A stretch of DNA of 64,000 nucleotides, taken from the NCBI GenBank assembly GCA_041737595.1, contig JBGSRK010000005.1, forward strand, positions 32,001 through 96,000. Reading direction: 5' to 3'. The translations under genes were made by a program, and so were the position numbers. The notes beneath the pieces were generated by a model, which had not been told where the DNA came from, made no database searches, and saw nothing but the letters and a program-made list of their open reading frames with translations. Positions 1-64,000 of the stretch are shown here, piece after piece (position 1 is the first letter of the stretch; each line of letters opens with the position of its first letter). The DNA comes from Patescibacteria group bacterium. GTDB lineage: Bacteria; Patescibacteriota; CPR2; UBA1875.

Positions 1-79
1 TTTCAGCTACTTTCTCTTCATAGCCTGAATAAGTTTGAACTACATACCAGTGACGACCTTGTGATTGTTGTTTTGCCAT
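1..79 (-). CDS. nusG: Transcription factor NusG, N-terminal part (runs off window)
   Basis: Manual translation MAKQQSQGRHWYVVQTYSGYEEKV (NGN motif), directly downstream of secE. Confidence 0.93.
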   Translation of the reverse strand, partial: MAKQQSQGRHWYVVQTYSGYEEKVAE

Positions 80-111
80 TTTATATTAACTCCCTTTAGT
101 GAAATAAATTA

Positions 112-297
112 TTATTTTTTAAGTAAAAATGTAAGTGCTTTAGTCAGTAAATAGTCTGCCCCGCCAAGATAAAGACCAATAAAAAGAACGATAATAATTA
201 CAGCCAATGTCATTTCTGTGGTTTCTTTTCGGTTGGGCCATACTACTTTTTTTAATTCATCCTTAGATTCTATTAAAAATTTAAAGAATTTTTTCAT
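112..297 (-). CDS. secE: Preprotein translocase SecE
   Basis: ELKKVVWP motif plus one TM helix; upstream of nusG. Confidence 0.95.
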   Translation of the reverse strand: MKKFFKFLIESKDELKKVVWPNRKETTEMTLAVIIIVLFIGLYLGGADYLLTKALTFLLKK

Positions 298-390
298 TTT
301 GCCTCTTTTGTATTTTAAAAAAGCCTTTCGGCTTCCTAAACAAATGATATCAAATTATTACCTCCCTGTCAAGATACATAATGTGATAAA

Positions 391-780
391 TTATTTAGAA
401 CTGTTCAAATACTCATCAATTACTGGCTTGATATTTGGTGCGCAATCATCAGGAAGATTATTTATACCAAACCAATCCCATTTTAAAATATCTTCTCCCG
501 GTTTTATCTCCCCTTTTCTTTCAGCTAGATAATGTATTAAAATAACAACCTTTTCTGGCATATTTATCATCATTGGTTTTAAGGGACGGATTAAATTAAC
601 CTCGAGTCCCATTTCTTCCATAACTTCCCTTTTTGCAATATCTTCTAGTGAAACATCAAAAGTTTCAGCTCTCCCCCCAACAAATTTCCAAAAATCATCG
701 TCCCCATGTTTATTTAAAAGAACCTTGTTATTTTCAATGATAACCGGCCCCGATGCGATAATAATTGATTTTTGTTTCAT
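391..780 (-). CDS. NUDIX hydrolase
   Basis: Nudix box GG-x-E...AKREVMEEMGL; ATG at 780 preferred (6 nt after TATAAT). Confidence 0.85.
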   Translation of the reverse strand: MKQKSIIIASGPVIIENNKVLLNKHGDDDFWKFVGGRAETFDVSLEDIAKREVMEEMGLEVNLIRPLKPMMINMPEKVVILIHYLAERKGEIKPGEDILKWDWFGINNLPDDCAPNIKPVIDEYLNSSK

Positions 781-828
781 ATATATATTATAAAAAAAGA
801 TGATCAATAATGATACACCTTTTTAATT

Positions 829-902
829 TGGCAGGGGCGGAAGGGATCGAACCCTCAATAAAGGTTTTGGAGACCTTCGTTATACCATTTAACTACGCCC
901 CT
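829..902 (-). tRNA. tRNA-Trp(CCA)
   Basis: Cloverleaf AGGGGCG...GGTTCGATCC...CCA, anticodon loop CT-CCA-AA. Confidence 0.95.
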
Positions 903-939
903 ATGTCACAAAAATCGACAGATTCTTGTGATAAGCAAA

Positions 940-1128
940 CTATTTATTAACTTTACCGCTGTTAATTTTCATCTCTTTATGAATAGTGGATTTTTTACAA
1001 GTGTTACAAAATTTCTTCATTTCAAGTTTTTCAGTTGTATTTTTAACGTTCTTTTTAGTAACATAGTTTCTATTATTACATTCTGAACATTTAAGCCAAA
1101 TTTGTAATCTGTTATCTTTTTTTGCCAT
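940..1128 (-). CDS. rpmG: 50S ribosomal protein bL33 (Zn-binding type)
   Basis: CSEC...RNY.T.KN...KKFCNTC. Confidence 0.95.
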
Positions 1129-1159
1129 TTTTATCCTTTCTTATTTTTTTAATTTATTA

Positions 1160-1247
1160 ATCAAAATCTGTTGATTTTGGTTAAAGAGGAAGAATTACGA
1201 TAAGGTGAAGCATCTTTGATGCGCAACCTGTAAGTAAATTCTTTCGA
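1160..1247 (-). ncRNA. Putative structured trailer RNA after tRNA-Thr(GGT), copy 1
   Basis: Two stem-loops; homologous to 1626-1716 with compensatory changes. Confidence 0.55.
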
Positions 1248-1322
1248 TGGAGCCCATGGGCGGAATTGAACCGCCGACCTACTCCTTACCATGGAGTTGC
1301 TCTACCCCTGAGCTACATGGGC
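1248..1322 (-). tRNA. tRNA-Thr(GGT)
   Basis: GCCCATGTAGCTCAG...AT-GGT-AA...GGTTCAATTCC...CCA. Confidence 0.95.
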
Positions 1323-1326
1323 AAGA

Positions 1327-1428
1327 TGGTGAGGAGAGAGTCGCCGCTCGCTCCGACTTGCGGTCCGGAGCGCTACACTCAGGAAAGCTCTAAGTATTCG
1401 CTTTCTTTCTCGCGCCCGTTCGACGCCA
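1327..1428 (-). other. GC-rich structured element ending in a tRNA-like 3' end (CGACTCTCTCCTCACCA)
   Basis: GTCGAA...CGAC closure, two internal hairpins, ACCA end resembling the tRNA-Tyr 3' end. Confidence 0.5.
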
Positions 1429-1442
1429 TTTTTTCATAGTTA

Positions 1443-1528
1443 TGGTGGCGAGAGAGGGAGTCGAACCCCCGAAGGCGTAAGCCAGCAGATGTACAGTCTG
1501 CCCCGTTTGACCACTTCGGTATCTCGCC
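1443..1528 (-). tRNA. tRNA-Tyr(GTA)
   Basis: Long variable arm, anticodon loop CT-GTA-CA, CCA end. Confidence 0.93.
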
Positions 1529-1625
1529 GTATTAGAAACTATTTTAGGATTATAGCATGAAAATATCATATCTTCATTCGTTCGCAATCCCTACCCTTTC
1601 AAAATACCATCAATTTTTTGATAAA

Positions 1626-1716
1626 CAGTGAAAATCTGTCGATTTTTACTGCAAAGGAAGAATAACGATAAACCGTAAAAATTTTAATTTTGAAGGTTTT
1701 TAGTTTATTCTGACGA
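1626..1716 (-). ncRNA. Putative structured trailer RNA after tRNA-Thr(TGT), copy 2
   Basis: Same architecture as 1160-1247. Confidence 0.55.
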
Positions 1717-1791
1717 TGGAGCCACCTGTCGGACTCGAACCGACGACCGACTGTTTACAAAACAGTTGCTCTACCACTGAGCTAAGGTGGC
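1717..1791 (-). tRNA. tRNA-Thr(TGT)
   Basis: GCCACCTTAGCTCAG...TT-TGT-AA...GGTTCGAGTCC...CCA. Confidence 0.95.
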
Positions 1792-1850
1792 ATAATTTAA
1801 AAATCTCGCCGTTTGGCGCGTTGATATTATAGCATCCCAGTAGTTCTAAA

Positions 1851-2555
1851 TCAATCTTTTAGGATAGCTTCTTGTCTCTTGGCCCAAGGGTTATGAGGGT
1901 CAATTTCTAAAAGTCTTTCTATTGAACCAAGTGCTAATTTTTTGTTAGACATTTTAATATAATTTCTGGAAAGTAATGTTAAGTTTTCGGTGTTAGCATG
2001 AATTTTAACAGCTTGTTCTAAGGCAATTGCTGCCCTATCAAGTTTTTTTGTTTCTTGATAAGCAAGTGCTATATTCAAATATCGATGAGCAATTTTATCG
2101 TTTAAGGAAATAGATTTTTCAAAATTCTCAATTGCTTTTTCGAAATTTTCTGTGTTGTAATATGCAAGCCCTAAATTATTAAATGCAGTGTCATTAAGTG
2201 GATCAATTTTACAACCTTTTTCCAAGGCTGCAATTGCGCCTTTATACATTTTTTGTCTTAAATATATCATCCCTAAAAAATGGTAAGCTGTAGCTGCCAT
2301 TGGATCAATCTTAATTGCTGATAGAAACTTTTTTTCAGCTCCGTCAATTTCCCCTTTGTTAAAAAGTATTTGACCCTCATCAATTAATTCATTTTCTGGC
2401 CTATTCTCTTCTAATTGAACTCCTGGTTTATTTACCTCTTTTTGGGGTATTACTTCATCTTTTTTAAGTTTAAAAATTAAGCCAGGCGTTGCAACTTTTG
2501 TTACAACATAATAAATTAAAATTGCGGCAAAAATAATAAGTATTGCTTCTGTCAT
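1851..2555 (-). CDS. Membrane-anchored TPR protein
   Basis: N-terminal TM then TPR repeats (AYHFLGMIY, AFNNLGLAYY). Confidence 0.85.
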   Translation of the reverse strand: MTEAILIIFAAILIYYVVTKVATPGLIFKLKKDEVIPQKEVNKPGVQLEENRPENELIDEGQILFNKGEIDGAEKKFLSAIKIDPMAATAYHFLGMIYLRQKMYKGAIAALEKGCKIDPLNDTAFNNLGLAYYNTENFEKAIENFEKSISLNDKIAHRYLNIALAYQETKKLDRAAIALEQAVKIHANTENLTLLSRNYIKMSNKKLALGSIERLLEIDPHNPWAKRQEAILKD

Positions 2556-2557
2556 AA

Positions 2558-3235
2558 TTAAATCTTATCCTTTTTTTTAAATATTTTTTGAAATTTTGGC
2601 CCCTGTTCTTCATAATTTATGCAACACATAAGTCGACCGCATATCCCGGATATCTTATTGGCATTTTTTGGTCCACCGTATTGAGATTCAACTGTCTCCA
2701 TTGTTACACCTTCAACACCCGTTAAAAATGAGCCACAGCATATCTGTCTACCACAGCGGCCATAGCCTCCAATTAATTTTGCTTCATCTCTTGGCCCAAT
2801 TTGCCTTAATACAGCTTGTTTTTGAATAGTTCTTGATAAATCTTTAGCAAGCTCCCTAAAATCAATTCTCCCTTCAGAAGTAAAATAAAAAATTGCCTTG
2901 GTTTCATCTAATGAATAGCCAACCCCTACAGGGTTCATTACAAGGTTATGTTTTTCAATTTTATCTAAAAAAATTGGCATGAGTTCTTTTGCATCTTCTG
3001 CAAGTTTTTCACTTTTTTTTATATCCTCGGGTTTCGCAATGCCTACAATTTCTTTTAAACTAGAGTCAACATCCTTTTCTTTTATTTCTCGATCTTTATA
3101 TACTACCTGACCAATTTCTGTACCTTGTGTAGTTTCGACAATCACAAAATCTCTTAAAGATATCTTTTTATCTCCAGGTAAAAAGTCATATATTTTTAGT
3201 GTATGAGGAAATTTTATTCCGATAACTTTTGGCAT
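2558..3235 (-). CDS. ricT: PSP1/RicT (YaaT) family protein
   Basis: RIDFRELAKDL, RQIGPRDEA, G.CGR.ICC, ISG.CGRLMCC; next to holB as in Bacillus. Confidence 0.9.
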   Translation of the reverse strand: MPKVIGIKFPHTLKIYDFLPGDKKISLRDFVIVETTQGTEIGQVVYKDREIKEKDVDSSLKEIVGIAKPEDIKKSEKLAEDAKELMPIFLDKIEKHNLVMNPVGVGYSLDETKAIFYFTSEGRIDFRELAKDLSRTIQKQAVLRQIGPRDEAKLIGGYGRCGRQICCGSFLTGVEGVTMETVESQYGGPKNANKISGICGRLMCCINYEEQGPKFQKIFKKKDKI

Positions 3236-3262
3236 TAAATAATCTCCGTTATTCGCATAATT

Positions 3263-4210
3263 TTAGGAAAGCCTTATGTTGTTTTCTATAATTATCTCTT
3301 CCATGGCGATCTTCAGATTCACATTATACTCTAAATTTGAGTATATTTTAAGAGTTTTAAGCGCAATTCTTGTTAATTCATATATATCATATTTTTTTGC
3401 AACTGTTACTGTTTTTACTTCTTCACCTTTTATATAAAATGATAATAATTCATAAATTGAGTAACAAAATAAGTCAAAAAACTCTTTTAGGTTTTTATTT
3501 TTATCATATTTTTCGATCACCTTAAATTTTTCGATGGTTGATTGTGAATTAAAGATAATCTCAATATCTTCAAATTTCTCTTTTTTTTCTTTTAAATTAT
3601 TAGGGTCTTCTAATAGTTTTAATATTTTTTCAATATTCCCCTCTGAATAATTTATTACTTTATTTATTTCTTCATCACTAAACTTCTTTTTTAGTATTTT
3701 TTTTATATCTTCTTTTTTTAAAGAATTTAATTTAATCTTTTGCGCTCGGGATATTATTGTTTGAGGTAATGATTTTTCTGATATCGTAGTTAAGATAATG
3801 ACACTATCAAGCGGAGGTTCCTCAAGAGTTTTAAGTAATGAATTAGCTGCTTCAATACCAAGGTTTTCAGCTCTAGAAATAAATAATATCTTTCTCTTAC
3901 CTATACTGGGGGTAAGATTTATTCTTTCAATAACGGCCTTAACTTGTTCAATTTTTATACCATCTCTGCCATCAATATATATATAATCTGGGTGAACCCC
4001 TTTTTCAAAATTAACACAATTTGTGCAATCATCTTCTTTAGAATTGGGGCACAAAAGATACTTAGAAAATTTTTTAGCTAAATAATCTTTGCCTACACCT
4101 TCATCACCAATAAAAATATATGCATGAGAAATTTTATCACTCTCAAATTGAGCAGTAAGTATCTTTACCGCAGTACTTTGACCAACAATATCTGAAAAAA
4201 GCTTACCCAT
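3263..4210 (-). CDS. holB: DNA polymerase III delta' subunit
   Basis: DIVGQ, HAY.F.G..GVGK, Zn cysteines, AANSLLKTLEEPP; ATG at 4210 preferred. Confidence 0.88.
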   Translation of the reverse strand: MGKLFSDIVGQSTAVKILTAQFESDKISHAYIFIGDEGVGKDYLAKKFSKYLLCPNSKEDDCTNCVNFEKGVHPDYIYIDGRDGIKIEQVKAVIERINLTPSIGKRKILFISRAENLGIEAANSLLKTLEEPPLDSVIILTTISEKSLPQTIISRAQKIKLNSLKKEDIKKILKKKFSDEEINKVINYSEGNIEKILKLLEDPNNLKEKKEKFEDIEIIFNSQSTIEKFKVIEKYDKNKNLKEFFDLFCYSIYELLSFYIKGEEVKTVTVAKKYDIYELTRIALKTLKIYSNLEYNVNLKIAMEEIIIENNIRLS

Positions 4211-4267
4211 AACTCCGTTATTATATCGCAAAACAGCTATATGGTGTATGTTTTTAATATAAATAGT

Positions 4268-4906
4268 TTAAGTAAGTTTTTTTAAAAAAACTTCAAGATC
4301 TTTTGGTAGTGGTGATTTTACGACAATTATTTCATTTGTTAGTGGGTGTTTAAAGGTTAATTGGTATGAATGTAAAAATTGGCGAGATATTTGTGATTTA
4401 AATTTTGAATATTTATTATCTCCCACTACAGAATGACCAATCGCATTAAAATGAACTCTTATTTGGTGTGTCCTCCCCGTCATTAGATCTATTTCACAAA
4501 GAGATACGTTTTCCTTAGGATAATATTTTTTTACTTTATATATGGTTCTAGATTCCCTCCCTAAACCATCAGGGACCACCCTTAATCTATCTTTTGATCC
4601 TCTGCCTAGTGGTATATTGATTTCTCCCTTACTAGGCCTTACCTCCCCCCAAACAAGGGTAAAATATTTTTTTTCTATCTTTCTCTCCTTAAATATTTTT
4701 TGTAAAGCTAATAAGGTTTTGTCGTTTCTTGCCATAAGTAGAACACCAGAAGTATCTCTATCTAGGCGATGAGCGGGTTTAGCATTAACAATATCCCCTA
4801 TCGTTCTTTCTTTACTTGAGGGTAATGGATATGACAACATCCCTGCAGGTTTATCAACTGCAATTATATTATTGTCTTCAAATAAGACTTTTATTTTATC
4901 TAACAC
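4268..4906 (-). CDS. RluA/RluD-family pseudouridine synthase
   Basis: VDKPAG, HRLDRDTSG, TGRTHQIRVH. Confidence 0.93.
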   Translation of the reverse strand: MLDKIKVLFEDNNIIAVDKPAGMLSYPLPSSKERTIGDIVNAKPAHRLDRDTSGVLLMARNDKTLLALQKIFKERKIEKKYFTLVWGEVRPSKGEINIPLGRGSKDRLRVVPDGLGRESRTIYKVKKYYPKENVSLCEIDLMTGRTHQIRVHFNAIGHSVVGDNKYSKFKSQISRQFLHSYQLTFKHPLTNEIIVVKSPLPKDLEVFLKKLT

Positions 4907-4925
4907 CTGATTATTATATCATTAT

Positions 4926-5915
4926 TTAGGATAATTCTTTGAGGATAGATACTAAATTTTCTTTAGTGCCCATTAAAATTAATTGATCATCTCTTTCAAT
5001 AATTTCATCTCCAGGTGGGTTTATACTTGATTTACCATCTTTCTTATTAATTGCGAGTACACTTGTACCTGTTTTTTCTCGGCTAATTGCTGCTGATATT
5101 TTTTGTCCAATCAATGGTGAACCTCTTTCTATTAGTATTTCTTCAACCTGAAGTTCAGTATGTTTACCATCGATAATCACATCCAGAAAATCAACTACTG
5201 CAGGTCTAAGCGCAATTGCAGCCATATGAAAACCACCTATCTGGTAAGGTAGTGATACTTTGTCTGCACCAGCTTTTTCAAGTTTTGAAACATTTTCTTG
5301 TTCAGATGCACGAGAAACAATATACAGGTTTGGATTTAATGATTTTGCAGTAAGTGTAAGAAATAAATTATCAGTATCATCACCAAGTGCAGCAAGAAGT
5401 GATTTTGCTTTTTTAATCCCAGCCTTAACAAGAACATCTTCTTTTATTGGATCACCCTCGATAAACAAATAATTATTTTTTTCGGCATCTTTTATTTCAA
5501 GTGGGCTTCTATCAACAATCACAAAATCTACCCCCTCATCGGCTAGTTCTTGAGCAACCTGTTTCCCAACTCTCCCGAATCCAGCAACAATATAGTGTCC
5601 TTCAAGTTCTGATATCTTTTTATTCATTTTTTTTATTCTCCTCCTTTCTTTATATTCTCCTCCAAATAGAAATTCTGCTGAACCTTTAATAATATACGCT
5701 AAAATTAAATAACTACCTATTATTAGAATGATTGTTAGCATTTGTTCAATAACTGGTTCATCTACACCATGTTTGAAATGACTGAGTAGAATAATAACTG
5801 TAGTATAAAAAGAATGCCAAAGATCTTCACCCAAAAGATAAAAACCGAAAATACCGAAAATAGTTAAACCTATTAGGATAAAAAATAAATTTCTTAATGG
5901 ATGTTGTTCTTTCAA
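4926..5915 (-). CDS. 2-TM channel-like protein with RCK (TrkA-N/TrkA-C) domains; degenerate pore
   Basis: HYIVAGFGRVG Rossmann motif, GDPIKEDVL, TrkA-C domain; no TVGYG filter. Confidence 0.85.
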   Translation of the reverse strand: MKEQHPLRNLFFILIGLTIFGIFGFYLLGEDLWHSFYTTVIILLSHFKHGVDEPVIEQMLTIILIIGSYLILAYIIKGSAEFLFGGEYKERRRIKKMNKKISELEGHYIVAGFGRVGKQVAQELADEGVDFVIVDRSPLEIKDAEKNNYLFIEGDPIKEDVLVKAGIKKAKSLLAALGDDTDNLFLTLTAKSLNPNLYIVSRASEQENVSKLEKAGADKVSLPYQIGGFHMAAIALRPAVVDFLDVIIDGKHTELQVEEILIERGSPLIGQKISAAISREKTGTSVLAINKKDGKSSINPPGDEIIERDDQLILMGTKENLVSILKELS

Positions 5916-5984
5916 TTACCCTCCGTAATAATCTAATTTTAACAGAAATGTATACAAATATAAAACATAAAAATTTGATTTTCC

Positions 5985-6011
5985 AAAAAACCCGCCTTCT
6001 GGCGGGTTTTA
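5985..6011 (-). terminator. Intrinsic terminator after rpsI
   Basis: AAAAACCCGCC-TTCT-GGCGGGTTTTT. Confidence 0.8.
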
Positions 6012-6014
6012 GTA

Positions 6015-6407
6015 TTAACGTTTTGAAAATTGAGGTTTTTTTCGAGCCCCTTTTAATCCTGGTTTCTTTCTTTCTTTAGCCCGAGGATCTCTTGTGATAT
6101 ACCCTAATTTTCTTAGAGTTGATTTTACAGTTTCATCTTCTTTAACTAGTGCTCTTGCCACACCATGTCTGATTGCTTCAGCTTGACCATTTTTACCCCC
6201 ACCAACAACCTTAACAGTAAGATTATATTTCCCTTCTTGAGATAATGCTTTAAGTGGTGCAATAACCTTTTCAAATAATGGTTGGCTACCTAAATATTCA
6301 AGCCCTGTTTTCCCATTGATTTGGACTTCGCCCTTACCAGATTCTATTTTAACTCTAGCAGTTGCTTCTTTTCTACGACCCACTGTTGCATAATATTTGT
6401 CAGCCAT
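6015..6407 (-). CDS. rpsI: 30S ribosomal protein uS9
   Basis: GRRKEATARV, C-terminal PQFSKR. Confidence 0.97.
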   Translation of the reverse strand: MADKYYATVGRRKEATARVKIESGKGEVQINGKTGLEYLGSQPLFEKVIAPLKALSQEGKYNLTVKVVGGGKNGQAEAIRHGVARALVKEDETVKSTLRKLGYITRDPRAKERKKPGLKGARKKPQFSKR

Positions 6408-6847
6408 TATTTAATCTCCTTCAAATCTATGTTTATTAACTCTTGAGTATGAGCATGTTCTGCATTCGCATAAACTTTAAGTCTCTTTAGTTGGTTTGTG
6501 CCCAGTTTATTATTTTGTAACATTCCTCGAACAGCATGCTTTATCACTTTTTCAGGATGTTTTTCCATAGCTTCCGCAAATGTTTCTTCTCTTATCCCTC
6601 CTGGATATCCAGAATGTCGATAATATTTTTTGTCTTCTAACTTGTTATCATTTGATAATTTAATTTTAGCTGCGTTTAAAACTACTACATTATCTCCCCC
6701 ATCAAAATTTGGTGAATAAGTAGCCTTCCCTTTACCTCGTAATAAATCAGCAACTACAGTAGAAAAACGACCAAGTATAATACCTTTGGCGTCTAACACA
6801 TACCATTTTCTGTCTGCATCACGGGTTTGATATACTTTAGTTGTCAT
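6407..6847 (-). CDS. rplM: 50S ribosomal protein uL13
   Basis: WYVLDA, YYRHSGYPGG. Confidence 0.97.
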   Translation of the reverse strand: MTTKVYQTRDADRKWYVLDAKGIILGRFSTVVADLLRGKGKATYSPNFDGGDNVVVLNAAKIKLSNDNKLEDKKYYRHSGYPGGIREETFAEAMEKHPEKVIKHAVRGMLQNNKLGTNQLKRLKVYANAEHAHTQELINIDLKEIK

Positions 6848-7368
6848 TATTTATCCCCTTTCGTTGCGGGTTTGATTTTTTTTGTATCTACCTTTTTTAC
6901 TGTTTTTTTATCTGTCTTAACCTTTTCAGTAATTTTATTTGTAGATTTTACTTTGTCTTTTTTAATTTTATTTTTCCCCTCAAGAACAGCTTTTTTTGTA
7001 AGCTTTTCAGTATCTAAAAGAGAAATAACTGCCATTTTTGCATTATCTCCAGCGCGATTTGGAAGCTTTATTATTCTTGTATAACCGCCTTTTCTATCTT
7101 TATAAAGAGCACCGATTTCTAGAAAAAGTTTTTCAGCAGCTTTATTATTGAATGAAAGAAATTTTTCAACATTTCTTCTGTCTGAGAGTGTCCCTCGGAT
7201 AGCTTTTGTAATAAGTTTTTCAAGAATTGGACGTGATTCTTTAGCTTTTTCTAAGGTTGTAGTCACCTTTTCATGTAATATAATTTGAGAAATTAAATTC
7301 TTAAGCAAAGCCTTTCTTGGCCCAGCTTCTCTCCCTAATTTTCTGCCTTTATATTGGTGACGATGCAT
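6847..7368 (-). CDS. rplQ: 50S ribosomal protein bL17 with Lys-rich C-terminal tail
   Basis: RKLGR, TTLEKAKE, RKGGYTRIIK. Confidence 0.96.
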   Translation of the reverse strand: MHRHQYKGRKLGREAGPRKALLKNLISQIILHEKVTTTLEKAKESRPILEKLITKAIRGTLSDRRNVEKFLSFNNKAAEKLFLEIGALYKDRKGGYTRIIKLPNRAGDNAKMAVISLLDTEKLTKKAVLEGKNKIKKDKVKSTNKITEKVKTDKKTVKKVDTKKIKPATKGDK

Positions 7369-8315
7369 TATTCTTCTCCTATGTCCTCTTTAGCAAGTTC
7401 ATAACCAAGTTCTGCTACTTTATCTTTGATTTCATCATATGCTTTGGCCCCAAAACCTTTTAATTGTTTTAGATCACTATCCTTAAGATGAAGTACATCA
7501 TCAATGGTTTTTAGCTCATTATTTAGTAGAGCGTTAGTTGTTCTTGGTGAAAGGTTAATTTCTTCAATTAATATTTTTGAAGCAGTGTTATCAATTTCAC
7601 TTATTTCAACTTCTTTTTCTCTTTTACAAATAGAATCCTTGCCTGTAATAACAAGGAAATGTTCTACAAGTATTTCGGATGATTGCTCAATTGCTTCTTT
7701 TGGAGTTATTGTTCCATCGGTTTCTACTTCAATGATTAATTTATCAAGATCAGTCATTTGTCCTACACGAGTTTTCTCAACATTATATCGAACTTTTTTG
7801 ATTGGAGCATAAAGAGCATCAACTGCAATCATGCCCACGCCTAATTTTTCATCTTCTCTTTTCTCTATTGGTACAAACCCTCTACCTTGTTCAAGTTTGA
7901 TTTCCATTTCAATTTTTGCTTGCTTATTGTCTAGTGTAGCAATATGTAATTCAGGATTACCAATTTCAACGTTTGAGTTTGCTTTTATATCTTTTGCAGT
8001 AACTTCACCCGCTCCACTTGAAGTTAGGGTCACATATTCTTCTTCACTATGAAGTTTGACTCTTAGTTGTTTTAAATTAAGAATAATTTCAATAACGTCT
8101 TCTTTGACATTTGGTATTGTAGAAAATTCATGAGAAACTCCATCAATTTTCACTGCAGTGACAGCTGCCCCTGGAAGTGATGATAAAATAACTCGTCGAA
8201 GAGAATTACCAAGAGTCATGCCATAACCAGGGAAAAGTGGTTCTATGGCAAAAGTAGCTCGGTTTTTTTCTTCGGTGATTGTTTTAAACTCTGGAAGATG
8301 AATGTCGTGTAACAC
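7368..8315 (-). CDS. rpoA: RNA polymerase alpha subunit
   Basis: EPL.PGYG.TLGNSLRR, HEFSTIPNVKED, alpha-CTD. Confidence 0.97.
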   Translation of the reverse strand: MLHDIHLPEFKTITEEKNRATFAIEPLFPGYGMTLGNSLRRVILSSLPGAAVTAVKIDGVSHEFSTIPNVKEDVIEIILNLKQLRVKLHSEEEYVTLTSSGAGEVTAKDIKANSNVEIGNPELHIATLDNKQAKIEMEIKLEQGRGFVPIEKREDEKLGVGMIAVDALYAPIKKVRYNVEKTRVGQMTDLDKLIIEVETDGTITPKEAIEQSSEILVEHFLVITGKDSICKREKEVEISEIDNTASKILIEEINLSPRTTNALLNNELKTIDDVLHLKDSDLKQLKGFGAKAYDEIKDKVAELGYELAKEDIGEE

Positions 8316-8369
8316 TTTTGCTCCTTCTCCCGAAATTAATTCGGGACCCCGATTAAATCGGGCTTTTTA

Positions 8370-8990
8370 TTATTTAGAATAAAATTCGACTATTAATTGT
8401 TCGTTGATTTCCTGATCTAATTGCTCTCTTATTGGCATTGTTACATATTTACCCTTAAGGCTCTTTAGATCAACTGTTAACCATGAAAATTCTTCTCTTA
8501 CTTTTGTAATTTTAATATTTTCAAAATAAGTAAGATTTTTCTTAGTATCTATAACTGCGATTTCTTGACCTGGCTTAATAATTCTTGAAGGTATTGTTGT
8601 TCTTCTGCCATTAACAGAAAAAAGACCATGTGCAACTAATTGTCTTGCCTGATGTCTTGAACTTGCAAATCCCATTCTATAAACAATATTATCAAGTCTT
8701 GATTCTAAGAGTTGTAATAAAAGTTCCCCGGTTACCCCAGTTTTTGCAGATGCTTTTTTAAAATAGCCTGCAAATTGCTTTTCTTGCATCCCATAAATTC
8801 TTTTTACTTTTTGTTTTTCACGTAACATTATTCCAAATTGAGATGGTTTTCTTCTTCTTGATAGACCATGTTGGCCTGGGACATATCCTCTTTTTACAAA
8901 TACACATTTTGTAAAACATTTATCACCCTTTAAAAAGAGCTTTGTGCCCTCTCTTCTGCATTGTTTACATTTTGGATTAATTGTAGCCAT
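8370..8990 (-). CDS. rpsD: 30S ribosomal protein uS4
   Basis: CRREG.KLFLKG, LESRLDN, LIVEFYSK. Confidence 0.97.
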   Translation of the reverse strand: MATINPKCKQCRREGTKLFLKGDKCFTKCVFVKRGYVPGQHGLSRRRKPSQFGIMLREKQKVKRIYGMQEKQFAGYFKKASAKTGVTGELLLQLLESRLDNIVYRMGFASSRHQARQLVAHGLFSVNGRRTTIPSRIIKPGQEIAVIDTKKNLTYFENIKITKVREEFSWLTVDLKSLKGKYVTMPIREQLDQEINEQLIVEFYSK

Positions 8991-9021
8991 TTATTTCCTT
9001 AAAAAATTGATAATATATTAT

Positions 9022-9405
9022 TTAAACTCTTCTAGCCTTTGGAGGTCGGCAACCATTATGTGGAACAGGGGTCACATCTTTAATGGTATTTATATAAATG
9101 CCATTTGAAGATAGTGCACGAACTGCTGATTCTCTACCAGAACCGATCCCTTTTACAAATACATCAGCTTTCTCGAAGCCAAATGCTTTTGCTTTTTCAC
9201 ATGCAGCTGCTGCTGCCATCTGTGCTGCATACGGTGTTGATTTTCTTGAACCTTTAAACCCCGCCATACCAGTAGTAACTGTAACTAGCGCGTTACCAGA
9301 AACGTCAGTAATAGAAATAATAGTATTATTGAAGGTAGATTTTATATAAATATTACCTTCTTTAACTATCTTTTTTACTTTTTTCTTTTTTACTACTTTT
9401 GCCAT
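9022..9405 (-). CDS. rpsK: 30S ribosomal protein uS11
   Basis: [23 protein letters not shown]. Confidence 0.97.
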
Positions 9406-9442
9406 TTTTGCCTTATCTTTAGTTAACTTTTATAAATTTATT

Positions 9443-9829
9443 TTATGTTTTTTCAGATGATTTCTTACGACCTGATCCCATAGTAACTTTTCTACCTCTT
9501 TTACCTCTTGCGTTTGTTTTTGTTCTTTGCCCTCTAACTGGTAAATTTGCTGTATGTCTACTCCCTCGGTATGAACCAATCTCTTTCAAGCGACGTATAT
9601 TAGAAGCTGTGTCGCGCCTTAAATCACCTTCTACCATAATCTTACCCTCTATGGCTTCTCTTAATTTATTAACTTCTGCTTCAGTTAATTCTTTAACTCT
9701 TGTATCAGGATTTACACCAGTTTCTGTTAATAATTTTTTTGATGTGGTTAAACCAATTCCATAAATATAAGTTAGGCCGATTTCGACCCTTTTAGCTAGT
9801 GGTAAATTTACTCCTTGAATTCTTGCCAT
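9443..9829 (-). CDS. rpsM: 30S ribosomal protein uS13
   Basis: [20 protein letters not shown]. Confidence 0.97.
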
Positions 9830-9842
9830 AATTTATTATTTC

Positions 9843-9956
9843 CTATCCCTGTCTTTGCTTATGACGAGGATTTTCACAAATAACGCGGATAACTCCTTCG
9901 CGTTTTATAACTTTACATTTATCACATCTTTTTTTTACTGATGGTTTAACTTTCAT
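9843..9956 (-). CDS. rpmJ: 50S ribosomal protein bL36 (not in ORF track)
   Basis: Manual translation [37 protein letters not shown]. Confidence 0.96.
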
Positions 9957-9981
9957 AATAATTTCTCTAATTAACTAAATA

Positions 9982-10218
9982 TTATTCGTCATCACGCAAT
10001 CTGTAAGTGATTCTACCTTTTGTAAGATCATATGGAGTCATTTCAATTCTAACTCTATCTCCGGGCAGTATTTTTATATAATGCATTCTCATTTTCCCAG
10101 AAATATGACCCAAAATAACATGGCCGTTCTCGAGTTCTACCCTAAACATTGCGTTTGGGAGAGGTTCAAGGACGGTCCCTATTACTTCAATTACTTCCTT
10201 TGTATTATCATTCATCAA
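9982..10218 (-). CDS. infA: Translation initiation factor IF-1
   Basis: [28 protein letters not shown]. Confidence 0.97.
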
Positions 10219-10274
10219 GGTATCTTTTTTGTGCCTATCTACTATAACAAAAAATTATATTTTTTGCAACAGTT

Positions 10275-11588
10275 TTAAATTGATTCATATGAACGTGTAA
10301 TTATCTGTGCTTCTACTTGACCTTTAACCTCTATTGCGACCCCAACAACAATTAAAAGACCTGTCCCACCAATAACAAGATTACCTGTATTCGCAAACTT
10401 ATCAATAATAAATGGTAATGCAGCAATAAAAGCCAAAAATATTGCTCCCCATAGTGTTGTTCTATTAATTAACCATGAAAGATATTTTTCCGTTTGAGTC
10501 CCTGGTCTTATCCCTGGTATAAAACCGCCTTGTTTTTGAATATTTTCAGATACATCTTTTGGTTTAAAGTATAAATATGTAGAGAAGAAAGTAAATACAA
10601 ATACAAGTAAACCATATGCAACAGCATAAGAGATTGTTTGTGGTGCAAAAGTTGTTTTAACCCACTCTGCCGATTTAGCTATCCACTGTGTTTTAGCAGA
10701 AGAGAGAAATCCTATCATTACAGGTAAGTTTAAAAACGCTCCGGCGAAAATAATAGGTATAACTCCTGACATATTTAATTTAATAGGTAAAAAACTATCT
10801 ATGCTTCCATATAGCTTAGCCCCTCTCATTTTTTTGGCATAAGATATTGGGATTTTTCTTTGACCTTCAGTAACAATAACAATTGCTACAGTTACAAGAA
10901 GAGCAGCCACTAAAATAGCTAAATATTTTATTAATTGTGTGCTATCAAATTCCGGAACAAATATTTTTTGGATAGCTTCTCCTAAAAATTGAGGAAGTCT
11001 CGCAACAATACCTGCAAATATTATTAATGAAATTCCATTACCAAGCCCTTTTTCTGTTATCAATTCCCCTAGCCACATTAAAAACATTGTTCCACCAGTC
11101 ATTGCAAGAAGCATAAATGCCCATTGTGCAATTGACGGAGTACCAAGAAGATCTCCACCAATTTGAGAAGTAGAATATTGTAAAAGTCTAATCGCACCAT
11201 AACCTTCTATAAATGCTAATGGAAGAGCTAAAACTCTTGAGTATTGGTTTAATTTCATCTGACCCTGTTCGCCATCTTTACTAATTGATTCAAGTTTTGG
11301 TGATATCATAGTTAAAAGCTGAATCATAATAGATGCAGTAATATATGGACCAACACCTAACATTACAATAGAAAATCGACTAATCCCTCCTCCTGAAAAA
11401 ATATCAAGAAATGATAAGACAGAATTAGAAGAAAATGCTTCTGAAAGAAATTCTCTTATTTTCACTACATCCGGACCAGGTATCGGGATATGAGACGCCA
11501 CACGAAAAATTAACAAAATAAAAACAACATAAAGTATCTTTTTTAATAAATCTTTGCTTGTAAATATTTGCTTAATTTTGTGCATCAA
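10275..11588 (-). CDS. secY: Preprotein translocase SecY
   Basis: LGVGPYITASI, GLGNGISLII, FIPGIRPG. Confidence 0.97.
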   Translation of the reverse strand: MMHKIKQIFTSKDLLKKILYVVFILLIFRVASHIPIPGPDVVKIREFLSEAFSSNSVLSFLDIFSGGGISRFSIVMLGVGPYITASIMIQLLTMISPKLESISKDGEQGQMKLNQYSRVLALPLAFIEGYGAIRLLQYSTSQIGGDLLGTPSIAQWAFMLLAMTGGTMFLMWLGELITEKGLGNGISLIIFAGIVARLPQFLGEAIQKIFVPEFDSTQLIKYLAILVAALLVTVAIVIVTEGQRKIPISYAKKMRGAKLYGSIDSFLPIKLNMSGVIPIIFAGAFLNLPVMIGFLSSAKTQWIAKSAEWVKTTFAPQTISYAVAYGLLVFVFTFFSTYLYFKPKDVSENIQKQGGFIPGIRPGTQTEKYLSWLINRTTLWGAIFLAFIAALPFIIDKFANTGNLVIGGTGLLIVVGVAIEVKGQVEAQIITRSYESI

Positions 11589-11620
11589 CCGCCCCTTTTT
11601 CTGTTAATTATTTACGCGAT

Positions 11621-12049
11621 TTAGAGTTCTATTTTACCACCAACTTTTATTATTTCTTCGCCAGCTGTTTTGGTTACTGGAACGCTTACTACTAATTTTT
11701 TTGTTAATTTACCAGAAAAAACTATTTTAACTTTTTTAACTGATTTTTTGATTATACTATTTTTTATTAAAAGTTCTAATGTAACCTTATCACCATCTTT
11801 TAGATTTTCCAACATAGTGAAAGTCACGGTTTGTGGTTTGGTTTTTCTAGCATTAAAACCTCTTTTTTTAGGGATTCTTTGAGCTAGTGGCATTTGGCCA
11901 CCCTCAAAACCAGGTCTTAGTTTTTTACCTGTTCTTGATTTTTGACCTTTTGTCCCTCTCCCAGAAGTTTTGCCTTGACCTGCTGAAATACCTCGACCAA
12001 CTCTTTTTTTATTTTTTCCGGGTGTTTTAGATAATTTTGAAAGATTCAT
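11621..12049 (-). CDS. rplO: 50S ribosomal protein uL15
   Basis: [26 protein letters not shown]. Confidence 0.97.
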
Positions 12050-12588
12050 TATTTATCTCCTTTTTTCTTTGGAGTAGTTTTTTTATTTTTACTATCAGTT
12101 TTATCCTTTTCAACAGCCTCTGGTTTATTTACAAGTACAAGCATTTTTAAAGCTTTTAAAGAAGCATATACATTATTTATTTTAGAAGAGGACCCTTGTA
12201 TTTTTGATAAAACGTCCTTAACCCCAGCAACTTCTAATACTGCACGAACAGCTCCACCAGCGATAACTCCTGTACCCTTACGAGCTGGTTTAAGGAAAAC
12301 TTGAGCACCAGCGAATCTCGCAGTTACTTCATGTGGGATTGTAGTCCCAAAAAGTGAAATCTCTTCCATGCTTTTTTTTGCTTTGACAGTCGCTTTTTCT
12401 ATAGCAAGAACGACTTCTGCCCCTTTTTCTATTCCAACCCCTACTTTTCCATTTTTATCACCCACAACAACAGTGGCTCTAAATCTAAGTCTTCGTCCAC
12501 CCTTAACTACACGAGTAACTCTGTCGATTTGGACTACTCTTTCTTCCATTTCCTGTTTTTCTTCTTCTAAAACTAAATTATCTACCAT
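12049..12588 (-). CDS. rpsE: 30S ribosomal protein uS5
   Basis: [22 protein letters not shown]. Confidence 0.97.
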
Positions 12589-12596
12589 ATAGCTCC

Positions 12597-12941
12597 TTAA
12601 AATGTAAGTCCGGCTTTTCGTGCCGCTTCTGCTAAAGCTTTTACCCTACCGTGATACAATTTGTAACCACGATCAAATACTGCTTTGTTAATTTTTAATG
12701 TTTTTGCTTTTTCTGCAATTTCTGTTCCAATTTTTTCAGCTTTTTCGATTTTTGTCATTTTTTCTTTAATTTTTAAATCAGTTGACGCACAAAGAGTAAC
12801 ACCGTTTTCGTCATCTATTAATTGAACGGTTGTATGTTTTAATGTTGCAGAAACTGAAATTCTTGGAATTGTTTTTGTTCCAAAAACTTTAGCTCTAACT
12901 CTTTTTTTTCTAATTTTTCTAGTTAACATTTTTTTATTCAT
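12597..12941 (-). CDS. rplR: 50S ribosomal protein uL18
   Basis: VFDRG...[13 protein letters not shown]. Confidence 0.96.
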
Positions 12942-12949
12942 AATAATTT

Positions 12950-13495
12950 CTATGCTCCTGCTTTCGCTGCTGCTTTACCAGCCTTTCGTCTAATTTTTTC
13001 TCCAACATATTTAATCCCTTTACCCTTATATGGTTCAGGTTTTTTAAATTCTCTAATTTCTGCTGCTGTTTGACCTACCAACTGTTTTGAAATACCAGTA
13101 ACAGTAATAATATTTTTTTCTACTTTTAAATCAATGCCAGCTTTTGGTTTATATTTAATCGGATGTGAATAACCCATATTAAGGACGAGCTCATCTCCTT
13201 CAATTGCTGCTCTATACCCCACTCCATGGAATTCAAGCTGTTTTTCAAACCCTTCAGATACACCAATAATCATATTTGCGATAAGAGTTCTTGTTAGGCC
13301 AAAAAGGCTTACTGTATTTTTGTTCTCTTTTACTAGAGATACTGTAACGTTTTGATCATTTATTAAAACTTCTAAACTTGGTAATAGTTTATATGTAAGC
13401 TCTCCTTTAGGACCATTCACGGTAACCAAACGGTTATCAATTGATATATTGACTCCTTGTGGTATTTCTATTGGTAATTTTCCTATTCGTGACAT
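12950..13495 (-). CDS. rplF: 50S ribosomal protein uL6
   Basis: MSRIGK.P, PEPYKGKGI. Confidence 0.97.
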   Translation of the reverse strand: MSRIGKLPIEIPQGVNISIDNRLVTVNGPKGELTYKLLPSLEVLINDQNVTVSLVKENKNTVSLFGLTRTLIANMIIGVSEGFEKQLEFHGVGYRAAIEGDELVLNMGYSHPIKYKPKAGIDLKVEKNIITVTGISKQLVGQTAAEIREFKKPEPYKGKGIKYVGEKIRRKAGKAAAKAGA

Positions 13496-13537
13496 TTTAT
13501 TTCCTTAATTTTCCTAAATAATATTTTATCTTTATAA

Positions 13538-13921
13538 TTAATAAACTCTACAAATTATTTCCCCACCTAGATTGTCTGTTTTTGCTTGTTCGCCTGTCAT
13601 CATACCTTTTGATGTTGAAATAATTGCAATACCTCTACCCGACAAAACTACCGGGATTTCATCTTTTTTAGCGTACACCCTTCTACCTGGTCGTGAAATT
13701 CTTTCAACCTTTTCTATTGCCGGTAATGTTTTATTATACTTAAGAGTAACATTTGTCAGCTGTCCTTCTGTTTTATATTCTGAAACATATTCATTATCTT
13801 TTAAAATACCAAGAACAGCTTCTTTCAATTTTGAAGCGGGGAAAGAAACAGATTCTTTGCCTACGGCGTAAGCGTTTCTTATTCTTGTTAACATGTCTGA
13901 AATTGGATCTACAATACTCAT
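13538..13921 (-). CDS. rpsH: 30S ribosomal protein uS8
   Basis: DPISDMLTRIRNA, SRPGRRVY. Confidence 0.97.
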   Translation of the reverse strand: MSIVDPISDMLTRIRNAYAVGKESVSFPASKLKEAVLGILKDNEYVSEYKTEGQLTNVTLKYNKTLPAIEKVERISRPGRRVYAKKDEIPVVLSGRGIAIISTSKGMMTGEQAKTDNLGGEIICRVY

Positions 13922-13976
13922 CTTACTCCTTTATATTTATCGGATTCCTATAATTTTCATTCTTTAAATAATTATT

Positions 13977-14162
13977 TTACCAGCTTGATTTTGTTACTCC
14001 AGGGATTTCACCCTTTGATGCATATTCTCTAAAACAAATACGACACATTTTAAACTTTCTTAAGTATCCTTTTGGTCTACCGCAAATTTCACACCTAGTT
14101 TGGATTCTAGATGAAAATTTTGGTTTTTTATTTGCTTTTAATACTAATGCTTTTCTTGCCAT
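13977..14162 (-). CDS. rpsN: 30S ribosomal protein uS14 (type Z)
   Basis: RCEICGRP...CRICFR, 61 aa. Confidence 0.96.
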
Positions 14163-14175
14163 ATATACTCCCTAA

Positions 14176-14712
14176 TTATTTTTTAAAAGGAAACCCAAAG
14201 GCACTTAAAAGCACCCTTGCTCCGTTATTATCTTTTGCTGTTGTTTGAATATTTACCTGTAATGAAACTGCTGGGACATCTTTACTTATTAATTCAGGGA
14301 AAACGTTGTGCTCTTTTATCCCAAGTGAATAACCACCATGACCATCAAAAGCATTTTCATTTATTCCACGGAAATCTCTAACACGAGGTAATGCAATATT
14401 TATTAACTTATCAAGAAATTCATACATTCTATCCCCACGCAAAGTAACCATCACACCAATTGGCATACCTTCTCTCAATTTAAAACCGGCAATTGATTTT
14501 TTAGCTATTGTACGTACTGCTTTTTGACCAGTAATTACAACTAATGCTTCTTCTACCTCTTCAATTTTTTTACTATCAAGAGCGGCTCTACCAACTCCAG
14601 AGTTAACAACAATCTTTGAAATTTTTGGTATAGCCATTGCATTTTTTATATCAAGTGTTTTAGCAACTTCATCTTTTATTTTATTAAGATATAAATCTTT
14701 TAATCTAGCCAT
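14176..14712 (-). CDS. rplE: 50S ribosomal protein uL5
   Basis: KSIAGFKLREG, LPRVRDFRG. Confidence 0.97.
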   Translation of the reverse strand: MARLKDLYLNKIKDEVAKTLDIKNAMAIPKISKIVVNSGVGRAALDSKKIEEVEEALVVITGQKAVRTIAKKSIAGFKLREGMPIGVMVTLRGDRMYEFLDKLINIALPRVRDFRGINENAFDGHGGYSLGIKEHNVFPELISKDVPAVSLQVNIQTTAKDNNGARVLLSAFGFPFKK

Positions 14713-15047
14713 TATTTATCCTCTTTCTTGATTTTTAAAATAGCTTTACCACATTTTTTACAAACTCGGTTTTTTTCTTTACCGTTTATTTGCCATCCTA
14801 CTCTAGTTGGCTTACCACATGAAGGACAAACTAGTGCTGTTTTCCCAACCGACATAGGCATATTAATTTCTACAATACCCCCGGCATGATTATTTTTAGA
14901 TACTTTAACGTGCTTTTTAGCAATATTTATACCCTTAATAATCATCTTTCCAGTTTTAGAAAATACTCGCTCAACCATACCGGTTTTGCCCTTATCTTTT
15001 CCGGCTATAACCATTATTTTGTCGCCTTTTTTGATTTTAATTGTCAT
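14712..15047 (-). CDS. rplX: 50S ribosomal protein uL24
   Basis: KOW motif KKGD..VIAGKDKGK; C-terminal CPSC/CKKC. Confidence 0.96.
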   Translation of the reverse strand: MTIKIKKGDKIMVIAGKDKGKTGMVERVFSKTGKMIIKGINIAKKHVKVSKNNHAGGIVEINMPMSVGKTALVCPSCGKPTRVGWQINGKEKNRVCKKCGKAILKIKKEDK

Positions 15048-15415
15048 TATACTACCTCCGGTGCTAGTGAAATTATCTTCATGAAACCCTTTTCTCGTAG
15101 TTCACGAGCGACTGGTCCAAAAATACGAGTTCCTCTTGGAAGTTTATCTTTACTTATAATAACTGCTGCATTTTCATCAAATTTAAGAGTTGAACCATCT
15201 TTTCTTTTAAATTCTTTTCTTATTCTAACCACAACTGCCTGTACGATTTCTTTCTTTTTTACAGTACCGTTTGGTGTGGCAGTTTTTACAGATGCAGTAA
15301 TAATATCACCAAGTGATGCATATCTTCTTCGGCTTCCACCAAGAACCTTAATACACATTATTGTTTTTGCACCAGTATTATCTGCTATTTTTAACATTGT
15401 TTGGGTTTGGATCAT
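15047..15415 (-). CDS. rplN: 50S ribosomal protein uL14
   Basis: [20 protein letters not shown]. Confidence 0.97.
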
Positions 15416-15666
15416 TATTCTACCTCAAGCTCTTTTTCTGATATTACTTTTACGGCGTTCCAATTTTTTCTTTTTGAAAGTGGTTTTGTTTCTTCAATTA
15501 CAACAAAATCACCTACTTTTGCAGAAATATCATTCTGCGCCATAAATTTTTTTGTTACTGTATATTTTTTTCTGTATATTGGATGAGTCTTTTTTGAATC
15601 AATAGAAACAACAATAGTTTTTTCCATTTTATCAGAAGTAACTTTTCCTCTAAGTGTTCTTTTCAT
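15415..15666 (-). CDS. rpsQ: 30S ribosomal protein uS17
   Basis: G.V.SDKMEKT, HPIY.K, ETKPLSK. Confidence 0.96.
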
Positions 15667-15871
15667 TTTTTTCCTCTTCTCTTTGAATTGCTCTTTCTCG
15701 CATTATAGTATTAATTCTGGCAATATCCTTTTTTATTTTAGCAATATCGGTATGTTTATTGGTTTCTTTTGATGCAACTTCGAATTTAATTTTAGTCAAT
15801 TCCGCTTTAAATTTAGTTAAATCAGAAATTAAATCTTTATCTTTTTTTTCTATTATTTCTTTAATCTTCAT
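15650..15871 (-). CDS. rpmC: 50S ribosomal protein uL29
   Basis: KKDIARINT; position between rplP and rpsQ. Confidence 0.93.
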
Positions 15872-16295
15872 CTTTGGCCTCTTTTACACTTTCTTTCACA
15901 ACAATTTTAGTTCTTAACGGAAGTTTGTGAGCAGCAAGTCTTAACGCTTCTCTTGCAACATCTTCTGCTACACCATCCATTTCAAATAATATTCTACCCG
16001 GTAAAACTTGAAAAATAAAATGATCTGGAGCACCCTTACCGCCACCCATTGTCATTTCGTTCGGTTTTTTTGTAACTGGTTGTTGTGGGAATATTCTAAT
16101 CCAAACTTTTCCACCACGTTTTATATATCTAGTCATCGCACGTCTAGCTGCTTCAATTTGTCTTGAATCAATCCATTTAGGAGACATTGCTTTAAGCGCA
16201 TATTTACCAAAATCAATTTGAGTACCCCGTGTCTCCTTACCTTTACGGATATTTTTCATTGATTTTCTAAATTTTGTTTTCTTTGGTGTCAGCAT
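15861..16295 (-). CDS. rplP: 50S ribosomal protein uL16
   Basis: [23 protein letters not shown]. Confidence 0.97.
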
Positions 16296-16963
16296 TATCT
16301 TATCTCCAAGGTTTCTTTATTATCCTTAGTTTCTTCTTTAATTTCACCCTTATAAATCCAAACTTTTACGCCCAAGGTGCCATATGTAGTTGCTGCTCTT
16401 CCTGTTGCATAATCAATATCTGCACGAAGAGTTGCAAGTGGTATTTTACCTTCAACAAAAAATTGACTTCTTGAAATATCTGCGCCATTCAAACGTCCAC
16501 CTATCATAACTTTTGCACCTTTTGCTCCAGCTCTGATTATTTTATCAATAACAGATTTTGCAGCTCTTTTATAGGCAATACGTTTTTCAAGTTGCTGGCA
16601 AATAGAATCTACCATAATTTGCGCGTTTAATTCTGGGTTTCTGACTTCTTCTATGTTTATATCTTTGATTTTTGATGTGATTAATTTTGTTAAATTTTTC
16701 TTAAGTTCGATTGCGCCTGCACCACCTCTACCGATAATAACGCCAGGACGTGAAGTGTGGATAATTATTGTAACCATATTTGCGTTTCTTTCAATATCAA
16801 CTCGCGCGATTCCAGCTCGTCCACCAAGATTTTTTACAATATATTCTCTTACTTTAATATCTTCATGTAAAAATTTACTGTAATCAGCCTTTGAAAACCA
16901 TCTTGATCTCCAGTCTTTGCTTACTTGTAGTCTAAAACTAATTGGATTTACTTTGTGTCCCAT
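16295..16963 (-). CDS. rpsC: 30S ribosomal protein uS3
   Basis: [25 protein letters not shown]. Confidence 0.97.
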
Positions 16964-16965
16964 AA

Positions 16966-17460
16966 TTATCCTGTCTTCCTTCTAAAGAAATTACTTTTAA
17001 CATCAACTTTTGGAGCATTTTTTTCTTTTTTATTAAAATTTGGTTTTTCCATTTCTAATTTATGGCTATCATCACTCTTAGAAACTTCTTTTATATTTTC
17101 ATTTTTATCTGTAATTTTTTTCGTCTTAACATCACCTGATACAATAACTGTAATATGTGAGGTTCTTTTTTTAATAGCTCCTGCAGCGCCCTTAGCTCTT
17201 GGTCTCCATCTTTTTAAAGATGGTCCTGCGTCAATTGTTATTTTTGAAACAATAAGTTCACTTTTATCAAGGTTAAAGTTATTTTCTGCATTTGCCATTG
17301 CGGCTGTTATTACTTTTTTAATTTCACCAGCTGTTCTTTGAGGCATAAGTTTAAGCATCTCAAGAGAAACCTTTGCATTCTTACCACGAATAAGATCTGC
17401 AACTGGTCTTGCCTTTTTGGCTGATATTCTAATATATTTACCTTGTGATATTACTTCCAT
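16966..17460 (-). CDS. rplV: 50S ribosomal protein uL22 with C-terminal extension
   Basis: RISAKKAR, ANAENN, PRAKG...KRTSHI. Confidence 0.96.
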   Translation of the reverse strand: MEVISQGKYIRISAKKARPVADLIRGKNAKVSLEMLKLMPQRTAGEIKKVITAAMANAENNFNLDKSELIVSKITIDAGPSLKRWRPRAKGAAGAIKKRTSHITVIVSGDVKTKKITDKNENIKEVSKSDDSHKLEMEKPNFNKKEKNAPKVDVKSNFFRRKTG

Positions 17461-17462
17461 AA

Positions 17463-17744
17463 TTAACCCTTTTTAGCCTGTTCTTTTGCCATTTTACCAC
17501 CATGACCACGGAATTTTCTTGTTGGAGAAAATTCGCCTAATTTATGACCAACCATATCTTCTGAAATAAATACTGGTATATGTTCTTTACCATTATGAAC
17601 TGCAAGTGTAAAACCAACCATTTCAGGTGATATCGAACATTTTCTTGACCAAGTTTTAATGATTTTTTTATCGCTACCCGAAGCTACTATCTTTGCAAGA
17701 AGTCGTTCATCAATATATGGGCCTTTTTTAAGTGATCTTGACAT
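17463..17744 (-). CDS. rpsS: 30S ribosomal protein uS19
   Basis: [23 protein letters not shown]. Confidence 0.97.
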
Positions 17745-17753
17745 AATTATTTC

Positions 17754-18590
17754 CTATCTCTTATTCTTTTTCTTTCTACCTCTAACAATAAATTTATTTG
17801 TTGGGTGGTTCTTTTTTCTAGTTATTTTACCAAGTGCAGGTGCTCCCCAAGGTGTTTTAGGGTGTTTAAGACCAATTGATTGGTTCCCTTCACCACCACC
17901 ATGTGGATGATCTACTGGATTCATTGCACTACCACGTACAGTAGGTCTGAAACCCATTTTTCTTGTACGTCCTGCCTTACCCCAATTAATATTTTGATAA
18001 TCTGGATTTGATACTGCTCCCATTGAAGCCATACATTCTTGATTTATTTTTCTAATTTCTCCTGAAGGTAATTTTATTTGTACAAATGCACCTTCTTTTG
18101 CTGATAATTGAGCTCCAACGCCAGCAGAACGAGCTATTTTACCACCTTGACCAGGATTCATTTCTATATTGTAAATAGATGTCCCAACAGGTATATTACG
18201 TAATTTTGCCCTATGACCAGCTCTTATTTGAGCATCTGCCCCAAAAACTACTTTTTTACCAACCTTAAGACCGACTGGTGCAAGAATATATATTTTTTTG
18301 CCGGCTTCGGATTGACATAGTGCTATTCTCGCAGTTCTATTTGGATCATATTCGATTGTTTTTACTTCAAACTCTCCTTCTAGCATTTTAAAGTCTACTA
18401 ATCGATATTTTCTTTTTACTCCACCACCTCGGTGTCTTGTTGTTATTTTCCCTTGATTGTTGCGTCCAGCTTTTCTTTTTAGGGCGACAAGAAGAGATTT
18501 TTCTGGTTTTCTTGTGGTGACATCTGAAAAGTCATCAACTGATAGTTGACGTGTAGCATTTGAAATAGGTTTTACTTTTCTTATAGCCAT
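17754..18590 (-). CDS. rplB: 50S ribosomal protein uL2
   Basis: EYDPNR, MNPVDHPHGGGEG. Confidence 0.98.
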   Translation of the reverse strand: MAIRKVKPISNATRQLSVDDFSDVTTRKPEKSLLVALKRKAGRNNQGKITTRHRGGGVKRKYRLVDFKMLEGEFEVKTIEYDPNRTARIALCQSEAGKKIYILAPVGLKVGKKVVFGADAQIRAGHRAKLRNIPVGTSIYNIEMNPGQGGKIARSAGVGAQLSAKEGAFVQIKLPSGEIRKINQECMASMGAVSNPDYQNINWGKAGRTRKMGFRPTVRGSAMNPVDHPHGGGEGNQSIGLKHPKTPWGAPALGKITRKKNHPTNKFIVRGRKKKNKR

Positions 18591-18865
18591 TATATTTTAA
18601 ACTCCTCAATCTTTTGATCTTTTTTGATTGTAACAATAGCTTTTTTAATATCATTTCTTTTCCCAAAAACTTTTCCTGATCTTTTAACTTTTCCAGGGAT
18701 AGACACAATATTTACAGCAATTACATTTACTTTAAAAAGTTTTTCAACTTCTTTTTTAACTAAATTTTTATTCGCAAATGGTTCAACATTAAAAACATAT
18801 TTACCGGTTTCTTGTAGGGCAAATGATTTTTCTGATATTGTAGCTTTTACAAGTACACTTTTCAT
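18590..18865 (-). CDS. rplW: 50S ribosomal protein uL23
   Basis: ISEKS, KYVF.V, KKAIVT. Confidence 0.95.
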   Translation of the reverse strand: MKSVLVKATISEKSFALQETGKYVFNVEPFANKNLVKKEVEKLFKVNVIAVNIVSIPGKVKRSGKVFGKRNDIKKAIVTIKKDQKIEEFKI

Positions 18866-19485
18866 TATTTTTTCTCTCCTACTTTTGCTTTACTAGCGGT
18901 TTTTGGTTCGATTTTATTAGCCTTTGTAGTTTCCATTTTTAAAATAACTATATTATCTGCTCTCAAAACATCTACACCGCTAACATCACCATTTTTTGCC
19001 AATAAAACATTTTTAATATTTCCGAATACTCTTCTTAAATTTCTTAATGATTCAGATTCTTTCTGTGATTTTTCAGATTTTTCATCTACTAAGACTAGTG
19101 TTCTTCCAGAAATGTTATTTTTTTTCAAAAGGTCTGCTGCTTCTTTAGTTTTTGAAATCTTACCAATTGATAATTCTACTGTGTTTGATTTTTTTGACTC
19201 TAAAGCAGCTTGTTTAACTGCTTCTCTTTCTTTTTTATTCAAATTAAGTGAAGGATTTTGTTCGCCAGTTGGGCCAAAAGTAACTCCACCACCTCTCCAA
19301 AGAGGTGAACGTGTTGAGCCTGCTCTAGCTCGGCCTGTTCCCTTTTGACGATGAGGTTTTCGCCCCCCACCAGAAACTTCACCGCGTTTTTTTGTTCTTG
19401 CGGTTGCTCTTCTTTTGTTCGCTTCAATAACTCTTGTAACCTTGGCGACTAATTCTGGTAAATTTTCTTTATTTTTAATAGCCAT
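18865..19485 (-). CDS. rplD: 50S ribosomal protein uL4 (short N-terminus)
   Basis: [30 protein letters not shown]. Confidence 0.95.
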
Positions 19486-19486
19486 A

Positions 19487-20110
19487 TTATTCCTTTTTTG
19501 CTTTCTCTTTTGAAATTAAAAGAACAACGCCCTTTTTTGGGCCAGGAACTGCACCTTGGACCAAAATAAGATTTTCTTCTTCCATAATTTTAACAATTTT
19601 TATATTTTTAGTTGTTACCTGAATAGCACCCATTCTGCCTGGTAATTTTTGTCCTTTTAAAACATGTTGTGGGAACATAGCACCTATAGAACCAGGGGCT
19701 CTATAATTATGTGAACCATGGGTCTTTGGACCTCTGTGAAAATTATGTCTTTTAATTGTTCCTGCGAAACCTTTTCCCTTAGAAACACCGGTAATATCAA
19801 CTAAATCATTTTCTTCAAAGATATTAATTTCAATTTTGTCGCCTACTTGGTATGTTTTCCCATCTTCGGCTTTGACTTCTTTTAATTTTCTTGTTTGGGC
19901 TTTTGATTTTAATAAATGCCCTGCAAGTGGTTTAGATATTTTTTTTGATTTACCATAACCAAGCTGGATTGCTTCATAACCATCTTTTTCGGCTGTTTTT
20001 ATTTGTGTGACAACATTACCCTCAACTAAAAGCAAAGTAACAGGAACTAAATTCCCTTTTTCATCAAATATATGTGTCATCTCTACTTTTTTAGCAAGTA
20101 ATGCTTTCAT
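19487..20110 (-). CDS. rplC: 50S ribosomal protein uL3
   Basis: [28 protein letters not shown]. Confidence 0.97.
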
Positions 20111-20255
20111 TTTTCTCCTTTTAGCAAAACAAATTTCGACAGTGGATGGTTCCCTCTAGGCTTACTAGTCTTGGGCCTTTCTCACTCTCGAATTTAATAT
20201 TTTTGTGCTCTGCTAAGCGCCTAGAAATTATAGTGAATAATCAGACAAAAGTCAA
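20111..20255 (-). promoter_or_regulatory. rplC promoter and ~110-nt structured leader
   Basis: TTGACT-17-TATAAT (20255-20227); leader stem 20206-20216/20121-20131. Confidence 0.7.
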
Positions 20256-21043
20256 GAATTTTTTACTAACTTCTTGCCTGCTCGATATCTTAAATATAAT
20301 CTTGGATAGTTAAGAATATAAACAATTATACATAGAGGTTTTTGAAACGCAATTTTATGAGGCAAAAATGGCTCTCCGGTTGGATTAAATTTGAGTGTTC
20401 TTTTTTGACCCGTTATATTTTCCCATATTTCTTTTTTATTAATTGTTTTGTTTGAAGAAATTTCTGTAAAAATTTTACCCATATCTGCTGGGAAAAAATG
20501 CATATCTGACGCTCCAAATTTTAATACTTTATTATCTTTTTCAATATGTTCTTGTGCTTTTATGTTTCTAGATTCTCCTGTAAATGCATTAATTACTTCT
20601 ATTGCATCAATGTTAATCTCTTTATTATGTAAACCACGCAAAATACCCTTCCGGCCGAATGGGTGGGGAGCAACCACTGCACCTTTATACTTTTTGATTA
20701 TTTTAATAACCTCAGAAACATTTTTGAAATGTGGTATAAAGCCATTATTATATCTGTATTCTTTATAAAAATCTTTTATTTCTTGGATCTCATAAAAGTA
20801 TGCAAGAAGTTCATATGGTAACCCTTTAATAGTAAATGTAAGTTCAATTCCGGGGAAAAAGATTATCCCAGCCTTCTCGGCATATTTTTCAGCTTTAATT
20901 GTCCCAATAATTTCATTATGATCTGTGATTGAAAGTACTTTTATATTTTTATGTTTAGCATAAGCCACAATAAACCTAGGGAAATGTATCCCATCACTAT
21001 TATTACTATGAACATGTAAGTTAGCTTTATATGAGTATTCCAT
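20252..21043 (-). CDS. PHP-domain metallophosphoesterase
   Basis: LHVHS..SDG, ITDHN, GIE, HPF, ASDMH. Confidence 0.88.
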   Translation of the reverse strand: MEYSYKANLHVHSNNSDGIHFPRFIVAYAKHKNIKVLSITDHNEIIGTIKAEKYAEKAGIIFFPGIELTFTIKGLPYELLAYFYEIQEIKDFYKEYRYNNGFIPHFKNVSEVIKIIKKYKGAVVAPHPFGRKGILRGLHNKEINIDAIEVINAFTGESRNIKAQEHIEKDNKVLKFGASDMHFFPADMGKIFTEISSNKTINKKEIWENITGQKRTLKFNPTGEPFLPHKIAFQKPLCIIVYILNYPRLYLRYRAGKKLVKNS

Positions 21044-21052
21044 AAATACTAC

Positions 21053-22267
21053 TTATTCATAACGGAGTGCTTCGATTGGATCTTTTTTAGCGGCGCGAAG
21101 AGCGGGCCATAAGCCAAAAATTACACCTATTATGGTTGAGATTCCTATTGCAAGACCAACTACAGATGGAGTTATGGCGGGGGTCAAATCAGTTTTCGAA
21201 GCTACAACTCCTGAAACTGCAAATGAAATACCAAGCCCAATCAAACCACCAACCATTGTGACCATTACGGCTTCTATCAAAAATTGTAATGCAATGTCAA
21301 AACGTGTCGCACCAACTGCCTTCCGAAGACCTATTTCCTTTGTTCTTTCGGTGACAGTAACAAGCATAATATTCATAATTCCAATCCCACCAACAAGCAA
21401 GGATATTGATGCAATTGCTGATACAAGAGTGGTTAACAACCCCAAAAGATCATCCAATAAACCAACGATATCATCTTGAGTAAGCACAGTGAAATCCTCT
21501 TCATTTTCATGATTTTTAAGCATTGTGCTTTTTACGGACTCTTTTACATCGAGTACCTTATACCCGTCAGTTACTTTAATCATAATCCGTTGAATATTTA
21601 CTTTATTTTGGTTTATCCTTGTGGCCGTATCAAATGGTATTGCAGCAAGAGTTGAAAATTGATCTCCAAAGACGCTAGATGCTTCAACTTCACTAAATAC
21701 ACCGATTACCTTAAAATCTTCTTTCCCAACTTTTACAATTTTATTAACTGGGTCTTCATTTTCAAAAAGGTCTTTTTTTGTTTTTGGCCCTATAATTACA
21801 ACATTACCTGATTTATTTGATTTAAAAGTAGCACCCGATTCTACCTTAATAATTTGTAATGTTTCCCCTATTTCGGGGTATGTCCCTATTATCATTGGGA
21901 TAGTCTTTTTATCATTATATGATATTTCACCAGGGACAAGTGACATTGGTGCAATTTTATCAACTCCTTCTACTTCACTTATTTTATCCATATCACTTAC
22001 AGTTAAAACATTCCCACTCACAAAATTTGCAGGATTTGTTTGCTGCATACCTTGAGGATTGTTTGTGTCTATTTTGCCAGCGACTACAAACAATAAATTA
22101 GAGCCGAACCCTTTTACAAGACCCGAGACATCATTTTTTAAACCCTGCCCTAAAGAAATTAAAATTGTTACAGAAGATACTCCAATTACAATCCCAAGTA
22201 CGGTTAAAAGACTTCTTACTTTATTACCAAAAATTGACATTAATGCACTTTTTATTCCCTCAATCAT
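21053..22267 (-). CDS. MacB/FtsX-type ABC transporter permease
   Basis: RS.LT.LGIVIGV, GGIGIMNIMLVTVTERTKEIGLRKAVGA, DPIEALRYE. Confidence 0.93.
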   Translation of the reverse strand: MIEGIKSALMSIFGNKVRSLLTVLGIVIGVSSVTILISLGQGLKNDVSGLVKGFGSNLLFVVAGKIDTNNPQGMQQTNPANFVSGNVLTVSDMDKISEVEGVDKIAPMSLVPGEISYNDKKTIPMIIGTYPEIGETLQIIKVESGATFKSNKSGNVVIIGPKTKKDLFENEDPVNKIVKVGKEDFKVIGVFSEVEASSVFGDQFSTLAAIPFDTATRINQNKVNIQRIMIKVTDGYKVLDVKESVKSTMLKNHENEEDFTVLTQDDIVGLLDDLLGLLTTLVSAIASISLLVGGIGIMNIMLVTVTERTKEIGLRKAVGATRFDIALQFLIEAVMVTMVGGLIGLGISFAVSGVVASKTDLTPAITPSVVGLAIGISTIIGVIFGLWPALRAAKKDPIEALRYE

Positions 22268-22944
22268 TTTGCCTCCTTTATCAGCTTACCATCCATGATT
22301 TTATAGGTTCTTTTAGCATAATCTGCTATTTTTTGATCATGCGTAATAAGTATAATAGTCTTCCCCTTTTTATTTAAATCAACTAAAACTTTCATTATTT
22401 CTTGCCCACTTTTTGAATCAAGATTTCCAGTGGGTTCATCAGCAAGTATTATATCAGGATCATTAATAAGAGCTCGCGCGATTGCAACTCTTTGAGTTTC
22501 GCCCCCTGAAAGTTCTGATGGCTTGTGTTTTATTCTATTTTTAAGACCAACTTCTGAAAGAAGATTAACAGCTCTTTCTTGAGCAGATTTTTTCCCAATT
22601 TTTTTATAGATTGTTGGCATCACAACATTAGAAAGTGCTGTCATTTTATTCAAAAGATTAAACTGTTGGAAAATAAAACCAATTTTTTCGGAACGGATTT
22701 TAGCAAGCTTAGAATCTGGCATACTCATATTTATCTTTTTATTATCAATTAAAAGATCTCCAGAGGTTGGCCTATCAAGTAATCCTATTATGTGCATTAA
22801 GGTTGATTTGCCAGAGCCAGAGGGCCCCATAATAGCTATTATTTCTCCCTTTTCTACTTTAATAGAAATACCACAAACTGCGTTAACAGATAATTTACCT
22901 GATTTATAGGTTTTAGTAACATTTTTTAGTTCAATAATAGGCAT
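22264..22944 (-). CDS. LolD/MacB-type ABC ATPase
   Basis: GPSGSGKS, LSGGETQR, ILADEPTGNLD. Confidence 0.95.
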   Translation of the reverse strand: MPIIELKNVTKTYKSGKLSVNAVCGISIKVEKGEIIAIMGPSGSGKSTLMHIIGLLDRPTSGDLLIDNKKINMSMPDSKLAKIRSEKIGFIFQQFNLLNKMTALSNVVMPTIYKKIGKKSAQERAVNLLSEVGLKNRIKHKPSELSGGETQRVAIARALINDPDIILADEPTGNLDSKSGQEIMKVLVDLNKKGKTIILITHDQKIADYAKRTYKIMDGKLIKEAK

Positions 22945-22945
22945 A

Positions 22946-23680
22946 TTATTTCCATTCCATTGTGGCCATCATTTTTTCAAAATAATTTGTAATTTCTGCT
23001 ACAACTAAATCTGTAGTACTTGTGCTTTCTGAATGGAAAAAATAATTATGGTTATTTTGAATTTGATAACCCGACCCAGTTTTAGGTATTGTAGAAATTG
23101 AATAACCATTAAGATTAGCATTGTCACACATTAAATTTTCACCACTATTTAATGAATTATCTATCTCTTTTTTATTTGAAAGGATGAGTTTATTTGCCAA
23201 TATTTCAGTTGAATAAGTAATATTCTTTTTAACACAAGTTCCTCCTCGACCAAATATTTCGTCCATATTTAATGAAATTGCATATTTTTTTTCCTGGTTA
23301 TCAAAGATAACATTATCAATAGAAAAAACATTTGAACCTACATAAGTACTACCACTGCTTGTCTCATTTTCACTAACAACAAAGGAGCTCGGGTATTTAA
23401 TAGAAAAATTATATTTAGTGCTTGTATACGTTTTCCAATCTTTCATTTCATCATTCGAAACAGACGAAGATGTCGTTTTATTAAAATTTAGTTTAGTAGA
23501 ATAGTCTTCGTTATAATTTCTTGATCCTAAATACCAATATATTCCATAACCTATTAACGTTACAACAATTGCAAGAATTGAAAAAGCCGCAATAGTTTCT
23601 AAATGAAGATTTTTCTTATTTATATCTTTTTCAACCTCTTTTTTAAATTCATCAACTTGTTTTTTCTCTTTTTCTGTCAT
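22946..23680 (-). CDS. Single-TM exported protein, PsbP-like
   Basis: TM helix then WKTYTSTKYNFSIKYP motif. Confidence 0.6.
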   Translation of the reverse strand: MTEKEKKQVDEFKKEVEKDINKKNLHLETIAAFSILAIVVTLIGYGIYWYLGSRNYNEDYSTKLNFNKTTSSSVSNDEMKDWKTYTSTKYNFSIKYPSSFVVSENETSSGSTYVGSNVFSIDNVIFDNQEKKYAISLNMDEIFGRGGTCVKKNITYSTEILANKLILSNKKEIDNSLNSGENLMCDNANLNGYSISTIPKTGSGYQIQNNHNYFFHSESTSTTDLVVAEITNYFEKMMATMEWK

Positions 23681-23775
23681 AATTATCCCCTTTTTTGTTT
23701 TTTGTATTAACCAACAAATATATTATCACTCTTGTCAATAAATATCAAACCAAAGCGCTTACTTAATAAGTTAAT

Positions 23776-23801
23776 ACTTTACTAATGTACATTAGTAAAG
23801 T
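23776..23801. repeat. 26-bp perfect palindrome
   Basis: ACTTTACTAATGTACATTAGTAAAGT. Confidence 0.85.
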
Positions 23802-23821
23802 GCTTTTTTATAAAAAGCAAT

Positions 23822-23854
23822 AGACCGGCCTCGCGAAATCGCGAAGACCGGTCT
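23822..23854 (-). terminator. GC-rich 3' hairpin of unit 1a
   Basis: AGACCGG..TCGCGA/TCGCGA..CCGGTCT, followed by ATTGCTTTTT on minus. Confidence 0.7.
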
Positions 23855-23861
23855 TTACTTG

Positions 23862-24152
23862 TTATACCTCATACACGCACATCGTTACTTCGCCCAGACA
23901 AGCTGGTGCTTCAGCATGATATATCTTGCCTGTAGCGTGCACTTCGATTCGATAATGTAGAGTTACTCCTTCAAGATTACCGGAAAGAAGTGTGAACGAC
24001 CCCTTAATTGAATCAAGAAGATTGCGCTCATAGAGAGCATCAAGCAACTCTCTTCTAACTCGAATCGTTCCATTTGTTGTCTCTTTACCATCGGCCCGAT
24101 AGACCTTTGTGAAAAGTGGTTCCCTGTTGGAAACCGCAGCATCTGTCCCCAT
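23862..24152 (-). CDS. Hypothetical protein (GC-rich unit 1a), 96 aa
   Basis: SD AAGGGGG, own promoter and 3' hairpin. Confidence 0.7.
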   Translation of the reverse strand: MGTDAAVSNREPLFTKVYRADGKETTNGTIRVRRELLDALYERNLLDSIKGSFTLLSGNLEGVTLHYRIEVHATGKIYHAEAPACLGEVTMCVYEV

Positions 24153-24230
24153 CTCGTTACCCCCTTAAACTGATGGAATGAGTTTTTTCGACATATGCTG
24201 TGGTGCTTGAGGCATTTAACAAGCAAAACA

Positions 24231-24259
24231 ATAATAACTTTAATTTTGAGCCACGTCAA
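24231..24259 (-). promoter_or_regulatory. sigma70-like promoter of unit 1a
   Basis: TTGACG-17-TATTAT. Confidence 0.7.
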
Positions 24260-24286
24260 GCCAATATTATATTAACTTAGAAAAAC

Positions 24287-24312
24287 ACCCTAGGTATATT
24301 TCAACCTAGGGT
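24287..24312 (-). terminator. 3' hairpin of unit 1b
   Basis: ACCCTAGGT-8-ACCTAGGGT then GTTTTT on minus. Confidence 0.7.
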
Positions 24313-24334
24313 AGTTGCTCAACCAACGAGGCTT

Positions 24335-24664
24335 TCACCGATGTATCCTTGGATCAATTTGGGAAGTGAGTTCAAAATCAAAATACCTTATCTTCCCCTC
24401 CCCTTCACAAACAGTCCGGTAGACACAGTTGAACCTTCGCCCCTTGTTTCCAATTTCGAAGACTCCAACCGAAGTCTGAAACGCCTCAGCCCGGGAACCA
24501 AGTCGAATCCCGAACTTAGCCAACGTTCTACGTGCCTCGGCTACTATTTCGGTACACGATTGGCATGGATCTTTCCCGACAAGAGGGACCGTAATGATGC
24601 CATAGTTGGTCCTTCTATAACCAGAAGTGTCGCACTCCATCTTGAGCCTCCTCACGTCGCCCAT
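24335..24664 (-). CDS. Hypothetical protein with CxxC (unit 1b)
   Basis: Overlaps upstream ORF end; ends just before the 3' hairpin. Confidence 0.6.
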   Translation of the reverse strand: MGDVRRLKMECDTSGYRRTNYGIITVPLVGKDPCQSCTEIVAEARRTLAKFGIRLGSRAEAFQTSVGVFEIGNKGRRFNCVYRTVCEGEGKIRYFDFELTSQIDPRIHR

Positions 24665-24939
24665 TGCTTGAGTATGACATTACCATCCTTGAGTGAACAT
24701 GAATACACCGACATAAGGATGCCGGTTCGGGAATGAACCTGAATTCTGACAACTTGTGATAGATATCCACTTCGTGGGACGATGTTCTTATTGACATCGA
24801 ATGCACGAAATGACGTATCGCACTCGCTATCAGGAAGGCCATACCCATTGGAACGAATACGACGAAGTTCAGTGAAGACACACTCGAGCATATCTTCGTC
24901 AGGGCAACCTATGAGCTCAATGTTTATAGGCTCATTCAT
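24652..24939 (-). CDS. Hypothetical protein (unit 1b)
   Basis: Start MNEPINI at 24939 with GAGGT SD and ATGA overlap with upstream ORF. Confidence 0.62.
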   Translation of the reverse strand: MNEPINIELIGCPDEDMLECVFTELRRIRSNGYGLPDSECDTSFRAFDVNKNIVPRSGYLSQVVRIQVHSRTGILMSVYSCSLKDGNVILKQWAT

Positions 24940-25214
24940 GCTGCCACCTCTTCGATACCCGAGATAGTATACCAAGCTTTCACCTGGTAAGTACTATCTG
25001 TCTTTTCGACACGAGCTTCCACCTTTTGACCATCCGTATTAGTAAAATCAATACGAATGATTTTCTTGATGACGATTTTGACACTTACTGTCTTAAAACC
25101 GTAAACAAGAAGTAGAAGCTTCTCACAAGCAAGAGTCAGGGTACATATTTCTTTTGCGGTTGGACGTCCAGCTGAGGACTCAATCGCAAGATCAAGAATG
25201 TTATTCACATCCAT
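24936..25214 (-). CDS. Hypothetical protein (unit 1b)
   Basis: Start MDVNN at 25214 after AAGGGGGG; TATAAT at 25263-25258. Confidence 0.62.
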   Translation of the reverse strand: MDVNNILDLAIESSAGRPTAKEICTLTLACEKLLLLVYGFKTVSVKIVIKKIIRIDFTNTDGQKVEARVEKTDSTYQVKAWYTISGIEEVAA

Positions 25215-25297
25215 TTTGAGCCCCCCTTGGGTTCCTACCGTCTCTGACGTTATCGGCATTATATACCAAAAAAACTAATTTTAAAAGAATAAAAAAC

Positions 25298-25325
25298 AAA
25301 AAAAGCAGCTTTCGCTGCTTTTTTT
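25298..25325 (-). terminator. Intrinsic terminator after rpsJ
   Basis: A-tract GCAGC-TTTC-GCTGC T-tract. Confidence 0.8.
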
Positions 25326-25371
25326 GAATAGTTCTAGACCATCCGCCCATTGGCGAATAAAGTCTTCGGTT

Positions 25372-25692
25372 TTACATTTTTATTTCGATATCAACACCCG
25401 CTGGTAGAGAAATATTCATTAGACTATCAATTGTCTTCGCATTTGGTTCAAGAATATCTATAAGTCTTTTATGAACTCTCATTTCAAACTGTTCTCGGGC
25501 ATTTTTATCAACATTCGAAGCCCTAAGCACTGTTATTGGAGTTCGATCAGTTGGAAGCGGAATCGGACCAGAAATTTTTGAACCACTTCTTTGCGCGGTT
25601 TCAATTATTTGTTTAACAGACTGGTCAATGATCTTATGATCATATGCTTTCAGTTTAATTCTGATTCTTTGAGGTTTCTTTTCTTCTACCAT
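25372..25692 (-). CDS. rpsJ: 30S ribosomal protein uS10
   Basis: [30 protein letters not shown]. Confidence 0.97.
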
Positions 25693-25721
25693 TTTTTGTA
25701 AGGTTCCTTGCGTTTATCGCT

Positions 25722-26900
25722 TTATTTTGTAATCTTTGTTACTATACCCGCACCAACTGTTCTACCACCTTCTCGGATAGCGAACTTAAGACCTTGGTCC
25801 ATAGCAATTGGTTGCATAAGTTTAACATTGAAAGTGATTTTATCACCTGGCATTACCATTTCGGTACCTGCAGGCAGTTCTACTTCTCCTGTAACATCTG
25901 TTGTTCGAATATAGAATTGAGGTTTGTATCCTTTAAAGAATGGTGTATGTCGTCCACCTTCTTCTTTTGTTAGGATATAAACTTCTGCTTCAAATTCTGT
26001 GTGAGGTGTAATTGAACCTGGTTTTGCAAGAACCATACCACGTTCGATATCATCTTTTTCAATACCACGTAGTAAAAGTCCTGCGTTATCACCAGCTTGA
26101 CCTTGGTCAAGTTGTTTTTTGAACATTTCTACACCAGTAACAACAGTTTTTCTTGTTTCTTTTATCCCAACAATTTCTACTTCTTCATTGATTTTAATAA
26201 TACCTGATTCAATACGACCCGTAGCAACTGTTCCACGACCTTTAATCGAGAAAACATCTTCTACCGGCATAAGGAAAGGTTTATCTAAATCACGAACTGG
26301 TTCTGGGATAAAATCATCAAGAGCTTTAACAAGTTCAAGTATAGATTCTTCATATTTAGCATCGCCTTCAAGAGCTTTAAGAGCTGAACCACGAATAATT
26401 GGAGCATTGTCTCCATCAAAATCATATTTTGAAAGCAATTCTCTAATTTCCATTTCAACAAGATCAAGCATTTCTTCATCGGCTACCATGTCACATTTAT
26501 TCATAAAAACAACAATTTTAGCTACACCAACTTGGTTAGCAAGCAAAATGTGTTCACGAGTTTGTGGCATTGGACCATCTGTTGCAGCTACAACTAATAT
26601 AGCTCCGTCCATCTGAGCTGCGCCGGTAATCATGTTTTTAACATAATCTGCATGACCCGGACAGTCAACGTGTGCATAATGTCTTTTATCTGATTCATAT
26701 TCAACGTGAGCGGTAGAAATAGTTATACCACGTTCACGTTCTTCAGGGGCTTTATCAATATTTTCGAAGGCAGTAAATTCTGCTTTACCGTCTTTTGAAA
26801 GAACTTTAGTAATAGCAGCTGTCAAAGTTGTTTTCCCATGGTCTACGTGACCTATAGTACCGACATTGACATGAGGTTTTGAACGATCAAATGTTGCCAT
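25722..26900 (-). CDS. tuf: Elongation factor Tu
   Basis: [25 protein letters not shown]. Confidence 0.99.
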
Positions 26901-26994
26901 TTGGGGTCCTCCTTTAGATTAACTTTATAGTTTAGACAATAAAACTTATCCACAATAAGTGGAATTGGTAACTAACTTTTTGTGTTACTTCGCT

Positions 26995-27023
26995 ATTCTA
27001 TTATAATTTGAGTTGATTTGCAA
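26995..27023 (-). promoter_or_regulatory. tuf promoter
   Basis: TTGCAA-17-TAGAAT; TTATCCACA at 26946-26954 in the leader. Confidence 0.65.
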
Positions 27024-27045
27024 GTATTTTTATCTAAAATGACAG

Positions 27046-27067
27046 GACCCCGCCGGTTGGCGGGGTC
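27046..27067 (-). terminator. GC-rich 3' hairpin of unit 2
   Basis: GACCCCGCC-4-GGCGGGGTC; weak U-tract. Confidence 0.6.
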
Positions 27068-27088
27068 AATGGACAAGAAGAGGATCAT

Positions 27089-27265
27089 TCAGTCGAGGTG
27101 CATGTATGAAAAGGCTGCGTCACGTTCTTCGCGAAAAGTGCGTACCTTCGGCGAAACCAGTGATGCCAACCAAATCGGAAATTCGATCAGCATACACATA
27201 ATCGCGCTGAGTACGACGAGAGTGATCAAAACCGAATCGATCACCCATTCTTTGAATCTAAACAT
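27089..27265 (-). CDS. Small membrane protein, 58 aa (unit 2; not in ORF track)
   Basis: GGGAGG SD; MFRFKEWVIDSVLITLVVLSAIMCMLIEFPIWLASLVSPKVRTFREERDAAFSYMHLD*. Confidence 0.7.
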   Translation of the reverse strand: MFRFKEWVIDSVLITLVVLSAIMCMLIEFPIWLASLVSPKVRTFREERDAAFSYMHLD

Positions 27266-27275
27266 AGCGGCCTCC

Positions 27276-27596
27276 CTATCCTAGGCCCATTTCGTTGAGC
27301 TCGTCGAGAGTCGAGTTGTAGTCGGGCTCAAAGTTCGGTTTGATGAAACGGCCATGAATTCGAGATTCTTCGAGTTCCCTCACAAGCATATCATGTGCGG
27401 GCTTGTTGTGACATTGAGTACAAACGCTCGGCGACTCAAAGTCACAGTCGATACAGATCGCCGGATCAGGCCTGCCGGAGTTCTTTGCTCGCAACAGACG
27501 GATGACTCCGCCTGCCACAACTACTACAAAAGCGACCAAAAGAACCAAAACGATGGCACCTTCGGTTGTCGAGATAAGACCAATGAACCTCCCCAT
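27276..27596 (-). CDS. TM protein with CxxC-x7-CxxC (unit 2)
   Basis: GGGAGG SD, one TM, CIDC/CTQC. Confidence 0.72.
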   Translation of the reverse strand: MGRFIGLISTTEGAIVLVLLVAFVVVVAGGVIRLLRAKNSGRPDPAICIDCDFESPSVCTQCHNKPAHDMLVRELEESRIHGRFIKPNFEPDYNSTLDELNEMGLG

Positions 27597-27647
27597 GTTT
27601 CCTCCCTTAGGTTCGCACGGATTTACACCGTGAATATTAATACGATT

Positions 27648-27675
27648 ATTATATAATATTTTTAAAATAATTCAA
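27648..27675 (-). promoter_or_regulatory. sigma70-like promoter of unit 2
   Basis: TTGAAT-16-TATAAT. Confidence 0.6.
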
Positions 27676-27681
27676 TAACAC

Positions 27682-27708
27682 AAAAAGAGCCCACATGGGC
27701 TCTTTTTT
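27682..27708 (-). terminator. Intrinsic terminator after fusA
   Basis: AAAAAGAGCCCA-CA-TGGGCTCTTTTT. Confidence 0.8.
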
Positions 27709-27720
27709 ATAATTATTTTG

Positions 27721-29832
27721 TTATTCAGTTTCTAGATCTACTTCTGTTTCTGATTCTAATTTACTGCCACGTTTTGCTTTAATTTCTTCGGCAATGTTAT
27801 TTGGAACTTCTTCATAATGGTCAAATTCCATTGCATAAGAAGCTCTTCCTTGAGTCATAGAACGAAGGGATGTTGCATAACCAAACATTTCTGAAAGTGG
27901 GACAAAAGCATCTACCACTTTTGCACTAGCCCTATCTTCCATCTTTTGAATTCGGCCACGTTTTGAGTTAAGGTCACCCATAACATCACCCATAAATTCT
28001 TCAGGGGTTACAACTTCTACTTTCATAACAGGCTCCATAATTACTGGTTTACCCTTTTTAACACCTTCTTGGAAAGCCATTGAACCTGCAATTTTAAAAG
28101 CCATTTCTGATGAATCAACTTCGTGATATGAACCTTCAAGAAGTGTAACTTTAATATCTACAACTGGGTATCCAGCGATAACACCATTAGCCATAGCATC
28201 TTTAACCCCTTGTTCAACTGGTTTTATATATTCTTTTGGTACAGAACCACCAACAATTTTGTTTACGAATTCAAATCCTCCGCCTTGTTCCATCGGTTCA
28301 ACTTCAAGCCAAACGTGACCATATTGACCACGACCACCAGTCTGTTTGATATATTTACCTTCAGCTTTATTAGCATTTTTAATTGTTTCACGGTAAGCAA
28401 CTTGAGGTTTACCAACATTTGCCTCAACCTTAAATTCTCTTTTCATACGATCAACAATAATTTCAAGATGTAATTCACCCATACCACCAATAATTGTTTG
28501 GTTTGTATCTTCATCAGTTCTAACCACAAAAGTTGGATCTTCTTCTGCTAAACGAGAAAGTGCAACACCCATTTTTTCTTGGTCAGCTTTAGTTTTTGGT
28601 TCTATTGCAATATGAATAACTGGATCAGGGAAAGTTATTGCCTCAAGTATTACTGGATTTGCAGCATCACAAAGTGTATCTCCAGTTGTAACTTTTTTCA
28701 AGCCAACTGCAGCTGCAATCTCTCCTGAATATACTTGATCAACATCTTCTCTCTGATTTGCATGTAATCTAATAATTCGGCCTAAACGCTCTTTTTCACC
28801 AGTGGTTGAATTATGAACATATGAACCAGCCATAATTGTTCCAGAATATACACGGAAAAATGCGAGTTTACCAACAAATGGATCAGATGCAATTTTGAAA
28901 GCAAGAGCAGTAAATGGTTCTTCGTCAGAAGCATGTCTTTCAACCTCTTCGCCTGTCTTAACATCAATTGCCTTAATTGCAGGAACATCAAGTGGGTTTG
29001 GTAAAAAATTTACGATAGCATCAAGTAATGTTTCTACTATTACTCCTCGTCCATCACCACCCATAATTGGAAAAAAATCACCGGCTAGAACAGATTTTCG
29101 AATAGCTGTAATAAGTTCTTCTTCGGTCAGTTCTCCCCCGTTAAGATATTTTTCCATTATAACTTCATCAGCTTCTACAGCTTTTTCTAAAAGCTCGTGT
29201 CTATATTTTTCGACTTTTTCTTTCATATCTTCAGGGATTTCAATTTCAGTTAATTCTTTATCTTTATAATCTGTATATTTGTATGCTTTTCTAGTAATAA
29301 TATCGACAACACCATTTATGGCTTGTTCAAAACCTATTGGTAATTGTATAGGATATGCATTTTTTGAAAGTCTTTCTTTTATTGAATCAAGGGATTTATA
29401 AAAATCTCCACCAGTTTGATTTATTTTATTAATAAAACAAATTCGTGGGACATGATATTTATCAGCTTGGCGCCAAACTGTTTCAGATTGAGGTTCTACA
29501 CCCATTTTCCCATCAAAAACCACAACTGCACCATCAAGCACTCGAAGTGAACGTTCAACTTCAACTGTAAAGTCCACGTGTCCTGGAGTATCAATAATAT
29601 TTATTCTTTTTTGTTTCCAAAAACAAGTTGTTGCTGCAGAAGTAATTGTTATCCCACGTTCTCTTTCCTGTTCCATCCAATCCATAGTTGCTTCACCTTC
29701 GTGAACTTCACCTATTTTATGAGTTTTACCAGTTCTATAAAGAACACCTTCTGTAACTGTGGTTTTACCGGCATCTATATGTGCGATAATACCAATATTT
29801 CTAGTATCTTTTAAGCTATATTCTCGAGCCAT
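27721..29832 (-). CDS. fusA: Elongation factor G
   Basis: [28 protein letters not shown]; G4/G5 atypical. Confidence 0.98.
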
Positions 29833-29855
29833 ATTTCCCTTATCCCCTCTTTATT

Positions 29856-30332
29856 TTAGTATCTAGCAAAATGGGCAAAGGCTTTATTTGCTTCGGCCAT
29901 TTTATGAGTGTCTTCTCTTTTTTTAACTGCATTACCAGTGCCATTTGCTGCATCCATTAATTCCTCTGCTAAACAAACATCAAAAGGTTTACCTTTTCTG
30001 GCCCTTGCAGCTTCTCTTAGCCAAACAATGCCATAATGCATTCTTCTTGTAGGGCTAACTTCGATTGGGATTTGATAATTTGAACCACCGATTCTTCTAG
30101 ATTTAACCTGGACAGTGGGTGAAGCATTTTTAAGAGCTTCTTCAAAAACCTGGATAGGATCTTTTTTTGTTTTTTCAGCAATAATATCCATTGCTGAATA
30201 AAAAAGTCTTTGGGCTATTGATCTTTTCCCATCTAACATAAATTTACCAATAAATTTTGAAACTACAATATTTTGGAATCTTTCATCTGGTTGGATTTTA
30301 TTTCTTTTTGCTCTTCTTGGATCTCTTGCCAT
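29856..30332 (-). CDS. rpsG: 30S ribosomal protein uS7
   Basis: SRRIGGSNYQIP, HKMAEANKAFAH. Confidence 0.97.
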   Translation of the reverse strand: MARDPRRAKRNKIQPDERFQNIVVSKFIGKFMLDGKRSIAQRLFYSAMDIIAEKTKKDPIQVFEEALKNASPTVQVKSRRIGGSNYQIPIEVSPTRRMHYGIVWLREAARARKGKPFDVCLAEELMDAANGTGNAVKKREDTHKMAEANKAFAHFARY

Positions 30333-30334
30333 AT

Positions 30335-30742
30335 TTAACCTTTTTTAGCCCCGTATTTAGAGCGTCCCTTCTTTCTATTAGCAACTCCAGCTGTATCTAA
30401 AACTCCTCGGACAATATGGTATCTAACACCTGGTAAGTCTTTTACCCTGCCTCCGCGTATCATAACAACACTGTGTTCTTGTAGATTATGCCCGATACCA
30501 GGGATATAAGCTGTAACTTCCATACCGTTTGAAAGTCTTACCCTTGCGATTTTTCGAAGTGCAGAGTTAGGTTTTTTAGGAGTTGTTGTTGAAACTTTAA
30601 CACAAACTCCCCTCTTAAATGGAGAGTTTGTTGGTTTTACTTTATTTTTAAGAGTATTAAGTGTTCTCCCCATTGCTGGTGCTTTGGTTTTTCGAACTTT
30701 TGTTACTCTTCCTTTTCTTACTAGTTGATTTATTGTAGGCAT
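30335..30742 (-). CDS. rpsL: 30S ribosomal protein uS12
   Basis: [32 protein letters not shown]. Confidence 0.98.
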
Positions 30743-30850
30743 ACGTATTCACCCCAAAAATCGGCAGATTTTTGGGGACCCCGATTTTTCTTTGATTAGT
30801 TTATTTGTTTTAATCATATTTATTATTTAACCTGTACGATTCTAGCAGAA

Positions 30851-33800
30851 TTATTCGATTTCTTCAAGAATTTCTTTTTCGGATACTTCGACTGTAGTAT
30901 CAATATTTGGTTTATTAATTTCTAATAATGGGGCCGGTGTAACAAGGTCAAAGTCATAGCCTGTTCCTACTGGTATAAGCTTACCTATAATCACATTTTC
31001 TTTAAGCCCATTTAGGTGATCTATTTTACCTTCTGTTGATGCGTTTATAAGCACTCTATTTGTTTCTTGGAAAGATGCAGCTGAAAGCCATGAATCAGTA
31101 GAAAGTGATACTTTAGAAATTGAAAGAAGTAAGTTTTCATATTGAGCTGGTTTTTTCTTTGATTTTATAACTCTTTCATTTTCTCCCATCAATGATTGGC
31201 GTGAAACAATTTCTCCAGTTATGAATTTTGTATCTCCTGGTTCATCTATTCTAGCTCTTGAAAACATTTGTCTTATAATTACTTCAATATGTTTATCATT
31301 AATAGTTTGCCCTTGAATAGCATAAATCTTTTGAGTTTCTAGAGTAATATATCTTTGGATAGCTGCTTCACCAATCAACTCTAGTGCTTTTTGTAAGTTC
31401 CATGAACCTTCTGTAAGTTGTACTCCCCGTTTTATTTCTTCACCATCAGTAACTAAAACACGAATCTGTGAAGGAACTTCATATTCACGAATATCAGCTT
31501 CTTTTACTAATGTCATTTTATCGCCCCGGAATTTAATAATTCCTGTGGCTTTTGCTCTAATCGGTTTTTTCTTTTCAGAAGTTGCAATTATATCTTTTAT
31601 TTCTACTACGGAATTATTTTTAACTGCTGGTTTATAACCTTTGATATCAATTTCTTCTTCATCAACAATAGTAGAAACGACTTTAATAATTTTTTTCTTT
31701 CCCTTTGTCTCAAGTTGAACTCTACCATCTATTTCTGCAAGTTTAGCTTCACCTTTTGGAGATCTGGCTTCAAAAAGCTCTTCAACACGAGGTAACCCTT
31801 GAGTAATATCTACCCCAGCGACTCCACCCGTGTGAGTTGTTCTCATTGTTAATTGAGTACCAGGTTCACCAATAGATTGAGCGGCAATAATACCAACTGC
31901 TGTTCCCATTCGAACAATGTCATTTTTAGCAAGATCTGCCCCATAACATTTTTGGCAAACACCCCATTTAGTTTTACAAGAAAGAACTGATCGAATTTTT
32001 ACTTCTTCTATACCATTCTTTTCAATTTCTTTGTAAACATCCTCTGTAATTAAGGTGCCCTTTTTAACAATTATCTCGCCTGTTTTCATATTTACTATTT
32101 TTTCAGCTGTGTATCTTGATAAAAGTCTTGAGATGAATTCTTCACCAATTTTTTCAGATTCAGATTTAGAAATTATCAAACCATCAGTGTCTTTACAATC
32201 TTCTTCTGCAACAGTTACATCTTGAGCTACATCAACTAGACGACGAGTTAAATAACCAGAATCTGAAGTACGTAGAGCAGTATCAGAAAAACCTTTTCTT
32301 GTACCATGTGTTGAAATAAAGAACTCCAAAGAACTAAGACCTTCGATATAGTTTGATTTTATAGGAAGTTCAATTACACGACCAGCTGGGTTATTTACAT
32401 TTCCTTTCATTCCTGCAAGTTGAGTTATTTGAGAAATATTACCACGAGCTCCACTATCTTTTGCAAGTGTTAAAAATGACTCAGAATCAAGCGCATCTGC
32501 CATTTTAATTTGAATTTGTTCTTTTGCATTTTCCCAAACTTGGACTGAAAGGGTATATTTTTCATCTTCTGTAATAAACCCTTGTTCAAATTGGCTTCGA
32601 ATTTCTAATACCTTTTTTTCTGCTTCATCTAATATACCTTGTTTTTCTTTAGGTACACGAACATCATCCATTGAAATAGATAGGCCAGATTCAGTCGCAA
32701 ATCTAAATCCAAGATCTTTAATATTATCTAAGAATATAGTAGTTTCTTCTTCCCCATATTGTTCAAAAATTCGAGATACTAATGCAACTTGTTTTTTGTT
32801 ATCAAATGGTTCATTAATATATTTCATACCCTTAGGTATAATTTTATTAAAGAATATTCTCCCAACGGTAGTATCTAAAACTTTTTGATCAATTTTTACT
32901 TTAATTTTTGCTTGAGGATGAACATAACCTAGATCATAAAAATTAATGGCCTCATCTGCTGAAGCAAATGATTTACCTTCGCCCTTTACTCCATCTTTTT
33001 CAAGTGTCATCCAATAAACCCCAAGTATCATTTCATGCCTTGGTTTTGCTACAGGTTCTCCTGCAGCTGGTTTTAATAGATTGTGTTTTGAAAGCATTAT
33101 TTGTTCTGCTTCTGCTTGAGCCATTCTTGAAAGAGGAACATGAACTGCCATTTGGTCCCCATCAAAATCAGCATTAAAGGCCTCACAGGCTAACGGATGG
33201 AGTTGGATTGCCTTACCTTCGATTAGTATTGGTAAGAATGCTTGGATACCAAGACGATGGAGCGTCGGGGCACGATTCAAAAGAACATATTTGTGTTCAA
33301 TAACTTTATCAAGCGCATCCCAGACTTCACTTCTTCCACGTTCTATCATTCTTGAAGCTGTTTTAATATTATGTGCAGTACCTTCACCTACAAGTACAGA
33401 GATAATAAATGGTTTAAAAAGTTCAAGCGCCATCATTTTTGGTAATCCACATTGATTCATTTTAAGTTCTGGGCCAGCAACAATAACTGAACGACCGGAA
33501 TAATCTACACGTTTACCAAGCAGATTTTGTCTAAATCGCCCTTGTTTCCCTTTTAACATATCAGCTATAGATTTTAATTTTCTTTTAGCGCCAGTAGTTG
33601 CCATTGCTTTATCACGTCTAGCATTATTATCTAAAAGTGCATCAACTGATTCTTGGAGCATACGTTTTTCGTTACGCATAATTACCTCTGGAGCATCCAT
33701 AGCAACAAGTTTTTTTAATCGATTATTTCTATTTATTACTCTTCGATAAAGATCATTTAGGTCGGCTGTTGCAAAGCGGCCACCATCAAGTTGAACCATT

Positions 33801-34687
33801 GGACGAAGTCCCGGTGGTATTACTGGAAGATTTTTAATTATTGTCCATTCTGGTTTAATATCAGCAGAAACTAAACCTTGGACTAATTTTAATCTCTTAA
33901 GCGCTTTTTTTCTTTTTTGACCTTGTGTTGAATCACATTCGGCTCTTAAACTTTTTTCAAGTTTAGGAAGATCAATTTCTGTAAGAAGTTTTTCAACTGC
34001 TTCTGCCCCAATATTTGCTTTGAATATGTCTCCATATTTCATAGAAAGTTCACGATATTTAAGTTCTGATAAAATGGCATATTTTTCTATTGAATTAATA
34101 TCTTCTTTTGCTTGGATTTTTATTTCTTCGAGTTCTATTAGTTTTTCTGAAAGATCTTTATCCCCTTCAGTTTCTTTTGTTAAAAGTGATTTTCTTTCTT
34201 TATATTCTTTATCAATTGATTCAAGAGCTCTCTTTTTTGCATCTTCATCAGTATTTGTAACAATATAAGAGATAAAATATACCACTTTTTCTAATTCACG
34301 GACTGAAAGACCTAATATAAGCCCTATTGTTGATGGGACCCCTCTAAGATACCAAATATGAGTTACTGGGACAGCAAGTTTGATATGGCCCATTCTTTCA
34401 CGTCTTACTATAGATCTAGTTATTTCAACACCACATTTATCGCAGATAACACCCTTGTGACGGATCTTTTTGTATTTACCACAATAACATTCCCAATCTC
34501 TTTCAGGTCCAAAGATTCGCTCACAAAACAGACCGTCTTTTTCGGGTTTTAGGGTTCTATAATTAATGGTTTCTGGTTTTAATATTTCACCATGTGACCA
34601 TTTTAGAATTTCTTCATCTGATGCAATTCCAATTCGAATCGCATTAAATTCTGTAGAGGCTTCTTGTTGATCTTTTTCTCTTGCCAT
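30851..34687 (-). CDS. rpoC: RNA polymerase beta' subunit
   Basis: NADFDGD, Zn-finger CYCGK, GEPGTQLTMRT. Confidence 0.99.
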   Translation of the reverse strand: MAREKDQQEASTEFNAIRIGIASDEEILKWSHGEILKPETINYRTLKPEKDGLFCERIFGPERDWECYCGKYKKIRHKGVICDKCGVEITRSIVRRERMGHIKLAVPVTHIWYLRGVPSTIGLILGLSVRELEKVVYFISYIVTNTDEDAKKRALESIDKEYKERKSLLTKETEGDKDLSEKLIELEEIKIQAKEDINSIEKYAILSELKYRELSMKYGDIFKANIGAEAVEKLLTEIDLPKLEKSLRAECDSTQGQKRKKALKRLKLVQGLVSADIKPEWTIIKNLPVIPPGLRPMVQLDGGRFATADLNDLYRRVINRNNRLKKLVAMDAPEVIMRNEKRMLQESVDALLDNNARRDKAMATTGAKRKLKSIADMLKGKQGRFRQNLLGKRVDYSGRSVIVAGPELKMNQCGLPKMMALELFKPFIISVLVGEGTAHNIKTASRMIERGRSEVWDALDKVIEHKYVLLNRAPTLHRLGIQAFLPILIEGKAIQLHPLACEAFNADFDGDQMAVHVPLSRMAQAEAEQIMLSKHNLLKPAAGEPVAKPRHEMILGVYWMTLEKDGVKGEGKSFASADEAINFYDLGYVHPQAKIKVKIDQKVLDTTVGRIFFNKIIPKGMKYINEPFDNKKQVALVSRIFEQYGEEETTIFLDNIKDLGFRFATESGLSISMDDVRVPKEKQGILDEAEKKVLEIRSQFEQGFITEDEKYTLSVQVWENAKEQIQIKMADALDSESFLTLAKDSGARGNISQITQLAGMKGNVNNPAGRVIELPIKSNYIEGLSSLEFFISTHGTRKGFSDTALRTSDSGYLTRRLVDVAQDVTVAEEDCKDTDGLIISKSESEKIGEEFISRLLSRYTAEKIVNMKTGEIIVKKGTLITEDVYKEIEKNGIEEVKIRSVLSCKTKWGVCQKCYGADLAKNDIVRMGTAVGIIAAQSIGEPGTQLTMRTTHTGGVAGVDITQGLPRVEELFEARSPKGEAKLAEIDGRVQLETKGKKKIIKVVSTIVDEEEIDIKGYKPAVKNNSVVEIKDIIATSEKKKPIRAKATGIIKFRGDKMTLVKEADIREYEVPSQIRVLVTDGEEIKRGVQLTEGSWNLQKALELIGEAAIQRYITLETQKIYAIQGQTINDKHIEVIIRQMFSRARIDEPGDTKFITGEIVSRQSLMGENERVIKSKKKPAQYENLLLSISKVSLSTDSWLSAASFQETNRVLINASTEGKIDHLNGLKENVIIGKLIPVGTGYDFDLVTPAPLLEINKPNIDTTVEVSEKEILEEIE

Positions 34688-34688
34688 A

Positions 34689-37600
34689 TTATTTGTCCTC
34701 CTCTTTTAACACATCAAAATCGCTAATTGATTCTTCTTTTTCTACATCCACCTTTGGAGAAACTTTATCAGCTTTATCTCCTTCTAATAACACAGTATCA
34801 CCTAACTCTTTTATATTTTTTTCATAATCTTTTTCAATTAATTCTTCTGCAGAAAATTCTTTTGCCTTTTTACCATCTTCTGATAATAAATCAATTGAAA
34901 GTCCAAGTCCTTGAAGTTCTTTTACAAGAACATTAAATGATTCAGGGACTCTTGGTTCACGAATATCTTCACCTTTAATGATTGACTCATAGGCTTTTGA
35001 CCTTCCAAGAACATCATCTGATTTTATGGTTAGAATTTCTTGTAATGTATGTGCTGCACCATAAGCTTCAAGTGCCCACACTTCCATTTCTCCAAATCTT
35101 TGACCTCCCATTTGAGCTTTACCACCAAGCGGTTGTTGAGTAACCATTGCATAACTTCCGATTGATCGGGCATGAATCTTTTCTTCTACCATATGATGGA
35201 GTTTCATAATATATGTAACACCGACTGTAACTTTTTGATCAAATTTTTCACCAGTACGGCCATCATATAGAACTTCTTTTCCATCTTCTGATTTACCAGC
35301 TAATTTTAATTCATTTTTTATTTGATCAACTTTAGCACTTAAAAATACTGGACATGCAACTTTATAACCAAGTGCGCTAGCAGCCCAACCAAGATGAACT
35401 TCAAGAATCTGCCCAATATTCATACGAGCAGAAACCCCAAGTGGGTTTAGAATAATGTCAACTGGTGTCCCATCTTCAAGATATGGCATATCTTCTACTG
35501 GAGCTATTTTTGCAATAACACCTTTATTACCATGTCGACCGGCCATTTTATCACCAACTGTTATTTTAACTAAACGAGCTACTAATACATCTATCTGTTT
35601 TATAACTCCCGCAGAAAGATCATCCCCTTTATCTCTTTCCCGAGTATTTACACCAACAACTTTACCGTAAATTCCGGGTGGGATACGAAGAGACGTATCT
35701 TTAACATCTCTAGCCTTTTCCCCAAATATTGCGCGAAGCAATCTTTCTTCTGCAGAAAGTTCAGTCTCACCTTTTGGAGTAATTTTACCAACCAAAATAT
35801 CTCCGGTTGCAACTTCGGCTCCAATTCTGATTATTCCGTCTTCATCTAGATTTCTTAATGCTTCTTCACCAACATTTGGGATATCTCTTGTAACCATTTC
35901 CGGCCCAAGTTTTGTATCTCTAATATCAATTGTAAAATTTTCGATATGTATAGAACTATATGCATCTGATTGAACAAGTTTATCTGAAATAATAATCGCA
36001 TCTTCATAGTTGTAGCCACTCCAAACCATAAAGGCAACTGTTAGATTTTTACCGAGAGCAATTTCTCCCTTTTCTGTAGCCGGACCATCAATTAATGTAT
36101 CACCTTTTTTAACTTTTTGGCCGTTAGAAACAGCCGGTCTTTGGTTAAAACAGGTATCACTATTTGTTCTATCAAATTTACTAATTTCATATGCTATTTC
36201 TTCACCGCCAGTATATTTAACTTTTACCAAAGAACCAGTTGAAGAAGTAACTGTACCATTACCAGAAGCAACGATTGTAAGCCCTGTATCAACTGCAACT
36301 TTGTTTTCTAAACCTGTACCAACAATTGGAGCACTTGGCATTAGAAGTGGAACTGCTTGTCGTTGCATATTTGCAGCCATAAGAGTTCTTTTACCATCAT
36401 CATGTTCAAGGAAAGGAATGAGACCAGTTGAAACAGATACTGTTTGTACTGATGAAACATCCATATAATCAACTTCGTTATTAGATACTTCTTGAGCTTC
36501 ACCAAATTTACGAGCTGTAACAAGATCTTCAATAAAATATCCCTGATCATCAATTTTTACATTTGCTTGAGCAATAATTGCCTTTTCTTCAATGTCAGCA
36601 GTTAAATAGATTATCTCTTTAGTCACACAAGGCTTAACATTTATTTCTTTTAATTCAGTAATTTTTGCTAATTTTTTTGCAAGAGCTTCGCTAACTTTTT
36701 CGCCCTTTTTAGCAACAATGACATTTTTTGATTTAATGTTTTCGGCAATAACATATCCGACTGATGATTTCCCATCATTCGGTAAAATTCTTTTCACTAT
36801 TCTATATGGAGTCTCTAAAAATCCATAATCGTTTACCTTGGCATATGATGCAAGATAGTTTACAAGACCAATATTTGGTCCTTCAGGAGTTTCATTTGGA
36901 CAAATACGTCCATAATGAGTTCTATGAACATCACGTACTTCAAATCCTGCTCTTTCTTTTGAAAGACCTCCGGGCCCGAGTGCTGATAAACGTCTTTTAT
37001 TAGCAAGTTCTGCAAGTGGGTTTGTTTGTTCCATAAACTGAGATAACTGAGATGAAGCAAAAAATTCCTTAATGACAGCAGATATTGGCCTAACATTTAT
37101 AAGTTGAGAAGGAGTAGTTGTTTGTGGTTCAGAAGTAGACATTTTATCTTTAATATTTCTCTCTGCTCTTAAAATACCAACTCTAAATCTTTGTTGTAGA
37201 AGTTCCCCAACACTTCTTATTCGACGATTTGCTAAATGGTCAATATCTGTTGTTTCACCTTGAACAACATTTAATCTAACAACTTCTTTAACAATTGCAA
37301 CAAAATCTTCTTTTCTTAAAATTCTATTTTCTTTAATATTTTTAATATCAATATTTAGACTCTTATTCATTTTATAACGACCAACCCTAGAAAGATCATA
37401 TTTTTTAAAGTCAAAAAACATACCTTCTATTAATTGTCGTGCATTATCAACAGTTGCTAAATCACCAGGACGGATTTTTTTATAAACTTCAAGAAAAGCT
37501 TCTTCTTGAGTTTCTGTAGGATCTTTTGAAAGTGTTGATTCAATATAATCCATTTCTGGGTCAGTATTAACATCTGCAAACATCTTTTTAATTTTACTAT

Positions 37601-38207
37601 TATCTGGGTAACCAAATGCTCGTAATAATGAGGTCACTGCAATTTTTCTTTTTCTGTCGATTTTTACAAAAATTGCACCGCTTGCAGATGTTTCCATTTC
37701 AAGCCATGCACCTCGGCCAGGAATTATCTTTGCGCCAAATAATTTCTTATCACCTGAATACTCAGCAGTGAAAAATACACCAGCGCTACGTACAAGCTGA
37801 GAAATAATAACACGTTCTACACCATTGATAATAAATGTCCCTCGTGGGGTCATAACTGGGAAATCTCCCATAAATATTTCTTGTTTTTTTGATTTACCCG
37901 TTTCAAGATTTTTAAGAGTAACTTCTACTTTAAGAGGTGCTTCAAAATTTATCTTTTTACCACGAGATATTTTTTCTGTATATTTTGGTTCATCTAAAAA
38001 ATAATCGCTGAATTCAAGAGAAAACATTTTTCCTGAATAATCAACGATTGGGTTCACTTCTTCAAATATTTCAGCGATACCTTCTCTTAAAAACCAATTG
38101 TATGAATTGGTTTGAATTTCGATTAGGTTAGGTAGTTCTAAAACATTTTGGACGGGCTGAAAAAATTTTCTTTTACCGGCTGGGGGGGTTGGGTTTTGTT
38201 TCGACAT
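34689..38207 (-). CDS. rpoB: RNA polymerase beta subunit
   Basis: [31 protein letters not shown]. Confidence 0.99.
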
Positions 38208-38298
38208 AAAAATACGGCTCCCTTTCCATGTAGGAGTTAGTTAATATTCCCTTTTAATAAAAACGCCTCTTGTAGAACTAAACTGTTAGGCACTAGAA

Positions 38299-38327
38299 AT
38301 TGTAACCGACTTTTTCCACAGTGTCAA
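38299..38327 (-). promoter_or_regulatory. rpoB promoter
   Basis: TTGACA-17-TACAAT. Confidence 0.75.
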
Positions 38328-38343
38328 TATTTTTTTAAAAGCA

Positions 38344-38370
38344 AAGGGCCACACGTATTGTGTGGCCCTT
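38344..38370 (-). terminator. GC-rich 3' hairpin of unit 3
   Basis: AAGGGCCACAC-5-GTGTGGCCCTT then TGCTTTT on minus. Confidence 0.7.
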
Positions 38371-38382
38371 GCCATGAATTGG

Positions 38383-38934
38383 TTATTTGGTGTCGATTTG
38401 TGTCCCAGTACTAATCGTCCCCCTTGGGACAATGAAATAGTACTCTGTCCCTCCGTAAACCTCTTGCCATTCGAAATTCAAACCGCAAGAGTTGAAAACA
38501 AATTCATGCCACCAACCATTCTTCGCATAACGACGGATAGCGAAAAGCCTTCTCTCAAGTCGTGGCAAGGTCACAGAGTCCTGTTCCTGAATATAGATCG
38601 GGTATTCTTTCTTGACCAACGTTTGTTGGACAATTCCTTTGTCTGTGTTGAAGGCATAGAAATACGTTGGTGTTGCACCGACAGTACCACAACCGAGAAA
38701 GATATCACCGCTTGCATTAGCACTATCGGAGAGTGCAACTAGGTGTGTAGTATAGACGACTGGCTTCGATTCTTCAATTGAAGCATTGTTACCCGCCCAA
38801 ATGAGGAAAAAGAAGAATATTGCCATCAATATTGAGAAACCACAACCTAAACAGCCATTCCACTCTTCCCAGAACATTAGAACGAAGAAACCAATAATGC
38901 CCACAACAATAACAGCGCTCAAGGACCAACCCAT
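38383..38934 (-). CDS. Hypothetical 2-TM membrane protein (unit 3)
   Basis: Start MGWSL at 38934 after GGAGG; two N-terminal TM helices. Confidence 0.72.
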   Translation of the reverse strand: MGWSLSAVIVVGIIGFFVLMFWEEWNGCLGCGFSILMAIFFFFLIWAGNNASIEESKPVVYTTHLVALSDSANASGDIFLGCGTVGATPTYFYAFNTDKGIVQQTLVKKEYPIYIQEQDSVTLPRLERRLFAIRRYAKNGWWHEFVFNSCGLNFEWQEVYGGTEYYFIVPRGTISTGTQIDTK

Positions 38935-38973
38935 GGCTACCCTCCAATCAAAGTGCACCTTTTGGTCAAGCTG

Positions 38974-39002
38974 ATTATATAACTAGAGTTGGTTTTAGTC
39001 AA
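38974..39002 (-). promoter_or_regulatory. sigma70-like promoter of unit 3
   Basis: TTGACT-17-TATAAT. Confidence 0.78.
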
Positions 39003-39005
39003 TGA

Positions 39006-39605
39006 TTATCTGGATTTTATTATCTCATCTATTACACCATATTTTTTTGCCTCTAAGGCTGTCATGAAATAATCACGCTCAACGTCAGTCTCTATTTTTG
39101 TTTTTTTCTGGCCAGTGTGAGTGGCAAGTATTCCATTTAAACTATCTTTTATCCTTAGTATTTCTTTGGCTTGAATTGAAATATCTGTCGCTTGTCCTTC
39201 TGTTCCGCCCCAAGGTTGGTGAATCATAACTCTTGAATTAGGGAGTGAATATCTTTTACCTTTTTCACCAGCCGCAAGTAAAATTGATGCGGCAGAAGCT
39301 GCTTGGCCTACACAAATTGTTTGGACATCACATTTTATAAACTGCATTGTGTCATATATCGCAAGAGAAGATGTTACTGAACCACCGGGAGAATTAATAA
39401 AAAGTTTAATATCTTTTTTATCATCTTCTGCTTCCAAAAAAAGAAGCTGTGCAATTACAATATTTGCGAAATGATCATCAATTTGTTGTCCTAAAAAAAC
39501 AATTCTATCTTTCAAAAGACGAGAATAAATATCATAAGCTCGCTCTCCCATTGAAGTTTGTTCAATTACGGTAGGTACTAATATTTGAGATTTTGTTTCA
39601 GACAT
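39006..39605 (-). CDS. clpP: ATP-dependent Clp protease proteolytic subunit
   Basis: [28 protein letters not shown]. Confidence 0.97.
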
Positions 39606-39617
39606 TATTACTCCAAT

Positions 39618-40908
39618 CTATTTTATTACGTTTTTATCCCATAAAGCTTGCATTGTTTTATGGATAACAAGAGTATTCCCTATTTCTCTTCGTCTGTCTG
39701 GAGTTTCATAGGCAGCTTTTACATCTTCAGCTGAAGCCCCTTCGCTTGATATTGAAACAATTCGATCAATTTCAGCATCAATTTCTTTCTCTTCTATATT
39801 AATATTTTCTCGCCTGGCTACTTCCCCAAGAACAATCCCAATTTTAACTCTTTTTTCAGCTTCTGGTTTCATCTCTTTCTCAAGATCTGGTAAGGTTTTT
39901 TTACTCATTTCCAAAAACTGCTCCATTGTTAAACCTGACCCAGAAAGATTATGTTCAGCTTCATGAATCATTCTATGAACTTCTTCTTCAACTAACATAT
40001 TAGGAACTTCAATTTTATTTTTTTCTGTAATTGTTTTTAAGATGTCTTCTTCTGTTAATCTTTTTTGTTCTAACTCTTTTTGGAATTCAAGTTCTTTTCC
40101 CAGCTCTTCCTTAAGTTTAGCTACAGTGTCAAAACCAACTTTTTTTGCAAAATCATCGTCTGCTTTTGGTGTGACTATTTCATAAACATTATTTAATTTT
40201 ACTTTAAAATTTGTTTTTTTCCCGGCAAGATTTTTAGCATGATAATCAGCTGGAAAAGTAATATCGATATCAAATTCATCCCCAGCCTTATGCCCAACTA
40301 TTTTCTCTTCAAAACCAGGAATTAACATATTAGAACCTAAAATCACGGGATGATTTTTTGAAGTACCTCCATCAAATGGAAGACCTGTCATTGTACCTTC
40401 AAAGTCAATTTCAACCTTATCTTCTAATTTTGCGGCTCTTTTTACAACAGTTTCTTCATTCTGTTTTTTTTTGCAAACCTTCGAGAGCAACAGCCTTATC
40501 TTTTTCTGTTATTTTTTCTTTTCTGGGTTTTATCTTTAAACCTTTATATTTAAAATCTTTAAGTTCTGGAAGAACTGCAACAGTGGCCTCAAAAAGTATT
40601 TTTTCTCCTGGGATGAATTGAACAACTTTAATTTGTGGGTTTCCTAATGGTGAAATTTTTTCAGCGACTAATGCTTCAAAATATGATTCAGGGATTGCCT
40701 TATCAACAACTTCTGCCCAAAATTTATCTTTTCCAACTTCTTTTTCAACAACATGAAGTGGGGCCTTCCCTGGACGAAAACCAGGTACTTTTACAGAACC
40801 TCCAAGGTCTTCTAATACCATTTGAGTCACTTTTTCAAGCTTAGTTTTATCTACTTCAATCTCAAATTTTACTTCACTCCCCTTATTATCTAGAACTTTA
40901 TAACCCAA
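39618..40908 (-). pseudogene. tig: Trigger factor split by a +1 frameshift in an A9 run (ORFs 40456-40908 and 39618-40490)
   Basis: N-part VPGFRPGKAP; C-part FKBP domain (IDFEG...FDGG, IPGFEE); deleting one T in 40464-40472 fuses them. Confidence 0.85.
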
Positions 40909-40909
40909 A

Positions 40910-41227
40910 TTACACCTCTTTTACTTTTTTTAATAATGAATCTTTATCTTGAACCCCTACAATTTGATCTACTTTTTCACCATTTTTGAAAATTATTAGA
41001 GTAGGGATGCTCATAACCCCATATTCTGCTGCGATCTTATTTGCTGTATCAACATTTAATTTACCAAATTTTGCTGTTTCCCCTGCTTCTTTTGCAGCTT
41101 CCTCAAAAATTGGCCCCATCATTTTACACGGACCACACCAATCAGCAAAAAAATCGACAATAACTACACCTTTTTCTTCTAATACTTCTTTTTTGAAATT
41201 TCCGTCAGTAAGTTCAACTAAGCCCAT
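40910..41227 (-). CDS. trxA: Thioredoxin
   Basis: WCGPC, SIPTL. Confidence 0.96.
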   Translation of the reverse strand: MGLVELTDGNFKKEVLEEKGVVIVDFFADWCGPCKMMGPIFEEAAKEAGETAKFGKLNVDTANKIAAEYGVMSIPTLIIFKNGEKVDQIVGVQDKDSLLKKVKEV

Positions 41228-41322
41228 ATTTACTCCTTTTATTTATATTTAGCCAAAATATTTTAACAAAAAATTGATACTTTATCTAGCACACATTTCA
41301 CAAAGAGTTTATAAATTCTTTA

Positions 41323-41859
41323 TTATTTATGCGACTTTCCAGCTTTAAGATATTCAGTCTTAGTCATGATTTTTTTATTATCAGTAATCTTGTCAGTAAA
41401 AACTATACCATATAAATGATCATATTCATGTTGGATAACCTTAGATAGAAGATCTTTTGCCCAAATAGTAAATTTTTCGCCGTTTTCATCATAATACTGG
41501 ATTTTTACTCTTTCGGGTCTTTTTACGGGACCAAAAACATCTGGAACACTTACACACCCCTCATACAAAACTGTTTCTTTTTTAGAATACCAAATAATTT
41601 TAGGGTTAATATATATTCTAAAAGGATCAGTGTCATACCCTTTTCTTGCTTTTGTTTCCTTAATTTCAGTAACAAATATCTGAGAAAATTCTCCAATTTG
41701 AGGTGCGGCCATCCCAATTACCATTCCATCAATAAAAGAATCTTTAAGGTTTTTGATTATTTTTTTAATTTTAGGAGATTTTATATCTTTTAAATCTACA
41801 GGCCTTGATTTTTGTCTAAGTTTTGGATCACCAAGTTGAATTATCTTTTTTATAATCAT
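41323..41859 (-). CDS. def: Peptide deformylase
   Basis: GMAAPQIG, EGCVS, QHEYDHL. Confidence 0.95.
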   Translation of the reverse strand: MIIKKIIQLGDPKLRQKSRPVDLKDIKSPKIKKIIKNLKDSFIDGMVIGMAAPQIGEFSQIFVTEIKETKARKGYDTDPFRIYINPKIIWYSKKETVLYEGCVSVPDVFGPVKRPERVKIQYYDENGEKFTIWAKDLLSKVIQHEYDHLYGIVFTDKITDNKKIMTKTEYLKAGKSHK

Positions 41860-41992
41860 ATTATTGATATTATACCTTATTTTTGCTAAAATAGCGTAGC
41901 CTTAATCGAAATTTACCTATTTTGATTATAAGGAGGAATTGTAAAAATCTGTATCTAACTTACCCGCAAAGGATAACAACAAATCCCGACGC

Positions 41993-42077
41993 GCGGACGT
42001 GGTGGAATTGGTATACACGCCAGTCTTAGGAACTGGTGGGGAAACCCGTGGAGGTTCGAGTCCTCTCGTCCGCACCA
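41993..42077 (+). tRNA. tRNA-Leu(TAG)
   Basis: GCGGACGTGGTGGAATTGG...CT-TAG-GA, long variable arm, CCA end. Confidence 0.95.
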
Positions 42078-42107
42078 AAATAAAAAATCTCACAAATGTG
42101 GGATTTT

Positions 42108-42476
42108 TTATTTTTTATCATATTGGTGGTCTACCCCACCTAAATATCTATTTGTATGGTTATTTTTTACTTCTTTAATCGGAAATCTTTTTTCGTTACT
42201 TTTTATTACCTTATCAATAGCTTCATCTATATTAATATCTGTACTGTTTGCTAGAAGTGCTAAAAACCAATAAATATCGCCAATATTATCTTCAAATTCG
42301 TCTTTATTTTCTTCTAAAACTGACTTTATTTTTTCGGAATCTTGTTCCCACTTTACAATATTTCTTATCTCTCCAATTTCTTCAACTATACCTAAAAGTA
42401 AATCTTTTGGGTTATGAAACTGTCCCCAATTTCTATCTTCAGAATATTTTTTTATTCTCTTTTGGAATTCATTCAT
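42108..42476 (-). CDS. MazG-like nucleotide pyrophosphohydrolase
   Basis: R.W.QFHNPKDL...EEIGE...IGD. Confidence 0.85.
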   Translation of the reverse strand: MNEFQKRIKKYSEDRNWGQFHNPKDLLLGIVEEIGEIRNIVKWEQDSEKIKSVLEENKDEFEDNIGDIYWFLALLANSTDINIDEAIDKVIKSNEKRFPIKEVKNNHTNRYLGGVDHQYDKK

Positions 42477-42479
42477 AAT

Positions 42480-43034
42480 TTATTTTTTGAGAAATATTGC
42501 AACTTTTCTATCTTCAAACTCTCTTGTTTCAATAACTTCTCCACCCTTAACTTTTGGTAATTCAAAACCTATTAAATTAGGATATATTAAAACTGTGATT
42601 CCAGATGGTTTTTGTTTACTAAATACTTCACTAACTACGCTAAAATCATCTTTAGCTTTAACTTCAAAAAAAATTACATCATATTTTTCTTCAAGAAGTT
42701 CATTAATTAATGTGTTTGAAATAAATTCATTTATTGTTTGTGTATATGTAAGTGTTTTAGGGTCAACTCCAACAATTTTTAAATTATTCTCGGTAGCTTT
42801 AATTTCATTTTTTTCAGGATTTACAAATCTACTGATAACTGCACCTCGAGACATAGATTCAATCCCATACATTCCATTTGAATCATTCACATCAAGAACT
42901 TTTGCTTCTAAAATTCGAGTCCCAATAACTGTAAAAATTTCTTCTTTAATAGTTAGGGTACGACAAGAGCGATCTGTACAATTTACGGGTTCTGATAGTA
43001 CTTTACCTTCAAATATCCCTGTTCCTATATGCAT
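42480..43034 (-). CDS. Degenerate RsmD-like protein
   Basis: G.F.GK.L, KE.IF, KVLD, GIESMSRGA, YDVIF; next to recG; SAM and DPPY motifs lost. Confidence 0.65.
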   Translation of the reverse strand: MHIGTGIFEGKVLSEPVNCTDRSCRTLTIKEEIFTVIGTRILEAKVLDVNDSNGMYGIESMSRGAVISRFVNPEKNEIKATENNLKIVGVDPKTLTYTQTINEFISNTLINELLEEKYDVIFFEVKAKDDFSVVSEVFSKQKPSGITVLIYPNLIGFELPKVKGGEVIETREFEDRKVAIFLKK

Positions 43035-43078
43035 ACCAAAATTTTATCACAAACTAAAATGTATTTCTAATAATAATT

Positions 43079-45142
43079 TTATTCAAGTTTAGCTGCAGTT
43101 GAGAATTCTGCGACTTTTTCTAAAAGAATTTGGTTTTCTGAAATATTATTTCCAGATAAATATTTTTCTGCAACATCTCGGATCTTATGAATCGAATCTG
43201 GGTTTTTAATTGCTTCGAGTAATGTATCATCAATTTTCCCTGACTGTTTTATCCCAAGTAACTCTCCTGGTCCACGTATTTCGAGATCGCGTTCAGCAAG
43301 TTCAAAACCATTTTCAGACTTTAAAAGTGCATCAAGCCTTGCCATTGTTATTTCAGAATCAGAATCGGTAAAAAGAAAACAGTATGATTTATGTTCACCT
43401 CTGCCAACCCGTCCTCGAAATTGATGTAATTGTGCAAGACCAAATCTTTCTGCCCCTTCTATTAACATAATGTTTGCATTTGGTATATCAATCCCAACTT
43501 CAATTACTGAGGTTGAAACTAAAATATCTATTTTCCCATCCTTATAATCTTTCATTACTTTTTCTTTTTCTTCAGTTTTTAACCGACCATGGACAAGCCC
43601 AACTTTGCGATGTTTAAAAATACCCTCTGATAATCTTTTGGCCTCTTCTTCCGCGGACTTTACGCCTAACTTATCTGATGCGGAAACAAGGGGACAAATA
43701 ACAAATACCTGTCTGCCTTTTTCAATTTGCTCATCAATAAATTTATAACCATCTCTTCTTTTTTCTGGTGCTATTAAAAATGTTGATACTTTTTCTCTAC
43801 CTTGTGGCATCTCTGTTAAAGTTGAAATCTCAAGATCTCCAAAAACAGTAATCGCGAGAGTCCGGGGTATTGGTGTTGCACTCATTGAAAGAAAATGTGG
43901 AGTTATCCCATTTTCATTTATTTTTTTTAAGACTTCTCTTTGTTCCACACCAAAACGATGTTGTTCATCTACAACAACTAGACCTAGTGTCCAAAATTTT
44001 ATATCAGGAGATAATAGAGCATGTGTTCCAATTATTATCTGAGTCTCCCCTTCTTTTAAATTTTTTAGTATCTCTTTTTTTTCTGACTCTTTTTGAGCCC
44101 CAATAAAAAGATCAATTTTAATTTCAAACTTACCTAATAATTTTTTAAAACTCTCAAAATGTTGGCGAGCGAGTATTTCTGTTGGGGCAAGAATTACTGT
44201 TTGATAACCTTTTTTTGCTACCATTAAAGCTGGCATTGCGCATACAACTGTTTTCCCGCTCCCAACATCACCTTCCAGTAAACGATTCATTGGATATGTA
44301 CGTGAAATATCTTTTAATATTTGCCATGCTGATTTTCTCTGAGAATCAGTAAGAGTAAACTCTAAACTTTCAACAAACTCTTTTCCAATTTTTTCGTCAT
44401 AATCTATGACAATCGATTTATTTTTTTCTGTTTCTTTTTTATTAGAAAGAACGGCACAAAAAAGACAGAAAAAGTTATCATAAAACATTCTTTTTTGAGC
44501 TTTTTTAAGTTCATCAAAATTCTCAGGATAGTGCATAGTTCTTATTGCTGCAGAGAGCTCAATTAAATCAAGATCGTCTTTTACTGACTCTGGCAAATGA
44601 TCCTTTATACCATATACAAGTTTTGCAAGACCAGCAATTTTTTGACGAAGCCATTTAGAATTTAGGCCATCTGTTTCAGAATATACGGGAATAATTTTAC
44701 CTACATGTCGAAGATCTTCGATAGTTCCCTCTTCATGTACTTTTTCAAAAACTGGCGATACAAAAGAAGCACCTGTAAAACTAAATTCTAAGGTACCAGC
44801 TAAAAATATTTCTTCACCTTTTTCTAGACTTTTTTCTAACCAAGGTTGGTTAAACCAAACCGCCTTACATGTTCCCGTGTCATCAGTAATTATTGCCTCT
44901 GTAACAGGGGTTCCTTTCCGAGATTTTTTAGTATTAATTTCCCAAATAACACCTTTGACAGAAACTGCTTCACCAACTTTAATGTTAGAAATAGGTGTGA
45001 TTTTAGAAAAATCATCCCAGCGACGTGGAAAATAAAAAAGAAGATCACGTATTGTATTAATACCTAATTTTTCGAGTTTTTTTAAATATGAAGGACCTAC
45101 CCCATCAAGATCTGAAATTTTTGAATTTAAGTTTACTGTCAT
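43079..45142 (-). CDS. recG: ATP-dependent DNA helicase RecG
   Basis: GDVGSGKT, DEQHRFG, SATPIPR, QLHQFRGRVGRG. Confidence 0.97.
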   Translation of the reverse strand: MTVNLNSKISDLDGVGPSYLKKLEKLGINTIRDLLFYFPRRWDDFSKITPISNIKVGEAVSVKGVIWEINTKKSRKGTPVTEAIITDDTGTCKAVWFNQPWLEKSLEKGEEIFLAGTLEFSFTGASFVSPVFEKVHEEGTIEDLRHVGKIIPVYSETDGLNSKWLRQKIAGLAKLVYGIKDHLPESVKDDLDLIELSAAIRTMHYPENFDELKKAQKRMFYDNFFCLFCAVLSNKKETEKNKSIVIDYDEKIGKEFVESLEFTLTDSQRKSAWQILKDISRTYPMNRLLEGDVGSGKTVVCAMPALMVAKKGYQTVILAPTEILARQHFESFKKLLGKFEIKIDLFIGAQKESEKKEILKNLKEGETQIIIGTHALLSPDIKFWTLGLVVVDEQHRFGVEQREVLKKINENGITPHFLSMSATPIPRTLAITVFGDLEISTLTEMPQGREKVSTFLIAPEKRRDGYKFIDEQIEKGRQVFVICPLVSASDKLGVKSAEEEAKRLSEGIFKHRKVGLVHGRLKTEEKEKVMKDYKDGKIDILVSTSVIEVGIDIPNANIMLIEGAERFGLAQLHQFRGRVGRGEHKSYCFLFTDSDSEITMARLDALLKSENGFELAERDLEIRGPGELLGIKQSGKIDDTLLEAIKNPDSIHKIRDVAEKYLSGNNISENQILLEKVAEFSTAAKLE

Positions 45143-45189
45143 AAGAACACTCTATCACAGTATAATTTCTCAAAAAAGAATACTGTGAT

Positions 45190-45531
45190 TTATTTTATTG
45201 AAAGAGTATAAGTAGAACCATTTGTAGAATAACCTAAACTATCTGTACAGATATCAAATTCAGTTCTTTCAGGAAATTGAGAATCTGTAATTTCATTTAA
45301 ATAATTTGGGTAGCTACCAGTATCTTCCTTATATTTTATAATTGCTTTTTCAGTCTCTATTAAATATTCGTTTGTACAATCTTTTTTAGCTGTTTCCATA
45401 GAAGAAGTTGCTAAAAAACCAGTGCCTATCATTAATATAATCCCAACTATAAATAATATGATAGGAATTAATATTACCAAAAAAATAATTAATACAATTT
45501 TTTTATCGTTTTTATTTTTTTTATTTTTCAC
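45190..45531 (-). CDS. Small TM protein with GspG/pilin-like segment
   Basis: Long hydrophobic helix then AIIKYKEDTGSYP..L; two Cys. Confidence 0.5.
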   Translation of the reverse strand: MKNKKNKNDKKIVLIIFLVILIPIILFIVGIILMIGTGFLATSSMETAKKDCTNEYLIETEKAIIKYKEDTGSYPNYLNEITDSQFPERTEFDICTDSLGYSTNGSTYTLSIK

Positions 45532-45541
45532 TTTTATAAAC

Positions 45542-46735
45542 TTATTTAACTTTTACAAACTTTCTTTTACCAACTTGGATAATCATTCCTGAATGAGGTT
45601 CTATGACGGCTTCACGATCTGATATTTGCGCCCCATCAACCTTGACACCCCCTTGTTCAAGCAAACGTCTTGCTTCTGATTTAGAGGAAGCAAGTTTTGC
45701 ATCAACTAAAATATTTCTTAGATACATTGTCGCTTTTTTTAATTTAACAACAGGTATATCATCAGGTACTTCTTTTTTCACAAATTGCCTTTCAAAGCTT
45801 TCTTGAGCTTTTTTTGCAAAACTATCATTGTAATAAATTTTTACAAGTTCATATGCTAGTTTTGCTTTAATATTTCTTGGATTCTCACCTTTTATCATCT
45901 GTTTTTCAAATTTTTTAATATCAGAAACTGGAATATATGTCGCAAGTTCCATATAAGGAATAATAAGCTCATCTTTTACAGACATCGCTTTGCCGTACAT
46001 TTCATTTGGTTCATCTTTAATCCCAATAACGTTGTCATAACTTTTTGACATCTTCCGACCATCAGAACCTTCTAATAGTTTTATTGTCATAACCATTTGG
46101 GTTTTATTTTTAAGCGATTTCATTAAGTTACGACCTTGGAGCATATTAAATGTTTGATCTGTGCCCCCTATTTGCATATCAGCATCTAAAAATACAGCAT
46201 CATAACCCTGAATTACTGGATAAATAAATTCATGTAAAGAAATAGGTTTTTTTTCTTGGATCCTTTTTTGATACATATCACGTTCTAAAAGTTGTTGAAC
46301 TGTAAAACGACTTGATAATTCTAAAACATCTTTAAACGTGAGTTTGTCATTCCACTCACTATTAAATCGTACTTCTGCTGCATTATTACCAGAAAAATTA
46401 AGAAAAAATGATACCTGTTTCTTATAATCTTTAGCATTTTTTAAAACTTGTTCTCTTGTTAATGGTTGTCTTACAGCATTTCTATCAGTTGGATCGCCAA
46501 TCATCCCCGTAAAATCACCTATTAAAAATATAATCTTGTGACCAAGTTTTTGTAATAATTGTAATTTTCGTAAACACACAGCATGTCCAATATGGATTTC
46601 TGAACCAGACGGGTCTACCCCATAATATATTTTCAATTTTTTAGTAGAATTCAGGACCTTTTCAACTTCTGCCTTAATATATAATTCTTCTGTCCCTCGA
46701 GTCAGTATTTCTTTAATCATATCTGATTTATTCAA
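45542..46735 (-). CDS. tyrS: Tyrosine--tRNA ligase
   Basis: HIGH, KMSKS, GGTDQ, C-terminal S4 domain. Confidence 0.97.
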   Translation of the reverse strand: MNKSDMIKEILTRGTEELYIKAEVEKVLNSTKKLKIYYGVDPSGSEIHIGHAVCLRKLQLLQKLGHKIIFLIGDFTGMIGDPTDRNAVRQPLTREQVLKNAKDYKKQVSFFLNFSGNNAAEVRFNSEWNDKLTFKDVLELSSRFTVQQLLERDMYQKRIQEKKPISLHEFIYPVIQGYDAVFLDADMQIGGTDQTFNMLQGRNLMKSLKNKTQMVMTIKLLEGSDGRKMSKSYDNVIGIKDEPNEMYGKAMSVKDELIIPYMELATYIPVSDIKKFEKQMIKGENPRNIKAKLAYELVKIYYNDSFAKKAQESFERQFVKKEVPDDIPVVKLKKATMYLRNILVDAKLASSKSEARRLLEQGGVKVDGAQISDREAVIEPHSGMIIQVGKRKFVKVK

Positions 46736-46829
46736 ACTAGCTCCTTAACATATTAGTATCTTATTTTTTTATAATCTTACTTTACATTATAGCCTTATTT
46801 CGATATAATTCAAACGTTAAAAGAATAAA

Positions 46830-49445
46830 TTGGCAATGCCGTTAAGATATAAAAACGCAAAAAGACATTTAAAAAGGGGCACTAATAAACCTGGTTTTAG
46901 ACGTTCCACAGTTTCTTCTAGTCGAAAAAACCATAAGTTTTCTTTTTCTGATTTAAAACCTAAAACAGTTATTGGAAATGTAAAAAAGCTATTTACTACT
47001 AAGGAAGGGCTTAAAAAACTTGGGACCTTTGCTGTTATTGGCCTTGCTGTTGTGGTTGGGCTTTTTGGTTGGTATGCAAAAGACTTACCTACTCCAAATA
47101 AAATCAATAGCCGAATTTCGGCCCAAACAACACAAATATTTGATAGAAATGGAAAACTTTTATATGAAATGCATGGCGATAAAAATCGTATTTTAGTTGA
47201 ATTTGATGAAATCCCAGAAAATGTAAAAAATGCTACTGTAGCAGTAGAAGACAAAAACTTTTATAAACATGGTGGGTTTTCTGGAACACGTATTTTAGGT
47301 GCAGCTTTTTATAATTTACTTGCAGGGGGCAAAATTACCCAAGGTGGATCTACTATAACTCAACAATTTGTTAAAAATGCCCTTCTAACAAATGAACAAA
47401 GATATTCTCGAAAAATAAAAGAACTTATACTTTCGATTGAAATTGAAAGTATGTATAAAAAAGACGATATATTAAAAATGTACCTAAATGAGATACCGTA
47501 CGGTTCAAATGCATATGGGATTAAGGTTGCTGCAAAAACATATTTTGATAAGGATTTAAAAGATTTAACTCTTGAAGAGTCAGCAGTTCTTGCTGCTCTC
47601 CCACAAGCACCAACATATTATTCACCATTTGGTAGTAATAAAGATGCCTTGTTAGTACGAAAAGATGTAATTATTAATTTAATGGCCGATCAGAAATACA
47701 TTACTAAGAAAGAAGCCGAAGAAGCAAAAAAGAAAGAAATAGTATTTTCCAACAACCCATATGGTTCGATAACAGCCCCTCATTTTGTTATGTTCGCCCG
47801 TGAAAAATTAGTAGAAAAATATGGGGAACAGATGGCTGCTGAGGGTGGATTAAAAGTCTATACTTCACTTGATTTAGATATGCAACTTGCAGCAGAAAAA
47901 GCAGTAAAAGAAGGAGCTGACAAAGTTATTAAATATGGCGGTTCTAATGCGGCACTAGTTTCAATTGATCCTAAAACTGGCCAAATACTTGCTATGGTAG
48001 GAAGCCGAGATTTCTTTAACCAAGATATTGATGGCAATGTAAATGTTACAACAATGGCAAGACAACCAGGTTCTTCGTTTAAACCATATGCTTATGCAAC
48101 TTCATGGAAGAAAACAAATTGGGGGCCAGGAAGTACTTTATATGATTTTAAAACTGACTTTGGTGGAGGTTATATCCCCTCTAATTATGATGGGAAAGAT
48201 CACGGGGTTCAATCAATGAGAACTGCCCTTGATGGTTCATTAAATATCCCAGCCGTAAAAGCACTATATATTGCTGGAATGGACGAGACGCTAAAAACAG
48301 TTTCAGAAATGGGTATTTCAACATTAAATGACCCTTCTAAATATGGCCTTTCACTTGTACTAGGGGCTGGGGAAGTTAAACCAGTTGAACATGCTGCTGC
48401 TTTTGGTGTATTTGGGAATGGTGGTATAAAACAAGAGCAATCATGGTTTGTTAAAATTGAGGATGCAAAAGGTAAAACCCTTGATGAGTATAAACAGAAA
48501 CCGGGCAAACAAGTAATTGATCCGCAAATTGCATATCTTATGTCAAATGTCCTTTCAGATAATAATGCAAGGGCATATGTATTTGGGAGTAGAAACTCTT
48601 TAACACTCCCAGATAGACCAGTAGCTGCAAAAACTGGGACAACAAATGATTTTAAAGATGCTTGGACCGTTGGTTTTACTCCTCAGGTTTCTACTGCTGT
48701 TTGGGTCGGGAATAATGACGGCACTCCAATGAAAAGAAGTGCAGATGGTTCAATTGTTGCAGCCCCTATTTGGCAGAATTATATGAAGGCAGTTACAGCA
48801 AAGATGCCAAAAGAAGAATTTAAGCGTCCATCTGGCATCAAAACAGTTACGATTGACGCAATCACTGGAAGAAAAGTTACTTCTGCAACAAAACAAACAA
48901 GAACAGATCTATTCCCTTCTTGGTACAAAACACCTAATGTTAATGGACAAGCACAGGAAATAAAAATTGATAAATCATCAGGAAAACTGGCAACTGATAA
49001 ATGCCCCGCAGAATTAATTGAAACTCGTATATATTCGCCCATAACTGCTGAAATTCCATCAACAGATCCATCTTTCGCACGCTGGAATGCCCCTGTACAA
49101 AAATGGGCAGTATCACAAGGGTATTCAACAGATATGGGTGGTATCCCAACAGAGGCTTGCGATATTCATACTGGGGCGGATCTTCCCACTCTTTCAATTA
49201 CATATCCTGGCGACGGAGATACAGTTGCAAAAGATTTCACAGCCCAAATGACCATTCAAACTCCAGCCGGTTTTTATAGCGCCACTTTTACTATTGCAGG
49301 GAAAACATATACTGCAAAAACAAACGGGTCTTTTTATGAAGCAAATATTTCCATTACAACTGCTGGCGAATATGAACTTACAGCAACCGTTAAAGATAGT
49401 AAGTCACAAACAGTTACTAAAAAAGTTAAAATCAAAGTTCTTTAA
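46830..49445 (+). CDS. Class A penicillin-binding protein (PBP1A family) with C-terminal Ig-like domain
   Basis: EDKNF..H.G, GGSTITQQ, SSFK, SLN, KTG. Confidence 0.95.
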   Translation: MAMPLRYKNAKRHLKRGTNKPGFRRSTVSSSRKNHKFSFSDLKPKTVIGNVKKLFTTKEGLKKLGTFAVIGLAVVVGLFGWYAKDLPTPNKINSRISAQTTQIFDRNGKLLYEMHGDKNRILVEFDEIPENVKNATVAVEDKNFYKHGGFSGTRILGAAFYNLLAGGKITQGGSTITQQFVKNALLTNEQRYSRKIKELILSIEIESMYKKDDILKMYLNEIPYGSNAYGIKVAAKTYFDKDLKDLTLEESAVLAALPQAPTYYSPFGSNKDALLVRKDVIINLMADQKYITKKEAEEAKKKEIVFSNNPYGSITAPHFVMFAREKLVEKYGEQMAAEGGLKVYTSLDLDMQLAAEKAVKEGADKVIKYGGSNAALVSIDPKTGQILAMVGSRDFFNQDIDGNVNVTTMARQPGSSFKPYAYATSWKKTNWGPGSTLYDFKTDFGGGYIPSNYDGKDHGVQSMRTALDGSLNIPAVKALYIAGMDETLKTVSEMGISTLNDPSKYGLSLVLGAGEVKPVEHAAAFGVFGNGGIKQEQSWFVKIEDAKGKTLDEYKQKPGKQVIDPQIAYLMSNVLSDNNARAYVFGSRNSLTLPDRPVAAKTGTTNDFKDAWTVGFTPQVSTAVWVGNNDGTPMKRSADGSIVAAPIWQNYMKAVTAKMPKEEFKRPSGIKTVTIDAITGRKVTSATKQTRTDLFPSWYKTPNVNGQAQEIKIDKSSGKLATDKCPAELIETRIYSPITAEIPSTDPSFARWNAPVQKWAVSQGYSTDMGGIPTEACDIHTGADLPTLSITYPGDGDTVAKDFTAQMTIQTPAGFYSATFTIAGKTYTAKTNGSFYEANISITTAGEYELTATVKDSKSQTVTKKVKIKVL

Positions 49446-50297
49446 TTAAAAACCTATATATTTTATTTCTTCTTCTAGTACTATTTTAAACTCTTTTTTT
49501 ACTTTATTTTTTATTATTTTAGAAATATCTATTATATCTTTAGCTTTTGCCCCATCTGAATTAATTATAAAATTACCATGTTTTTCAGAAACTATAGCCC
49601 CGCCAATTTTTAATCCTTTTAATCCACATTTATCAATTAACTCCCCCGCTGAATAACCTTCTGGATTTTTAAAAAATGACCCACATGAAAAACCAATTGG
49701 TTGTTTTTCAATTCTTTTTTTTATAAATAATTTTATTTTTTCTTGAATTTTTTCTATATCATTTTTTTGAAGATTAAAATTAGCTGAAAGAATAATTATG
49801 TTCTCTAAATTACTTTTTCGATATTCAAATTTTATTTTATTTTTTTTAATATTTTTTACTTTTTTATTTTTTATATCATAAACTCTTATTGATATAAGAT
49901 TATCAGAAATTTCATATCCCCAAGCCCCTGCACTACCAACTATTGCTGCACCAACTGTCCCTGGTATTCCACAAAGACCTTCAAAGCCAGAAAAACCATC
50001 TCGGGCGAGTTTATTTACCATTGCTACTAAGGAGTATCCAGAGCCAATAGTTAATTTATCCTCTAAAATTTTAAAACTGCATAATTTATTTATAATTGTA
50101 AGACCCGAAAAACCATTATCTGAAACTAAAACATTACTCCCCTTTCCCAAAACAACCCAAGGAATATTTTTTTTTGATGCAAATTTGATTGCATCTATTA
50201 ATTCAGCTTCAGTTTCTACAATTGTTAAATAATCGGCAGGACCACCAATTTTGTATGAAGTGAATTTTGAGAGTTTAATGTTTTTATTTATTTTCAT
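49446..50297 (-). CDS. murB: UDP-N-acetylenolpyruvoylglucosamine reductase
   Basis: IGGPA, LGKGSNVL, GIPGTVG, GSFFKNP, KHGNFI. Confidence 0.95.
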   Translation of the reverse strand: MKINKNIKLSKFTSYKIGGPADYLTIVETEAELIDAIKFASKKNIPWVVLGKGSNVLVSDNGFSGLTIINKLCSFKILEDKLTIGSGYSLVAMVNKLARDGFSGFEGLCGIPGTVGAAIVGSAGAWGYEISDNLISIRVYDIKNKKVKNIKKNKIKFEYRKSNLENIIILSANFNLQKNDIEKIQEKIKLFIKKRIEKQPIGFSCGSFFKNPEGYSAGELIDKCGLKGLKIGGAIVSEKHGNFIINSDGAKAKDIIDISKIIKNKVKKEFKIVLEEEIKYIGF

Positions 50298-51267
50298 TTT
50301 TTAAAGTAGCAAAATACATCTTCCCAGCAGTAGTTTGAAGAACCCTTTTTATTGTCACATTAACGGTTTTCCCTACAAGAATATCCCCTCTTTCTACCAC
50401 TATCATTGTTCCATCGGGCAGATATGCAACTCCTTGATTTTTTTCTTTTCCCGCTTGAATAATTTTTAATTCCATATCCTCACCAGGGATAATATTTGGT
50501 CTTAAGGCCTGTGATAATTCATTAATATTTAGAACCGTAACATTTTCAACTTTAGCAACTTTGTTTAAATTAAAATCAGTCGTAAGCACACTTGCCTTTT
50601 TAAATTTTGCCAAATGAATCAACTTCATATCAACGGGGTCATCCGGAGAAACATCTTCGTTTACAGTTTCAACTTTCAGGTGTTTTTTTAATTCTGAGAG
50701 CACATCAAGCCCTCTTCTTCCTTTTGCGCGACGCATTGGATTCTCACTATCTGCAATATTCTGTAATTCAGAAAGAATAAATTTAGGTACTGTAATCCTT
50801 CCGGGAACAAAACCAGCAGCTGCAATATCTGATATTCGGCCATCAATCAAAACTGAGGTATCTACAAGAATCTCTTTTTCTTTAATTTTACTTTTTAATT
50901 TTATGTTTTCTTTGTGGGGTAATTGAGGTTTAAGATTAAGAATAATATGTAGCGCCTTGCCAAAAGTATTTATAGTGTTTTCTATTATGTTTTTTCTTGT
51001 GTAAAAAATCCAAATTGAATAAATAACAGAAAGTATATAAAAAACTAAAGGCATCCAGGTACCGTAAATACCAGGAAGCCTTGAGAGTGGCAGATATGCT
51101 AAAGAACCAACAAGTAATCCAACTATTGTGGCAAAAATATTAATAAATAATGTATTTGTTTTAAGATGCGAGAGTCTTGCGACTAATAAGGCTATAACAA
51201 ATGCTAGCCCAGCCGAGATAAAGACGAAAAGATAAATGCTTTCCATGATAAATCCTCCTCCAAACAA
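50284..51267 (-). CDS. PIN/TRAM membrane protein (YacL family)
   Basis: DTSVLIDGRI, GRRGLD, TDFNLNKVA, YLPDGTMIVVE. Confidence 0.92.
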   Translation of the reverse strand: MFGGGFIMESIYLFVFISAGLAFVIALLVARLSHLKTNTLFINIFATIVGLLVGSLAYLPLSRLPGIYGTWMPLVFYILSVIYSIWIFYTRKNIIENTINTFGKALHIILNLKPQLPHKENIKLKSKIKEKEILVDTSVLIDGRISDIAAAGFVPGRITVPKFILSELQNIADSENPMRRAKGRRGLDVLSELKKHLKVETVNEDVSPDDPVDMKLIHLAKFKKASVLTTDFNLNKVAKVENVTVLNINELSQALRPNIIPGEDMELKIIQAGKEKNQGVAYLPDGTMIVVERGDILVGKTVNVTIKRVLQTTAGKMYFATLKNENK

Positions 51268-51373
51268 GTTTGGATAATTTTAAATTTTAAGTTCTAGAAT
51301 TCTAAATAATTTTAAATTTCAAAATCTTATAATTTTAGATTTATTTTTTGTTTTAAAATTTAGAATTGACTTT

Positions 51374-52705
51374 TTAAAGTACTTTGTCTATCGCTTCTTT
51401 TACAGTTGCGACAGTAATTATGTTAAGCCCTTTTTGGGCAATTGTTTTTGACTTTGGTACGATTGCAGTTTTAAAACCAAGTTTAACAGCTTCTGCAATT
51501 CTCTTATCTATATTATTAACCGAACGGACTTCTCCTGCAAGTCCAACTTCTCCTAATATTATTACATCATCAGGTATATTTTTATTTCGAAAAACTGAAG
51601 CAATAGAAATACAAACAGCAAGATCCGCCGCAGGCTCACGAACAGATATGCCACCTGCAATATTTAAATAAATATCTTGAGTTGATAAATTAAGACCACA
51701 TCTTTTTCCAAGAACTGCAGTAAGTAAATTTAAACGATTTAAATCAAATCCGGAAGATGTTCTTTTTGGGTACCCAAAACTAGTTGAGGACGAAAGTGCT
51801 TGAATTTCAACTAAAAGTGGACGACTACCCTCCATTGCTGGGAAAATTACTGACCCGGGTGATTTATGAGCTCTTTCTGCAATCATTATTTCAGATGGAT
51901 TTTTTACAACCTCCATTCCTGATTCTAGCATTTCAAAAATACCCGTTTCATTTGTTGACCCAAAACGATTTTTAACCCCACGTAATATTCTAAATGAACC
52001 AAATCTATCACCTTCTAAATATAAAACTACATCTACTAAATGTTCTAAAACTCGTGGGCCTGCAATATTCCCATCTTTTGTAACGTGCCCAATTAAAATA
52101 ATTGCAATATGGTTTTCTTTAGCAAGATTCATCAGTTTTGAGGCACATAAAGAAAGCTGGGAGACACTCCCAGAAGTTCCAGGAATATCCGATGAATACA
52201 TGGTCTGGATTGAATCTATTACAACAAATTTTGGTTTATTTTCTAATATAGTAGCGATTACCGTTTCAATATTTGTTTCAGAAAGTAACAAAAGATCATT
52301 ATTTATTTTTAGTCTTTGGGCTCGCATCTGAATTTGTCTTTCTGACTCTTCCCCTGAAATATATAGCGTATCTAAAATATTTGAAGCAACTTGTAAGATT
52401 AATGTTGATTTCCCAATTCCTGGATCTCCTCCAACTAAAATAAGTGAACCTGGTACAACTCCACCTCCCAATACTTGATCAAACTCAGGTATCCCACTTA
52501 AAATTCTTTTAATATTACCATCTGAAGAATCTGATAGTTTAGTTACCTCCACAGGTTTTGAACTTGATGTTTTGCGTGGGCCTGAACTTTCTGTTATCTC
52601 TTCAACTAATGTATTCCAACCTCCACAAGCCTCACACTTACCCATCCAACGGGGGTAATTTGTCCCGCAATTTTGACATGAATAAATTGTTTTAATTTTT
52701 GCCAT
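51374..52705 (-). CDS. radA: DNA repair protein RadA/Sms
   Basis: C4 Zn finger, GDPGIGKST, KNRFG. Confidence 0.97.
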   Translation of the reverse strand: MAKIKTIYSCQNCGTNYPRWMGKCEACGGWNTLVEEITESSGPRKTSSSKPVEVTKLSDSSDGNIKRILSGIPEFDQVLGGGVVPGSLILVGGDPGIGKSTLILQVASNILDTLYISGEESERQIQMRAQRLKINNDLLLLSETNIETVIATILENKPKFVVIDSIQTMYSSDIPGTSGSVSQLSLCASKLMNLAKENHIAIILIGHVTKDGNIAGPRVLEHLVDVVLYLEGDRFGSFRILRGVKNRFGSTNETGIFEMLESGMEVVKNPSEIMIAERAHKSPGSVIFPAMEGSRPLLVEIQALSSSTSFGYPKRTSSGFDLNRLNLLTAVLGKRCGLNLSTQDIYLNIAGGISVREPAADLAVCISIASVFRNKNIPDDVIILGEVGLAGEVRSVNNIDKRIAEAVKLGFKTAIVPKSKTIAQKGLNIITVATVKEAIDKVL

Positions 52706-52958
52706 GAGTATACCTAAATATTAATATGACATTTGTTAAAGAAATTGTACCTGCAAAAAGGTTTGTGAAAATTAAAGCTAAATCGTTTAGATGAACCCCA
52801 TAGATAAACCATAAAATATTTGCCATAACTAAAAGAATAAACATAGGGAGTGAAACATCTTTCGCACTTTTATGTTTTACTATTTTATAGACTTGAGGTA
52901 ATGCACTTATTATTACTAAAAAACCGCCAATATATGCAAGTATTTGATATGGATCCAT
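52692..52958 (-). CDS. SemiSWEET/PQ-loop transporter
   Basis: LPQVYK...SAKDVS, LW.IYG, 3 TM. Confidence 0.88.
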   Translation of the reverse strand: MDPYQILAYIGGFLVIISALPQVYKIVKHKSAKDVSLPMFILLVMANILWFIYGVHLNDLALIFTNLFAGTISLTNVILIFRYTHGKN

Positions 52959-53009
52959 AAAACAATTATCAAGTACTCTTAATTGAATTACAAGTGTACA
53001 AAAATAAGG

Positions 53010-53042
53010 CGGACCCCGACGACAATATGTCGAAGGGGTCCG
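53010..53042 (-). terminator. GC-rich 3' hairpin of unit 4
   Basis: CGGACCCC..CGACA/TGTCG..GGGGTCCG. Confidence 0.65.
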
Positions 53043-53141
53043 TTTGGTATCAACTCAGCAGGATTCTCAGGGAGGCCAAGAATTCTTTTCACCCCAGATG
53101 AGGGACTGAGCGACGCCAGAGTATTCAGTTTTTGGGATTGC

Positions 53142-53354
53142 CTAGAACCGTGCGAGTATGCGGAAGAGCTGAAAAGCGAAGAACCCTCCAAAGAGAATTA
53201 TCATCGCAAGCCCTCCGAACAGAAACTCGAACCGTTCTTTACCTTCATTTCTTACGGCGAGGTATATCATGCGAAGGCCGAAACCCAACATGACTACCAT
53301 CCCCGCCCCCAAAAGGGCGGCAAAGACAATCAATTCGTTCACTGATATTTCCAT
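53142..53354 (-). CDS. Small 2-TM membrane protein, 70 aa (unit 4)
   Basis: GAGAGG SD; two hydrophobic helices. Confidence 0.7.
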   Translation of the reverse strand: MEISVNELIVFAALLGAGMVVMLGFGLRMIYLAVRNEGKERFEFLFGGLAMIILFGGFFAFQLFRILARF

Positions 53355-53471
53355 GGTTCTTGCCTCTCTCTTACTACGACTACTAGTGTGATTAATCTAC
53401 GACTTTAGCTTCGTTGCGTACTCCTTTCCGCTTTAGGCGGGGTTGGACACGGCGAGAGACACTCGACCAAT

Positions 53472-53500
53472 ATATTATCATATATTATATATTATGTCAA
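53472..53500 (-). promoter_or_regulatory. sigma70-like promoter of unit 4
   Basis: TTGACA-17-TAATAT. Confidence 0.65.
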
Positions 53501-53552
53501 TACCTTTATATGGTGTTTATATCTTCCTACTAGATTATTTAAACAATCTAAT

Positions 53553-53590
53553 TAAAACACGTCACTACTTCACTTTAGTGACGTGTTTTA
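53553..53590 (-). terminator. Inverted repeat after clpC (terminator or binding site)
   Basis: TAAAACACGTCACTA-8-TAGTGACGTGTTTTA. Confidence 0.6.
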
Positions 53591-53619
53591 TAATTTTAAG
53601 ATAGATAAATTTTAATGAG

Positions 53620-56121
53620 TTATTTCTTTACTAAAGTTTTTTTCTTCAAAGGAATAAGTTTTAAGCTATCCCCTTCTTTTATAACAGAAACGGTATCCCC
53701 ACTAATAAAATCACCTGAAAGAATTCCATTTGCAAGGGGGTCCTCAATTAAATTTTGGATGGTTCTTCGAAGAGGTCTTGCCCCGTTTTCAATATCATAC
53801 CCCTTTTCTATTAGGTACCCTTTTGCTTGCTCGGTTACTGAAAATTTTATTTTTTGTTCGGCGAGACGCTTTATTACTTTAGAAAGTTGTAAATTAACAA
53901 TTTTTTTAATCTCCGGCTTACCAAGCGGATGAAAAACAATTATTTTATCTAGACGATTTAAAAATTCTGGCTTAAATTGTTTTTTTATCCCTGTAATAAC
54001 TTTTTCTTCAATTTCTTTATAAAGTTTTTCTGCTTTTTTCTTCCCCTTTATTTCAGTAAAGCCAATTTCCTTTGTTTTATAAAAATCTGTTGCTCCGACA
54101 TTTGAAGTCATAATAATAACAGTATTTCTAAAATCTATTTTTAGACCTTTTGCGTCTGTTAAATAGCCATCCTCTAAAATTTGAAGAAGCATATTAAAAA
54201 CATCTGAGTGAGCTTTTTCAATCTCATCAAATAAAACGACAGAATATGGCTTTCTCCTTATTAATTCTGTAAGCTGTCCACCCTCTTCAAACCCAACATA
54301 ACCAGCAGGGGCACCGACAAGACGAGAAACATTATGTTTTTCCATAAATTCTGACATATCAATTTTTATTAAAGCATCATCTTCTCCAAACATTTGAGCA
54401 GCTAGGGCTTTTGCAAGTTCTGTTTTCCCAACACCGGTTGGCCCAAGAAATATAAATGAACCAATAGGTCGATGCTCATCAGAAATTCCAGTTCTAGCGC
54501 GTCTAACACTTGATGCAATTTCTTTTATAGCTTCTTCCTGCCCCACTACTCGCTTTGTTAAATTACCTTCGAGTGCGAGTAAATTTATTTGTTCTTTTTC
54601 GATTAAACGTGTAACTGGTATGCCTGTTATATTTGCGATTACTTCAGCAACAGATTCTTCATCAATCGCTAGCCCGTTATCTGTAACGCCTTCTTTTTCC
54701 CGCATTTTTTCTAGCTCTATTTCTAAAAGGTCTTCTTTTTGTTTAAATTCAGCAGCCTCGGCATATTTTTGTGCAAGAACGCAGTCTTCTTTCTTATTTC
54801 TAATTTCTTTAATATTTCGTTCAATATTCTTAATATCTTTATTAACCACACCCTCTTTCACTTTTAATAAAGAAGAGGCCTCATCAATAAGATCTATCGC
54901 TTTATCAGGTAAAAAACGATCTGCAATATATCTCTTTGAGAGCTTTGCAGCAGCATCTATTGCAGAATCTGTTATTTTAACTCTATGATATTGTTCATAT
55001 TTAGATCTTATACCTTTTAATACTTGGATTGTTTCTTCAACACTTGGTTCGGGGACAATGACAGGCTGAAAACGTCTTTCTAGGGCTGCATCTTTTTCAA
55101 TATATTTACGGTATTCATTCAAAGTAGTTGCACCAATAACTTGTATTTCCCCTCTTGATAATGAAGGTTTAAAAATATTAGCGGCATCTATTGCCCCCTC
55201 TGCTGCACCGGCTCCGACAATTGTATGCAGTTCATCAATAAATAGAATAATATCGTCGTTGACTTTCAGCTCATCAATTATTTTTTTAAGGCGTTCTTCA
55301 AATTCACCTCTATATTTTGTACCAGCAATAACTGATGCCAAATCTAGCATCATTATTCTTTTTGAAATTAGAAGTTCTGGGACTGATTCATTTGCAATTT
55401 TTTGAGCTAGACCCTCTATAATCGCAGTTTTGCCCACCCCAGGTTCGCCAATTAAAACTGGGTTATTTTTAGTTCGACGATTTAAAATTGAGATAACTCT
55501 TGCAATCTCTTTTTCCCTACCGATAACAGGGTCCAGGCGATCATCTTTTGCCATTTTTGTTACATCAGTAGCAAAGCCATCAATAACTGGTGTTTTTGAA
55601 TTTTTATCAATTTTATCTGATTTGCCCATACTAGAAAACATCATTTCTGGAGGTAAGTCATCTCCAAATGGTTCTTGATTTGGCAAACTAGTAAAAATTC
55701 CTTCTAATTCTTCACGAATAAAATTTAAATCTCCACGCATCCCTGTGATTATGCGAGAACCTTTTGAATTAGGTAATAAAATAATTCCATATAATAAATG
55801 TTCAGTCCCAACATAAGAAGAACTATTTTGACTTGCAACCCCAACTGCAAGTTCTAATGCTCGTTGGGCATCATCAGAAAGCCCACCAATTTTTACAACA
55901 CCGGTTAACCCTTGCATCCCGTCGCTCGCTGTTTTTGATCTTTCAAAATCAATTGACATTGAACTTAAAAGATCGGTGGCAACTGATTTTTTAACAAGTA
56001 AAATACCTAAAAGTAAGTGGTCGGAATCTACCATCGGTAGACCACTTGCTTTTGATAACTCTTGTGCATTTACTAACGCGAGCTTTGCGTTTTCAGAGAA
56101 TCGGTCGAATTGATTGATCAT
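53620..56121 (-). CDS. clpC: ATP-dependent Clp protease ATPase ClpC
   Basis: Clp-N repeats, [11 protein letters not shown] domain, GPTGVGKT; upstream of radA. Confidence 0.95.
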
Positions 56122-56141
56122 CTATTCCTCCGATTGATATT

Positions 56142-57527
56142 TTATACTGTTTCTTCTTTTTTTTCTTCAGCGTTTTCTACAGAAGGGGTTTCTTCCTTTT
56201 GTTCAGCTTCTACAATTACTTCTTTATCTTTTGCACTATCTACAATTTCTGATTCATTCACAGCAGACTCCGCTGATATTTCCATGTTTTCAGTATTTTT
56301 ATCAGCTTCATCCATTATTTTATCTGCGAGATCATCTTGAGCTGTAATTTCTTTTTCAGTTTCTGGTTTAGCTTCAGCCTCTTCTTGTTTTTCTTTATTT
56401 TGTTCTTCTACTGCTTGGATAATTGCAGCTTCTAAATCTTTTTTATCATTTTTCTTTGGTTTCGAAACAGCTGCCTTTTCAACCCCCTCAACCCCAGCTG
56501 TATCAGCTCCTTCGATATCAACATTCCAGCCAGTTAATTTAGCTGCAAGTCGAACATTCTGGCCTGACTTACCAATTGCAAGTGAAAGCTGATCTTCTGG
56601 GACCTTAACGGTTGCTTTCTGTTCTTCTTCATTAAGAGTAATTTCTAGTATTTTAGCGGGTGAAAGTGCATTTTCAATAAATATTTTTGGGTCTTCATCC
56701 CAAAGTATAATATCTATTTTTTCTCCTCCAATTTCGTTCATTACACCTTGTACACGAATTCCACGTTGTCCAACACAAGAACCAACGGGGTCAACCCCAT
56801 CTTCATTTGAAAAAACTGCAATTTTTGTTCTTGCGCCAGCTTCTCTGGCGATTGATTTAACTTCAACAATTCCTGATGGAATTTCTGGAACTTCTGTTTC
56901 AAATAATCTTTTAACCATTCCTGGGTGTGAACGCGAAAGAACAATTTGTGGTCCCTTAGCTGATTGTTCTACTCGAACAACAAAAACACGGAATCTTTGA
57001 TTTGGGTAATATCTTTCACCTGGAATTTGTTCATTTCTGAAAAGAACACCATTAGATTTTCCAAGATCACAAATTATTGTGTCACCTTCAACTCTTTGGA
57101 CTGTACAATTTAAAACTTCACCTTCTTTATCTTTGTATTCAGTAAAAACAATATCTCTTTCTGCTTCACGGATTCTTTGGATTATAACTTGTTTTGCTGT
57201 TTGTGCAGCAATACGTCCGAAATCAGCTGGAAGATCCATAATTTCAATCATTTCTCCAACTTTTATATCTTTTTTAATTCTAGTAGCAGCTTCCATAGAA
57301 ATTTCCATATTTGGATTTTCGACTGTTTCAACTACTTCTTTAGAAACATATACCTCAATAGCCCCACTTTCTTCATTTAAAGTTACGCGGACTTCTTGAT
57401 CTTTTTCTCCATAATCTTTTTTGTAAGCAGCAACAAGGGCTGCCTCTACGGCTTCCATCACTATTTCTTTAGGGATGTTTTTTTCTTCACATATTTGTGT
57501 GATCGCTTGTGCGAATTGTGTTTGCAT
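56142..57527 (-). CDS. nusA: Transcription factor NusA with acidic tail
   Basis: FGRIAAQTAKQ, S1/KH domains, LSLAIGKSGQNVRLA. Confidence 0.97.
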   Translation of the reverse strand: MQTQFAQAITQICEEKNIPKEIVMEAVEAALVAAYKKDYGEKDQEVRVTLNEESGAIEVYVSKEVVETVENPNMEISMEAATRIKKDIKVGEMIEIMDLPADFGRIAAQTAKQVIIQRIREAERDIVFTEYKDKEGEVLNCTVQRVEGDTIICDLGKSNGVLFRNEQIPGERYYPNQRFRVFVVRVEQSAKGPQIVLSRSHPGMVKRLFETEVPEIPSGIVEVKSIAREAGARTKIAVFSNEDGVDPVGSCVGQRGIRVQGVMNEIGGEKIDIILWDEDPKIFIENALSPAKILEITLNEEEQKATVKVPEDQLSLAIGKSGQNVRLAAKLTGWNVDIEGADTAGVEGVEKAAVSKPKKNDKKDLEAAIIQAVEEQNKEKQEEAEAKPETEKEITAQDDLADKIMDEADKNTENMEISAESAVNESEIVDSAKDKEVIVEAEQKEETPSVENAEEKKEETV

Positions 57528-57608
57528 AATACTCCTCTTATTAAATTGTTATTCAATTGTATTTTTGATAAAAAAATGCCCAAACAGAATTGTTTCGACA
57601 GTAGATAA

Positions 57609-57637
57609 ATTATACATTATTAAATTATTTAAGTCAA
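57609..57637 (-). promoter_or_regulatory. nusA promoter
   Basis: TTGACT-17-TATAAT. Confidence 0.72.
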
Positions 57638-57700
57638 ATAATTTGAATTAAAATTCAAAAATCTATTGTATTTAAGTTCCAAAAATATTAACATTAATAT

Positions 57701-57901
57701 ATGAAAGAAAAGCATGGTTTCGAAAAAGTTGGTTATGTACCAGAAAAAAAATCAGAACCAATTAATGTTCGTGATATTGGAAATAAATTAACAACATTTT
57801 TACTTATAATATTTTTTATTGTTGCCGCAGTTGTATTATTTATCTACCCTGGTTATTTCATTAAGCTATTTTCTGAGTTAGGATATCAATTTATGAATTA
57901 G
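57701..57901 (+). CDS. Small single-TM hypothetical protein
   Basis: 66-aa ORF filling the gap, one TM. Confidence 0.55.
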   Translation: MKEKHGFEKVGYVPEKKSEPINVRDIGNKLTTFLLIIFFIVAAVVLFIYPGYFIKLFSELGYQFMN

Positions 57902-58244
57902 TAACGTTTTTAATTATTTCTATCTTATCTTTAATTATCGAAACAACATCGACCCGAAAGGGTCCTTTTTCTTTATTTTCTATTCTATAATTTTCTGCGG
58001 TATTAATTATTTTTTTTAATTTGTTCTTTGTCACCATTTCTTTGGGCATCCCAAATCTAATTGAGTTTTTCTTTTTTACCTCAACAAAAACAAGAGTTTT
58101 ATTATCTTTTGCAATAATATCAATTTCTCCGTATCTTGTTCTAAAATTTCTTTCGATAATTTTATATCCAAGTTTAATTAGCTCAGTTGTAGCTTGATCT
58201 TCGCCGCTATCACCTATCTGCTTAGTTGACTTTAAGTATTCCAT
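57891..58244 (-). CDS. YraN family (UPF0102) protein
   Basis: GE..A, GEIDII, LVFVEVK; rnhB neighbour. Confidence 0.92.
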   Translation of the reverse strand: MEYLKSTKQIGDSGEDQATTELIKLGYKIIERNFRTRYGEIDIIAKDNKTLVFVEVKKKNSIRFGMPKEMVTKNKLKKIINTAENYRIENKEKGPFRVDVVSIIKDKIEIIKNVTNS

Positions 58245-58307
58245 CCACTAAATTATATAATTTTTATGTTTATAATCATACCTTTTCAAAATAGATCAAA
58301 AAGTAAT

Positions 58308-58333
58308 ACTCTCATACATCGATGTATGAGAGT
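58308..58333. repeat. 26-bp perfect palindrome
   Basis: ACTCTCATACATCGATGTATGAGAGT. Confidence 0.85.
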
Positions 58334-58348
58334 GCTTATTATTAAAGT

Positions 58349-58948
58349 TTATTTATTTTTTAAAAATGTTTTACGATGTTCGGGGGTGTGGCCAGATGAA
58401 TTTAGGGCTTCATAATGTTTTTTAGTACCGTACCCCTTATGTGATGAAAAACCATAATCTTCATATACATTATCTAGACCAGAAACAATTCTATCTCTAA
58501 AAACTTTTGCAATAATAGATGCTGCTGCGATTGAATATACCTTTTCATCGCCTTTTATTATTGATTTTTGAGTAGTTAGAACATCTTCTAATTTAACCGC
58601 ATCTATAAGTATCAGGTCCATTTTTATATTTATGGATTCTATCGCTATTTTCATTGCTTTTTTAGTAGCTGGAACAATCCCAATTTCATCAATTTCTGTT
58701 GCTGGAACTAACCCTATTCCAAAATCATCACATTCGTCTAATATAAAATCGAAAAGCTCTTCTCTTGCTTTTTCGGTAAGTTTTTTTGAATCACGTATTT
58801 TTTCGTTCAATTTATGATTTTTAGGGAAAGAAACCGCACCTGCCACCACAGGACCGGCGATACAACCACGACCTACTTCATCAACCCCACACGAAGTAAG
58901 ATTCTTTAACCATGCTTCTTTTTCAAATTCAAAATGTGGGGTTATCAT
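58349..58948 (-). CDS. rnhB: Ribonuclease HII
   Basis: GVDEVGRG..AGPV, DSKKL, SIAAASIIAKV. Confidence 0.97.
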   Translation of the reverse strand: MITPHFEFEKEAWLKNLTSCGVDEVGRGCIAGPVVAGAVSFPKNHKLNEKIRDSKKLTEKAREELFDFILDECDDFGIGLVPATEIDEIGIVPATKKAMKIAIESINIKMDLILIDAVKLEDVLTTQKSIIKGDEKVYSIAAASIIAKVFRDRIVSGLDNVYEDYGFSSHKGYGTKKHYEALNSSGHTPEHRKTFLKNK

Positions 58949-58964
58949 ATAACCAGTATAGACT

Positions 58965-58989
58965 AAAAAAGACCCTTCTGGGTCTTTTT
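58965..58989 (-). terminator. Intrinsic terminator after rplS
   Basis: AAAAAAGACCC-TTCT-GGGTCTTTTT. Confidence 0.75.
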
Positions 58990-59671
58990 ATTTTTCAGTT
59001 GGAGTTTCTTCTACTACTTTTTCCGCGTTTTTACCAATTGAATCTTTCTCTTTTGGTTGTTCTTCTTCGGCTTTTTCAACCCCTGCATTTGTTTCTTTCA
59101 CTTCATCTACTTGGTGATCAATATCTTCGGAATCTTCATCTTTTTTATCTTCAGATTCAGCTTCTTTTATTTCGGCTTTTTCAACCTCTTCTAGTGGGAC
59201 TTCTTCTGATTCAGCTTCTGCAACCTGTTGTTCTGATAGTTCTGTAATTTCTGCATCCGTTGGTTCTTCTTTTACTTCTGATGTTTTTTCTGGTTCTTCT
59301 TCAGATACATTAACTGCAAGCGCGTCAAACCCCTTTTCTCGTAAACGTGCTGATTTACCTTGAAGTTTTCTAAGATATGTAAGATAAGCTTGTCTGACTT
59401 TTGCACGTTTTTTTATTTCAATTTTTGCTATGTTTGGTGAATATAATGGATAACTTTTTTCGATACCAACTCCGAAAGATATTTTTCTTACTAAAAATGT
59501 TTTCTTTAAACCACTACCACTTACTTTAAGCACAACTCCTTCAAAAATCTGAATACGTTCTTTATTCCCCTCTTTGATTTTTTGATGTACACGAACAGTA
59601 TCGCCAGACTTTAATGCTGGGATTTTTTTCAGGTATTTTTCTTCAACTTTTTGGACAAGTGTAGTATTCAT
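58988..59671 (-). CDS. rplS: 50S ribosomal protein bL19 with long acidic extension
   Basis: [30 protein letters not shown]. Confidence 0.96.
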
Positions 59672-59692
59672 AAGATTATTCTTTGCCGTAAG

Positions 59693-59721
59693 ATAATATC
59701 AAAAATTAGAGTAAGAGTCAA
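59693..59721 (-). promoter_or_regulatory. rplS promoter
   Basis: TTGACT-17-TATTAT. Confidence 0.68.
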
Positions 59722-59746
59722 TAAAAATGTCTTTTTACATAGAGTG

Positions 59747-59771
59747 CGAGCCGCCCCGAAGGGGCGGCTCG
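59747..59771 (-). terminator. GC-rich 3' hairpin of unit 5
   Basis: CGAGCCGCCCC-3-GGGGCGGCTCG; no immediate U-tract. Confidence 0.55.
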
Positions 59772-59960
59772 TTTCCGACAAAGAGTCGGTCTGGTGTCAT
59801 CGTTACCCTACCCTGAGGGATTAGAATCCCAAGGGCAACGTACCAGACGAAAAGGTCCTCAGGGCTTTCGGGGACTTGCATTTTCGTCCAATTTCCGGCT
59901 TACGCCAGAATGACAATTGCGCGAATGCGCTAGCCCATTTTGAGTGGGCAGAAGTAGTTC
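59772..59960 (-). ncRNA. Unassigned highly structured RNA (3' region of unit 5)
   Basis: Six consecutive stem-loops, one with a GTAA tetraloop; no ORF. Confidence 0.65.
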
Positions 59961-59963
59961 ACG

Positions 59964-60107
59964 TTAGGTAGTCTCTGACACTTTCTGCTTTGCTCTCTTG
60001 TTGGGGTTTGAAAACCTTCCCTCAAGAATAGCAATAACGAACAGAGCGAGACCAATGAAGCCAATGATAGCAGCTACAATATAAGCTGCAATTCCCAAGG
60101 GGATCAT
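59964..60107 (-). CDS. Small TM peptide, 47 aa (unit 5; not in ORF track)
   Basis: MIPLGIAAYIVAAIIGFIGLALFVIAILEGRFSNPNKRAKQKVSETT*, 6 nt after the upstream stop. Confidence 0.65.
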   Translation of the reverse strand: MIPLGIAAYIVAAIIGFIGLALFVIAILEGRFSNPNKRAKQKVSETT

Positions 60108-60113
60108 CTTTCG

Positions 60114-60521
60114 TCACAGATCCAGTGACTTGCGTCGATACTCGTCCGGCTCGTTGTAGCCGAGAAATGAATCCGACTCAACGGGCTCACATTCGAACCT
60201 TGGATGATTCGGACAAGTATCGTTGTGACAGTAGGGAGTCTTGAAACCCTTGACAGCCCCAGGAGCGATTCTCCCAAGACTAGTTTGGACACGAATGACT
60301 TTGTTCGCAAGACAAGGGACAAGTGCTCCATGCTCGCAAACGGTGCCATTCTTACCTGCGATTGCGATTGCCATGCAAGCATCGAGAACAACGTCTGGAT
60401 CGTTTCTGTAATCCTCATTCTCGAATTTGAGGAGTGAAAGACCCATTTCTGAAGCAGCTGAAATGGCGTGATTATCCCCAGCCTTTGCTGCTTCAAGTAG
60501 TTCGTGTAATTCTTTGTGCAT
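60114..60521 (-). CDS. Cys/His-rich hypothetical protein (unit 5)
   Basis: Start MHKEL at 60521 after AGGAGG; CEH..C and C.N.TC..H...C. Confidence 0.7.
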   Translation of the reverse strand: MHKELHELLEAAKAGDNHAISAASEMGLSLLKFENEDYRNDPDVVLDACMAIAIAGKNGTVCEHGALVPCLANKVIRVQTSLGRIAPGAVKGFKTPYCHNDTCPNHPRFECEPVESDSFLGYNEPDEYRRKSLDL

Positions 60522-60538
60522 GATTCCTCCTGGTGTGA

Positions 60539-60886
60539 TTAGGCCGTCGCGAATGATGCGTCGGCCTGGGCTGCAACTTGGGGGATAGGCACGATATTGA
60601 TGATGGCCGTGCCACAATTCTGGCACATACCTTCTTCGTAGGCAAGCCGGGTGGCTTCCTGGTGGCACCGATGTGATTCTGTCTTGACAGAACTCGCACA
60701 TTCGGGGCAACCACCTTCATAGTAGAAGGTACGCTTCATCTTGCGTGAAACACGACATTTCGAACGAACGACGCCAAGCTTGAAGCTCGCGTCGTTGAGC
60801 GAAAGTGCCATTTCGGTCAGAGTTGGCCCTTGGATTGGCTCAGTCTGATCGCCACGCAAACGATTCCGGGGAATCTTGTCGGACAT
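60539..60886 (-). CDS. Zn-finger-like hypothetical protein (unit 5)
   Basis: GGGAGG SD; CPEC, HRCH, CQNC. Confidence 0.68.
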   Translation of the reverse strand: MSDKIPRNRLRGDQTEPIQGPTLTEMALSLNDASFKLGVVRSKCRVSRKMKRTFYYEGGCPECASSVKTESHRCHQEATRLAYEEGMCQNCGTAIINIVPIPQVAAQADASFATA

Positions 60887-60999
60887 AACGCTTCCTCCCT
60901 CTAGTCTCTGGTTTTCCTTCCTAGGAACCCAGAGAAACTAGGGACCTGCTGGAATTACCATTGCATCACTCCTCTCACACTCCGTGAGCCTTTTCGGCT

Positions 61000-61221
61000 C
61001 TACATTTTATACCACTCACCAACCCCGATAAGGTTGACAAGGGTATGCCACTGAACCTCCCACCAATCACCTAGTGACTTTCGTGCACTCGGGGTAGTCG
61101 TTAGGTATTGAATATACCCAGCAGCAATCAAGATGAATGAACAGGCGATTATAGTAATCGCTATGTTGAGTCCCTCCTTGGGGAAAGAAATCCCCAAGAG
61201 AATAATATCATTAGTAATCAT
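61000..61221 (-). CDS. Small TM protein (unit 5)
   Basis: GGAGGAG SD; one TM. Confidence 0.68.
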   Translation of the reverse strand: MITNDIILLGISFPKEGLNIAITIIACSFILIAAGYIQYLTTTPSARKSLGDWWEVQWHTLVNLIGVGEWYKM

Positions 61222-61299
61222 GGCTCCTCCATTGACGTGAACTAATTGACAAGTTACTAGAAGTACCCCTATCTAGGAATACGAATTCTCGAAGACCAA

Positions 61300-61328
61300 A
61301 TCATATCATATTTGAGCTTAAAAGTCAA
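61300..61328 (-). promoter_or_regulatory. sigma70-like promoter of unit 5
   Basis: TTGACT-17-TATGAT. Confidence 0.72.
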
Positions 61329-61358
61329 TTATCGCTATATTTTTTATGTATTAAAAGT

Positions 61359-64000
61359 CTACTCTCTTCTAGAAAGTAATGCGTTTATTTCTTCAATTAA
61401 GTTTTTATCAAATTCTATTCCAAAAGGCATTTTTACTTTTTTAGGTTCTCCGCCATTGGGCAATAAAACATAAGTTTCAGTCTCACCTTTATTCCTAGCA
61501 AGAAGTAACTTAAGTGTCGATAAATCTGATGGGGTTACACCTCGCGGGACATCAATAATTGCGTTATCATCCAATTGAACAAAATTAGTACTCGGTTTTT
61601 TTATTTCAACTACTTTATTTTTCAAATCTTCAATTGTATCAACTAAAATTTTTAACTGATTATCTTTGTTGTTTATCTTCCCCTTTATATATAAAATTTT
61701 CCCTTCAATAATTATACTTTGAAACTTTTCCAATGTATTAGGGAATATAATTAGTTCAGTTGTACCTGTTTTATCTTCAAACATAGCAAAAACCATCGGA
61801 TCATTTTTACGCGTCAAAATCTTATGCAATGATGTAATTACCCCAACTAATTTTGTATCTGTCCCCTCTTTATCAGTAGAAAGATCAGCAATCGCATCTA
61901 CATTTAAAGATAAAATTTTCTCACGATGTGAATCTAGTGGATGTTCTGAAAAATATATTCCAAGAAGTTCTTTTTCAAAACCCAATTTTTCTTCTGAGGT
62001 TAACTGCTCTTCTGGCTCAACAAGCAGAAGTTCGTGAGCAACCCCATTTTCTTTTGTTGCTTCTCCAAACAGACCAAGTTGACCATCTGCAGTACCTTTT
62101 TGAACTTGTTGTGCAAAAGTAAGAATCTTTTCAAGATTAAATAAAAGTGTCGAACGATCATTCATATTATCAAATGCCCCACATTTAATTAATGATTCAA
62201 TTACTTTTTTATTTATCTCACTTGCTTTTACTCTCATACAAAAATCTTCAATTGATTTGAATTTACCATCTTTTTCTCGTGCTTCAAGTATGGCCTCAAC
62301 AATTCCTGTCCCTACATTTTTTATTGCCTTCATGCCAAATCGAATCCCATTTGTTTTTGGGACAACTGCAAATTCAGAAAATGATTCATTCACATCCGGG
62401 CCAAGAACTTGAATTTTCATGGATTGAGCCTCAGAAACTTCGATTGTAATACGATCAATATTTTGATAATCAGATGTCATAAGAGCCGCCATAAAAGCGG
62501 ATGGATAGTAAGCCTTAAGATATGCTGTCCAATAAGAAATAAGAGCATATGAGGCCGCGTGAGACTTATTAAAGGCATATGCAGCGAATGATTCCATCCC
62601 ATCAAAAATCTTATTGGAAAGTTTTTCATCCGCACCACTTGTCTCTTTTGCTCCTTTTACAAATTCTTCTCTCATTTGAGTAAGCATTGATGCAATCTTT
62701 TTCCCCATCGCCTTTCTTAAGGTGTCAGCCTGTCCACCAGTAAAACCTGAAAAATCTTTAGAAATCTGCATAACTTGTTCCTGATAAACCATAATACCGT
62801 AAGTATTTTTTAAGGCTTCTTCCATTTTTGGATGTTCATAATTTATAGGTTTTCTTCCATGTTTACGGTCAATAAACTCTGGGATATTTTCCATTGGACC
62901 TGGACGATAAAGTGAAATCATCGCGACAATATCTTCAAAACAGTTTGGTTTAAGCTCTTTAATATATCTTTTCATCCCTGATGATTCGAGTTGGAAAACT
63001 CCTGTTGTTTGCCCTTTTGCGAGAAGTTTATAGGTTTTTTCATCATCAAGTGGGAGTTTTGAAAGTTCGATTTCTTTCCCATAAACTTTTTTAATAATTC
63101 GAAGTGCATTTTTAAGTACAGTTAAATTTGAAAGCCCTAAAAAGTCCATTTTAAGTAGCCCTAAATCTTCTATAGCGTGCATTTCGTACTGGGTATTAGT
63201 TGAAATGTCCCCTTTTGTTGCTTTTTGAAGTGGAGTGTAGTTTATAAGATCCTTGGGAGCAATAACAACTCCGGCGGCATGAGTTGATGAATGACGGGCA
63301 ACTCCCTCAAGTCTTTGAGCTAAATCTAATAGTTTTTTATAATTACCGCCTTGTTTGTAAAAAGCTGCAAGCTCTGGGACTTCTTTGATTGATTTTGCAA
63401 GTGGTAGATTAGATGGAATCACCTTTGCTACTTCGTCAACTTCTGTATAGGGCATACCAAGGACTCGGCCTGTATCACGAACTGCATTACGTGCTGCCAT
63501 GGTCCCAAAAGTAATAATCTGAGCTACTTTTTCTTTACCATATTTTTCAACTACATATTGGATAACTTCATGACGTCTGTCGTCCGCGAAATCCATATCA
63601 AAATCTGGCATAGATATACGATCTGGATTTAAAAATCTTTCAAAAAGTAAATCATATTTAAGTGGGTCAAGTTCTGTAATATTCATTGCATAAGCAACAA
63701 TAGAGCCAGCTCCAGAACCACGGCCTGGGCCTACCAATATTCCATTATCTTTTGCCCAATTTACATAATCTGCTACAACTAAGAAATATTCCTCATATTT
63801 CATACGTTCGATAACTTCAAGTTCATATGCTGCTCTATCTTTTATCTCTTTTGTAATTTTCTCATATCTTTCCGCAAGGCCGCGAACAACCAACTTTTCC
63901 ATATAACTTTTTTTTGTTTCGCCTTTAGGGATATCAAAATTAGGAATTAATATTTCATTTTTTTCTGCAAAGGGTAAATAAAATTCTTCGGAAAAAGGTT
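61359..64000 (-). CDS. dnaE: DNA polymerase III alpha subunit (5' end outside window)
   Basis: GPGRGSGAGS, FERFLNPDR.SMPDFD.D, FNKSH; frame open to window edge. Confidence 0.97.
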   Translation of the reverse strand, partial: PFSEEFYLPFAEKNEILIPNFDIPKGETKKSYMEKLVVRGLAERYEKITKEIKDRAAYELEVIERMKYEEYFLVVADYVNWAKDNGILVGPGRGSGAGSIVAYAMNITELDPLKYDLLFERFLNPDRISMPDFDMDFADDRRHEVIQYVVEKYGKEKVAQIITFGTMAARNAVRDTGRVLGMPYTEVDEVAKVIPSNLPLAKSIKEVPELAAFYKQGGNYKKLLDLAQRLEGVARHSSTHAAGVVIAPKDLINYTPLQKATKGDISTNTQYEMHAIEDLGLLKMDFLGLSNLTVLKNALRIIKKVYGKEIELSKLPLDDEKTYKLLAKGQTTGVFQLESSGMKRYIKELKPNCFEDIVAMISLYRPGPMENIPEFIDRKHGRKPINYEHPKMEEALKNTYGIMVYQEQVMQISKDFSGFTGGQADTLRKAMGKKIASMLTQMREEFVKGAKETSGADEKLSNKIFDGMESFAAYAFNKSHAASYALISYWTAYLKAYYPSAFMAALMTSDYQNIDRITIEVSEAQSMKIQVLGPDVNESFSEFAVVPKTNGIRFGMKAIKNVGTGIVEAILEAREKDGKFKSIEDFCMRVKASEINKKVIESLIKCGAFDNMNDRSTLLFNLEKILTFAQQVQKGTADGQLGLFGEATKENGVAHELLLVEPEEQLTSEEKLGFEKELLGIYFSEHPLDSHREKILSLNVDAIADLSTDKEGTDTKLVGVITSLHKILTRKNDPMVFAMFEDKTGTTELIIFPNTLEKFQSIIIEGKILYIKGKINNKDNQLKILVDTIEDLKNKVVEIKKPSTNFVQLDDNAIIDVPRGVTPSDLSTLKLLLARNKGETETYVLLPNGGEPKKVKMPFGIEFDKNLIEEINALLSRRE

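Follow-up and report, generated by a model that had tools for sequence, protein, structure and literature searches.

Six GC-rich, transcript-sized units of ORFan genes, all on the minus strand of the window (the whole 64,000-nucleotide stretch that was analysed), are with moderate probability stand-alone accessory, moron-like flexible islets carried on the chromosome of a small AT-rich bacterium. The metagenome sampled comes from a hot spring, and the genomes of relatives measure 0.6-1.1 Mb. The original description of the units is correct, if silent on their strand, and many more of them exist genome-wide. A foreign or mobile origin, which the original prediction had excluded, is instead the best supported alternative. 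Pairing between the two ends of the RNA, which had been proposed to unite the units, is not a class feature; U1a alone is exceptional.

The units are wedged among core genes and operons (rpsJ, fusA|tuf, clpP|rpoB, clpC, dnaE) in the same orientation as their neighbours. Fitting two change points to the base composition placed the GC-rich blocks where they had been predicted, at 23823-24213 (U1a), 24305-25257 (U1b), 27041-27620 (U2), 38341-38973 (U3), 53008-53468 (U4) and 59742-61195 (U5), with a GC content per unit of 44-51% inside the block vs. 25-35% outside. The shared layout of promoter, SD-led ORFs and GC-rich hairpin was found in all six. Every unit has, at its 5' edge, a promoter-like site that agrees with the consensus at 10 or more of 12 positions, with -35 starts at 24259 (U1a), 25285 (U1b), 27675 (U2), 39002 (U3), 53500 (U4) and 61328 (U5); such sites are overall not enriched, as two scans gave 52 vs. 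49.5 expected and 30 vs. 27.5 expected. The terminator-like hairpins of U1b, U2 and U3 were picked up by the scan, and those of U1a, U4 and U5, which have weak T-tails, can be recognised in the sequence. The GC-rich span approximates the predicted transcript, as had been claimed: in all six units the low edge of the block and the terminator end are 2-27 nt apart, and in five the high edge deviates by -6 to +21 nt from the predicted transcription start, that of U5 being 98 nt inside. The promoters, transcription starts and transcription ends of the units are predictions.

Unit 1a (23812-24259) has a promoter-like site at 24231-24259, a predicted start at about 24224, a hairpin at 23822-23854 and an ORF at 23862-24152 encoding a soluble protein of 96 aa. 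Unit 1b (24278-25285; promoter-like site 25258-25285, terminator 24286-24313) contains three abutting or overlapping ORFs at 24936-25214, 24652-24939 and 24335-24640. Unit 2 (27037-27675; 27648-27675 and 27046-27067, respectively) occupies the fusA-tuf gap and carries an ORF with a TM segment plus a CxxC...CxxC motif (27276-27596) and a second TM ORF (27089-27265). Unit 3 (38335-39005; 38974-39002 and 38344-38370) separates the clpP stop from the conserved rpoB promoter, and its ORF (38383-38934) is predicted to encode two TM helices and a beta-rich domain. Unit 4 (53000-53500; promoter-like site 53472-53500, hairpin 53011-53041), between clpC and the next genes, encodes a 70-aa protein with two hydrophobic stretches (53142-53354), flanked by a GC-rich leader of 111 nt and a GC-rich 3' region of 142 nt. 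Unit 5 (59740-61328; 61300-61328 and 59748-59770), downstream of dnaE, carries ORFs for a TM protein (61000-61221), a Zn-ribbon-like protein with six Cys (60539-60886), a 135-aa protein (60114-60521) and another TM protein (59964-60107), followed by about 225 nt of GC-rich 3' sequence.

Small TM or Cys-rich ORFs are indeed present, a hydrophobic stretch being found in 6 of the 12 and several being Cys-rich, and none reaches the threshold of any Pfam, NCBIfam or PADLOC family. In GC-rich islands of AT-rich thermophiles, structured non-coding RNAs are often encountered, and in the present units, which are such islands in an AT-rich hot-spring genome, the MFE z-scores are negative and the GC-rich DNA yields many overlapping ORFs on both strands. 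That the units are non-coding RNAs with accidental ORFs is nevertheless very improbable: Rfam gave no match at gathering or permissive thresholds, the strongest SD/ATG score was obtained for 11 of the 12 unit ORFs, and proteins of equal length are conserved, with homologues 63% and 59% identical to the U1a protein, 65% to that of U3 and 66% to the 135-aa protein of U5. For the U1a product the AF2 model of an alpha+beta protein is confident (pLDDT 82.7). Hydrophobic stretches and Cys motifs are, moreover, kept in the syntenic islets described below.

An artificial origin of the islands, by chimeric assembly or contamination of the bin, is more improbable still. The bin does contain many small foreign-looking contigs of 58-61% GC. 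However, Logan contigs of run X1, which may be the assembly's own source, span 22716-25497, 26610-27405, 27387-28027 and 37600-40016 with 0 differences, thereby bridging the junctions of U1a, U1b, U2 and U3, and a Logan contig of a second sample, X2, spans 23914-25614, also with 0 differences. The bridging contigs and the flanks agree in depth (about 8-10 in X1, 4-7 in X2). The tested junctions are thus not chimeras, and islets occur at the same sites in sister genomes.

A foreign origin is indicated by U3. In an alignment of five genomes it is an extra segment of about 670 nt that G001-G004 lack, inserted where the clpP stop is followed by the conserved rpoB promoter. Its protein matches phrog_8077 (1.9e-12), has nearest Atlas clusters dominated by viruses (score 0.93) and is patchily distributed, being detected in 2 of 400 further genomes sampled from the phylum and in none of the three family genomes in that set. 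Judged from alignment and profile match, a gene for a putative phage-family membrane protein has been cleanly inserted at this site. No sequence or paralogue is shared among the six units or with the remainder of the assembly, and neither an integrase, an att site nor flanking direct repeats were found at the islets, as originally noted. The latter outcome speaks against the islet interpretation.

Codon composition places all six units in a larger compartment of the genome. GC3 is bimodally distributed across 823 crude gene calls; core ORFs have a mean of 0.219, in contrast to 0.35-0.59 for the unit ORFs, which counts in favour of islets, and the units belong to a compartment of GC3 0.35-0.6. 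This short, poorly conserved class comprises 145 of the 823 calls (median 106 aa), compared with 647 AT-type genes (median 199 aa). BLASTP matches in a 263-kb contig of the sister genus G004 were obtained for 4% of the GC-rich vs. 39% of the AT-type genes, and 214 of 216 reciprocal best hits are AT-type in G000. The compartment includes the nucleotide-metabolism enzymes SAICAR synthetase (two copies), adenylosuccinate lyase, AIR carboxylase, ThyX, thymidylate kinase and dCTP deaminase, as well as a large serine recombinase and an extra HisRS that shares only about 30% identity with the HisRS of the family itself. These enzymes, the recombinase and the HisRS are recognisable transferred genes. 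A donor of the islets was not found; the best GTDB matches of the GC-rich HisRS, of which the top ones are Saccharibacteria MAGs, are only 36-41% identical.

At three of the sites the islets are not confined to this genome. GC-rich islets occupy the fusA-tuf gap (the U2 site) in G001, G003 and G004, the clpC-radA gap (U4) in G001, G002 and G003, not in G004, and the position downstream of dnaE (U5) in G001, G002 and G004. U4_70 is 26-28% identical to a 70-aa protein of G003, U5_73 is 27-28% identical to a G001 protein with which it has a C-terminal motif in common, and U2_106 is 35% identical over 31 aa to a G004 protein. That these three sites hold very divergent homologues, not unrelated genes, counts against the islet interpretation, as does the unusual direction of the composition difference, the islets being GC-richer than their host: their GC content exceeds that of all five family genomes by roughly 0.10-0.16. 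If the homologues were vertically inherited, synonymous sites should long match the host composition, so that a simple transfer long ago with later amelioration would not suffice as an explanation, and either repeated replacement or some local force would be needed.

In an explanation that we consider possible but unlikely, the islets, at least U2, U4 and U5, are native, vertically inherited, fast-evolving genes and selection on the RNA keeps the transcript GC-rich. In a hot-spring organism, mRNAs could become long-lived through a thermostable structure or through resistance to RNases that prefer AU, and the origin of the sample fits this proposal, as do the syntenic islets with weak homologues in 3-4 other genera and a GC3 about 0.2-0.35 above that of the local core. 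GC-richness extends beyond the codons over the untranslated leader and 3' region, and the predicted transcription start and terminator coincide with the block edges. Mid-CDS segments of 200 nt from GC-rich genes are more stable than their shuffled versions, with a mean z of -1.25 vs. -0.17 in AT-type genes (45 each, p 0.001), and whole units fold with z-scores of -2.2 to -8. However, the terminator hairpin contributes part of each unit's z-score, and the antisense strands, too, are more stably folded than shuffled sequences (mid-CDS -0.91, U1a -5.8, U3 -3.1). GC3 stays at about 0.15-0.2 in highly expressed core genes; the ordinary enzymes, the recombinase and the extra HisRS of the same composition point to origin rather than RNA design, and U3 is demonstrably inserted and lacking in the family.

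The original prediction regarded the units as a class of end-closed, translationally locked mRNAs, activated by processing and resembling the fold-back of hok and AapA, with 10-23 nt of complementarity between the ends of every unit. Pairing of the leader/start with the region from the last 30 nt of the coding sequence to the terminator, scored with gaps against 400 dinucleotide shuffles, was strong in U1a (p about 0.005, z about 5.2-5.3, helix score 40), marginal in U3 (p 0.047) and U2 (p 0.087) and at chance in U1b (p 0.87), U4 (p 0.65) and U5 (p 0.96). Combined by Fisher's method, the six units reach 0.03 in the sense vs. 0.04 in the antisense orientation; without gaps only U3 attains p 0.015. 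The complementarity therefore does not exceed chance in every unit. Among 413 units genome-wide, in which U1a has the highest z, z>2 was reached by 6.5% of 107 GC-rich vs. 5.9% of 306 AT-type units (Mann-Whitney p 0.15), and in the ungapped version p<0.05 by 6.3% vs. 4.8% (p 0.985). GC-rich units thus pair no better than ordinary genes, and as a class the locked-mRNA proposal does not pass the test that was stated with it and is largely refuted; we consider it improbable.

Several observations speak for it. The MFE z of U1a is -6.0, with none of 100 shuffles folding equally well, and the MFE and centroid structures both pair nt 1-30 with the last codons directly before the terminator (5' arm 24189-24224, 3' arm 23857-23892). 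The U2 helix (27578-27598 with 27073-27094) and the 13-bp U3 helix (38925-38937 with 38371-38383) contain the AUG and start at the last stop codon; the MFE structures form 18 and 20 end pairs, equalled by 3 and 2 of 24 shuffles, respectively. The proposed bias of G-U pairs towards the sense RNA was borne out in U1a (40 vs. 31) and U2 (33 vs. 23), not in U3 (30 vs. 31). The hok mRNA, described as closed through a long-distance 5'-3' interaction (PMC9841398), provides a precedent: as in hok/Sok and AapA/IsoA, the U1a helix is long-range and closes the extreme 5' end onto the sequence immediately preceding the terminator, and some unit ORFs are small and hydrophobic. However, U1a encodes a soluble protein rather than a small hydrophobic one, and its closing helix includes neither the SD nor the AUG; the U3 3' arm has two partners within the coding sequence that pair equally well; no antisense RNA gene is evident at the units, promoter-like sites occurring at chance rate; no match to a type I toxin family was found for the unit ORFs in the family searches; and several units are operons of 3-4 genes and 1-1.5 kb. 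The U1a closing helix may stabilise that single mRNA.

The moron-like islet interpretation is best seen against known mobile elements. Morons of temperate phages, which are described as having their own promoter and terminator and a GC content unlike that of their neighbours (PMC3594210), resemble the units in these features, in being added relative to related genomes, cleanly seen for U3, and in a cargo that is often a small membrane protein. The units are moron-like rather than morons, since they lie between core bacterial operons without a phage or prophage; three of their sites are filled in several genera, and they are GC-richer than the host. Flexible or hypervariable genomic islands at integration hot spots between core genes are a known concept, and here, too, poorly conserved genes of deviating composition fill the same core gaps in different genera. 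Unlike such islands, the islets measure 0.5-1.6 kb, form a single transcription unit each, are bordered by no integrase, tRNA or repeat and carry distant homologues, not wholly different cargo. With integron gene cassettes they share promoter-proximal small ORFan cargo and, in U1a, an imperfect inverted repeat at the ends, but they form no array, contain no detected integrase domain and have their own promoter and rho-independent terminator.

Each islet would comprise approximately one transcription unit, with a sigma-70-type promoter, strongly SD-led small genes for membrane, Zn-ribbon-like or small soluble proteins and an intrinsic terminator, and these signals would allow it to be expressed and insulated on its own within a gap between co-oriented core operons. 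The compartment, foreign in composition, was probably gained and exchanged horizontally, by illegitimate insertion in the case of U3 and by replacement at a few hot spots bordered by highly conserved genes, namely fusA|tuf, clpC|radA and the site downstream of dnaE. In a streamlined genome, pressure towards deletion may pare acquisitions down to the bare transcription unit; given this trimming and the unavoidable AT-richness of promoters and T-tails, the GC-rich span would coincide with the transcript. The phage protein family of U3 and the membrane proteins encoded by half of the ORFs are the two grounds for suggesting that the products may act at the cell envelope in interactions with phages or host cells, along the lines of superinfection exclusion.

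The minus strand of the window holds a classic core neighbourhood of ribosomal protein genes together with rpsJ, tuf, fusA, rpsG/L, rpoC, rpoB, clpP, clpC and dnaE, named from their translations and from matches in relatives. Six GC-rich blocks were recovered there at exactly the positions originally described, namely U1a (23822-24259), U1b (24287-25263), U2 (27046-27675), U3 (38344-39002), U4 (53010-53500) and U5 (59747-61328), all on the minus strand and co-oriented with their neighbours. The GC content is 0.45-0.51 inside the units and 0.25-0.35 outside, and GC3 is 0.35-0.59 in the unit ORFs versus 0.219 in core ORFs of at least 200 aa. The leaders and 3' regions are also GC-rich, for example the 111-nt leader and the 142-nt tail of U4. 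A promoter-like site that matches 10-11 of 12 positions, of a kind that occurs at chance rate, is predicted at the 5' edge of each unit, and a GC-rich hairpin at its end, detected by a scan in U1b, U2 and U3 and by eye in U1a, U4 and U5. In a two-change-point likelihood fit the low edge of the block lies 2-27 nt from the terminator end. Its high edge differs from the predicted TSS by -6 to +21 nt in five of six units and is placed 98 nt inside in U5. Nearly all unit ORFs (11 of 12) reach the top SD/ATG score, half of them (6 of 12) contain a hydrophobic stretch and several are Cys-rich, in agreement with the TM or Cys-rich small ORFs that had been described. No convincing pair of plus-strand promoter and terminator was found inside the units. 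Perfect bidirectional hairpins with flanking A-runs and T-runs, located at 27682-27707 and 58966-58989 between convergent or tandem genes, are probably two-way terminators.

The assembly amounts to 1.09 Mb in 143 contigs, the main ones with 32-37% GC, and the genomes of the nearest relatives to 0.5-1.2 Mb. Contigs C5, C34, C93, C105, C127, C136 and others are small, have 58-62% GC and are apparent contamination from other organisms; neither DNA nor proteins of the units match these small contigs, and the units match neither each other nor the remainder of the assembly. The window DNA is present in a hot-spring metagenome and a biofilm metagenome from the same study; among the runs listed for the U5 stretch, none was of RNA. 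Logan contigs from two samples, one of which may be the assembly's own source, span the junctions of U1 (the locus of U1a and U1b), U2 and U3 with no differences and at flank-like depth. By the layout checks and the bridged junctions the descriptive part of the original prediction is confirmed.

The original prediction had gone further and proposed that the two ends of each RNA fold back on each other, forming a class of end-closed, translationally locked mRNAs. TSSs were predicted from -10 boxes before any helix was examined, and ungapped helix scores were compared with 1000 dinucleotide shuffles, gapped scores with 400. These scores replaced RNA.duplexfold energies, which scaled with segment length. 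Ungapped end pairing yielded p values of 0.015 for U3, 0.069 for U2, 0.34 for U5, 0.60 for U1a, 0.71 for U1b and 0.92 for U4. With gaps allowed, U1a stands out (score 40, z 5.2, p about 0.005), followed by U3 (0.047), U2 (0.087), U4 (0.65), U1b (0.87) and U5 (0.96). Combined by Fisher's method, p is 0.03 on the sense and 0.04 on the antisense strand. Whole-transcript folds with shuffles, run for U1a, U2, U3 and U4, close the ends of U3 with 20 pairs (reached by 2 of 24 shuffles) and those of U2 with 18 pairs (3 of 24), and leave the ends of U4 unclosed. Within the coding sequence of U3, two further segments can pair with its 3' arm equally well. Pairing is thus exceptional in U1a only, marginal in U3 and U2 and at chance in U1b, U4 and U5.

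The same result was obtained genome-wide, in tests that used crude gene calls (coding density 0.77, starts sometimes truncated) and dropped units longer than 2500 nt and, in the gapped version, also those shorter than 150 nt. A gapped z above 2 is reached by 7 of the 107 GC-rich units and by 18 of the 306 AT-type ones (Mann-Whitney p 0.15), a tail common to ordinary genes into which U2 and U3 (z 2.2) fall. Ungapped p values below 0.05 occur in 6.3% of GC-rich and 4.8% of AT-type units (n=127 and 312; Mann-Whitney p 0.985). A comparison of edge windows in 86 HMM-defined GC-rich blocks and 90 AT genes, underpowered in that even U1a attains a z of just 1.7, revealed no shift (Mann-Whitney p 0.43); z exceeds 2 in 10 blocks versus 3 AT genes, the blocks including tRNA clusters and short blocks with overlapping windows. 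Based on the genome-wide controls and the unit tests, it is concluded that end pairing is not a class property, with no enrichment in GC-rich over AT-type units, but is real and exceptional in U1a. The original observation was therefore largely right, whereas the class of end-closed, locked mRNAs is unsupported.

In U1a the closing helix comprises about 23 pairs between nt 1-30 of the predicted RNA and the last codons, the stop codon and a few bases before the terminator. It is present in the MFE structure as well as in the centroid; the whole unit has a z of -6.0, with none of 100 shuffles folding as well, and its gapped end pairing is the highest of all 413 units in the genome. Even in U1a, SD and AUG both lie outside the helix, the AUG in a small local hairpin. 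The product is a soluble protein of 96 aa with an alpha+beta fold, for which AF2 gives a confident model (pLDDT 82.7). Foldseek with this model returned nothing at E <= 0.001 (best 0.023 in PDB and 0.011 in BFVD), and ESM Atlas no usable match. Three homologues, the product of 23862-24152 and the proteins P0004 and P0005, are 59-63% identical, with the first 13 and the last 17 residues nearly invariant. The codons of this C-terminus coincide in part with the 3' arm of the closing helix, which would fit, without proving, a double constraint. U1a is one concrete candidate for an end-closed mRNA beyond toxin-antitoxin systems.

Type I toxin peptides are small and hydrophobic, with a limit of about 60 aa. 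For hok, a 5'-3' fold-back of the mRNA has been described (PMC9841398); among the units, a long-distance 5'-3' helix stands out in U1a, is marginal in U3 and U2 and is at chance level in U1b, U4 and U5. The sole unit with a significant helix encodes a soluble 96-aa protein instead of a small hydrophobic toxin, fold-back is not general and no antisense RNA is in sight. U2_58 and U5_47 (the number denotes the length in aa) are small and hydrophobic, yet they are distal genes of operons. The units fail most of the defining features of hok-type type I systems.

Pfam and PHROGs were searched with 10 of the 12 unit ORFs (all but U5_73 and U5_47), as were PADLOC and NCBIfam (all but U2_58 and U5_47). 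Among these ORFs, none reached threshold in Pfam, NCBIfam or PADLOC, and the only significant PHROGs match was that of U3 to phrog_8077 (1.9e-12). The nearest Atlas clusters of the U3 protein are virus-dominated and a weak match lies in a 484-kb uncultured phage record; its AF2 model (pLDDT 44.6) was too poor for a structure search. Rfam 15 at gathering threshold found nothing but five tRNAs in the whole window, and permissive Rfam scans of the units yielded sub-threshold noise without meaningful matches. A tRNA cluster (Trp, Thr, Tyr, Thr) at 829-1791 on the minus strand is a GC-rich island by itself, and tRNA-Leu is located at 41993-42077. U1a, U3 and U5_135 have metagenomic homologues of equal length and 59-66% identity. 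The DNA of homologues, sought for covariation with U3 and U1a alignment queries, had no match in viral contigs or metagenome contigs, nor in genome contigs with the U3 alignment, leaving the homologues P0004 and P0005 (U1a), P0002 (U3) and P0007 (U5) represented by their proteins alone. Among 400 genomes of the phylum the U1a alignment found none apart from that of the window; U3 was found in 2 of 400 other genomes. The titles and abstract openings covered by a limited literature search contained no description of such islets.

Compared with the clpP-rpoB spacers of four sister genera (genomes G001-G004), from which U3 is absent, the window contains about 670 extra bases. They extend from 4 nt past the clpP stop codon to just before the conserved rpoB promoter and comprise exactly promoter, gene and terminator. 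The alignment is direct proof of insertion. The rpoB promoter (TTGACAyTGTGGAwAA ... TAAyATT) and leader, at 38207-38335 on the minus strand and in the sister loci L020-L023, are conserved as DNA in all five genomes of the family, and in the four relatives the clpP stop lies just about 15-25 nt upstream of the rpoB -35 box.

Relatives also carry GC-rich islets at the sites of U2, U4 and U5: in the fusA-tuf gap of G001, G003 and G004, in the clpC-radA gap of G001, G002 and G003 (G004 having none there), and directly downstream of dnaE in G001, G002 and G004. These islets are in every case GC-richer than the host genome, and some of their genes are distant homologues of unit genes. U4_70 and a 70-aa protein of G003 are 26-28% identical and have the C-terminus in common, U5_73 and a G001 protein 27-28% with a common LVNL.G.G.W.K ending, and U2_106 and a CxxC...CxxC protein of G004 35% over 31 aa; the flanking core proteins are 66-86% identical. 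At the counterpart of the U1 site, the rpsJ-rplC stretch of G004 has no GC-rich block. Between rpsJ and rplC, G004 has one 254-aa gene, and the window has four AT-type genes between U1a and rplC (20252-23680), so that the two genera differ in how the S10 operon is divided. Another gene that may have been acquired is the sole long plus-strand ORF in its part of the window (46830-49445, 871 aa), which has a raised GC of 0.36-0.40 and a positive skew of both GC and AT; a GC-rich block lies in its region at 49036-49270.

The GC3 of 823 crude gene calls is bimodal. The 145 genes with GC3 >= 0.35 have a median length of 106 aa, 1.6% Cys and BLASTP matches in the 263-kb contig of G004 for 4%; the 647 genes with GC3 < 0.30 have 199 aa, 0.7% Cys and matches for 39%, and reciprocal best hits were AT-type in 214 of 216 cases. 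The GC-rich pool makes up about 11% of coding bases and includes two SAICAR synthetases, adenylosuccinate lyase, AIR carboxylase, ThyX, thymidylate kinase, dCTP deaminase, a large serine recombinase and HisRS. Such a profile is that of genes belonging to a flexible pool acquired by transfer. The GC-rich HisRS is additional to the family's own enzyme, with which it shares only about 30% identity, as it does with a second copy carried by an AT-type contig. The best matches in a donor search with it, among the 80 of 501 relatives kept, were just 36-41% identical, which is too low to name a donor. Outside the window, a GC-rich cluster at C67:70381-80388 (GC3 0.56-0.61) contains an extra HisRS-like gene, adenylosuccinate lyase, AIR carboxylase and SAICAR synthetase; two other HisRS-like matches are located, one on C137, an AT-type contig, and one at C67:75838-76758.

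Most likely, the units are accessory transcription units, each complete in itself, that are exchanged horizontally at hot spots. According to this scenario, the sites of U2, U4 and U5 would be the hot spots, into which related cassettes from a GC-rich pool would have been swapped repeatedly. Alternatively, the islets could be old and kept GC-rich by some force against the drift of the genome. Compared with shuffles, folding is somewhat better in mid-CDS windows of GC-rich genes (z -1.25 versus -0.17 in AT-type genes, p 0.001) and likewise in their antisense strands (-0.91). Exchange is ranked above such retention because U3, the enzymes, the recombinase and the extra HisRS are accounted for as well. 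In a farther-reaching version, which we regard as rather improbable, this hot-spring family keeps transcript-delimited, fast-evolving small-protein genes at fixed inter-operon sites, and a transcript-level force, not foreign origin, maintains the GC excess in coding and non-coding parts; this force would be selection favouring mRNAs that are thermostable, RNase-resistant or end-closed, with U1a as the clearest end-closed example.

Exchanged units invite comparison with morons, for which a GC content unlike that of the neighbours and an own promoter and terminator have been described (PMC3594210). All six units resemble morons in their predicted promoter and terminator and in a GC content differing from that of their neighbours. 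U3 is, moreover, extra DNA relative to syntenic relatives and, save for its location, matches that description; at the sites of U2, U4 and U5, relatives have islets as well. By analogy, the units would work like morons or flexible-island cassettes, but they fail the defining phage location, since they adjoin rpsJ, tuf, fusA, rpoB, clpP, clpC and dnaE and are not in a phage or prophage genome. With regard to integron cassettes, the units are dispersed, and the Pfam scan of 10 of the 12 unit ORFs found no integrase domain.

Two threads are left, the closing helix of U1a and the persistence of the GC excess from genus to genus. In GC content the islets exceed all five genomes of the family, and the excess persists at syntenic sites despite protein identities of 26-35%. 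It implies either an unknown reservoir of GC-rich genes or a transcript-level force that holds the composition, which is a testable question. If the exchange of accessory units is true, even tiny, streamlined genomes retain a sizeable flexible gene pool, packed as minimal self-sufficient units in a few gaps between the most conserved genes, including the str/S10/rpoBC neighbourhood, and the family would provide a compact model of accessory gene movement without integrases.

What the first reader, a model, noticed from the sequence alone, without database searches (positions are those of the whole stretch)
23853..24228. Unit 1a: ~23-bp helix joining the transcript 5' end to the stop-codon region
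Leader (minus) TTTGCTTGTTAAATGCCTCAAGCAC, plus-strand 24203-24227, is complementary to the ORF end/trailer, plus-strand TTTACTTGTTA--TACCTCATACAC at 23854-23876. There are three A/G differences that are G-U pairs on the sense RNA, one mismatch and a 2-nt bulge. The helix starts near the predicted TSS and abuts the terminal hairpin, and part of it is encoded within the last codons. This is the strongest single case.
Basis: seen in the sequence. Interest (0 to 1): 0.8.

Follow-up and report, generated by a model that had tools for sequence, protein, structure and literature searches.

The report
End-to-end closing helix in small mRNA
A small gene of unknown function, sitting in a GC-rich insert of a tiny hot-spring bacterial genome, is predicted to make an mRNA whose first bases pair with its stop-codon region, closing the message into a loop; this resembles a few known bacterial mRNAs, and it is untested.

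Summary
On the minus strand, 24226-24200 pairs with 23855-23880: 24 bp, with 3 G-U pairs, one A-A mismatch, a 2-nt bulge and a 1-nt bulge. It starts at the predicted +1 and touches the foot of the 3' hairpin with no gap.

- **Stability:** the helix is in the MFE and centroid folds. Most pair probabilities are about 1.0 at 37 C and 0.8 or more at 75 C. It is worth -8 to -10 kcal/mol net.
- **Chance:** 0 of 3000 shuffles reach it with narrow windows. Among 800 ORFs of the AT-rich contigs it is rank 2 for near-continuous helix length. A wide-window z-score is only -2.84, rank 14 of 220 scored.
- **The gene:** the 96-aa ORF is real. It has 2 homologs at 59-63% identity, about 9 more distant ones, and an AF2 pLDDT of 82.7. 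It has no family or function.
- **Missing evidence:** no homolog DNA and no RNA run could be obtained, so covariation and the TSS are untested.

Best reading (0.4): a long-range 5'/3' closure that hides the 5' end from RNase J/Y, like the B. subtilis hbs mRNA. Rivals are an RNase III site, a hok-like translational lock, chance, and a DNA inverted repeat. I class it as a new member of a known kind, of moderate interest.

The parts
24231..24259 (-). Promoter-like site: -35 TTGACG (24259-24254), 17-nt spacer, -10 TATTAT (24236-24231). It predicts a TSS near G24224.
   Evidence: 10 of 12 matches. The TSS position is inferred from the usual 7-nt distance and is not mapped.
24200..24226 (-). 5' arm of the end-to-end helix. 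It is the first ~25 nt of the predicted transcript.
24205..24224 (-). Local 5-bp hairpin (GCUUG/CAAGC, 10-nt loop, -5.3 kcal/mol). The nascent 5' arm is predicted to form it until the 3' arm is made.
   Evidence: present in most nascent-length folds up to 352 nt (9 of 11 lengths; other local pairings at 200 and 300 nt), and replaced by the long-range helix from 362 nt on.
24138..24199 (-). Initiation-region hairpin. Leader 24199-24190 pairs with codons 2-5 (24147-24138). The AUG (24152-24150) is paired with 24175-24173. The SD GGGGG (24164-24160) lies in a 9-nt apical loop.
   Evidence: It forms from 90 nt of nascent RNA onward, whether or not the end helix is present.
23862..24152 (-). 96-aa ORF with an ATG start and a TAA stop, of unknown function. 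The model is a cystatin/Mog1-like alpha+beta fold.
   Evidence: No Pfam or PHROG family.
23855..23880 (-). 3' arm of the end-to-end helix: part of the M91/C92 codons (23880-23877), codons V93-V96, the stop codon and 7 nt of trailer.
23812..23854 (-). GC-rich 14-bp hairpin (23854-23822), followed by UAUUGC and a run of six U (23817-23812). I read it as the intrinsic terminator. It stacks directly on the end helix.
   Evidence: The terminator scan does NOT list it, because the T-run starts 5 nt after the stem. The terminator role is my inference.

Best explanation
The unit 24259->23812 (minus strand) is a self-contained gene cassette with its own promoter, a strong SD, a 96-aa ORF and a terminator hairpin. 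Its mRNA is closed by a 24-bp long-range helix. The first ~25 nt of the transcript pair with the last four codons, the stop codon and the short trailer. This helix stacks on the terminator hairpin, so the 5' end is buried at the foot of a ~38-bp quasi-continuous rod.

The most likely role is control of mRNA decay. In an organism that has RNase J and RNase Y and in which no RNase E/G was found, a paired 5' end denies the single-stranded 5' end that 5'-dependent decay needs. The hairpin blocks 3' exonucleases. This is the principle shown for the 14-bp 5'/3'-UTR interaction of B. subtilis hbs mRNA.

Because the 3' arm contains the stop codon, every terminating ribosome must melt the helix, which would tie the closure to translation.

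What is shown: the sequence complementarity, its predicted stability, its positions relative to the ORF, and the nuclease genes. What is inferred: the TSS, terminator use, pairing in vivo, and the effect on decay.
For: - The helix is in the MFE and centroid folds. Pair probability is about 1.0 for most pairs at 37 C and mostly 0.8 or more at 75 C. The source is probably a hot-spring metagenome.
- Net gain is -7.5 to -9.8 kcal/mol at 37 C and -5.9 to -8.6 at 65 C, against the best fold without pairs spanning more than 300 nt. This holds for three assumed 5' ends.
- Strand bias: all 3 transition mismatches are G-U on the sense strand; -24.8 sense against -16.6 antisense. Whole unit without the hairpin: z -5.36 sense against -3.55 antisense.
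- Rarity: 0 of 3000 shuffles reach it; rank 2 of 800 ORFs for near-continuous helix length.
- Position: the 5' arm begins at the +1 predicted from the promoter, and the 3' arm ends with zero gap at the hairpin foot.
- RNase III, RNase J and RNase Y genes were found in the genome. RNase E/G was not found (genome 96.9% complete).
- hbs precedent: a 14-nt interaction (-19 kcal/mol) between the 5' UTR and the sequence just upstream of the terminator, confirmed there by compensatory mutations, restricts RNase Y cleavage (PMC5737220, abstract and section 16 read).
Against: - No covariation test was possible. No DNA of any homolog was found.
- No RNA run was listed, so the TSS, the 3' end and expression are unknown.
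- With wide windows the shuffle z-score is only -2.84, rank 14 of 220 scored.
- The end helix is not a shared trait of such cassettes. 9 ORFs downstream of rpsJ in 7 relatives have best near-continuous runs of only 7-13 bp. The neighbouring tricistronic unit has only a 6-bp end contact, in the MFE but not the centroid.
- The conserved C-terminus (V-Y/H-E-V) can be explained by the last beta-strand of the protein alone.
- The terminator scan did not flag the 3' hairpin.
Confidence: 0.4

Rival explanations
1. RNase III processing or decay site. The ~24-bp duplex formed by the flanks of the ORF is cut by RNase III, which removes the 5' end and the terminator together. This is like rRNA or intervening-sequence processing stalks, or the icaR 5'/3'-UTR duplex. 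It would either destabilise the mRNA or excise it from read-through transcripts of the highly expressed tuf-rpsJ operon upstream.
For: The duplex is about two helical turns long with small irregularities. An RNase III gene is present. The helix still forms when the transcript is assumed to start upstream, at 24345 (24 pairs in the MFE). [quoted passage not shown]
Against: Nothing here shows cleavage. The unit has its own promoter directly upstream and a terminator-like hairpin before it (24313-24286), so read-through excision is not needed. A duplex that every terminating ribosome melts is a poor constitutive RNase III target.
Confidence: 0.13
2. A hok/aapA1-like fold-back lock. The full-length mRNA is kept translationally inert by the 5'-3' pairing until 3' trimming lets it refold, because the product is harmful.
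For: Like those mRNAs, it has a 5'-3' long-distance interaction and a metastable 5' hairpin that is replaced when the 3' end appears. Passages read: PMC5416894 and PMC9841398. The AUG is paired. The transcript is ~410 nt.
Against: The product is 96 aa and models as a soluble alpha+beta domain, not a short hydrophobic peptide. The SD sits in a loop. The AUG-pairing hairpin forms with or without the end helix. No + strand promoter-like site lies inside the transcribed region. No PADLOC search was run, and Pfam gave nothing.
Confidence: 0.07
3. Chance complementarity without function, picked out because the reader searched a 64-kb window for the best case.
For: Wide-window z is only -2.84, and 13 of the 220 scored ORFs score lower. 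There is no conservation evidence. The family is tiny, so selection cannot be assessed.
Against: 0 of 3000 shuffles reach it. It is rank 2 of 800 for continuity, and the only one besides an IS200-like inverted repeat that joins a run of 23 bp or more with -30 kcal/mol or lower. Its register is exact at the predicted +1 and at the hairpin foot. The G-U pairs all favour the sense strand.
Confidence: 0.22
4. A DNA-level inverted repeat: decayed terminal repeats of a small mobile cassette that brought the GC-rich gene in.
For: The gene lies in a GC-rich (about 45%) insert in a 32-34% GC genome. The site downstream of rpsJ holds different GC-rich small ORFs in relatives. Other ORFs in this genome are flanked by true inverted repeats (ranks 3 and 4).
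Against: The arms and the unit are single-copy in the genome. The arms lie inside the transcription unit, one of them in the coding sequence. All 3 transition mismatches favour the sense RNA (chance 1 in 8). No transposase or recombinase lies in the island.
Confidence: 0.08

Closest known systems
B. subtilis hbs mRNA 5'/3'-UTR long-range interaction (PMC5737220; abstract and section 16 read)
   Same: A small gene (HBsu is ~92 aa, recalled) on a short monocistronic mRNA. The 3' partner lies just upstream of the terminator and the 5' partner in the leader. The host decays mRNA with RNase Y and J1. The stated role is to limit nuclease access.
   Different: Here the helix is longer (24 bp against 14), imperfect, starts at the predicted +1 rather than after leader hairpins, and runs into the last codons and the stop codon. 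There is no sequence or protein relationship, and no experiment.
hok mRNA tac/fbi stem and H. pylori aapA1 full-length mRNA 5'-3' interaction (PMC9841398 and PMC5416894, passages read)
   Same: The 5' end pairs with the 3' end of a ~250-400 nt mRNA. A metastable 5' hairpin precedes it. The result is a compact, stable full-length form.
   Different: Those interactions sequester the SD and go with a peptide toxin (aapA1: 30 aa, PMC5416894; hok: 52 aa, recalled) and an antisense RNA. Here the SD is in a loop, the protein is 96 aa and models as soluble, and no antisense promoter was seen.
S. aureus icaR 5'/3'-UTR pairing (PMC3868564, abstract read)
   Same: An intramolecular 5'-3' duplex in a bacterial mRNA, with RNase III present in the genome.
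   Different: icaR uses a short UCCCCUG motif in a long 3' UTR against the SD. Here the SD is not involved and the trailer is only 7 nt.
Phage 'morons' (recalled, no call): a promoter-gene-terminator unit of deviant GC content inserted between genes
   Same: The cassette architecture and the deviant GC content.
   Different: This one lies in a bacterial ribosomal-protein gene region, and no phage genes are adjacent.

Membership tests
Bacterial mRNA with a 5'/3' long-range interaction (hbs type) | Complementarity between the leader and the sequence just upstream of the terminator, predicted to form in the full transcript | tested here: met
Bacterial mRNA with a 5'/3' long-range interaction (hbs type) | RNase Y / RNase J decay machinery in the host | tested here: met
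   (both above the Pfam cut-off). RNase E/G not found.
Bacterial mRNA with a 5'/3' long-range interaction (hbs type) | Pairing confirmed by compensatory change (natural or engineered) and an effect on decay | not testable with these tools
   No homolog DNA and no RNA data.
Type I toxin-antitoxin mRNA (hok / aapA1 type) | Small hydrophobic toxin peptide | tested here: not met
   96 aa, with a beta-alpha-beta4 soluble model at pLDDT 82.7.
Type I toxin-antitoxin mRNA (hok / aapA1 type) | SD sequestered by the long-distance interaction | tested here: not met
   The SD is in a 9-nt loop. The AUG hairpin is independent of the end helix. This rests on prediction only.
Type I toxin-antitoxin mRNA (hok / aapA1 type) | Cis-encoded antisense RNA | tested here: inconclusive
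   The promoter scan shows + strand sites only at 24207-24300, and these fire away from the mRNA. A consensus scan cannot exclude an antisense RNA.
RNase III processing stalk | About 20 bp or more of duplex, and RNase III in the genome | tested here: met
RNase III processing stalk | Cleavage within the duplex | not testable with these tools
   No RNA ends are available.
MITE / IS terminal inverted repeats | Several copies with the same ends in the genome | tested here: not met
   blastn-short of the unit and the island against the genome: only the self hit, plus an unrelated palindrome.
Any Rfam family | Covariance-model match | tested here: not met
   At gathering threshold, only 5 tRNAs in the window. 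At E up to 10 over 23600-25500, only sub-threshold noise.

The most novel reading that the evidence does not exclude
This is a translation-gated, thermostable 'closed-loop' bacterial mRNA. The 5' end is locked from +1 onto the stop codon and stacked on the terminator. The message would then be nuclease-proof while idle and opened once per terminating ribosome. It would be one of a set of horizontally acquired, hyper-structured mRNA cassettes lodged in the ribosomal-protein gene region of a hot-spring, reduced-genome bacterium. The neighbouring tricistronic unit has z -6.2 and twelve helices of 9-16 bp, eleven of them within or spanning the coding sequences.
Probability: 0.12. Interest if true: 0.7.

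Novelty: new member of a known kind. Interest (0 to 1): 0.42.

Why it matters
Intramolecular 5'-3' pairing is documented for only a handful of bacterial mRNAs (hbs, icaR, hok, aapA1). This case is longer than the ones I read about. It starts at the predicted first nucleotide, includes the stop codon and stacks on the terminator, and it sits in an uncultured small-genome lineage from a hot spring. If real, it gives a compact and easily mutated model for how end-pairing couples mRNA decay to translation termination in an RNase J/Y organism. It would also suggest that acquired cassettes can carry their own mRNA-stability design. If it is chance, nothing is lost but a prediction.

Tried and rejected
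**Homolog DNA for covariation.**
- The search for related loci with A1, A2 or A3 found pattern hits but no confirmed relative, in metagenome contigs, genome contigs and viral contigs.
- Searches returned an error because the alignment was too divergent. I made a closer alignment (A3) and repeated the search.
- The genome search found no match beyond the own genome at E <= 0.001. With the single protein, 4 of 60 relatives had weak hits at E 0.11-0.16. With profile A2, 0 of 27 other genomes of the order and 0 of 400 of the phylum matched.
- tblastn against phages and plasmids found nothing.
- The look-up of encoding contigs is declared closed and I did not call it.

**Sequencing runs.** No RNA holder was listed. 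X1 (a hot-springs metagenome, possibly the source) and X2 carry identical contigs over the listed pieces. No variant in the helix appeared among the 40 differences shown; 419 more were not shown. X2 has a contig break over about 23630-23913. The lay was dominated by tuf from other organisms.

**Protein function.** Pfam and PHROGs gave no family. Foldseek against the PDB gave no hit at E <= 0.001. VIA wide gave a best Z of 7.0 (Mog1, cystatin-like), which is within the range of common arrangements. The ESM Atlas gave no usable hit.

**Is the end helix a general trait?** Not in 9 ORFs downstream of rpsJ in 7 relatives. Not in the other high-z ORFs of this genome, whose pairings are fragmented and AU-rich. 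CDS z-scores in relatives' cassettes are -0.4 to -2.5.

**Other.** Rfam found nothing. Supplementary files of the papers were not opened; those of PMC5416894 and PMC5737220 hold the structure figures and could refine the comparison.

**Closed or failed calls.**
- run_python gave no answer twice. I re-ran the work in smaller scripts.
- Fold search gave one transient error and I collected it with the same ticket.
- Term-syntax errors were corrected.
- The search found 0 papers.

Full report
**Setting.** The window lies on a 119-kb contig of a 1.09-Mb, 143-contig genome bin that is 96.9% complete with 3.5% contamination. Relatives in the same phylum have genomes of roughly 0.5-2 Mb. I take this, by inference, to be a reduced-genome lineage of the Patescibacteria type. 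The DNA is held by a hot-springs metagenome run and a biofilm run of the same study.

The window is ~32-34% GC and carries the str/S10 ribosomal gene region on the minus strand: fusA, tuf 25722-26900 and rpsJ 25372-25692. Directly downstream of rpsJ, 23800-25260 rises to 44-52% GC. This island holds two transcription units.
- The first is tricistronic (about 25255-24286) and ends in a terminator-like hairpin at 24313-24286.
- The second is the unit in question.

**The unit.**
- Promoter: TTGACG, 17 nt, TATTAT (24259-24231), which predicts a TSS near G24224.
- SD: AAGGGGG, 7 nt before the ATG at 24152.
- ORF: 96 aa, ending in TAA at 23864-23862.
- Trailer: 7 nt (23861-23855).
- 3' hairpin: 14 bp, GC-rich (23854-23822), followed by UAUUGC and six U.

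The scan does not list this hairpin as a terminator, because the T-run starts 5 nt after the stem. Its terminator role is my reading.

**The helix.** In total there are 24 bp with 3 G-U pairs, one A-A mismatch, a 2-nt bulge and a 1-nt bulge.
- It is part of the MFE (-145.9 kcal/mol) and of the centroid of the 418-nt unit, whose z-score is -5.87 with 0 of 100 shuffles as stable.
- The interior alone (24202-23877) has z -2.2. The excess stability is therefore mostly the end helix plus the hairpin.
- Without the hairpin the unit still has z -5.36 on the sense strand, against -3.55 on the antisense strand.
- Pair probabilities are about 1.0 for most pairs at 37 C and mostly 0.8 or more at 75 C.
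- Forbidding pairs that span more than 300 nt costs 7.5-9.8 kcal/mol at 37 C and 5.9-8.6 at 65 C. This holds whether the 5' end is put at 24224, 24261 or 24345.

**Chance.**
- With 41-nt windows at the two ends, 0 of 3000 dinucleotide shuffles reach the observed -32.4 kcal/mol. The z-score is -5.7 and the Gumbel estimate 7.5e-4, which is rough.
- For an empirical null I took all 1129 ATG-ORFs of 90 aa or more in the genome. 1086 could be scored, of which 800 lie on contigs below 40% GC. I dropped the rest because GC-rich contigs of the bin dominate the tail.
- Using 90 nt upstream against 63 nt around the stop, the unit is rank 8 of 800 by energy.
- Its shuffle z-score in these wide windows is only -2.84. 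That is rank 14 of the 220 ORFs I scored: the 160 most negative plus 60 random ones, with 30 shuffles each.
- By length of the longest helix interrupted by at most 2 nt, it is rank 2 of 800. The ORFs at ranks 1 and 3 have weak AU pairings (-17.2 and -13.0 kcal/mol). The only other ORF that joins a run of 23 bp or more with -30 kcal/mol or lower is an IS200-like gene with true terminal inverted repeats.
- Other high-z ORFs show fragmented AU-rich pairings.

I conclude that the helix is unlikely to be chance, at roughly 0.05-0.15 expected per window of this size. The wide-window result keeps chance a live rival.

**RNA or DNA?** The three transition differences between the arms are all G-U on the sense strand, and would be A-C on the other strand. 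The energies are -24.8 and -16.6 kcal/mol. The arms and the whole island are single-copy in the genome. This favours an RNA-level feature of the sense transcript over a transposon end.

**Neighbouring structure.**
- Inside the end helix, and stacked on it, leader 24199-24190 pairs with codons 2-5. 24177-24172 pairs with 24153-24148, so the AUG is in a stem while the SD lies in a 9-nt loop.
- This hairpin appears once 90 nt are made and does not depend on the end helix.
- In most nascent-length folds the 5' arm forms a 5-bp local hairpin from +1. The long-range helix displaces it once about 362 nt exist.
- In the predicted folds, therefore, the end helix does not gate the SD. This argues against a hok/aapA1-type lock, where the long-distance interaction sequesters the SD (passages of PMC9841398 and PMC5416894).

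**The gene.**
- The ORF has two full-length homologs at 63% and 59% identity. A profile search of 1.84 billion representatives found 13 proteins at E <= 0.001. I aligned 11 proteins of 94-109 aa: the window's own, the two close homologs, and 8 further hits.
- I left out the four longer multi-stretch hits, P0008, P0010, P0014 and P0015.
- The N-terminus (MGTDAAVS) and the C-terminus (V-Y/H-E-V then stop) are the best conserved parts. These are the two coding stretches that pair with the leader. They can equally be explained at protein level, since the C-terminus is the last beta-strand.
- AF2 with 3 sequences gives pLDDT 82.7 and a beta-alpha-beta4 topology.
- Foldseek finds nothing at E <= 0.001. 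VIA wide gives a best Z of 7.0 to Mog1 and cystatin-like folds, which is within the range of common arrangements.
- Pfam, PHROGs and the Atlas give nothing.

The gene is real and its function is unknown. It was not found in 60 relatives, 27 other genomes of the order or 400 of the phylum.

**Mechanism.** RNase III, RNase J and RNase Y genes were found, and RNase E/G was not. In B. subtilis, which has the same nuclease set, hbs mRNA carries a 14-nt interaction (-19 kcal/mol) between its 5' UTR and the sequence just upstream of its terminator. Compensatory mutants there showed that this interaction limits RNase Y cleavage and stabilises the primary transcript (PMC5737220, section 16).

The present helix has the same layout, but it is longer, begins at the predicted +1 and runs into the stop codon. 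I therefore favour an end-closure that withholds the 5' end from RNase J/Y while the hairpin blocks 3' exonucleases. By inference from the known footprint of a terminating ribosome, each termination event would open the helix. The rivals are an RNase III site (icaR precedent, PMC3868564 abstract), a fold-back translational lock, chance, and a DNA inverted repeat.

**Not a shared trait.** The region downstream of rpsJ in 8 relatives also carries extra DNA. rplC starts about 1.0-1.2 kb after rpsJ in 2 of the 8, and is not within the 0.25-1.5 kb of downstream sequence held in the other 6. That DNA is often GC-rich and carries unrelated small ORFs. None of the 9 ORFs I tested there has an end-to-end helix; their best runs are 7-13 bp. 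Six CDS stretches from five of these ORFs have z -0.4 to -2.5.

**Verdict.** The helix is real in the sequence, thermodynamically robust and rare. It is best filed as a new member of the small class of bacterial mRNAs with 5'/3' long-range pairing. Function and in vivo existence are untested.

Noticed in passing
window 24280-25255 (minus strand): The upstream tricistronic unit has three ORFs of ~92-101 aa, each with a strong SD. It is exceptionally structured. The whole unit has z -6.2. The gene A CDS has z -5.4 (antisense -2.6) and gene B -4.5 (antisense -2.8), while gene C has -0.8. There are twelve helices of 9-16 bp, most with pair probability above 0.9 and eleven of them within or spanning coding sequence. 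Gene A has no homolog in 5.8 billion proteins.
   Followed up: partly
window 23777-23800: A perfect 24-nt palindrome lies between the unit's terminator and the promoter of the next gene. The genome has 6 copies with at most 1 mismatch, mostly in AT-rich intergenic DNA. It may be an operator or a recombination site.
   Followed up: partly
window 26961-27660, 38341-38960, 52921-53500, 59641-61240: There are further GC-rich islands (46-52% GC) in the AT-rich ribosomal and RNA-polymerase gene region. The one between fusA and tuf is an own-promoter, two-ORF membrane-protein cassette (z -1.9). ORF 38383-38958 matches phrog_8077 (E 1.9e-12). Genome-wide, 219 windows-merged islands cover 126 kb of the 766 kb of AT-rich contigs.
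   Followed up: partly
L013, L014, L017, L018, L019 (downstream of rpsJ in relatives): The site downstream of rpsJ looks like a hotspot in this order. Relatives carry different, mostly GC-rich small ORFs there, some with their own promoter-like and terminator-like sequences. Examples are two unrelated 99-aa ORFs and a 100-aa zinc-ribbon protein.
   Followed up: partly
window 19487-25372: An ABC-transporter ATPase and permease, a 244-aa membrane protein and a 263-aa ORF sit between rpsJ and rplC. These two genes are adjacent in most bacteria (that adjacency is recalled, not from a call).
   Followed up: no
G000:C54:115280-115909; G000:C67:30884-31171; G000:C137:3149-3493: Three ORFs are flanked by true inverted repeats: an IS200/REP-associated-transposase-like 209-aa ORF (z -8.2), a GIY-YIG-like 95-aa ORF, and a 114-aa ORF that resembles 23S-rRNA intervening-sequence proteins. 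The family names are from my reading of the sequences; I ran no family search.
   Followed up: no
G000, whole bin: About 215 kb of the bin lies on contigs of ~50-70% GC, against 877 kb at ~30-40% GC. The bin is probably mixed. Those contigs were excluded from my controls.
   Followed up: partly

What the first reader, a model, noticed from the sequence alone, without database searches (positions are those of the whole stretch)
59772..59960. ~190-nt unassigned multi-hairpin RNA with possible pseudoknot at the 3' end of unit 5
On the minus strand, consecutive stems: GCCCA/UGGGC; GCGC/GCGC; UUCUGGC-GUAA-GCCGGAA (GNRA loop); GACGAAAA...UUUUCGUC; CUGGU-CGUUGCCCU-GGGAUU/AAUCCC...AGGGUAACG-ACCAG; CCGAC/GUCGG; then the terminal hairpin. 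CCCUGAGG in the fourth element is complementary to CCUCAGGG in the fifth, giving a pseudoknot or alternative fold. It matches no tRNA, tmRNA, SRP, RNase P or 6S pattern I can recognise. Candidate ribozyme, packaging/export signal or protein-binding RNA (inference).
Basis: partly seen in the sequence, partly recalled or inferred. Interest (0 to 1): 0.75.

Follow-up and report, generated by a model that had tools for sequence, protein, structure and literature searches.

The report
Hairpin-rich gene tail holding a repeat
The hairpin-rich stretch is the untranslated tail of a small foreign-looking gene cluster, and its centre is a worn copy of a widespread DNA hairpin repeat rather than a new kind of RNA.

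Summary
The stretch folds better than shuffles: 59772-59960 gives -70.3 kcal/mol, z -4.26, 0 of 200. No Rfam family matches.

The fold is not exceptional for its setting, because 120-nt windows in the coding part of the same GC-rich island reach z -5.55. The proposed pseudoknot is an 8-nt complement also seen in 50 of 300 shuffles.

The 119-nt centre (59796-59914) is closed by GTCAT/ATGAC. Its first hairpin is an arm of the SRM/NTS repeat class, the single-stranded-DNA targets of small GIY-YIG Ssn nucleases (PMC11893778):
- Its first 20 nt recur in more than 119 places in many phyla.
- A covariance model built from 22 other arms finds it as the only significant hit in the window (21.2 bits, E 4e-4).
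- The genome holds 44 such hits and 7 small GIY-YIG frames.

This copy lacks the conserved C after the hairpin and has no mirrored second arm. No homologue of the tail was found, so covariation could not be tested.

Verdict: a structured 3' tail containing a variant SRM element. An RNA role is neither shown nor excluded.

The parts
59933..59949 (-). Small hairpin A (GCCCA, 7-nt loop, UGGGC), 14 nt after the stop of the last ORF
   Evidence: Sequence. Present in the minimum-energy fold. The two 5' hairpins together give z -3.27, 2 of 200.
59919..59930 (-). Small hairpin B (GCGC, AUUC loop, GCGC)
   Evidence: Sequence; minimum-energy fold.
59888..59915 (-). SRM/NTS-like arm: TGTCAT flank, a 7-bp stem with one U-G pair, a GUAA loop, then GAAATTGG where the family has GAATC
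   Evidence: Covariance model R1, built from 22 arms with other stem sequences, scores 21.2 bits, E 4.1e-4; it is the only window hit below E 0.5. It ranks 17th of 44 hits in the genome. An HMM of the genome's own arms has its best window hit here, E 0.04. The first 20 nt recur in more than 119 places in public genomes. It fits the published SRM pattern with one substitution, at the conserved C.
59796..59914 (-). 119-nt four-way junction: closing helix GUCAU/AUGAC, hairpin 1 (the SRM arm), and hairpins P3 and P4
   Evidence: RNA fold -46.2 kcal/mol, z -3.52, 1 of 200. Closing pairs have probability 0.66-0.96. With DNA parameters: z -2.73 (5 of 200) on this strand and -1.99 (8 of 200) on the other, and the closing helix is not in the DNA minimum-energy fold. 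The layout matches two-armed SRM elements of 47-114 nt in other genomes.
59843..59891 (-). P3: long hairpin (GACGAAAA/UUUUCGUC, with U-G and G-U pairs at its base and a GUCC/GGAC tip)
   Evidence: Pair probabilities 0.81-0.99. Alone it gives z -1.62, 14 of 200. Not found anywhere else.
59801..59842 (-). P4: nested hairpin (CGUUGCCCU/AGGGUAACG around GGGAU/AUCCC), directly abutting AUGAC
   Evidence: z -4.07, 0 of 200; inner helix probability 0.81-1.0. Neither the HMM nor the covariance model recognises it as an SRM arm on either strand. Its 20-nt core has no exact match in viral contigs.
59775..59789 (-). Small hairpin D (CCGAC, UCUUU loop, GUCGG)
   Evidence: Sequence; minimum-energy fold.
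59747..59771 (-). Terminal 11-bp GC hairpin with no U run after it; presumed 3' end or terminator of the island's transcript
   Evidence: The terminator scan did not call it, because no T-rich tail follows. The best Rfam near-match (E 1.1) is to this hairpin only.
59964..61221 (-). Four small ORFs of the GC-rich island: 61221-61000 (73 aa, membrane-like), 60886-60539 (115 aa, zinc-ribbon-like), 60521-60114 (135 aa, Cys/His-rich) and 60107-59964 (47 aa, membrane-like)
   Evidence: ORF list. GC about 50% against about 33% in the flanks. Pfam gives only sub-threshold zinc-ribbon matches. The 135-aa protein has 3 relatives among 1.84 billion representatives.
61300..61328 (-). Promoter-like site of the island (TTGACT, 17 nt, TATGAT, with TG)
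   Evidence: 10 of 12 matches.
59693..59721 (-). Promoter-like site of rplS, directly after the tail (TTGACT, 17 nt, TATTAT, with TG)
   Evidence: 10 of 12 matches.

Best explanation
The stretch is the roughly 190-nt untranslated 3' tail of a 1.5-kb GC-rich transcription unit of four small ORFs, lodged between dnaE and rplS.

The tail is a string of hairpins. Its 119-nt centre is a variant of the Ssn-related motif (SRM/NTS) class of palindromic DNA repeats. It has the GTCAT flank, a GNRA-capped hairpin and a closing ATGAC. Where typical elements have a mirrored second arm, this one has two unrelated hairpins, and the conserved C after the first hairpin is missing.

Inferred mechanism, not shown here. 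Such arms act as DNA: when the strand is single-stranded they fold and are bound and cut nearby by small GIY-YIG nucleases, of which this genome has seven candidates. Because this copy lacks the key C, it is probably a worn or altered copy carried along in the tail. Once transcribed, the hairpins and the terminal 11-bp GC hairpin most likely only end or protect the 3' end of the island's mRNA, as other intergenic palindromes do.
For: Position.
- The tail lies between the last ORF's stop (59964) and the rplS promoter (59721-59693). The island has its own promoter at 61328-61300.

Repeat family in this genome.
- GTCAT-hairpin-ATCTAGAT-hairpin-ATGAC elements are common.
- There are 29 HMM hits at E <= 0.01, all on low-GC contigs, and 44 covariance-model hits at E <= 1.

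Published class (PMC11893778; outline, passages, and sections 8 and 10 read).
- The paper defines NTS and SRM.
- It shows cutting of single-stranded DNA only, not RNA or duplex DNA.
- It notes the link to small GIY-YIG genes.

This copy.
- It is the only significant window hit of model R1, which was built from 22 arms that do not share its stem: 21.2 bits, E 4.1e-4, next best 11.3 bits.
- It is the best window hit of an HMM built from the genome's own arms with this site excluded: E 0.04.
- Its first 20 nt occur in more than 119 stretches of public genomes. Of the 82 sites in the 80 loci delivered, 50 continue with (A/G)GAATC. Of the 72 sites that close the hairpin, 37 have a partner-type end within 110 nt.

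Layout.
- Elements with the same layout, including composite ones of 92-114 nt with foreign GC hairpins, are seen in L010, L037 and L060.
- ATGAC directly abuts P4, just as GTCAT directly abuts hairpin 1.

Nuclease candidates.
- Seven GIY-YIG matches lie in open frames of 84-130 aa; their first-ATG reading is.
- Two of the seven have arms within 500 nt.

A relative.
- G025 (same order) has a TTGTCATTCTGGCG-type two-armed element in the tail of its own dnaE-rplS insert.
Against: - The conserved C right after the palindrome is absent. The paper names it the base most important for SsnA binding. The model alignment deletes three positions there.
- No second SRM arm is detected on the other strand.
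- The published SRM pattern matches only with one substitution. That relaxed test is uninformative: 1.9 matches per shuffled window, and 22% of shuffled islands have at least one.
- With the whole genome as search space, the HMM hit would not be significant. This is my scaling's E-value; the site appears only among the 56 hits at E <= 1.
- P3 and P4 make up about two thirds of the centre and are explained by nothing known.
- The fold is better on the transcribed strand (z -4.26 against -2.70; 7 G-U pairs of 73). This fits an RNA-level role as well.
- With DNA parameters the closing helix is not in the minimum-energy fold.
- SRM arms are not enriched at GC-island edges: 6 of 56 lie within 300 nt, against 12% of random positions.
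- Whether the seven GIY-YIG proteins belong to the Ssn clade (cd10448) could not be tested. NCBIfam gave no match above its cutoff and the structure database gave none.
Confidence: 0.55

Rival explanations
1. It is a functional structured RNA in its own right, such as a 3'-UTR regulatory or stability element, a 3'-UTR-derived small RNA, or an unknown ribozyme or protein-binding RNA. It merely contains, or evolved from, an SRM-like hairpin.
For: - It folds better than shuffles on the transcribed strand (z -4.26, 0 of 200) and less well on the other strand (z -2.70).
- G-U pairs at the base of P3 and in hairpin 1 would be mismatches on the other strand.
- P4 alone gives z -4.07.
- The tails of 10 of 10 inserts examined at or upstream of rplS, in G000 and 9 relatives, are also strongly structured, z -3.5 to -9.2.
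Against: - There is no Rfam match, even at E <= 10 with lax filters.
- No second copy or homologue was found in the genome, in 60 relatives, in phage or plasmid collections, or in the viral-contig pattern scan. There is therefore no covariation evidence.
- Coding parts of the island fold as strongly.
- The tails of relatives share no sequence with this one.
- The pseudoknot is within chance.
Confidence: 0.2
2. It has no specific function. It is a GC-rich leftover, such as decayed coding sequence or assorted insertions, whose hairpins are by-products. Only the terminal hairpin matters, as a transcript end.
For: - The whole island shows negative folding z-scores, with several coding windows at -3.5 to -5.5.
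- The SRM arm is degenerate.
- A 48-aa ORF with no family match overlaps the tail.
- The other GC islands read in the window have short tails of about 10-40 nt before their terminal hairpin, so a long tail is not needed.
Against: - The exact junction geometry, with GTCAT and ATGAC each abutting a hairpin with no spacer, together with a significant match to the SRM model, is unlikely for random leftover sequence.
- z is -4.26 for the stated coordinates.
Confidence: 0.2
3. It is the recombination or mobilisation end of a mobile cassette, in the manner of an integron attC site or a nuclease-nicked hairpin. This would explain why different cargo occupies the same dnaE-rplS slot in related genomes.
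For: - 9 of 17 genomes with dnaE directly upstream of rplS carry inserts of 0.85-1.95 kb, with largely unrelated cargo; 8 have gaps of 216 nt or less.
- In G025 the insert has SRM arms at both ends.
- The Ssn paper's discussion (passages read) notes that NTS-gene-NTS resembles an insertion sequence.
Against: - Only 2 of the 10 inserts examined (G000 and G025) have arms with E <= 0.015; the next best are E 0.15 and above.
- There is no arm at this island's 5' edge.
- Arms are not enriched at island edges genome-wide.
- Read directly from the sequence, there are no attC-type core sites.
- None of the island's four main ORFs, nor the 48-aa ORF overlapping the tail, gave a Pfam match to an integrase or transposase.
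- The two runs that hold the region show one identical form and no joint lacking the island.
Confidence: 0.05

Closest known systems
Ssn-related motifs (SRM) / Neisseria Transformation Sequence (NTS, containing dRS3) with SsnA-type GIY-YIG single-stranded-DNA nucleases (Chenal et al. 2025, PMC11893778)
   Same: A GTCAT flank directly before a GC-rich palindromic hairpin with a short loop. The repeat is multi-copy in the genome and co-occurs with small single-domain GIY-YIG genes. It often comes as two inverted arms closed by GTCAT/ATGAC.
   Different: This copy lacks the conserved C after the palindrome. It has no mirrored second arm and instead carries two unrelated long hairpins. It fails the strict published pattern. 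Activity of the local nucleases is untested. The paper's experiments are on Neisseria and Wolbachia proteins, not on this phylum.
REP/BIME intergenic palindromes of enterobacteria (recalled from general knowledge, not from a call; the Ssn paper's discussion draws the same parallel)
   Same: Short palindromic repeats that sit after genes, are transcribed into 3' ends, and are linked to a dedicated nuclease or transposase-like protein. They can protect upstream mRNA from 3' decay.
   Different: A different sequence family and a different associated protein. An effect on mRNA here is only inferred.
Intrinsic (Rho-independent) terminators
   Same: A stable GC hairpin at the end of a transcription unit (59747-59771).
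   Different: No U run follows it. The host's own genes nearby, after fusA and rpsJ, end in classical hairpin-plus-T-run terminators.
Minimal mobile elements of Neisseria: conserved gene pairs between which different cassettes are found (recalled, not from a call)
   Same: The dnaE-rplS slot holds different small cassettes in different related genomes, and SRM-type repeats occur there in 2 of the 10 inserts examined.
   Different: Exchange by transformation and flanking homology is not shown here. These are different genera, not strains.

Membership tests
SRM/NTS repeat (Ssn-related motif) | Conserved 5' flank HGTCWY directly before the hairpin | tested here: met
   TGTCAT at 59915-59910 abuts the stem. 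It aligns to model R1 positions 1-8.
SRM/NTS repeat (Ssn-related motif) | GC-rich palindromic stem with a short loop | tested here: met
   UUCUGGC-GUAA-GCCGGAA has 7 pairs including one U-G, with pair probabilities 0.25-1.0. Seven of the 8 model pairs are formed.
SRM/NTS repeat (Ssn-related motif) | Conserved C immediately after the palindrome (RNCYNB), the base most important for SsnA binding | tested here: not met
   The sequence reads GGAAATTGG. It is the one substitution against the published pattern, and the model alignment deletes three positions here. The importance of this base is taken from section 8 of PMC11893778.
SRM/NTS repeat (Ssn-related motif) | Exact match to the published degenerate search pattern | tested here: not met
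   There is no exact match in the window. A match appears with one substitution, but that criterion gives 1.9 +/- 1.3 matches per shuffled window.
SRM/NTS repeat (Ssn-related motif) | Many copies in the same genome | tested here: met
   44 model hits at E <= 1, with this one ranked 17th. 29 HMM hits at E <= 0.01, all on low-GC contigs.
SRM/NTS repeat (Ssn-related motif) | Genome encodes small single-domain GIY-YIG proteins of the Ssn clade (cd10448), some flanked by the repeats | tested here: inconclusive
   Seven PF01541 matches above cutoff lie in open frames of 84-130 aa. Two of the seven have arms within 500 nt. Clade cd10448 is in none of the libraries on hand; NCBIfam gave no match above its cutoff and the structure database gave none.
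SRM/NTS repeat (Ssn-related motif) | Inverted partner arm closing the element (common, but not required by the paper) | tested here: inconclusive
   ATGAC at 59800-59796 pairs with GTCAT (probability 0.66-0.96) and abuts P4. However, P4 is not recognised as an arm.
SRM/NTS repeat (Ssn-related motif) | Bound and cut as single-stranded DNA by the cognate nuclease | not testable with these tools
   This needs purified protein and oligonucleotides.
Any Rfam family (ribozymes, riboswitches, small RNAs, leaders) | Covariance-model score at or above the curated gathering score | tested here: not met
   No match at gathering score. The best match at E <= 10 is 20.9 bits against a cutoff of 55, E 1.1, mainly on the terminal hairpin.
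Intrinsic terminator | GC-rich hairpin followed by a U run | tested here: not met
   The hairpin is present at 59747-59771, but the tail is GCACUCUAUGU. The scan did not call it.
Integron attC site | Core sites RYYYAAC and GTTRRRY at the two ends of an imperfect palindrome | tested here: not met
   Read directly from the sequence: no GTTRRRY occurs on either strand of 59740-59965. No attC model was run.

The most novel reading that the evidence does not exclude
The tail may be the working end of an undescribed kind of small GC-rich cassette found in very small, AT-rich bacterial genomes.

The same dnaE-rplS slot holds 0.85-1.95-kb inserts with largely unrelated small-protein cargo in 9 of 17 related genomes. 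All ten tails folded, from G000 and 9 relatives, are unusually structured (z -3.5 to -9.2). In two of them the tail carries SRM arms.

On this reading the multi-hairpin tail would be what lets such cassettes be inserted, exchanged or expressed next to strong housekeeping promoters. The SRM half-arm may be the site nicked by the GIY-YIG nucleases.
Probability: 0.12. Interest if true: 0.65.

Novelty: new variant of a known kind. Interest (0 to 1): 0.3.

Why it matters
The result turns an 'unknown RNA' candidate into something more ordinary: a structured 3' tail whose core derives from a recently described class of DNA hairpin repeats. This saves effort on ribozyme assays.

It also shows that SRM-type repeats and candidate Ssn-like nucleases are numerous in a roughly 1-Mb genome of a phylum whose proteins were not among those the paper assayed (it tested Neisseria and Wolbachia homologues). 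In that genome the repeats occur in composite, half-degenerate forms that the published search pattern misses.

If the tail did turn out to act as RNA, or as a cassette end, it would bear on how tiny symbiont-like genomes take up and express foreign small genes.

Tried and rejected
**Searches for the tail or island elsewhere**
- Second copy of the tail in its own genome: none. The next hit is the terminal hairpin's own reverse strand.
- Island DNA in 60 relatives: only a 30-nt match in G060, which proved to be an ordinary SRM arm. Its shared 8-nt 5' flank is not seen in the other loci.
- Phage and plasmid collections with distant blastn: no match.
- Exact 20-nt core of P4 in viral contigs: 0 matches.

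**Protein route to related loci**
- The 135-aa ORF has one close relative (66% identity) and two distant ones.
- The 115-aa ORF found nothing, not even itself.
- The search for related loci found no locus with either alignment A1 or A2: A1 was run in the metagenome, viral and genome collections, and A2 in the metagenome and viral collections. The contig that encodes the close relative could therefore not be read.

**Sequencing runs**
- No RNA holder is listed.
- Two DNA runs of one study hold the region. One may be the source. The other is identical over the tail (0 other letters, 59715-60176).
- There is therefore no variation for a covariation test, and no joint that lacks the island.

**Ideas tested and dropped**
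- SRM arms marking the edges of GC islands: rejected. 6 of 56 arms lie within 300 nt of an island, against 12% of random positions; within 1000 nt it is 20 of 56 against 20%.
- The published SRM pattern with one substitution as a membership test: rejected as uninformative.
- A covariance model from the genome's own 20 arms (alignment A3): abandoned because the alignment put pairs in inconsistent columns. I used the gap-free alignment A4 instead.
- Homology between this island's ORFs and those of the same-family insert in G004: none, best E 0.22.
- Rfam on 9 relatives' loci: no match at E <= 0.1.

**A known weakness**
- The HMM was built from 42 regex-picked arms. By eye, about 4 of them are probably not true arms, and I did not remove them.

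Full report
**What is there**

On the minus strand, the last ORF of a GC-rich island stops at 59964. A non-coding stretch then runs to a promoter-like site for rplS at 59721-59693.

The minimum-energy RNA fold has these parts:
- two small hairpins, 59933-59949 and 59919-59930;
- a 119-nt four-way junction, 59796-59914, closed by GUCAU/AUGAC, holding hairpin 1 (UUCUGGC-GUAA-GCCGGAA), P3 (59843-59891) and P4 (59801-59842);
- a small hairpin, 59775-59789;
- an 11-bp GC hairpin, 59747-59771, with no U run after it.

**Is it more than chance?**

- Stated coordinates: -70.3 kcal/mol against -51.96 +/- 4.31 for 200 dinucleotide shuffles, z -4.26, none as good.
- The junction alone: z -3.52, 1 of 200.
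- The opposite strand as RNA: z -2.70, 1 of 200.
- With DNA parameters the junction gives z -2.73 and -1.99 on the two strands.

The stretch is therefore really structured, and more so on the transcribed strand. Three cautions apply.
- In 48 sliding 120-nt windows over 59500-61499, coding parts of the same island reach z -5.55, -4.12 and -3.75. Windows inside the finding that cut across the junction give only -0.75 to -1.45.
- The 'pseudoknot' pair CCCUGAGG/CCUCAGGG lies inside P3 and P4 and costs 8.6 kcal/mol when forced. A perfect 8-bp complement appears in 50 of 300 shuffles.

**Known RNA families**

Rfam at gathering score finds only five tRNAs elsewhere in the window. A lax search of 59300-60500 at E <= 10 gives seven weak matches, best E 1.1, mainly on the terminal hairpin. 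ARAGORN finds nothing here.

**Setting**

The window is part of a 1.09-Mb, 143-contig assembly. Its long contigs have about 33% GC. The many short high-GC contigs look like contamination.

The region 59740-61250 has about 50% GC. It has its own promoter-like site at 61328-61300 and four small ORFs with good ribosome-binding sites: 73, 115, 135 and 47 aa. It lies between dnaE and rplS, all on one strand. Pfam gives only sub-threshold zinc-ribbon matches.

**The link to a known DNA repeat**

- *The repeat in this genome.* Scanning the genome for the motif that opens the junction showed a repeat family: GTCAT, hairpin, ATCTAGAT, hairpin, ATGAC, with variable stems.
- *The published class.* A literature search on these motifs led to Chenal et al. 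2025 (PMC11893778). I read the outline, passages, and sections 8 and 10.
  - The paper defines the Neisseria NTS repeat and a degenerate 'Ssn-related motif' (SRM).
  - It shows that small single-domain GIY-YIG proteins (SsnA) bind the hairpin and cut a few bases upstream.
  - Cutting occurs only on single-stranded DNA of one orientation, not on RNA or duplex DNA.
  - The C right after the palindrome matters most for binding.
- *Pattern test.* Hairpin 1 with its flank fits the SRM pattern with one substitution, at exactly that C. This relaxed test is not informative on its own: 1.9 matches per shuffled window.
- *Stronger tests.*
  - An HMM of the genome's own arms, with this site excluded, has its best window hit here, E 0.04.
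  - The first 20 nt of the arm occur in more than 119 stretches of public genomes from many phyla.
  - Of 82 sites in the 80 loci delivered, 50 continue with (A/G)GAATC. Of the 72 sites that close the hairpin, 37 have a partner-type end within 110 nt.
  - A covariance model built from 22 arms that do not carry this stem (18 partner arms from other genomes, 4 from this genome) finds this site as the only significant hit in the 64-kb window with filters off: 21.2 bits, E 4.1e-4, next best 11.3 bits.
  - In the whole genome that model gives 44 hits at E <= 1, and this one ranks 17th.
- *Nuclease candidates.* The genome has eight GIY-YIG matches, seven of them in open frames of 84-130 aa. Two of the seven have arms within 500 nt. 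Whether they belong to the Ssn clade could not be tested.

**How far the likeness goes**

Typical two-armed elements in other genomes are GTCAT, hairpin 1, a central helix (ATCCAG...CTGGAT), hairpin 2, ATGAC. That is a four-way junction of 47-114 nt, and some carry foreign GC hairpins. The finding's centre has the same layout, and GTCAT and ATGAC each abut a hairpin with no spacer.

It differs in three ways. P4 is not an SRM arm by either model. P3 and P4 match nothing else. The key C is missing. I therefore call it a variant or worn derivative, not a regular member.

**Comparative evidence**

No sequence related to the tail was found. The 135-aa ORF has only three relatives among 1.84 billion representatives, and none could be located on DNA I could read. 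Two DNA runs of one study hold the region with no differences in the tail, and no RNA holder is listed. Covariation and expression are therefore untested.

**Relatives**

L19 was found in 23 of 28 genomes of the order, G000 included. dnaE lies directly upstream of rplS in 17 of them, again including G000.
- Eight have gaps of about 75-216 nt: G024, G027, G026, G012, G014, G006, G011 and G005.
- Nine have inserts of 846-1954 nt with 41-53% GC: G016, G010, G020, G018, G004, G008, G015, G025 and G000.
- G002, G001, G021 and G013 end at contig edges. G019 was not fetched. G022 has another neighbour.

The inserts fall into a few groups related by DNA. This island's ORFs show no similarity to those of G004, which is in the same family.

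All ten tails folded, from G000 and 9 relatives, are strongly structured, z -3.5 to -9.2. None has an Rfam match (nine loci). Only G025 shares the SRM feature, with one arm just after dnaE and a two-armed TTGTCATTCTGGCG-type element in its tail. Genome-wide, SRM arms are not enriched at GC-island edges.

**Reading**

- *Most likely (0.55).* The stretch is a structured 3' tail that has taken in, or kept, a degenerate SRM element. The arm's natural role is as a hairpin in single-stranded DNA recognised by GIY-YIG nucleases. This copy may no longer be recognised. As RNA, the hairpins probably only end or protect the transcript. All of these steps are inferred.
- *Rivals.* A dedicated functional RNA (0.2), functionless leftover sequence (0.2), and a cassette recombination end (0.05).

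The paper's supplementary tables were not seen.

Noticed in passing
window 23800-25300, 27000-27700, 38290-38960, 52950-53500, 59740-61250: Five GC-rich islands (45-54% against about 33%) sit between conserved housekeeping genes: rpsJ and its downstream neighbour, fusA/tuf, clpP/rpoB, clpC/a small membrane protein gene, and dnaE/rplS. All are on the gene strand. Where I read the sequence (the first two and the last), each has its own promoter-like site, small orphan ORFs (often membrane-like or Cys-rich), and a terminal GC hairpin without a U run. On the ten long contigs, 66 such islands cover 7.4% of the bases, and some of these may be rRNA.
   Followed up: partly
loci L136/L156, L140, L142, L144, L145, L150, L153, L154 (relatives), upstream of rplS: The dnaE-rplS gap holds inserts of 0.85-1.95 kb with largely unrelated small ORFs in 9 of 17 genomes of the order, and is 216 nt or less in the other 8. 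The tails of all ten inserts folded (G000 and 9 relatives) have folding z -3.5 to -9.2.
   Followed up: partly
L150 (G025), positions in the extracted insert 38-67 and 1179-1259: This relative's insert has an NTS-like arm right after dnaE and a two-armed SRM element just before the rplS promoter. That is the repeat-gene-repeat layout the Ssn paper describes.
   Followed up: partly
L150 and L153 (5' leaders of the inserts); L144, L145 and L142 likewise: Inserts of related genera share conserved, apparently structured 5' leaders of about 100 nt between promoter and first ORF (blastn 74% over 114 nt between G015 and G025). There is no Rfam match at E <= 0.1.
   Followed up: no
window 60114-60116 and 59964-60107: The TGA stop of the 135-aa ORF aligns with a W in its closest relative, and one distant relative also ends in WE. 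The 47-aa membrane-like ORF follows in the same frame after two codons, so read-through would give a 185-aa protein with a C-terminal membrane anchor. Housekeeping ORFs in the window are intact under table 11.
   Followed up: no
G000 contigs C54:8536-8799, C67:30884-31171, C113:522-809, C36:54600-54893, C108:55984-56247, C21:9337-9669, C108:113415-113666: There are seven small GIY-YIG ORFs in a 1.09-Mb genome. Those on C67 and C36 sit among clusters of SRM arms.
   Followed up: partly
G000, many contigs of 1.5-13 kb: Dozens of short contigs have 55-72% GC against 32-37% for the long contigs. This is probably binning contamination. All SRM-arm HMM hits at E <= 0.01 lie on low-GC contigs.
   Followed up: no
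window 60620-60860 and 61100-61220, minus strand: Coding parts of the island fold far better than shuffles (z -3.75 to -5.55 in 120-nt windows). This is unexplained.
   Followed up: no
window 61300-61335 and 59690-59725: The island's promoter-like site and the rplS promoter-like site are alike beyond the hexamers. By my own count by eye, about 27 of 37 positions match, which might mean a duplicated promoter at the insertion point. The fusA/tuf island shows no such likeness.
   Followed up: no
window 58988-59671: Ribosomal protein L19 is 227 aa long, with a long acidic C-terminal extension. Relatives have open frames of 207-254 aa.
   Followed up: no
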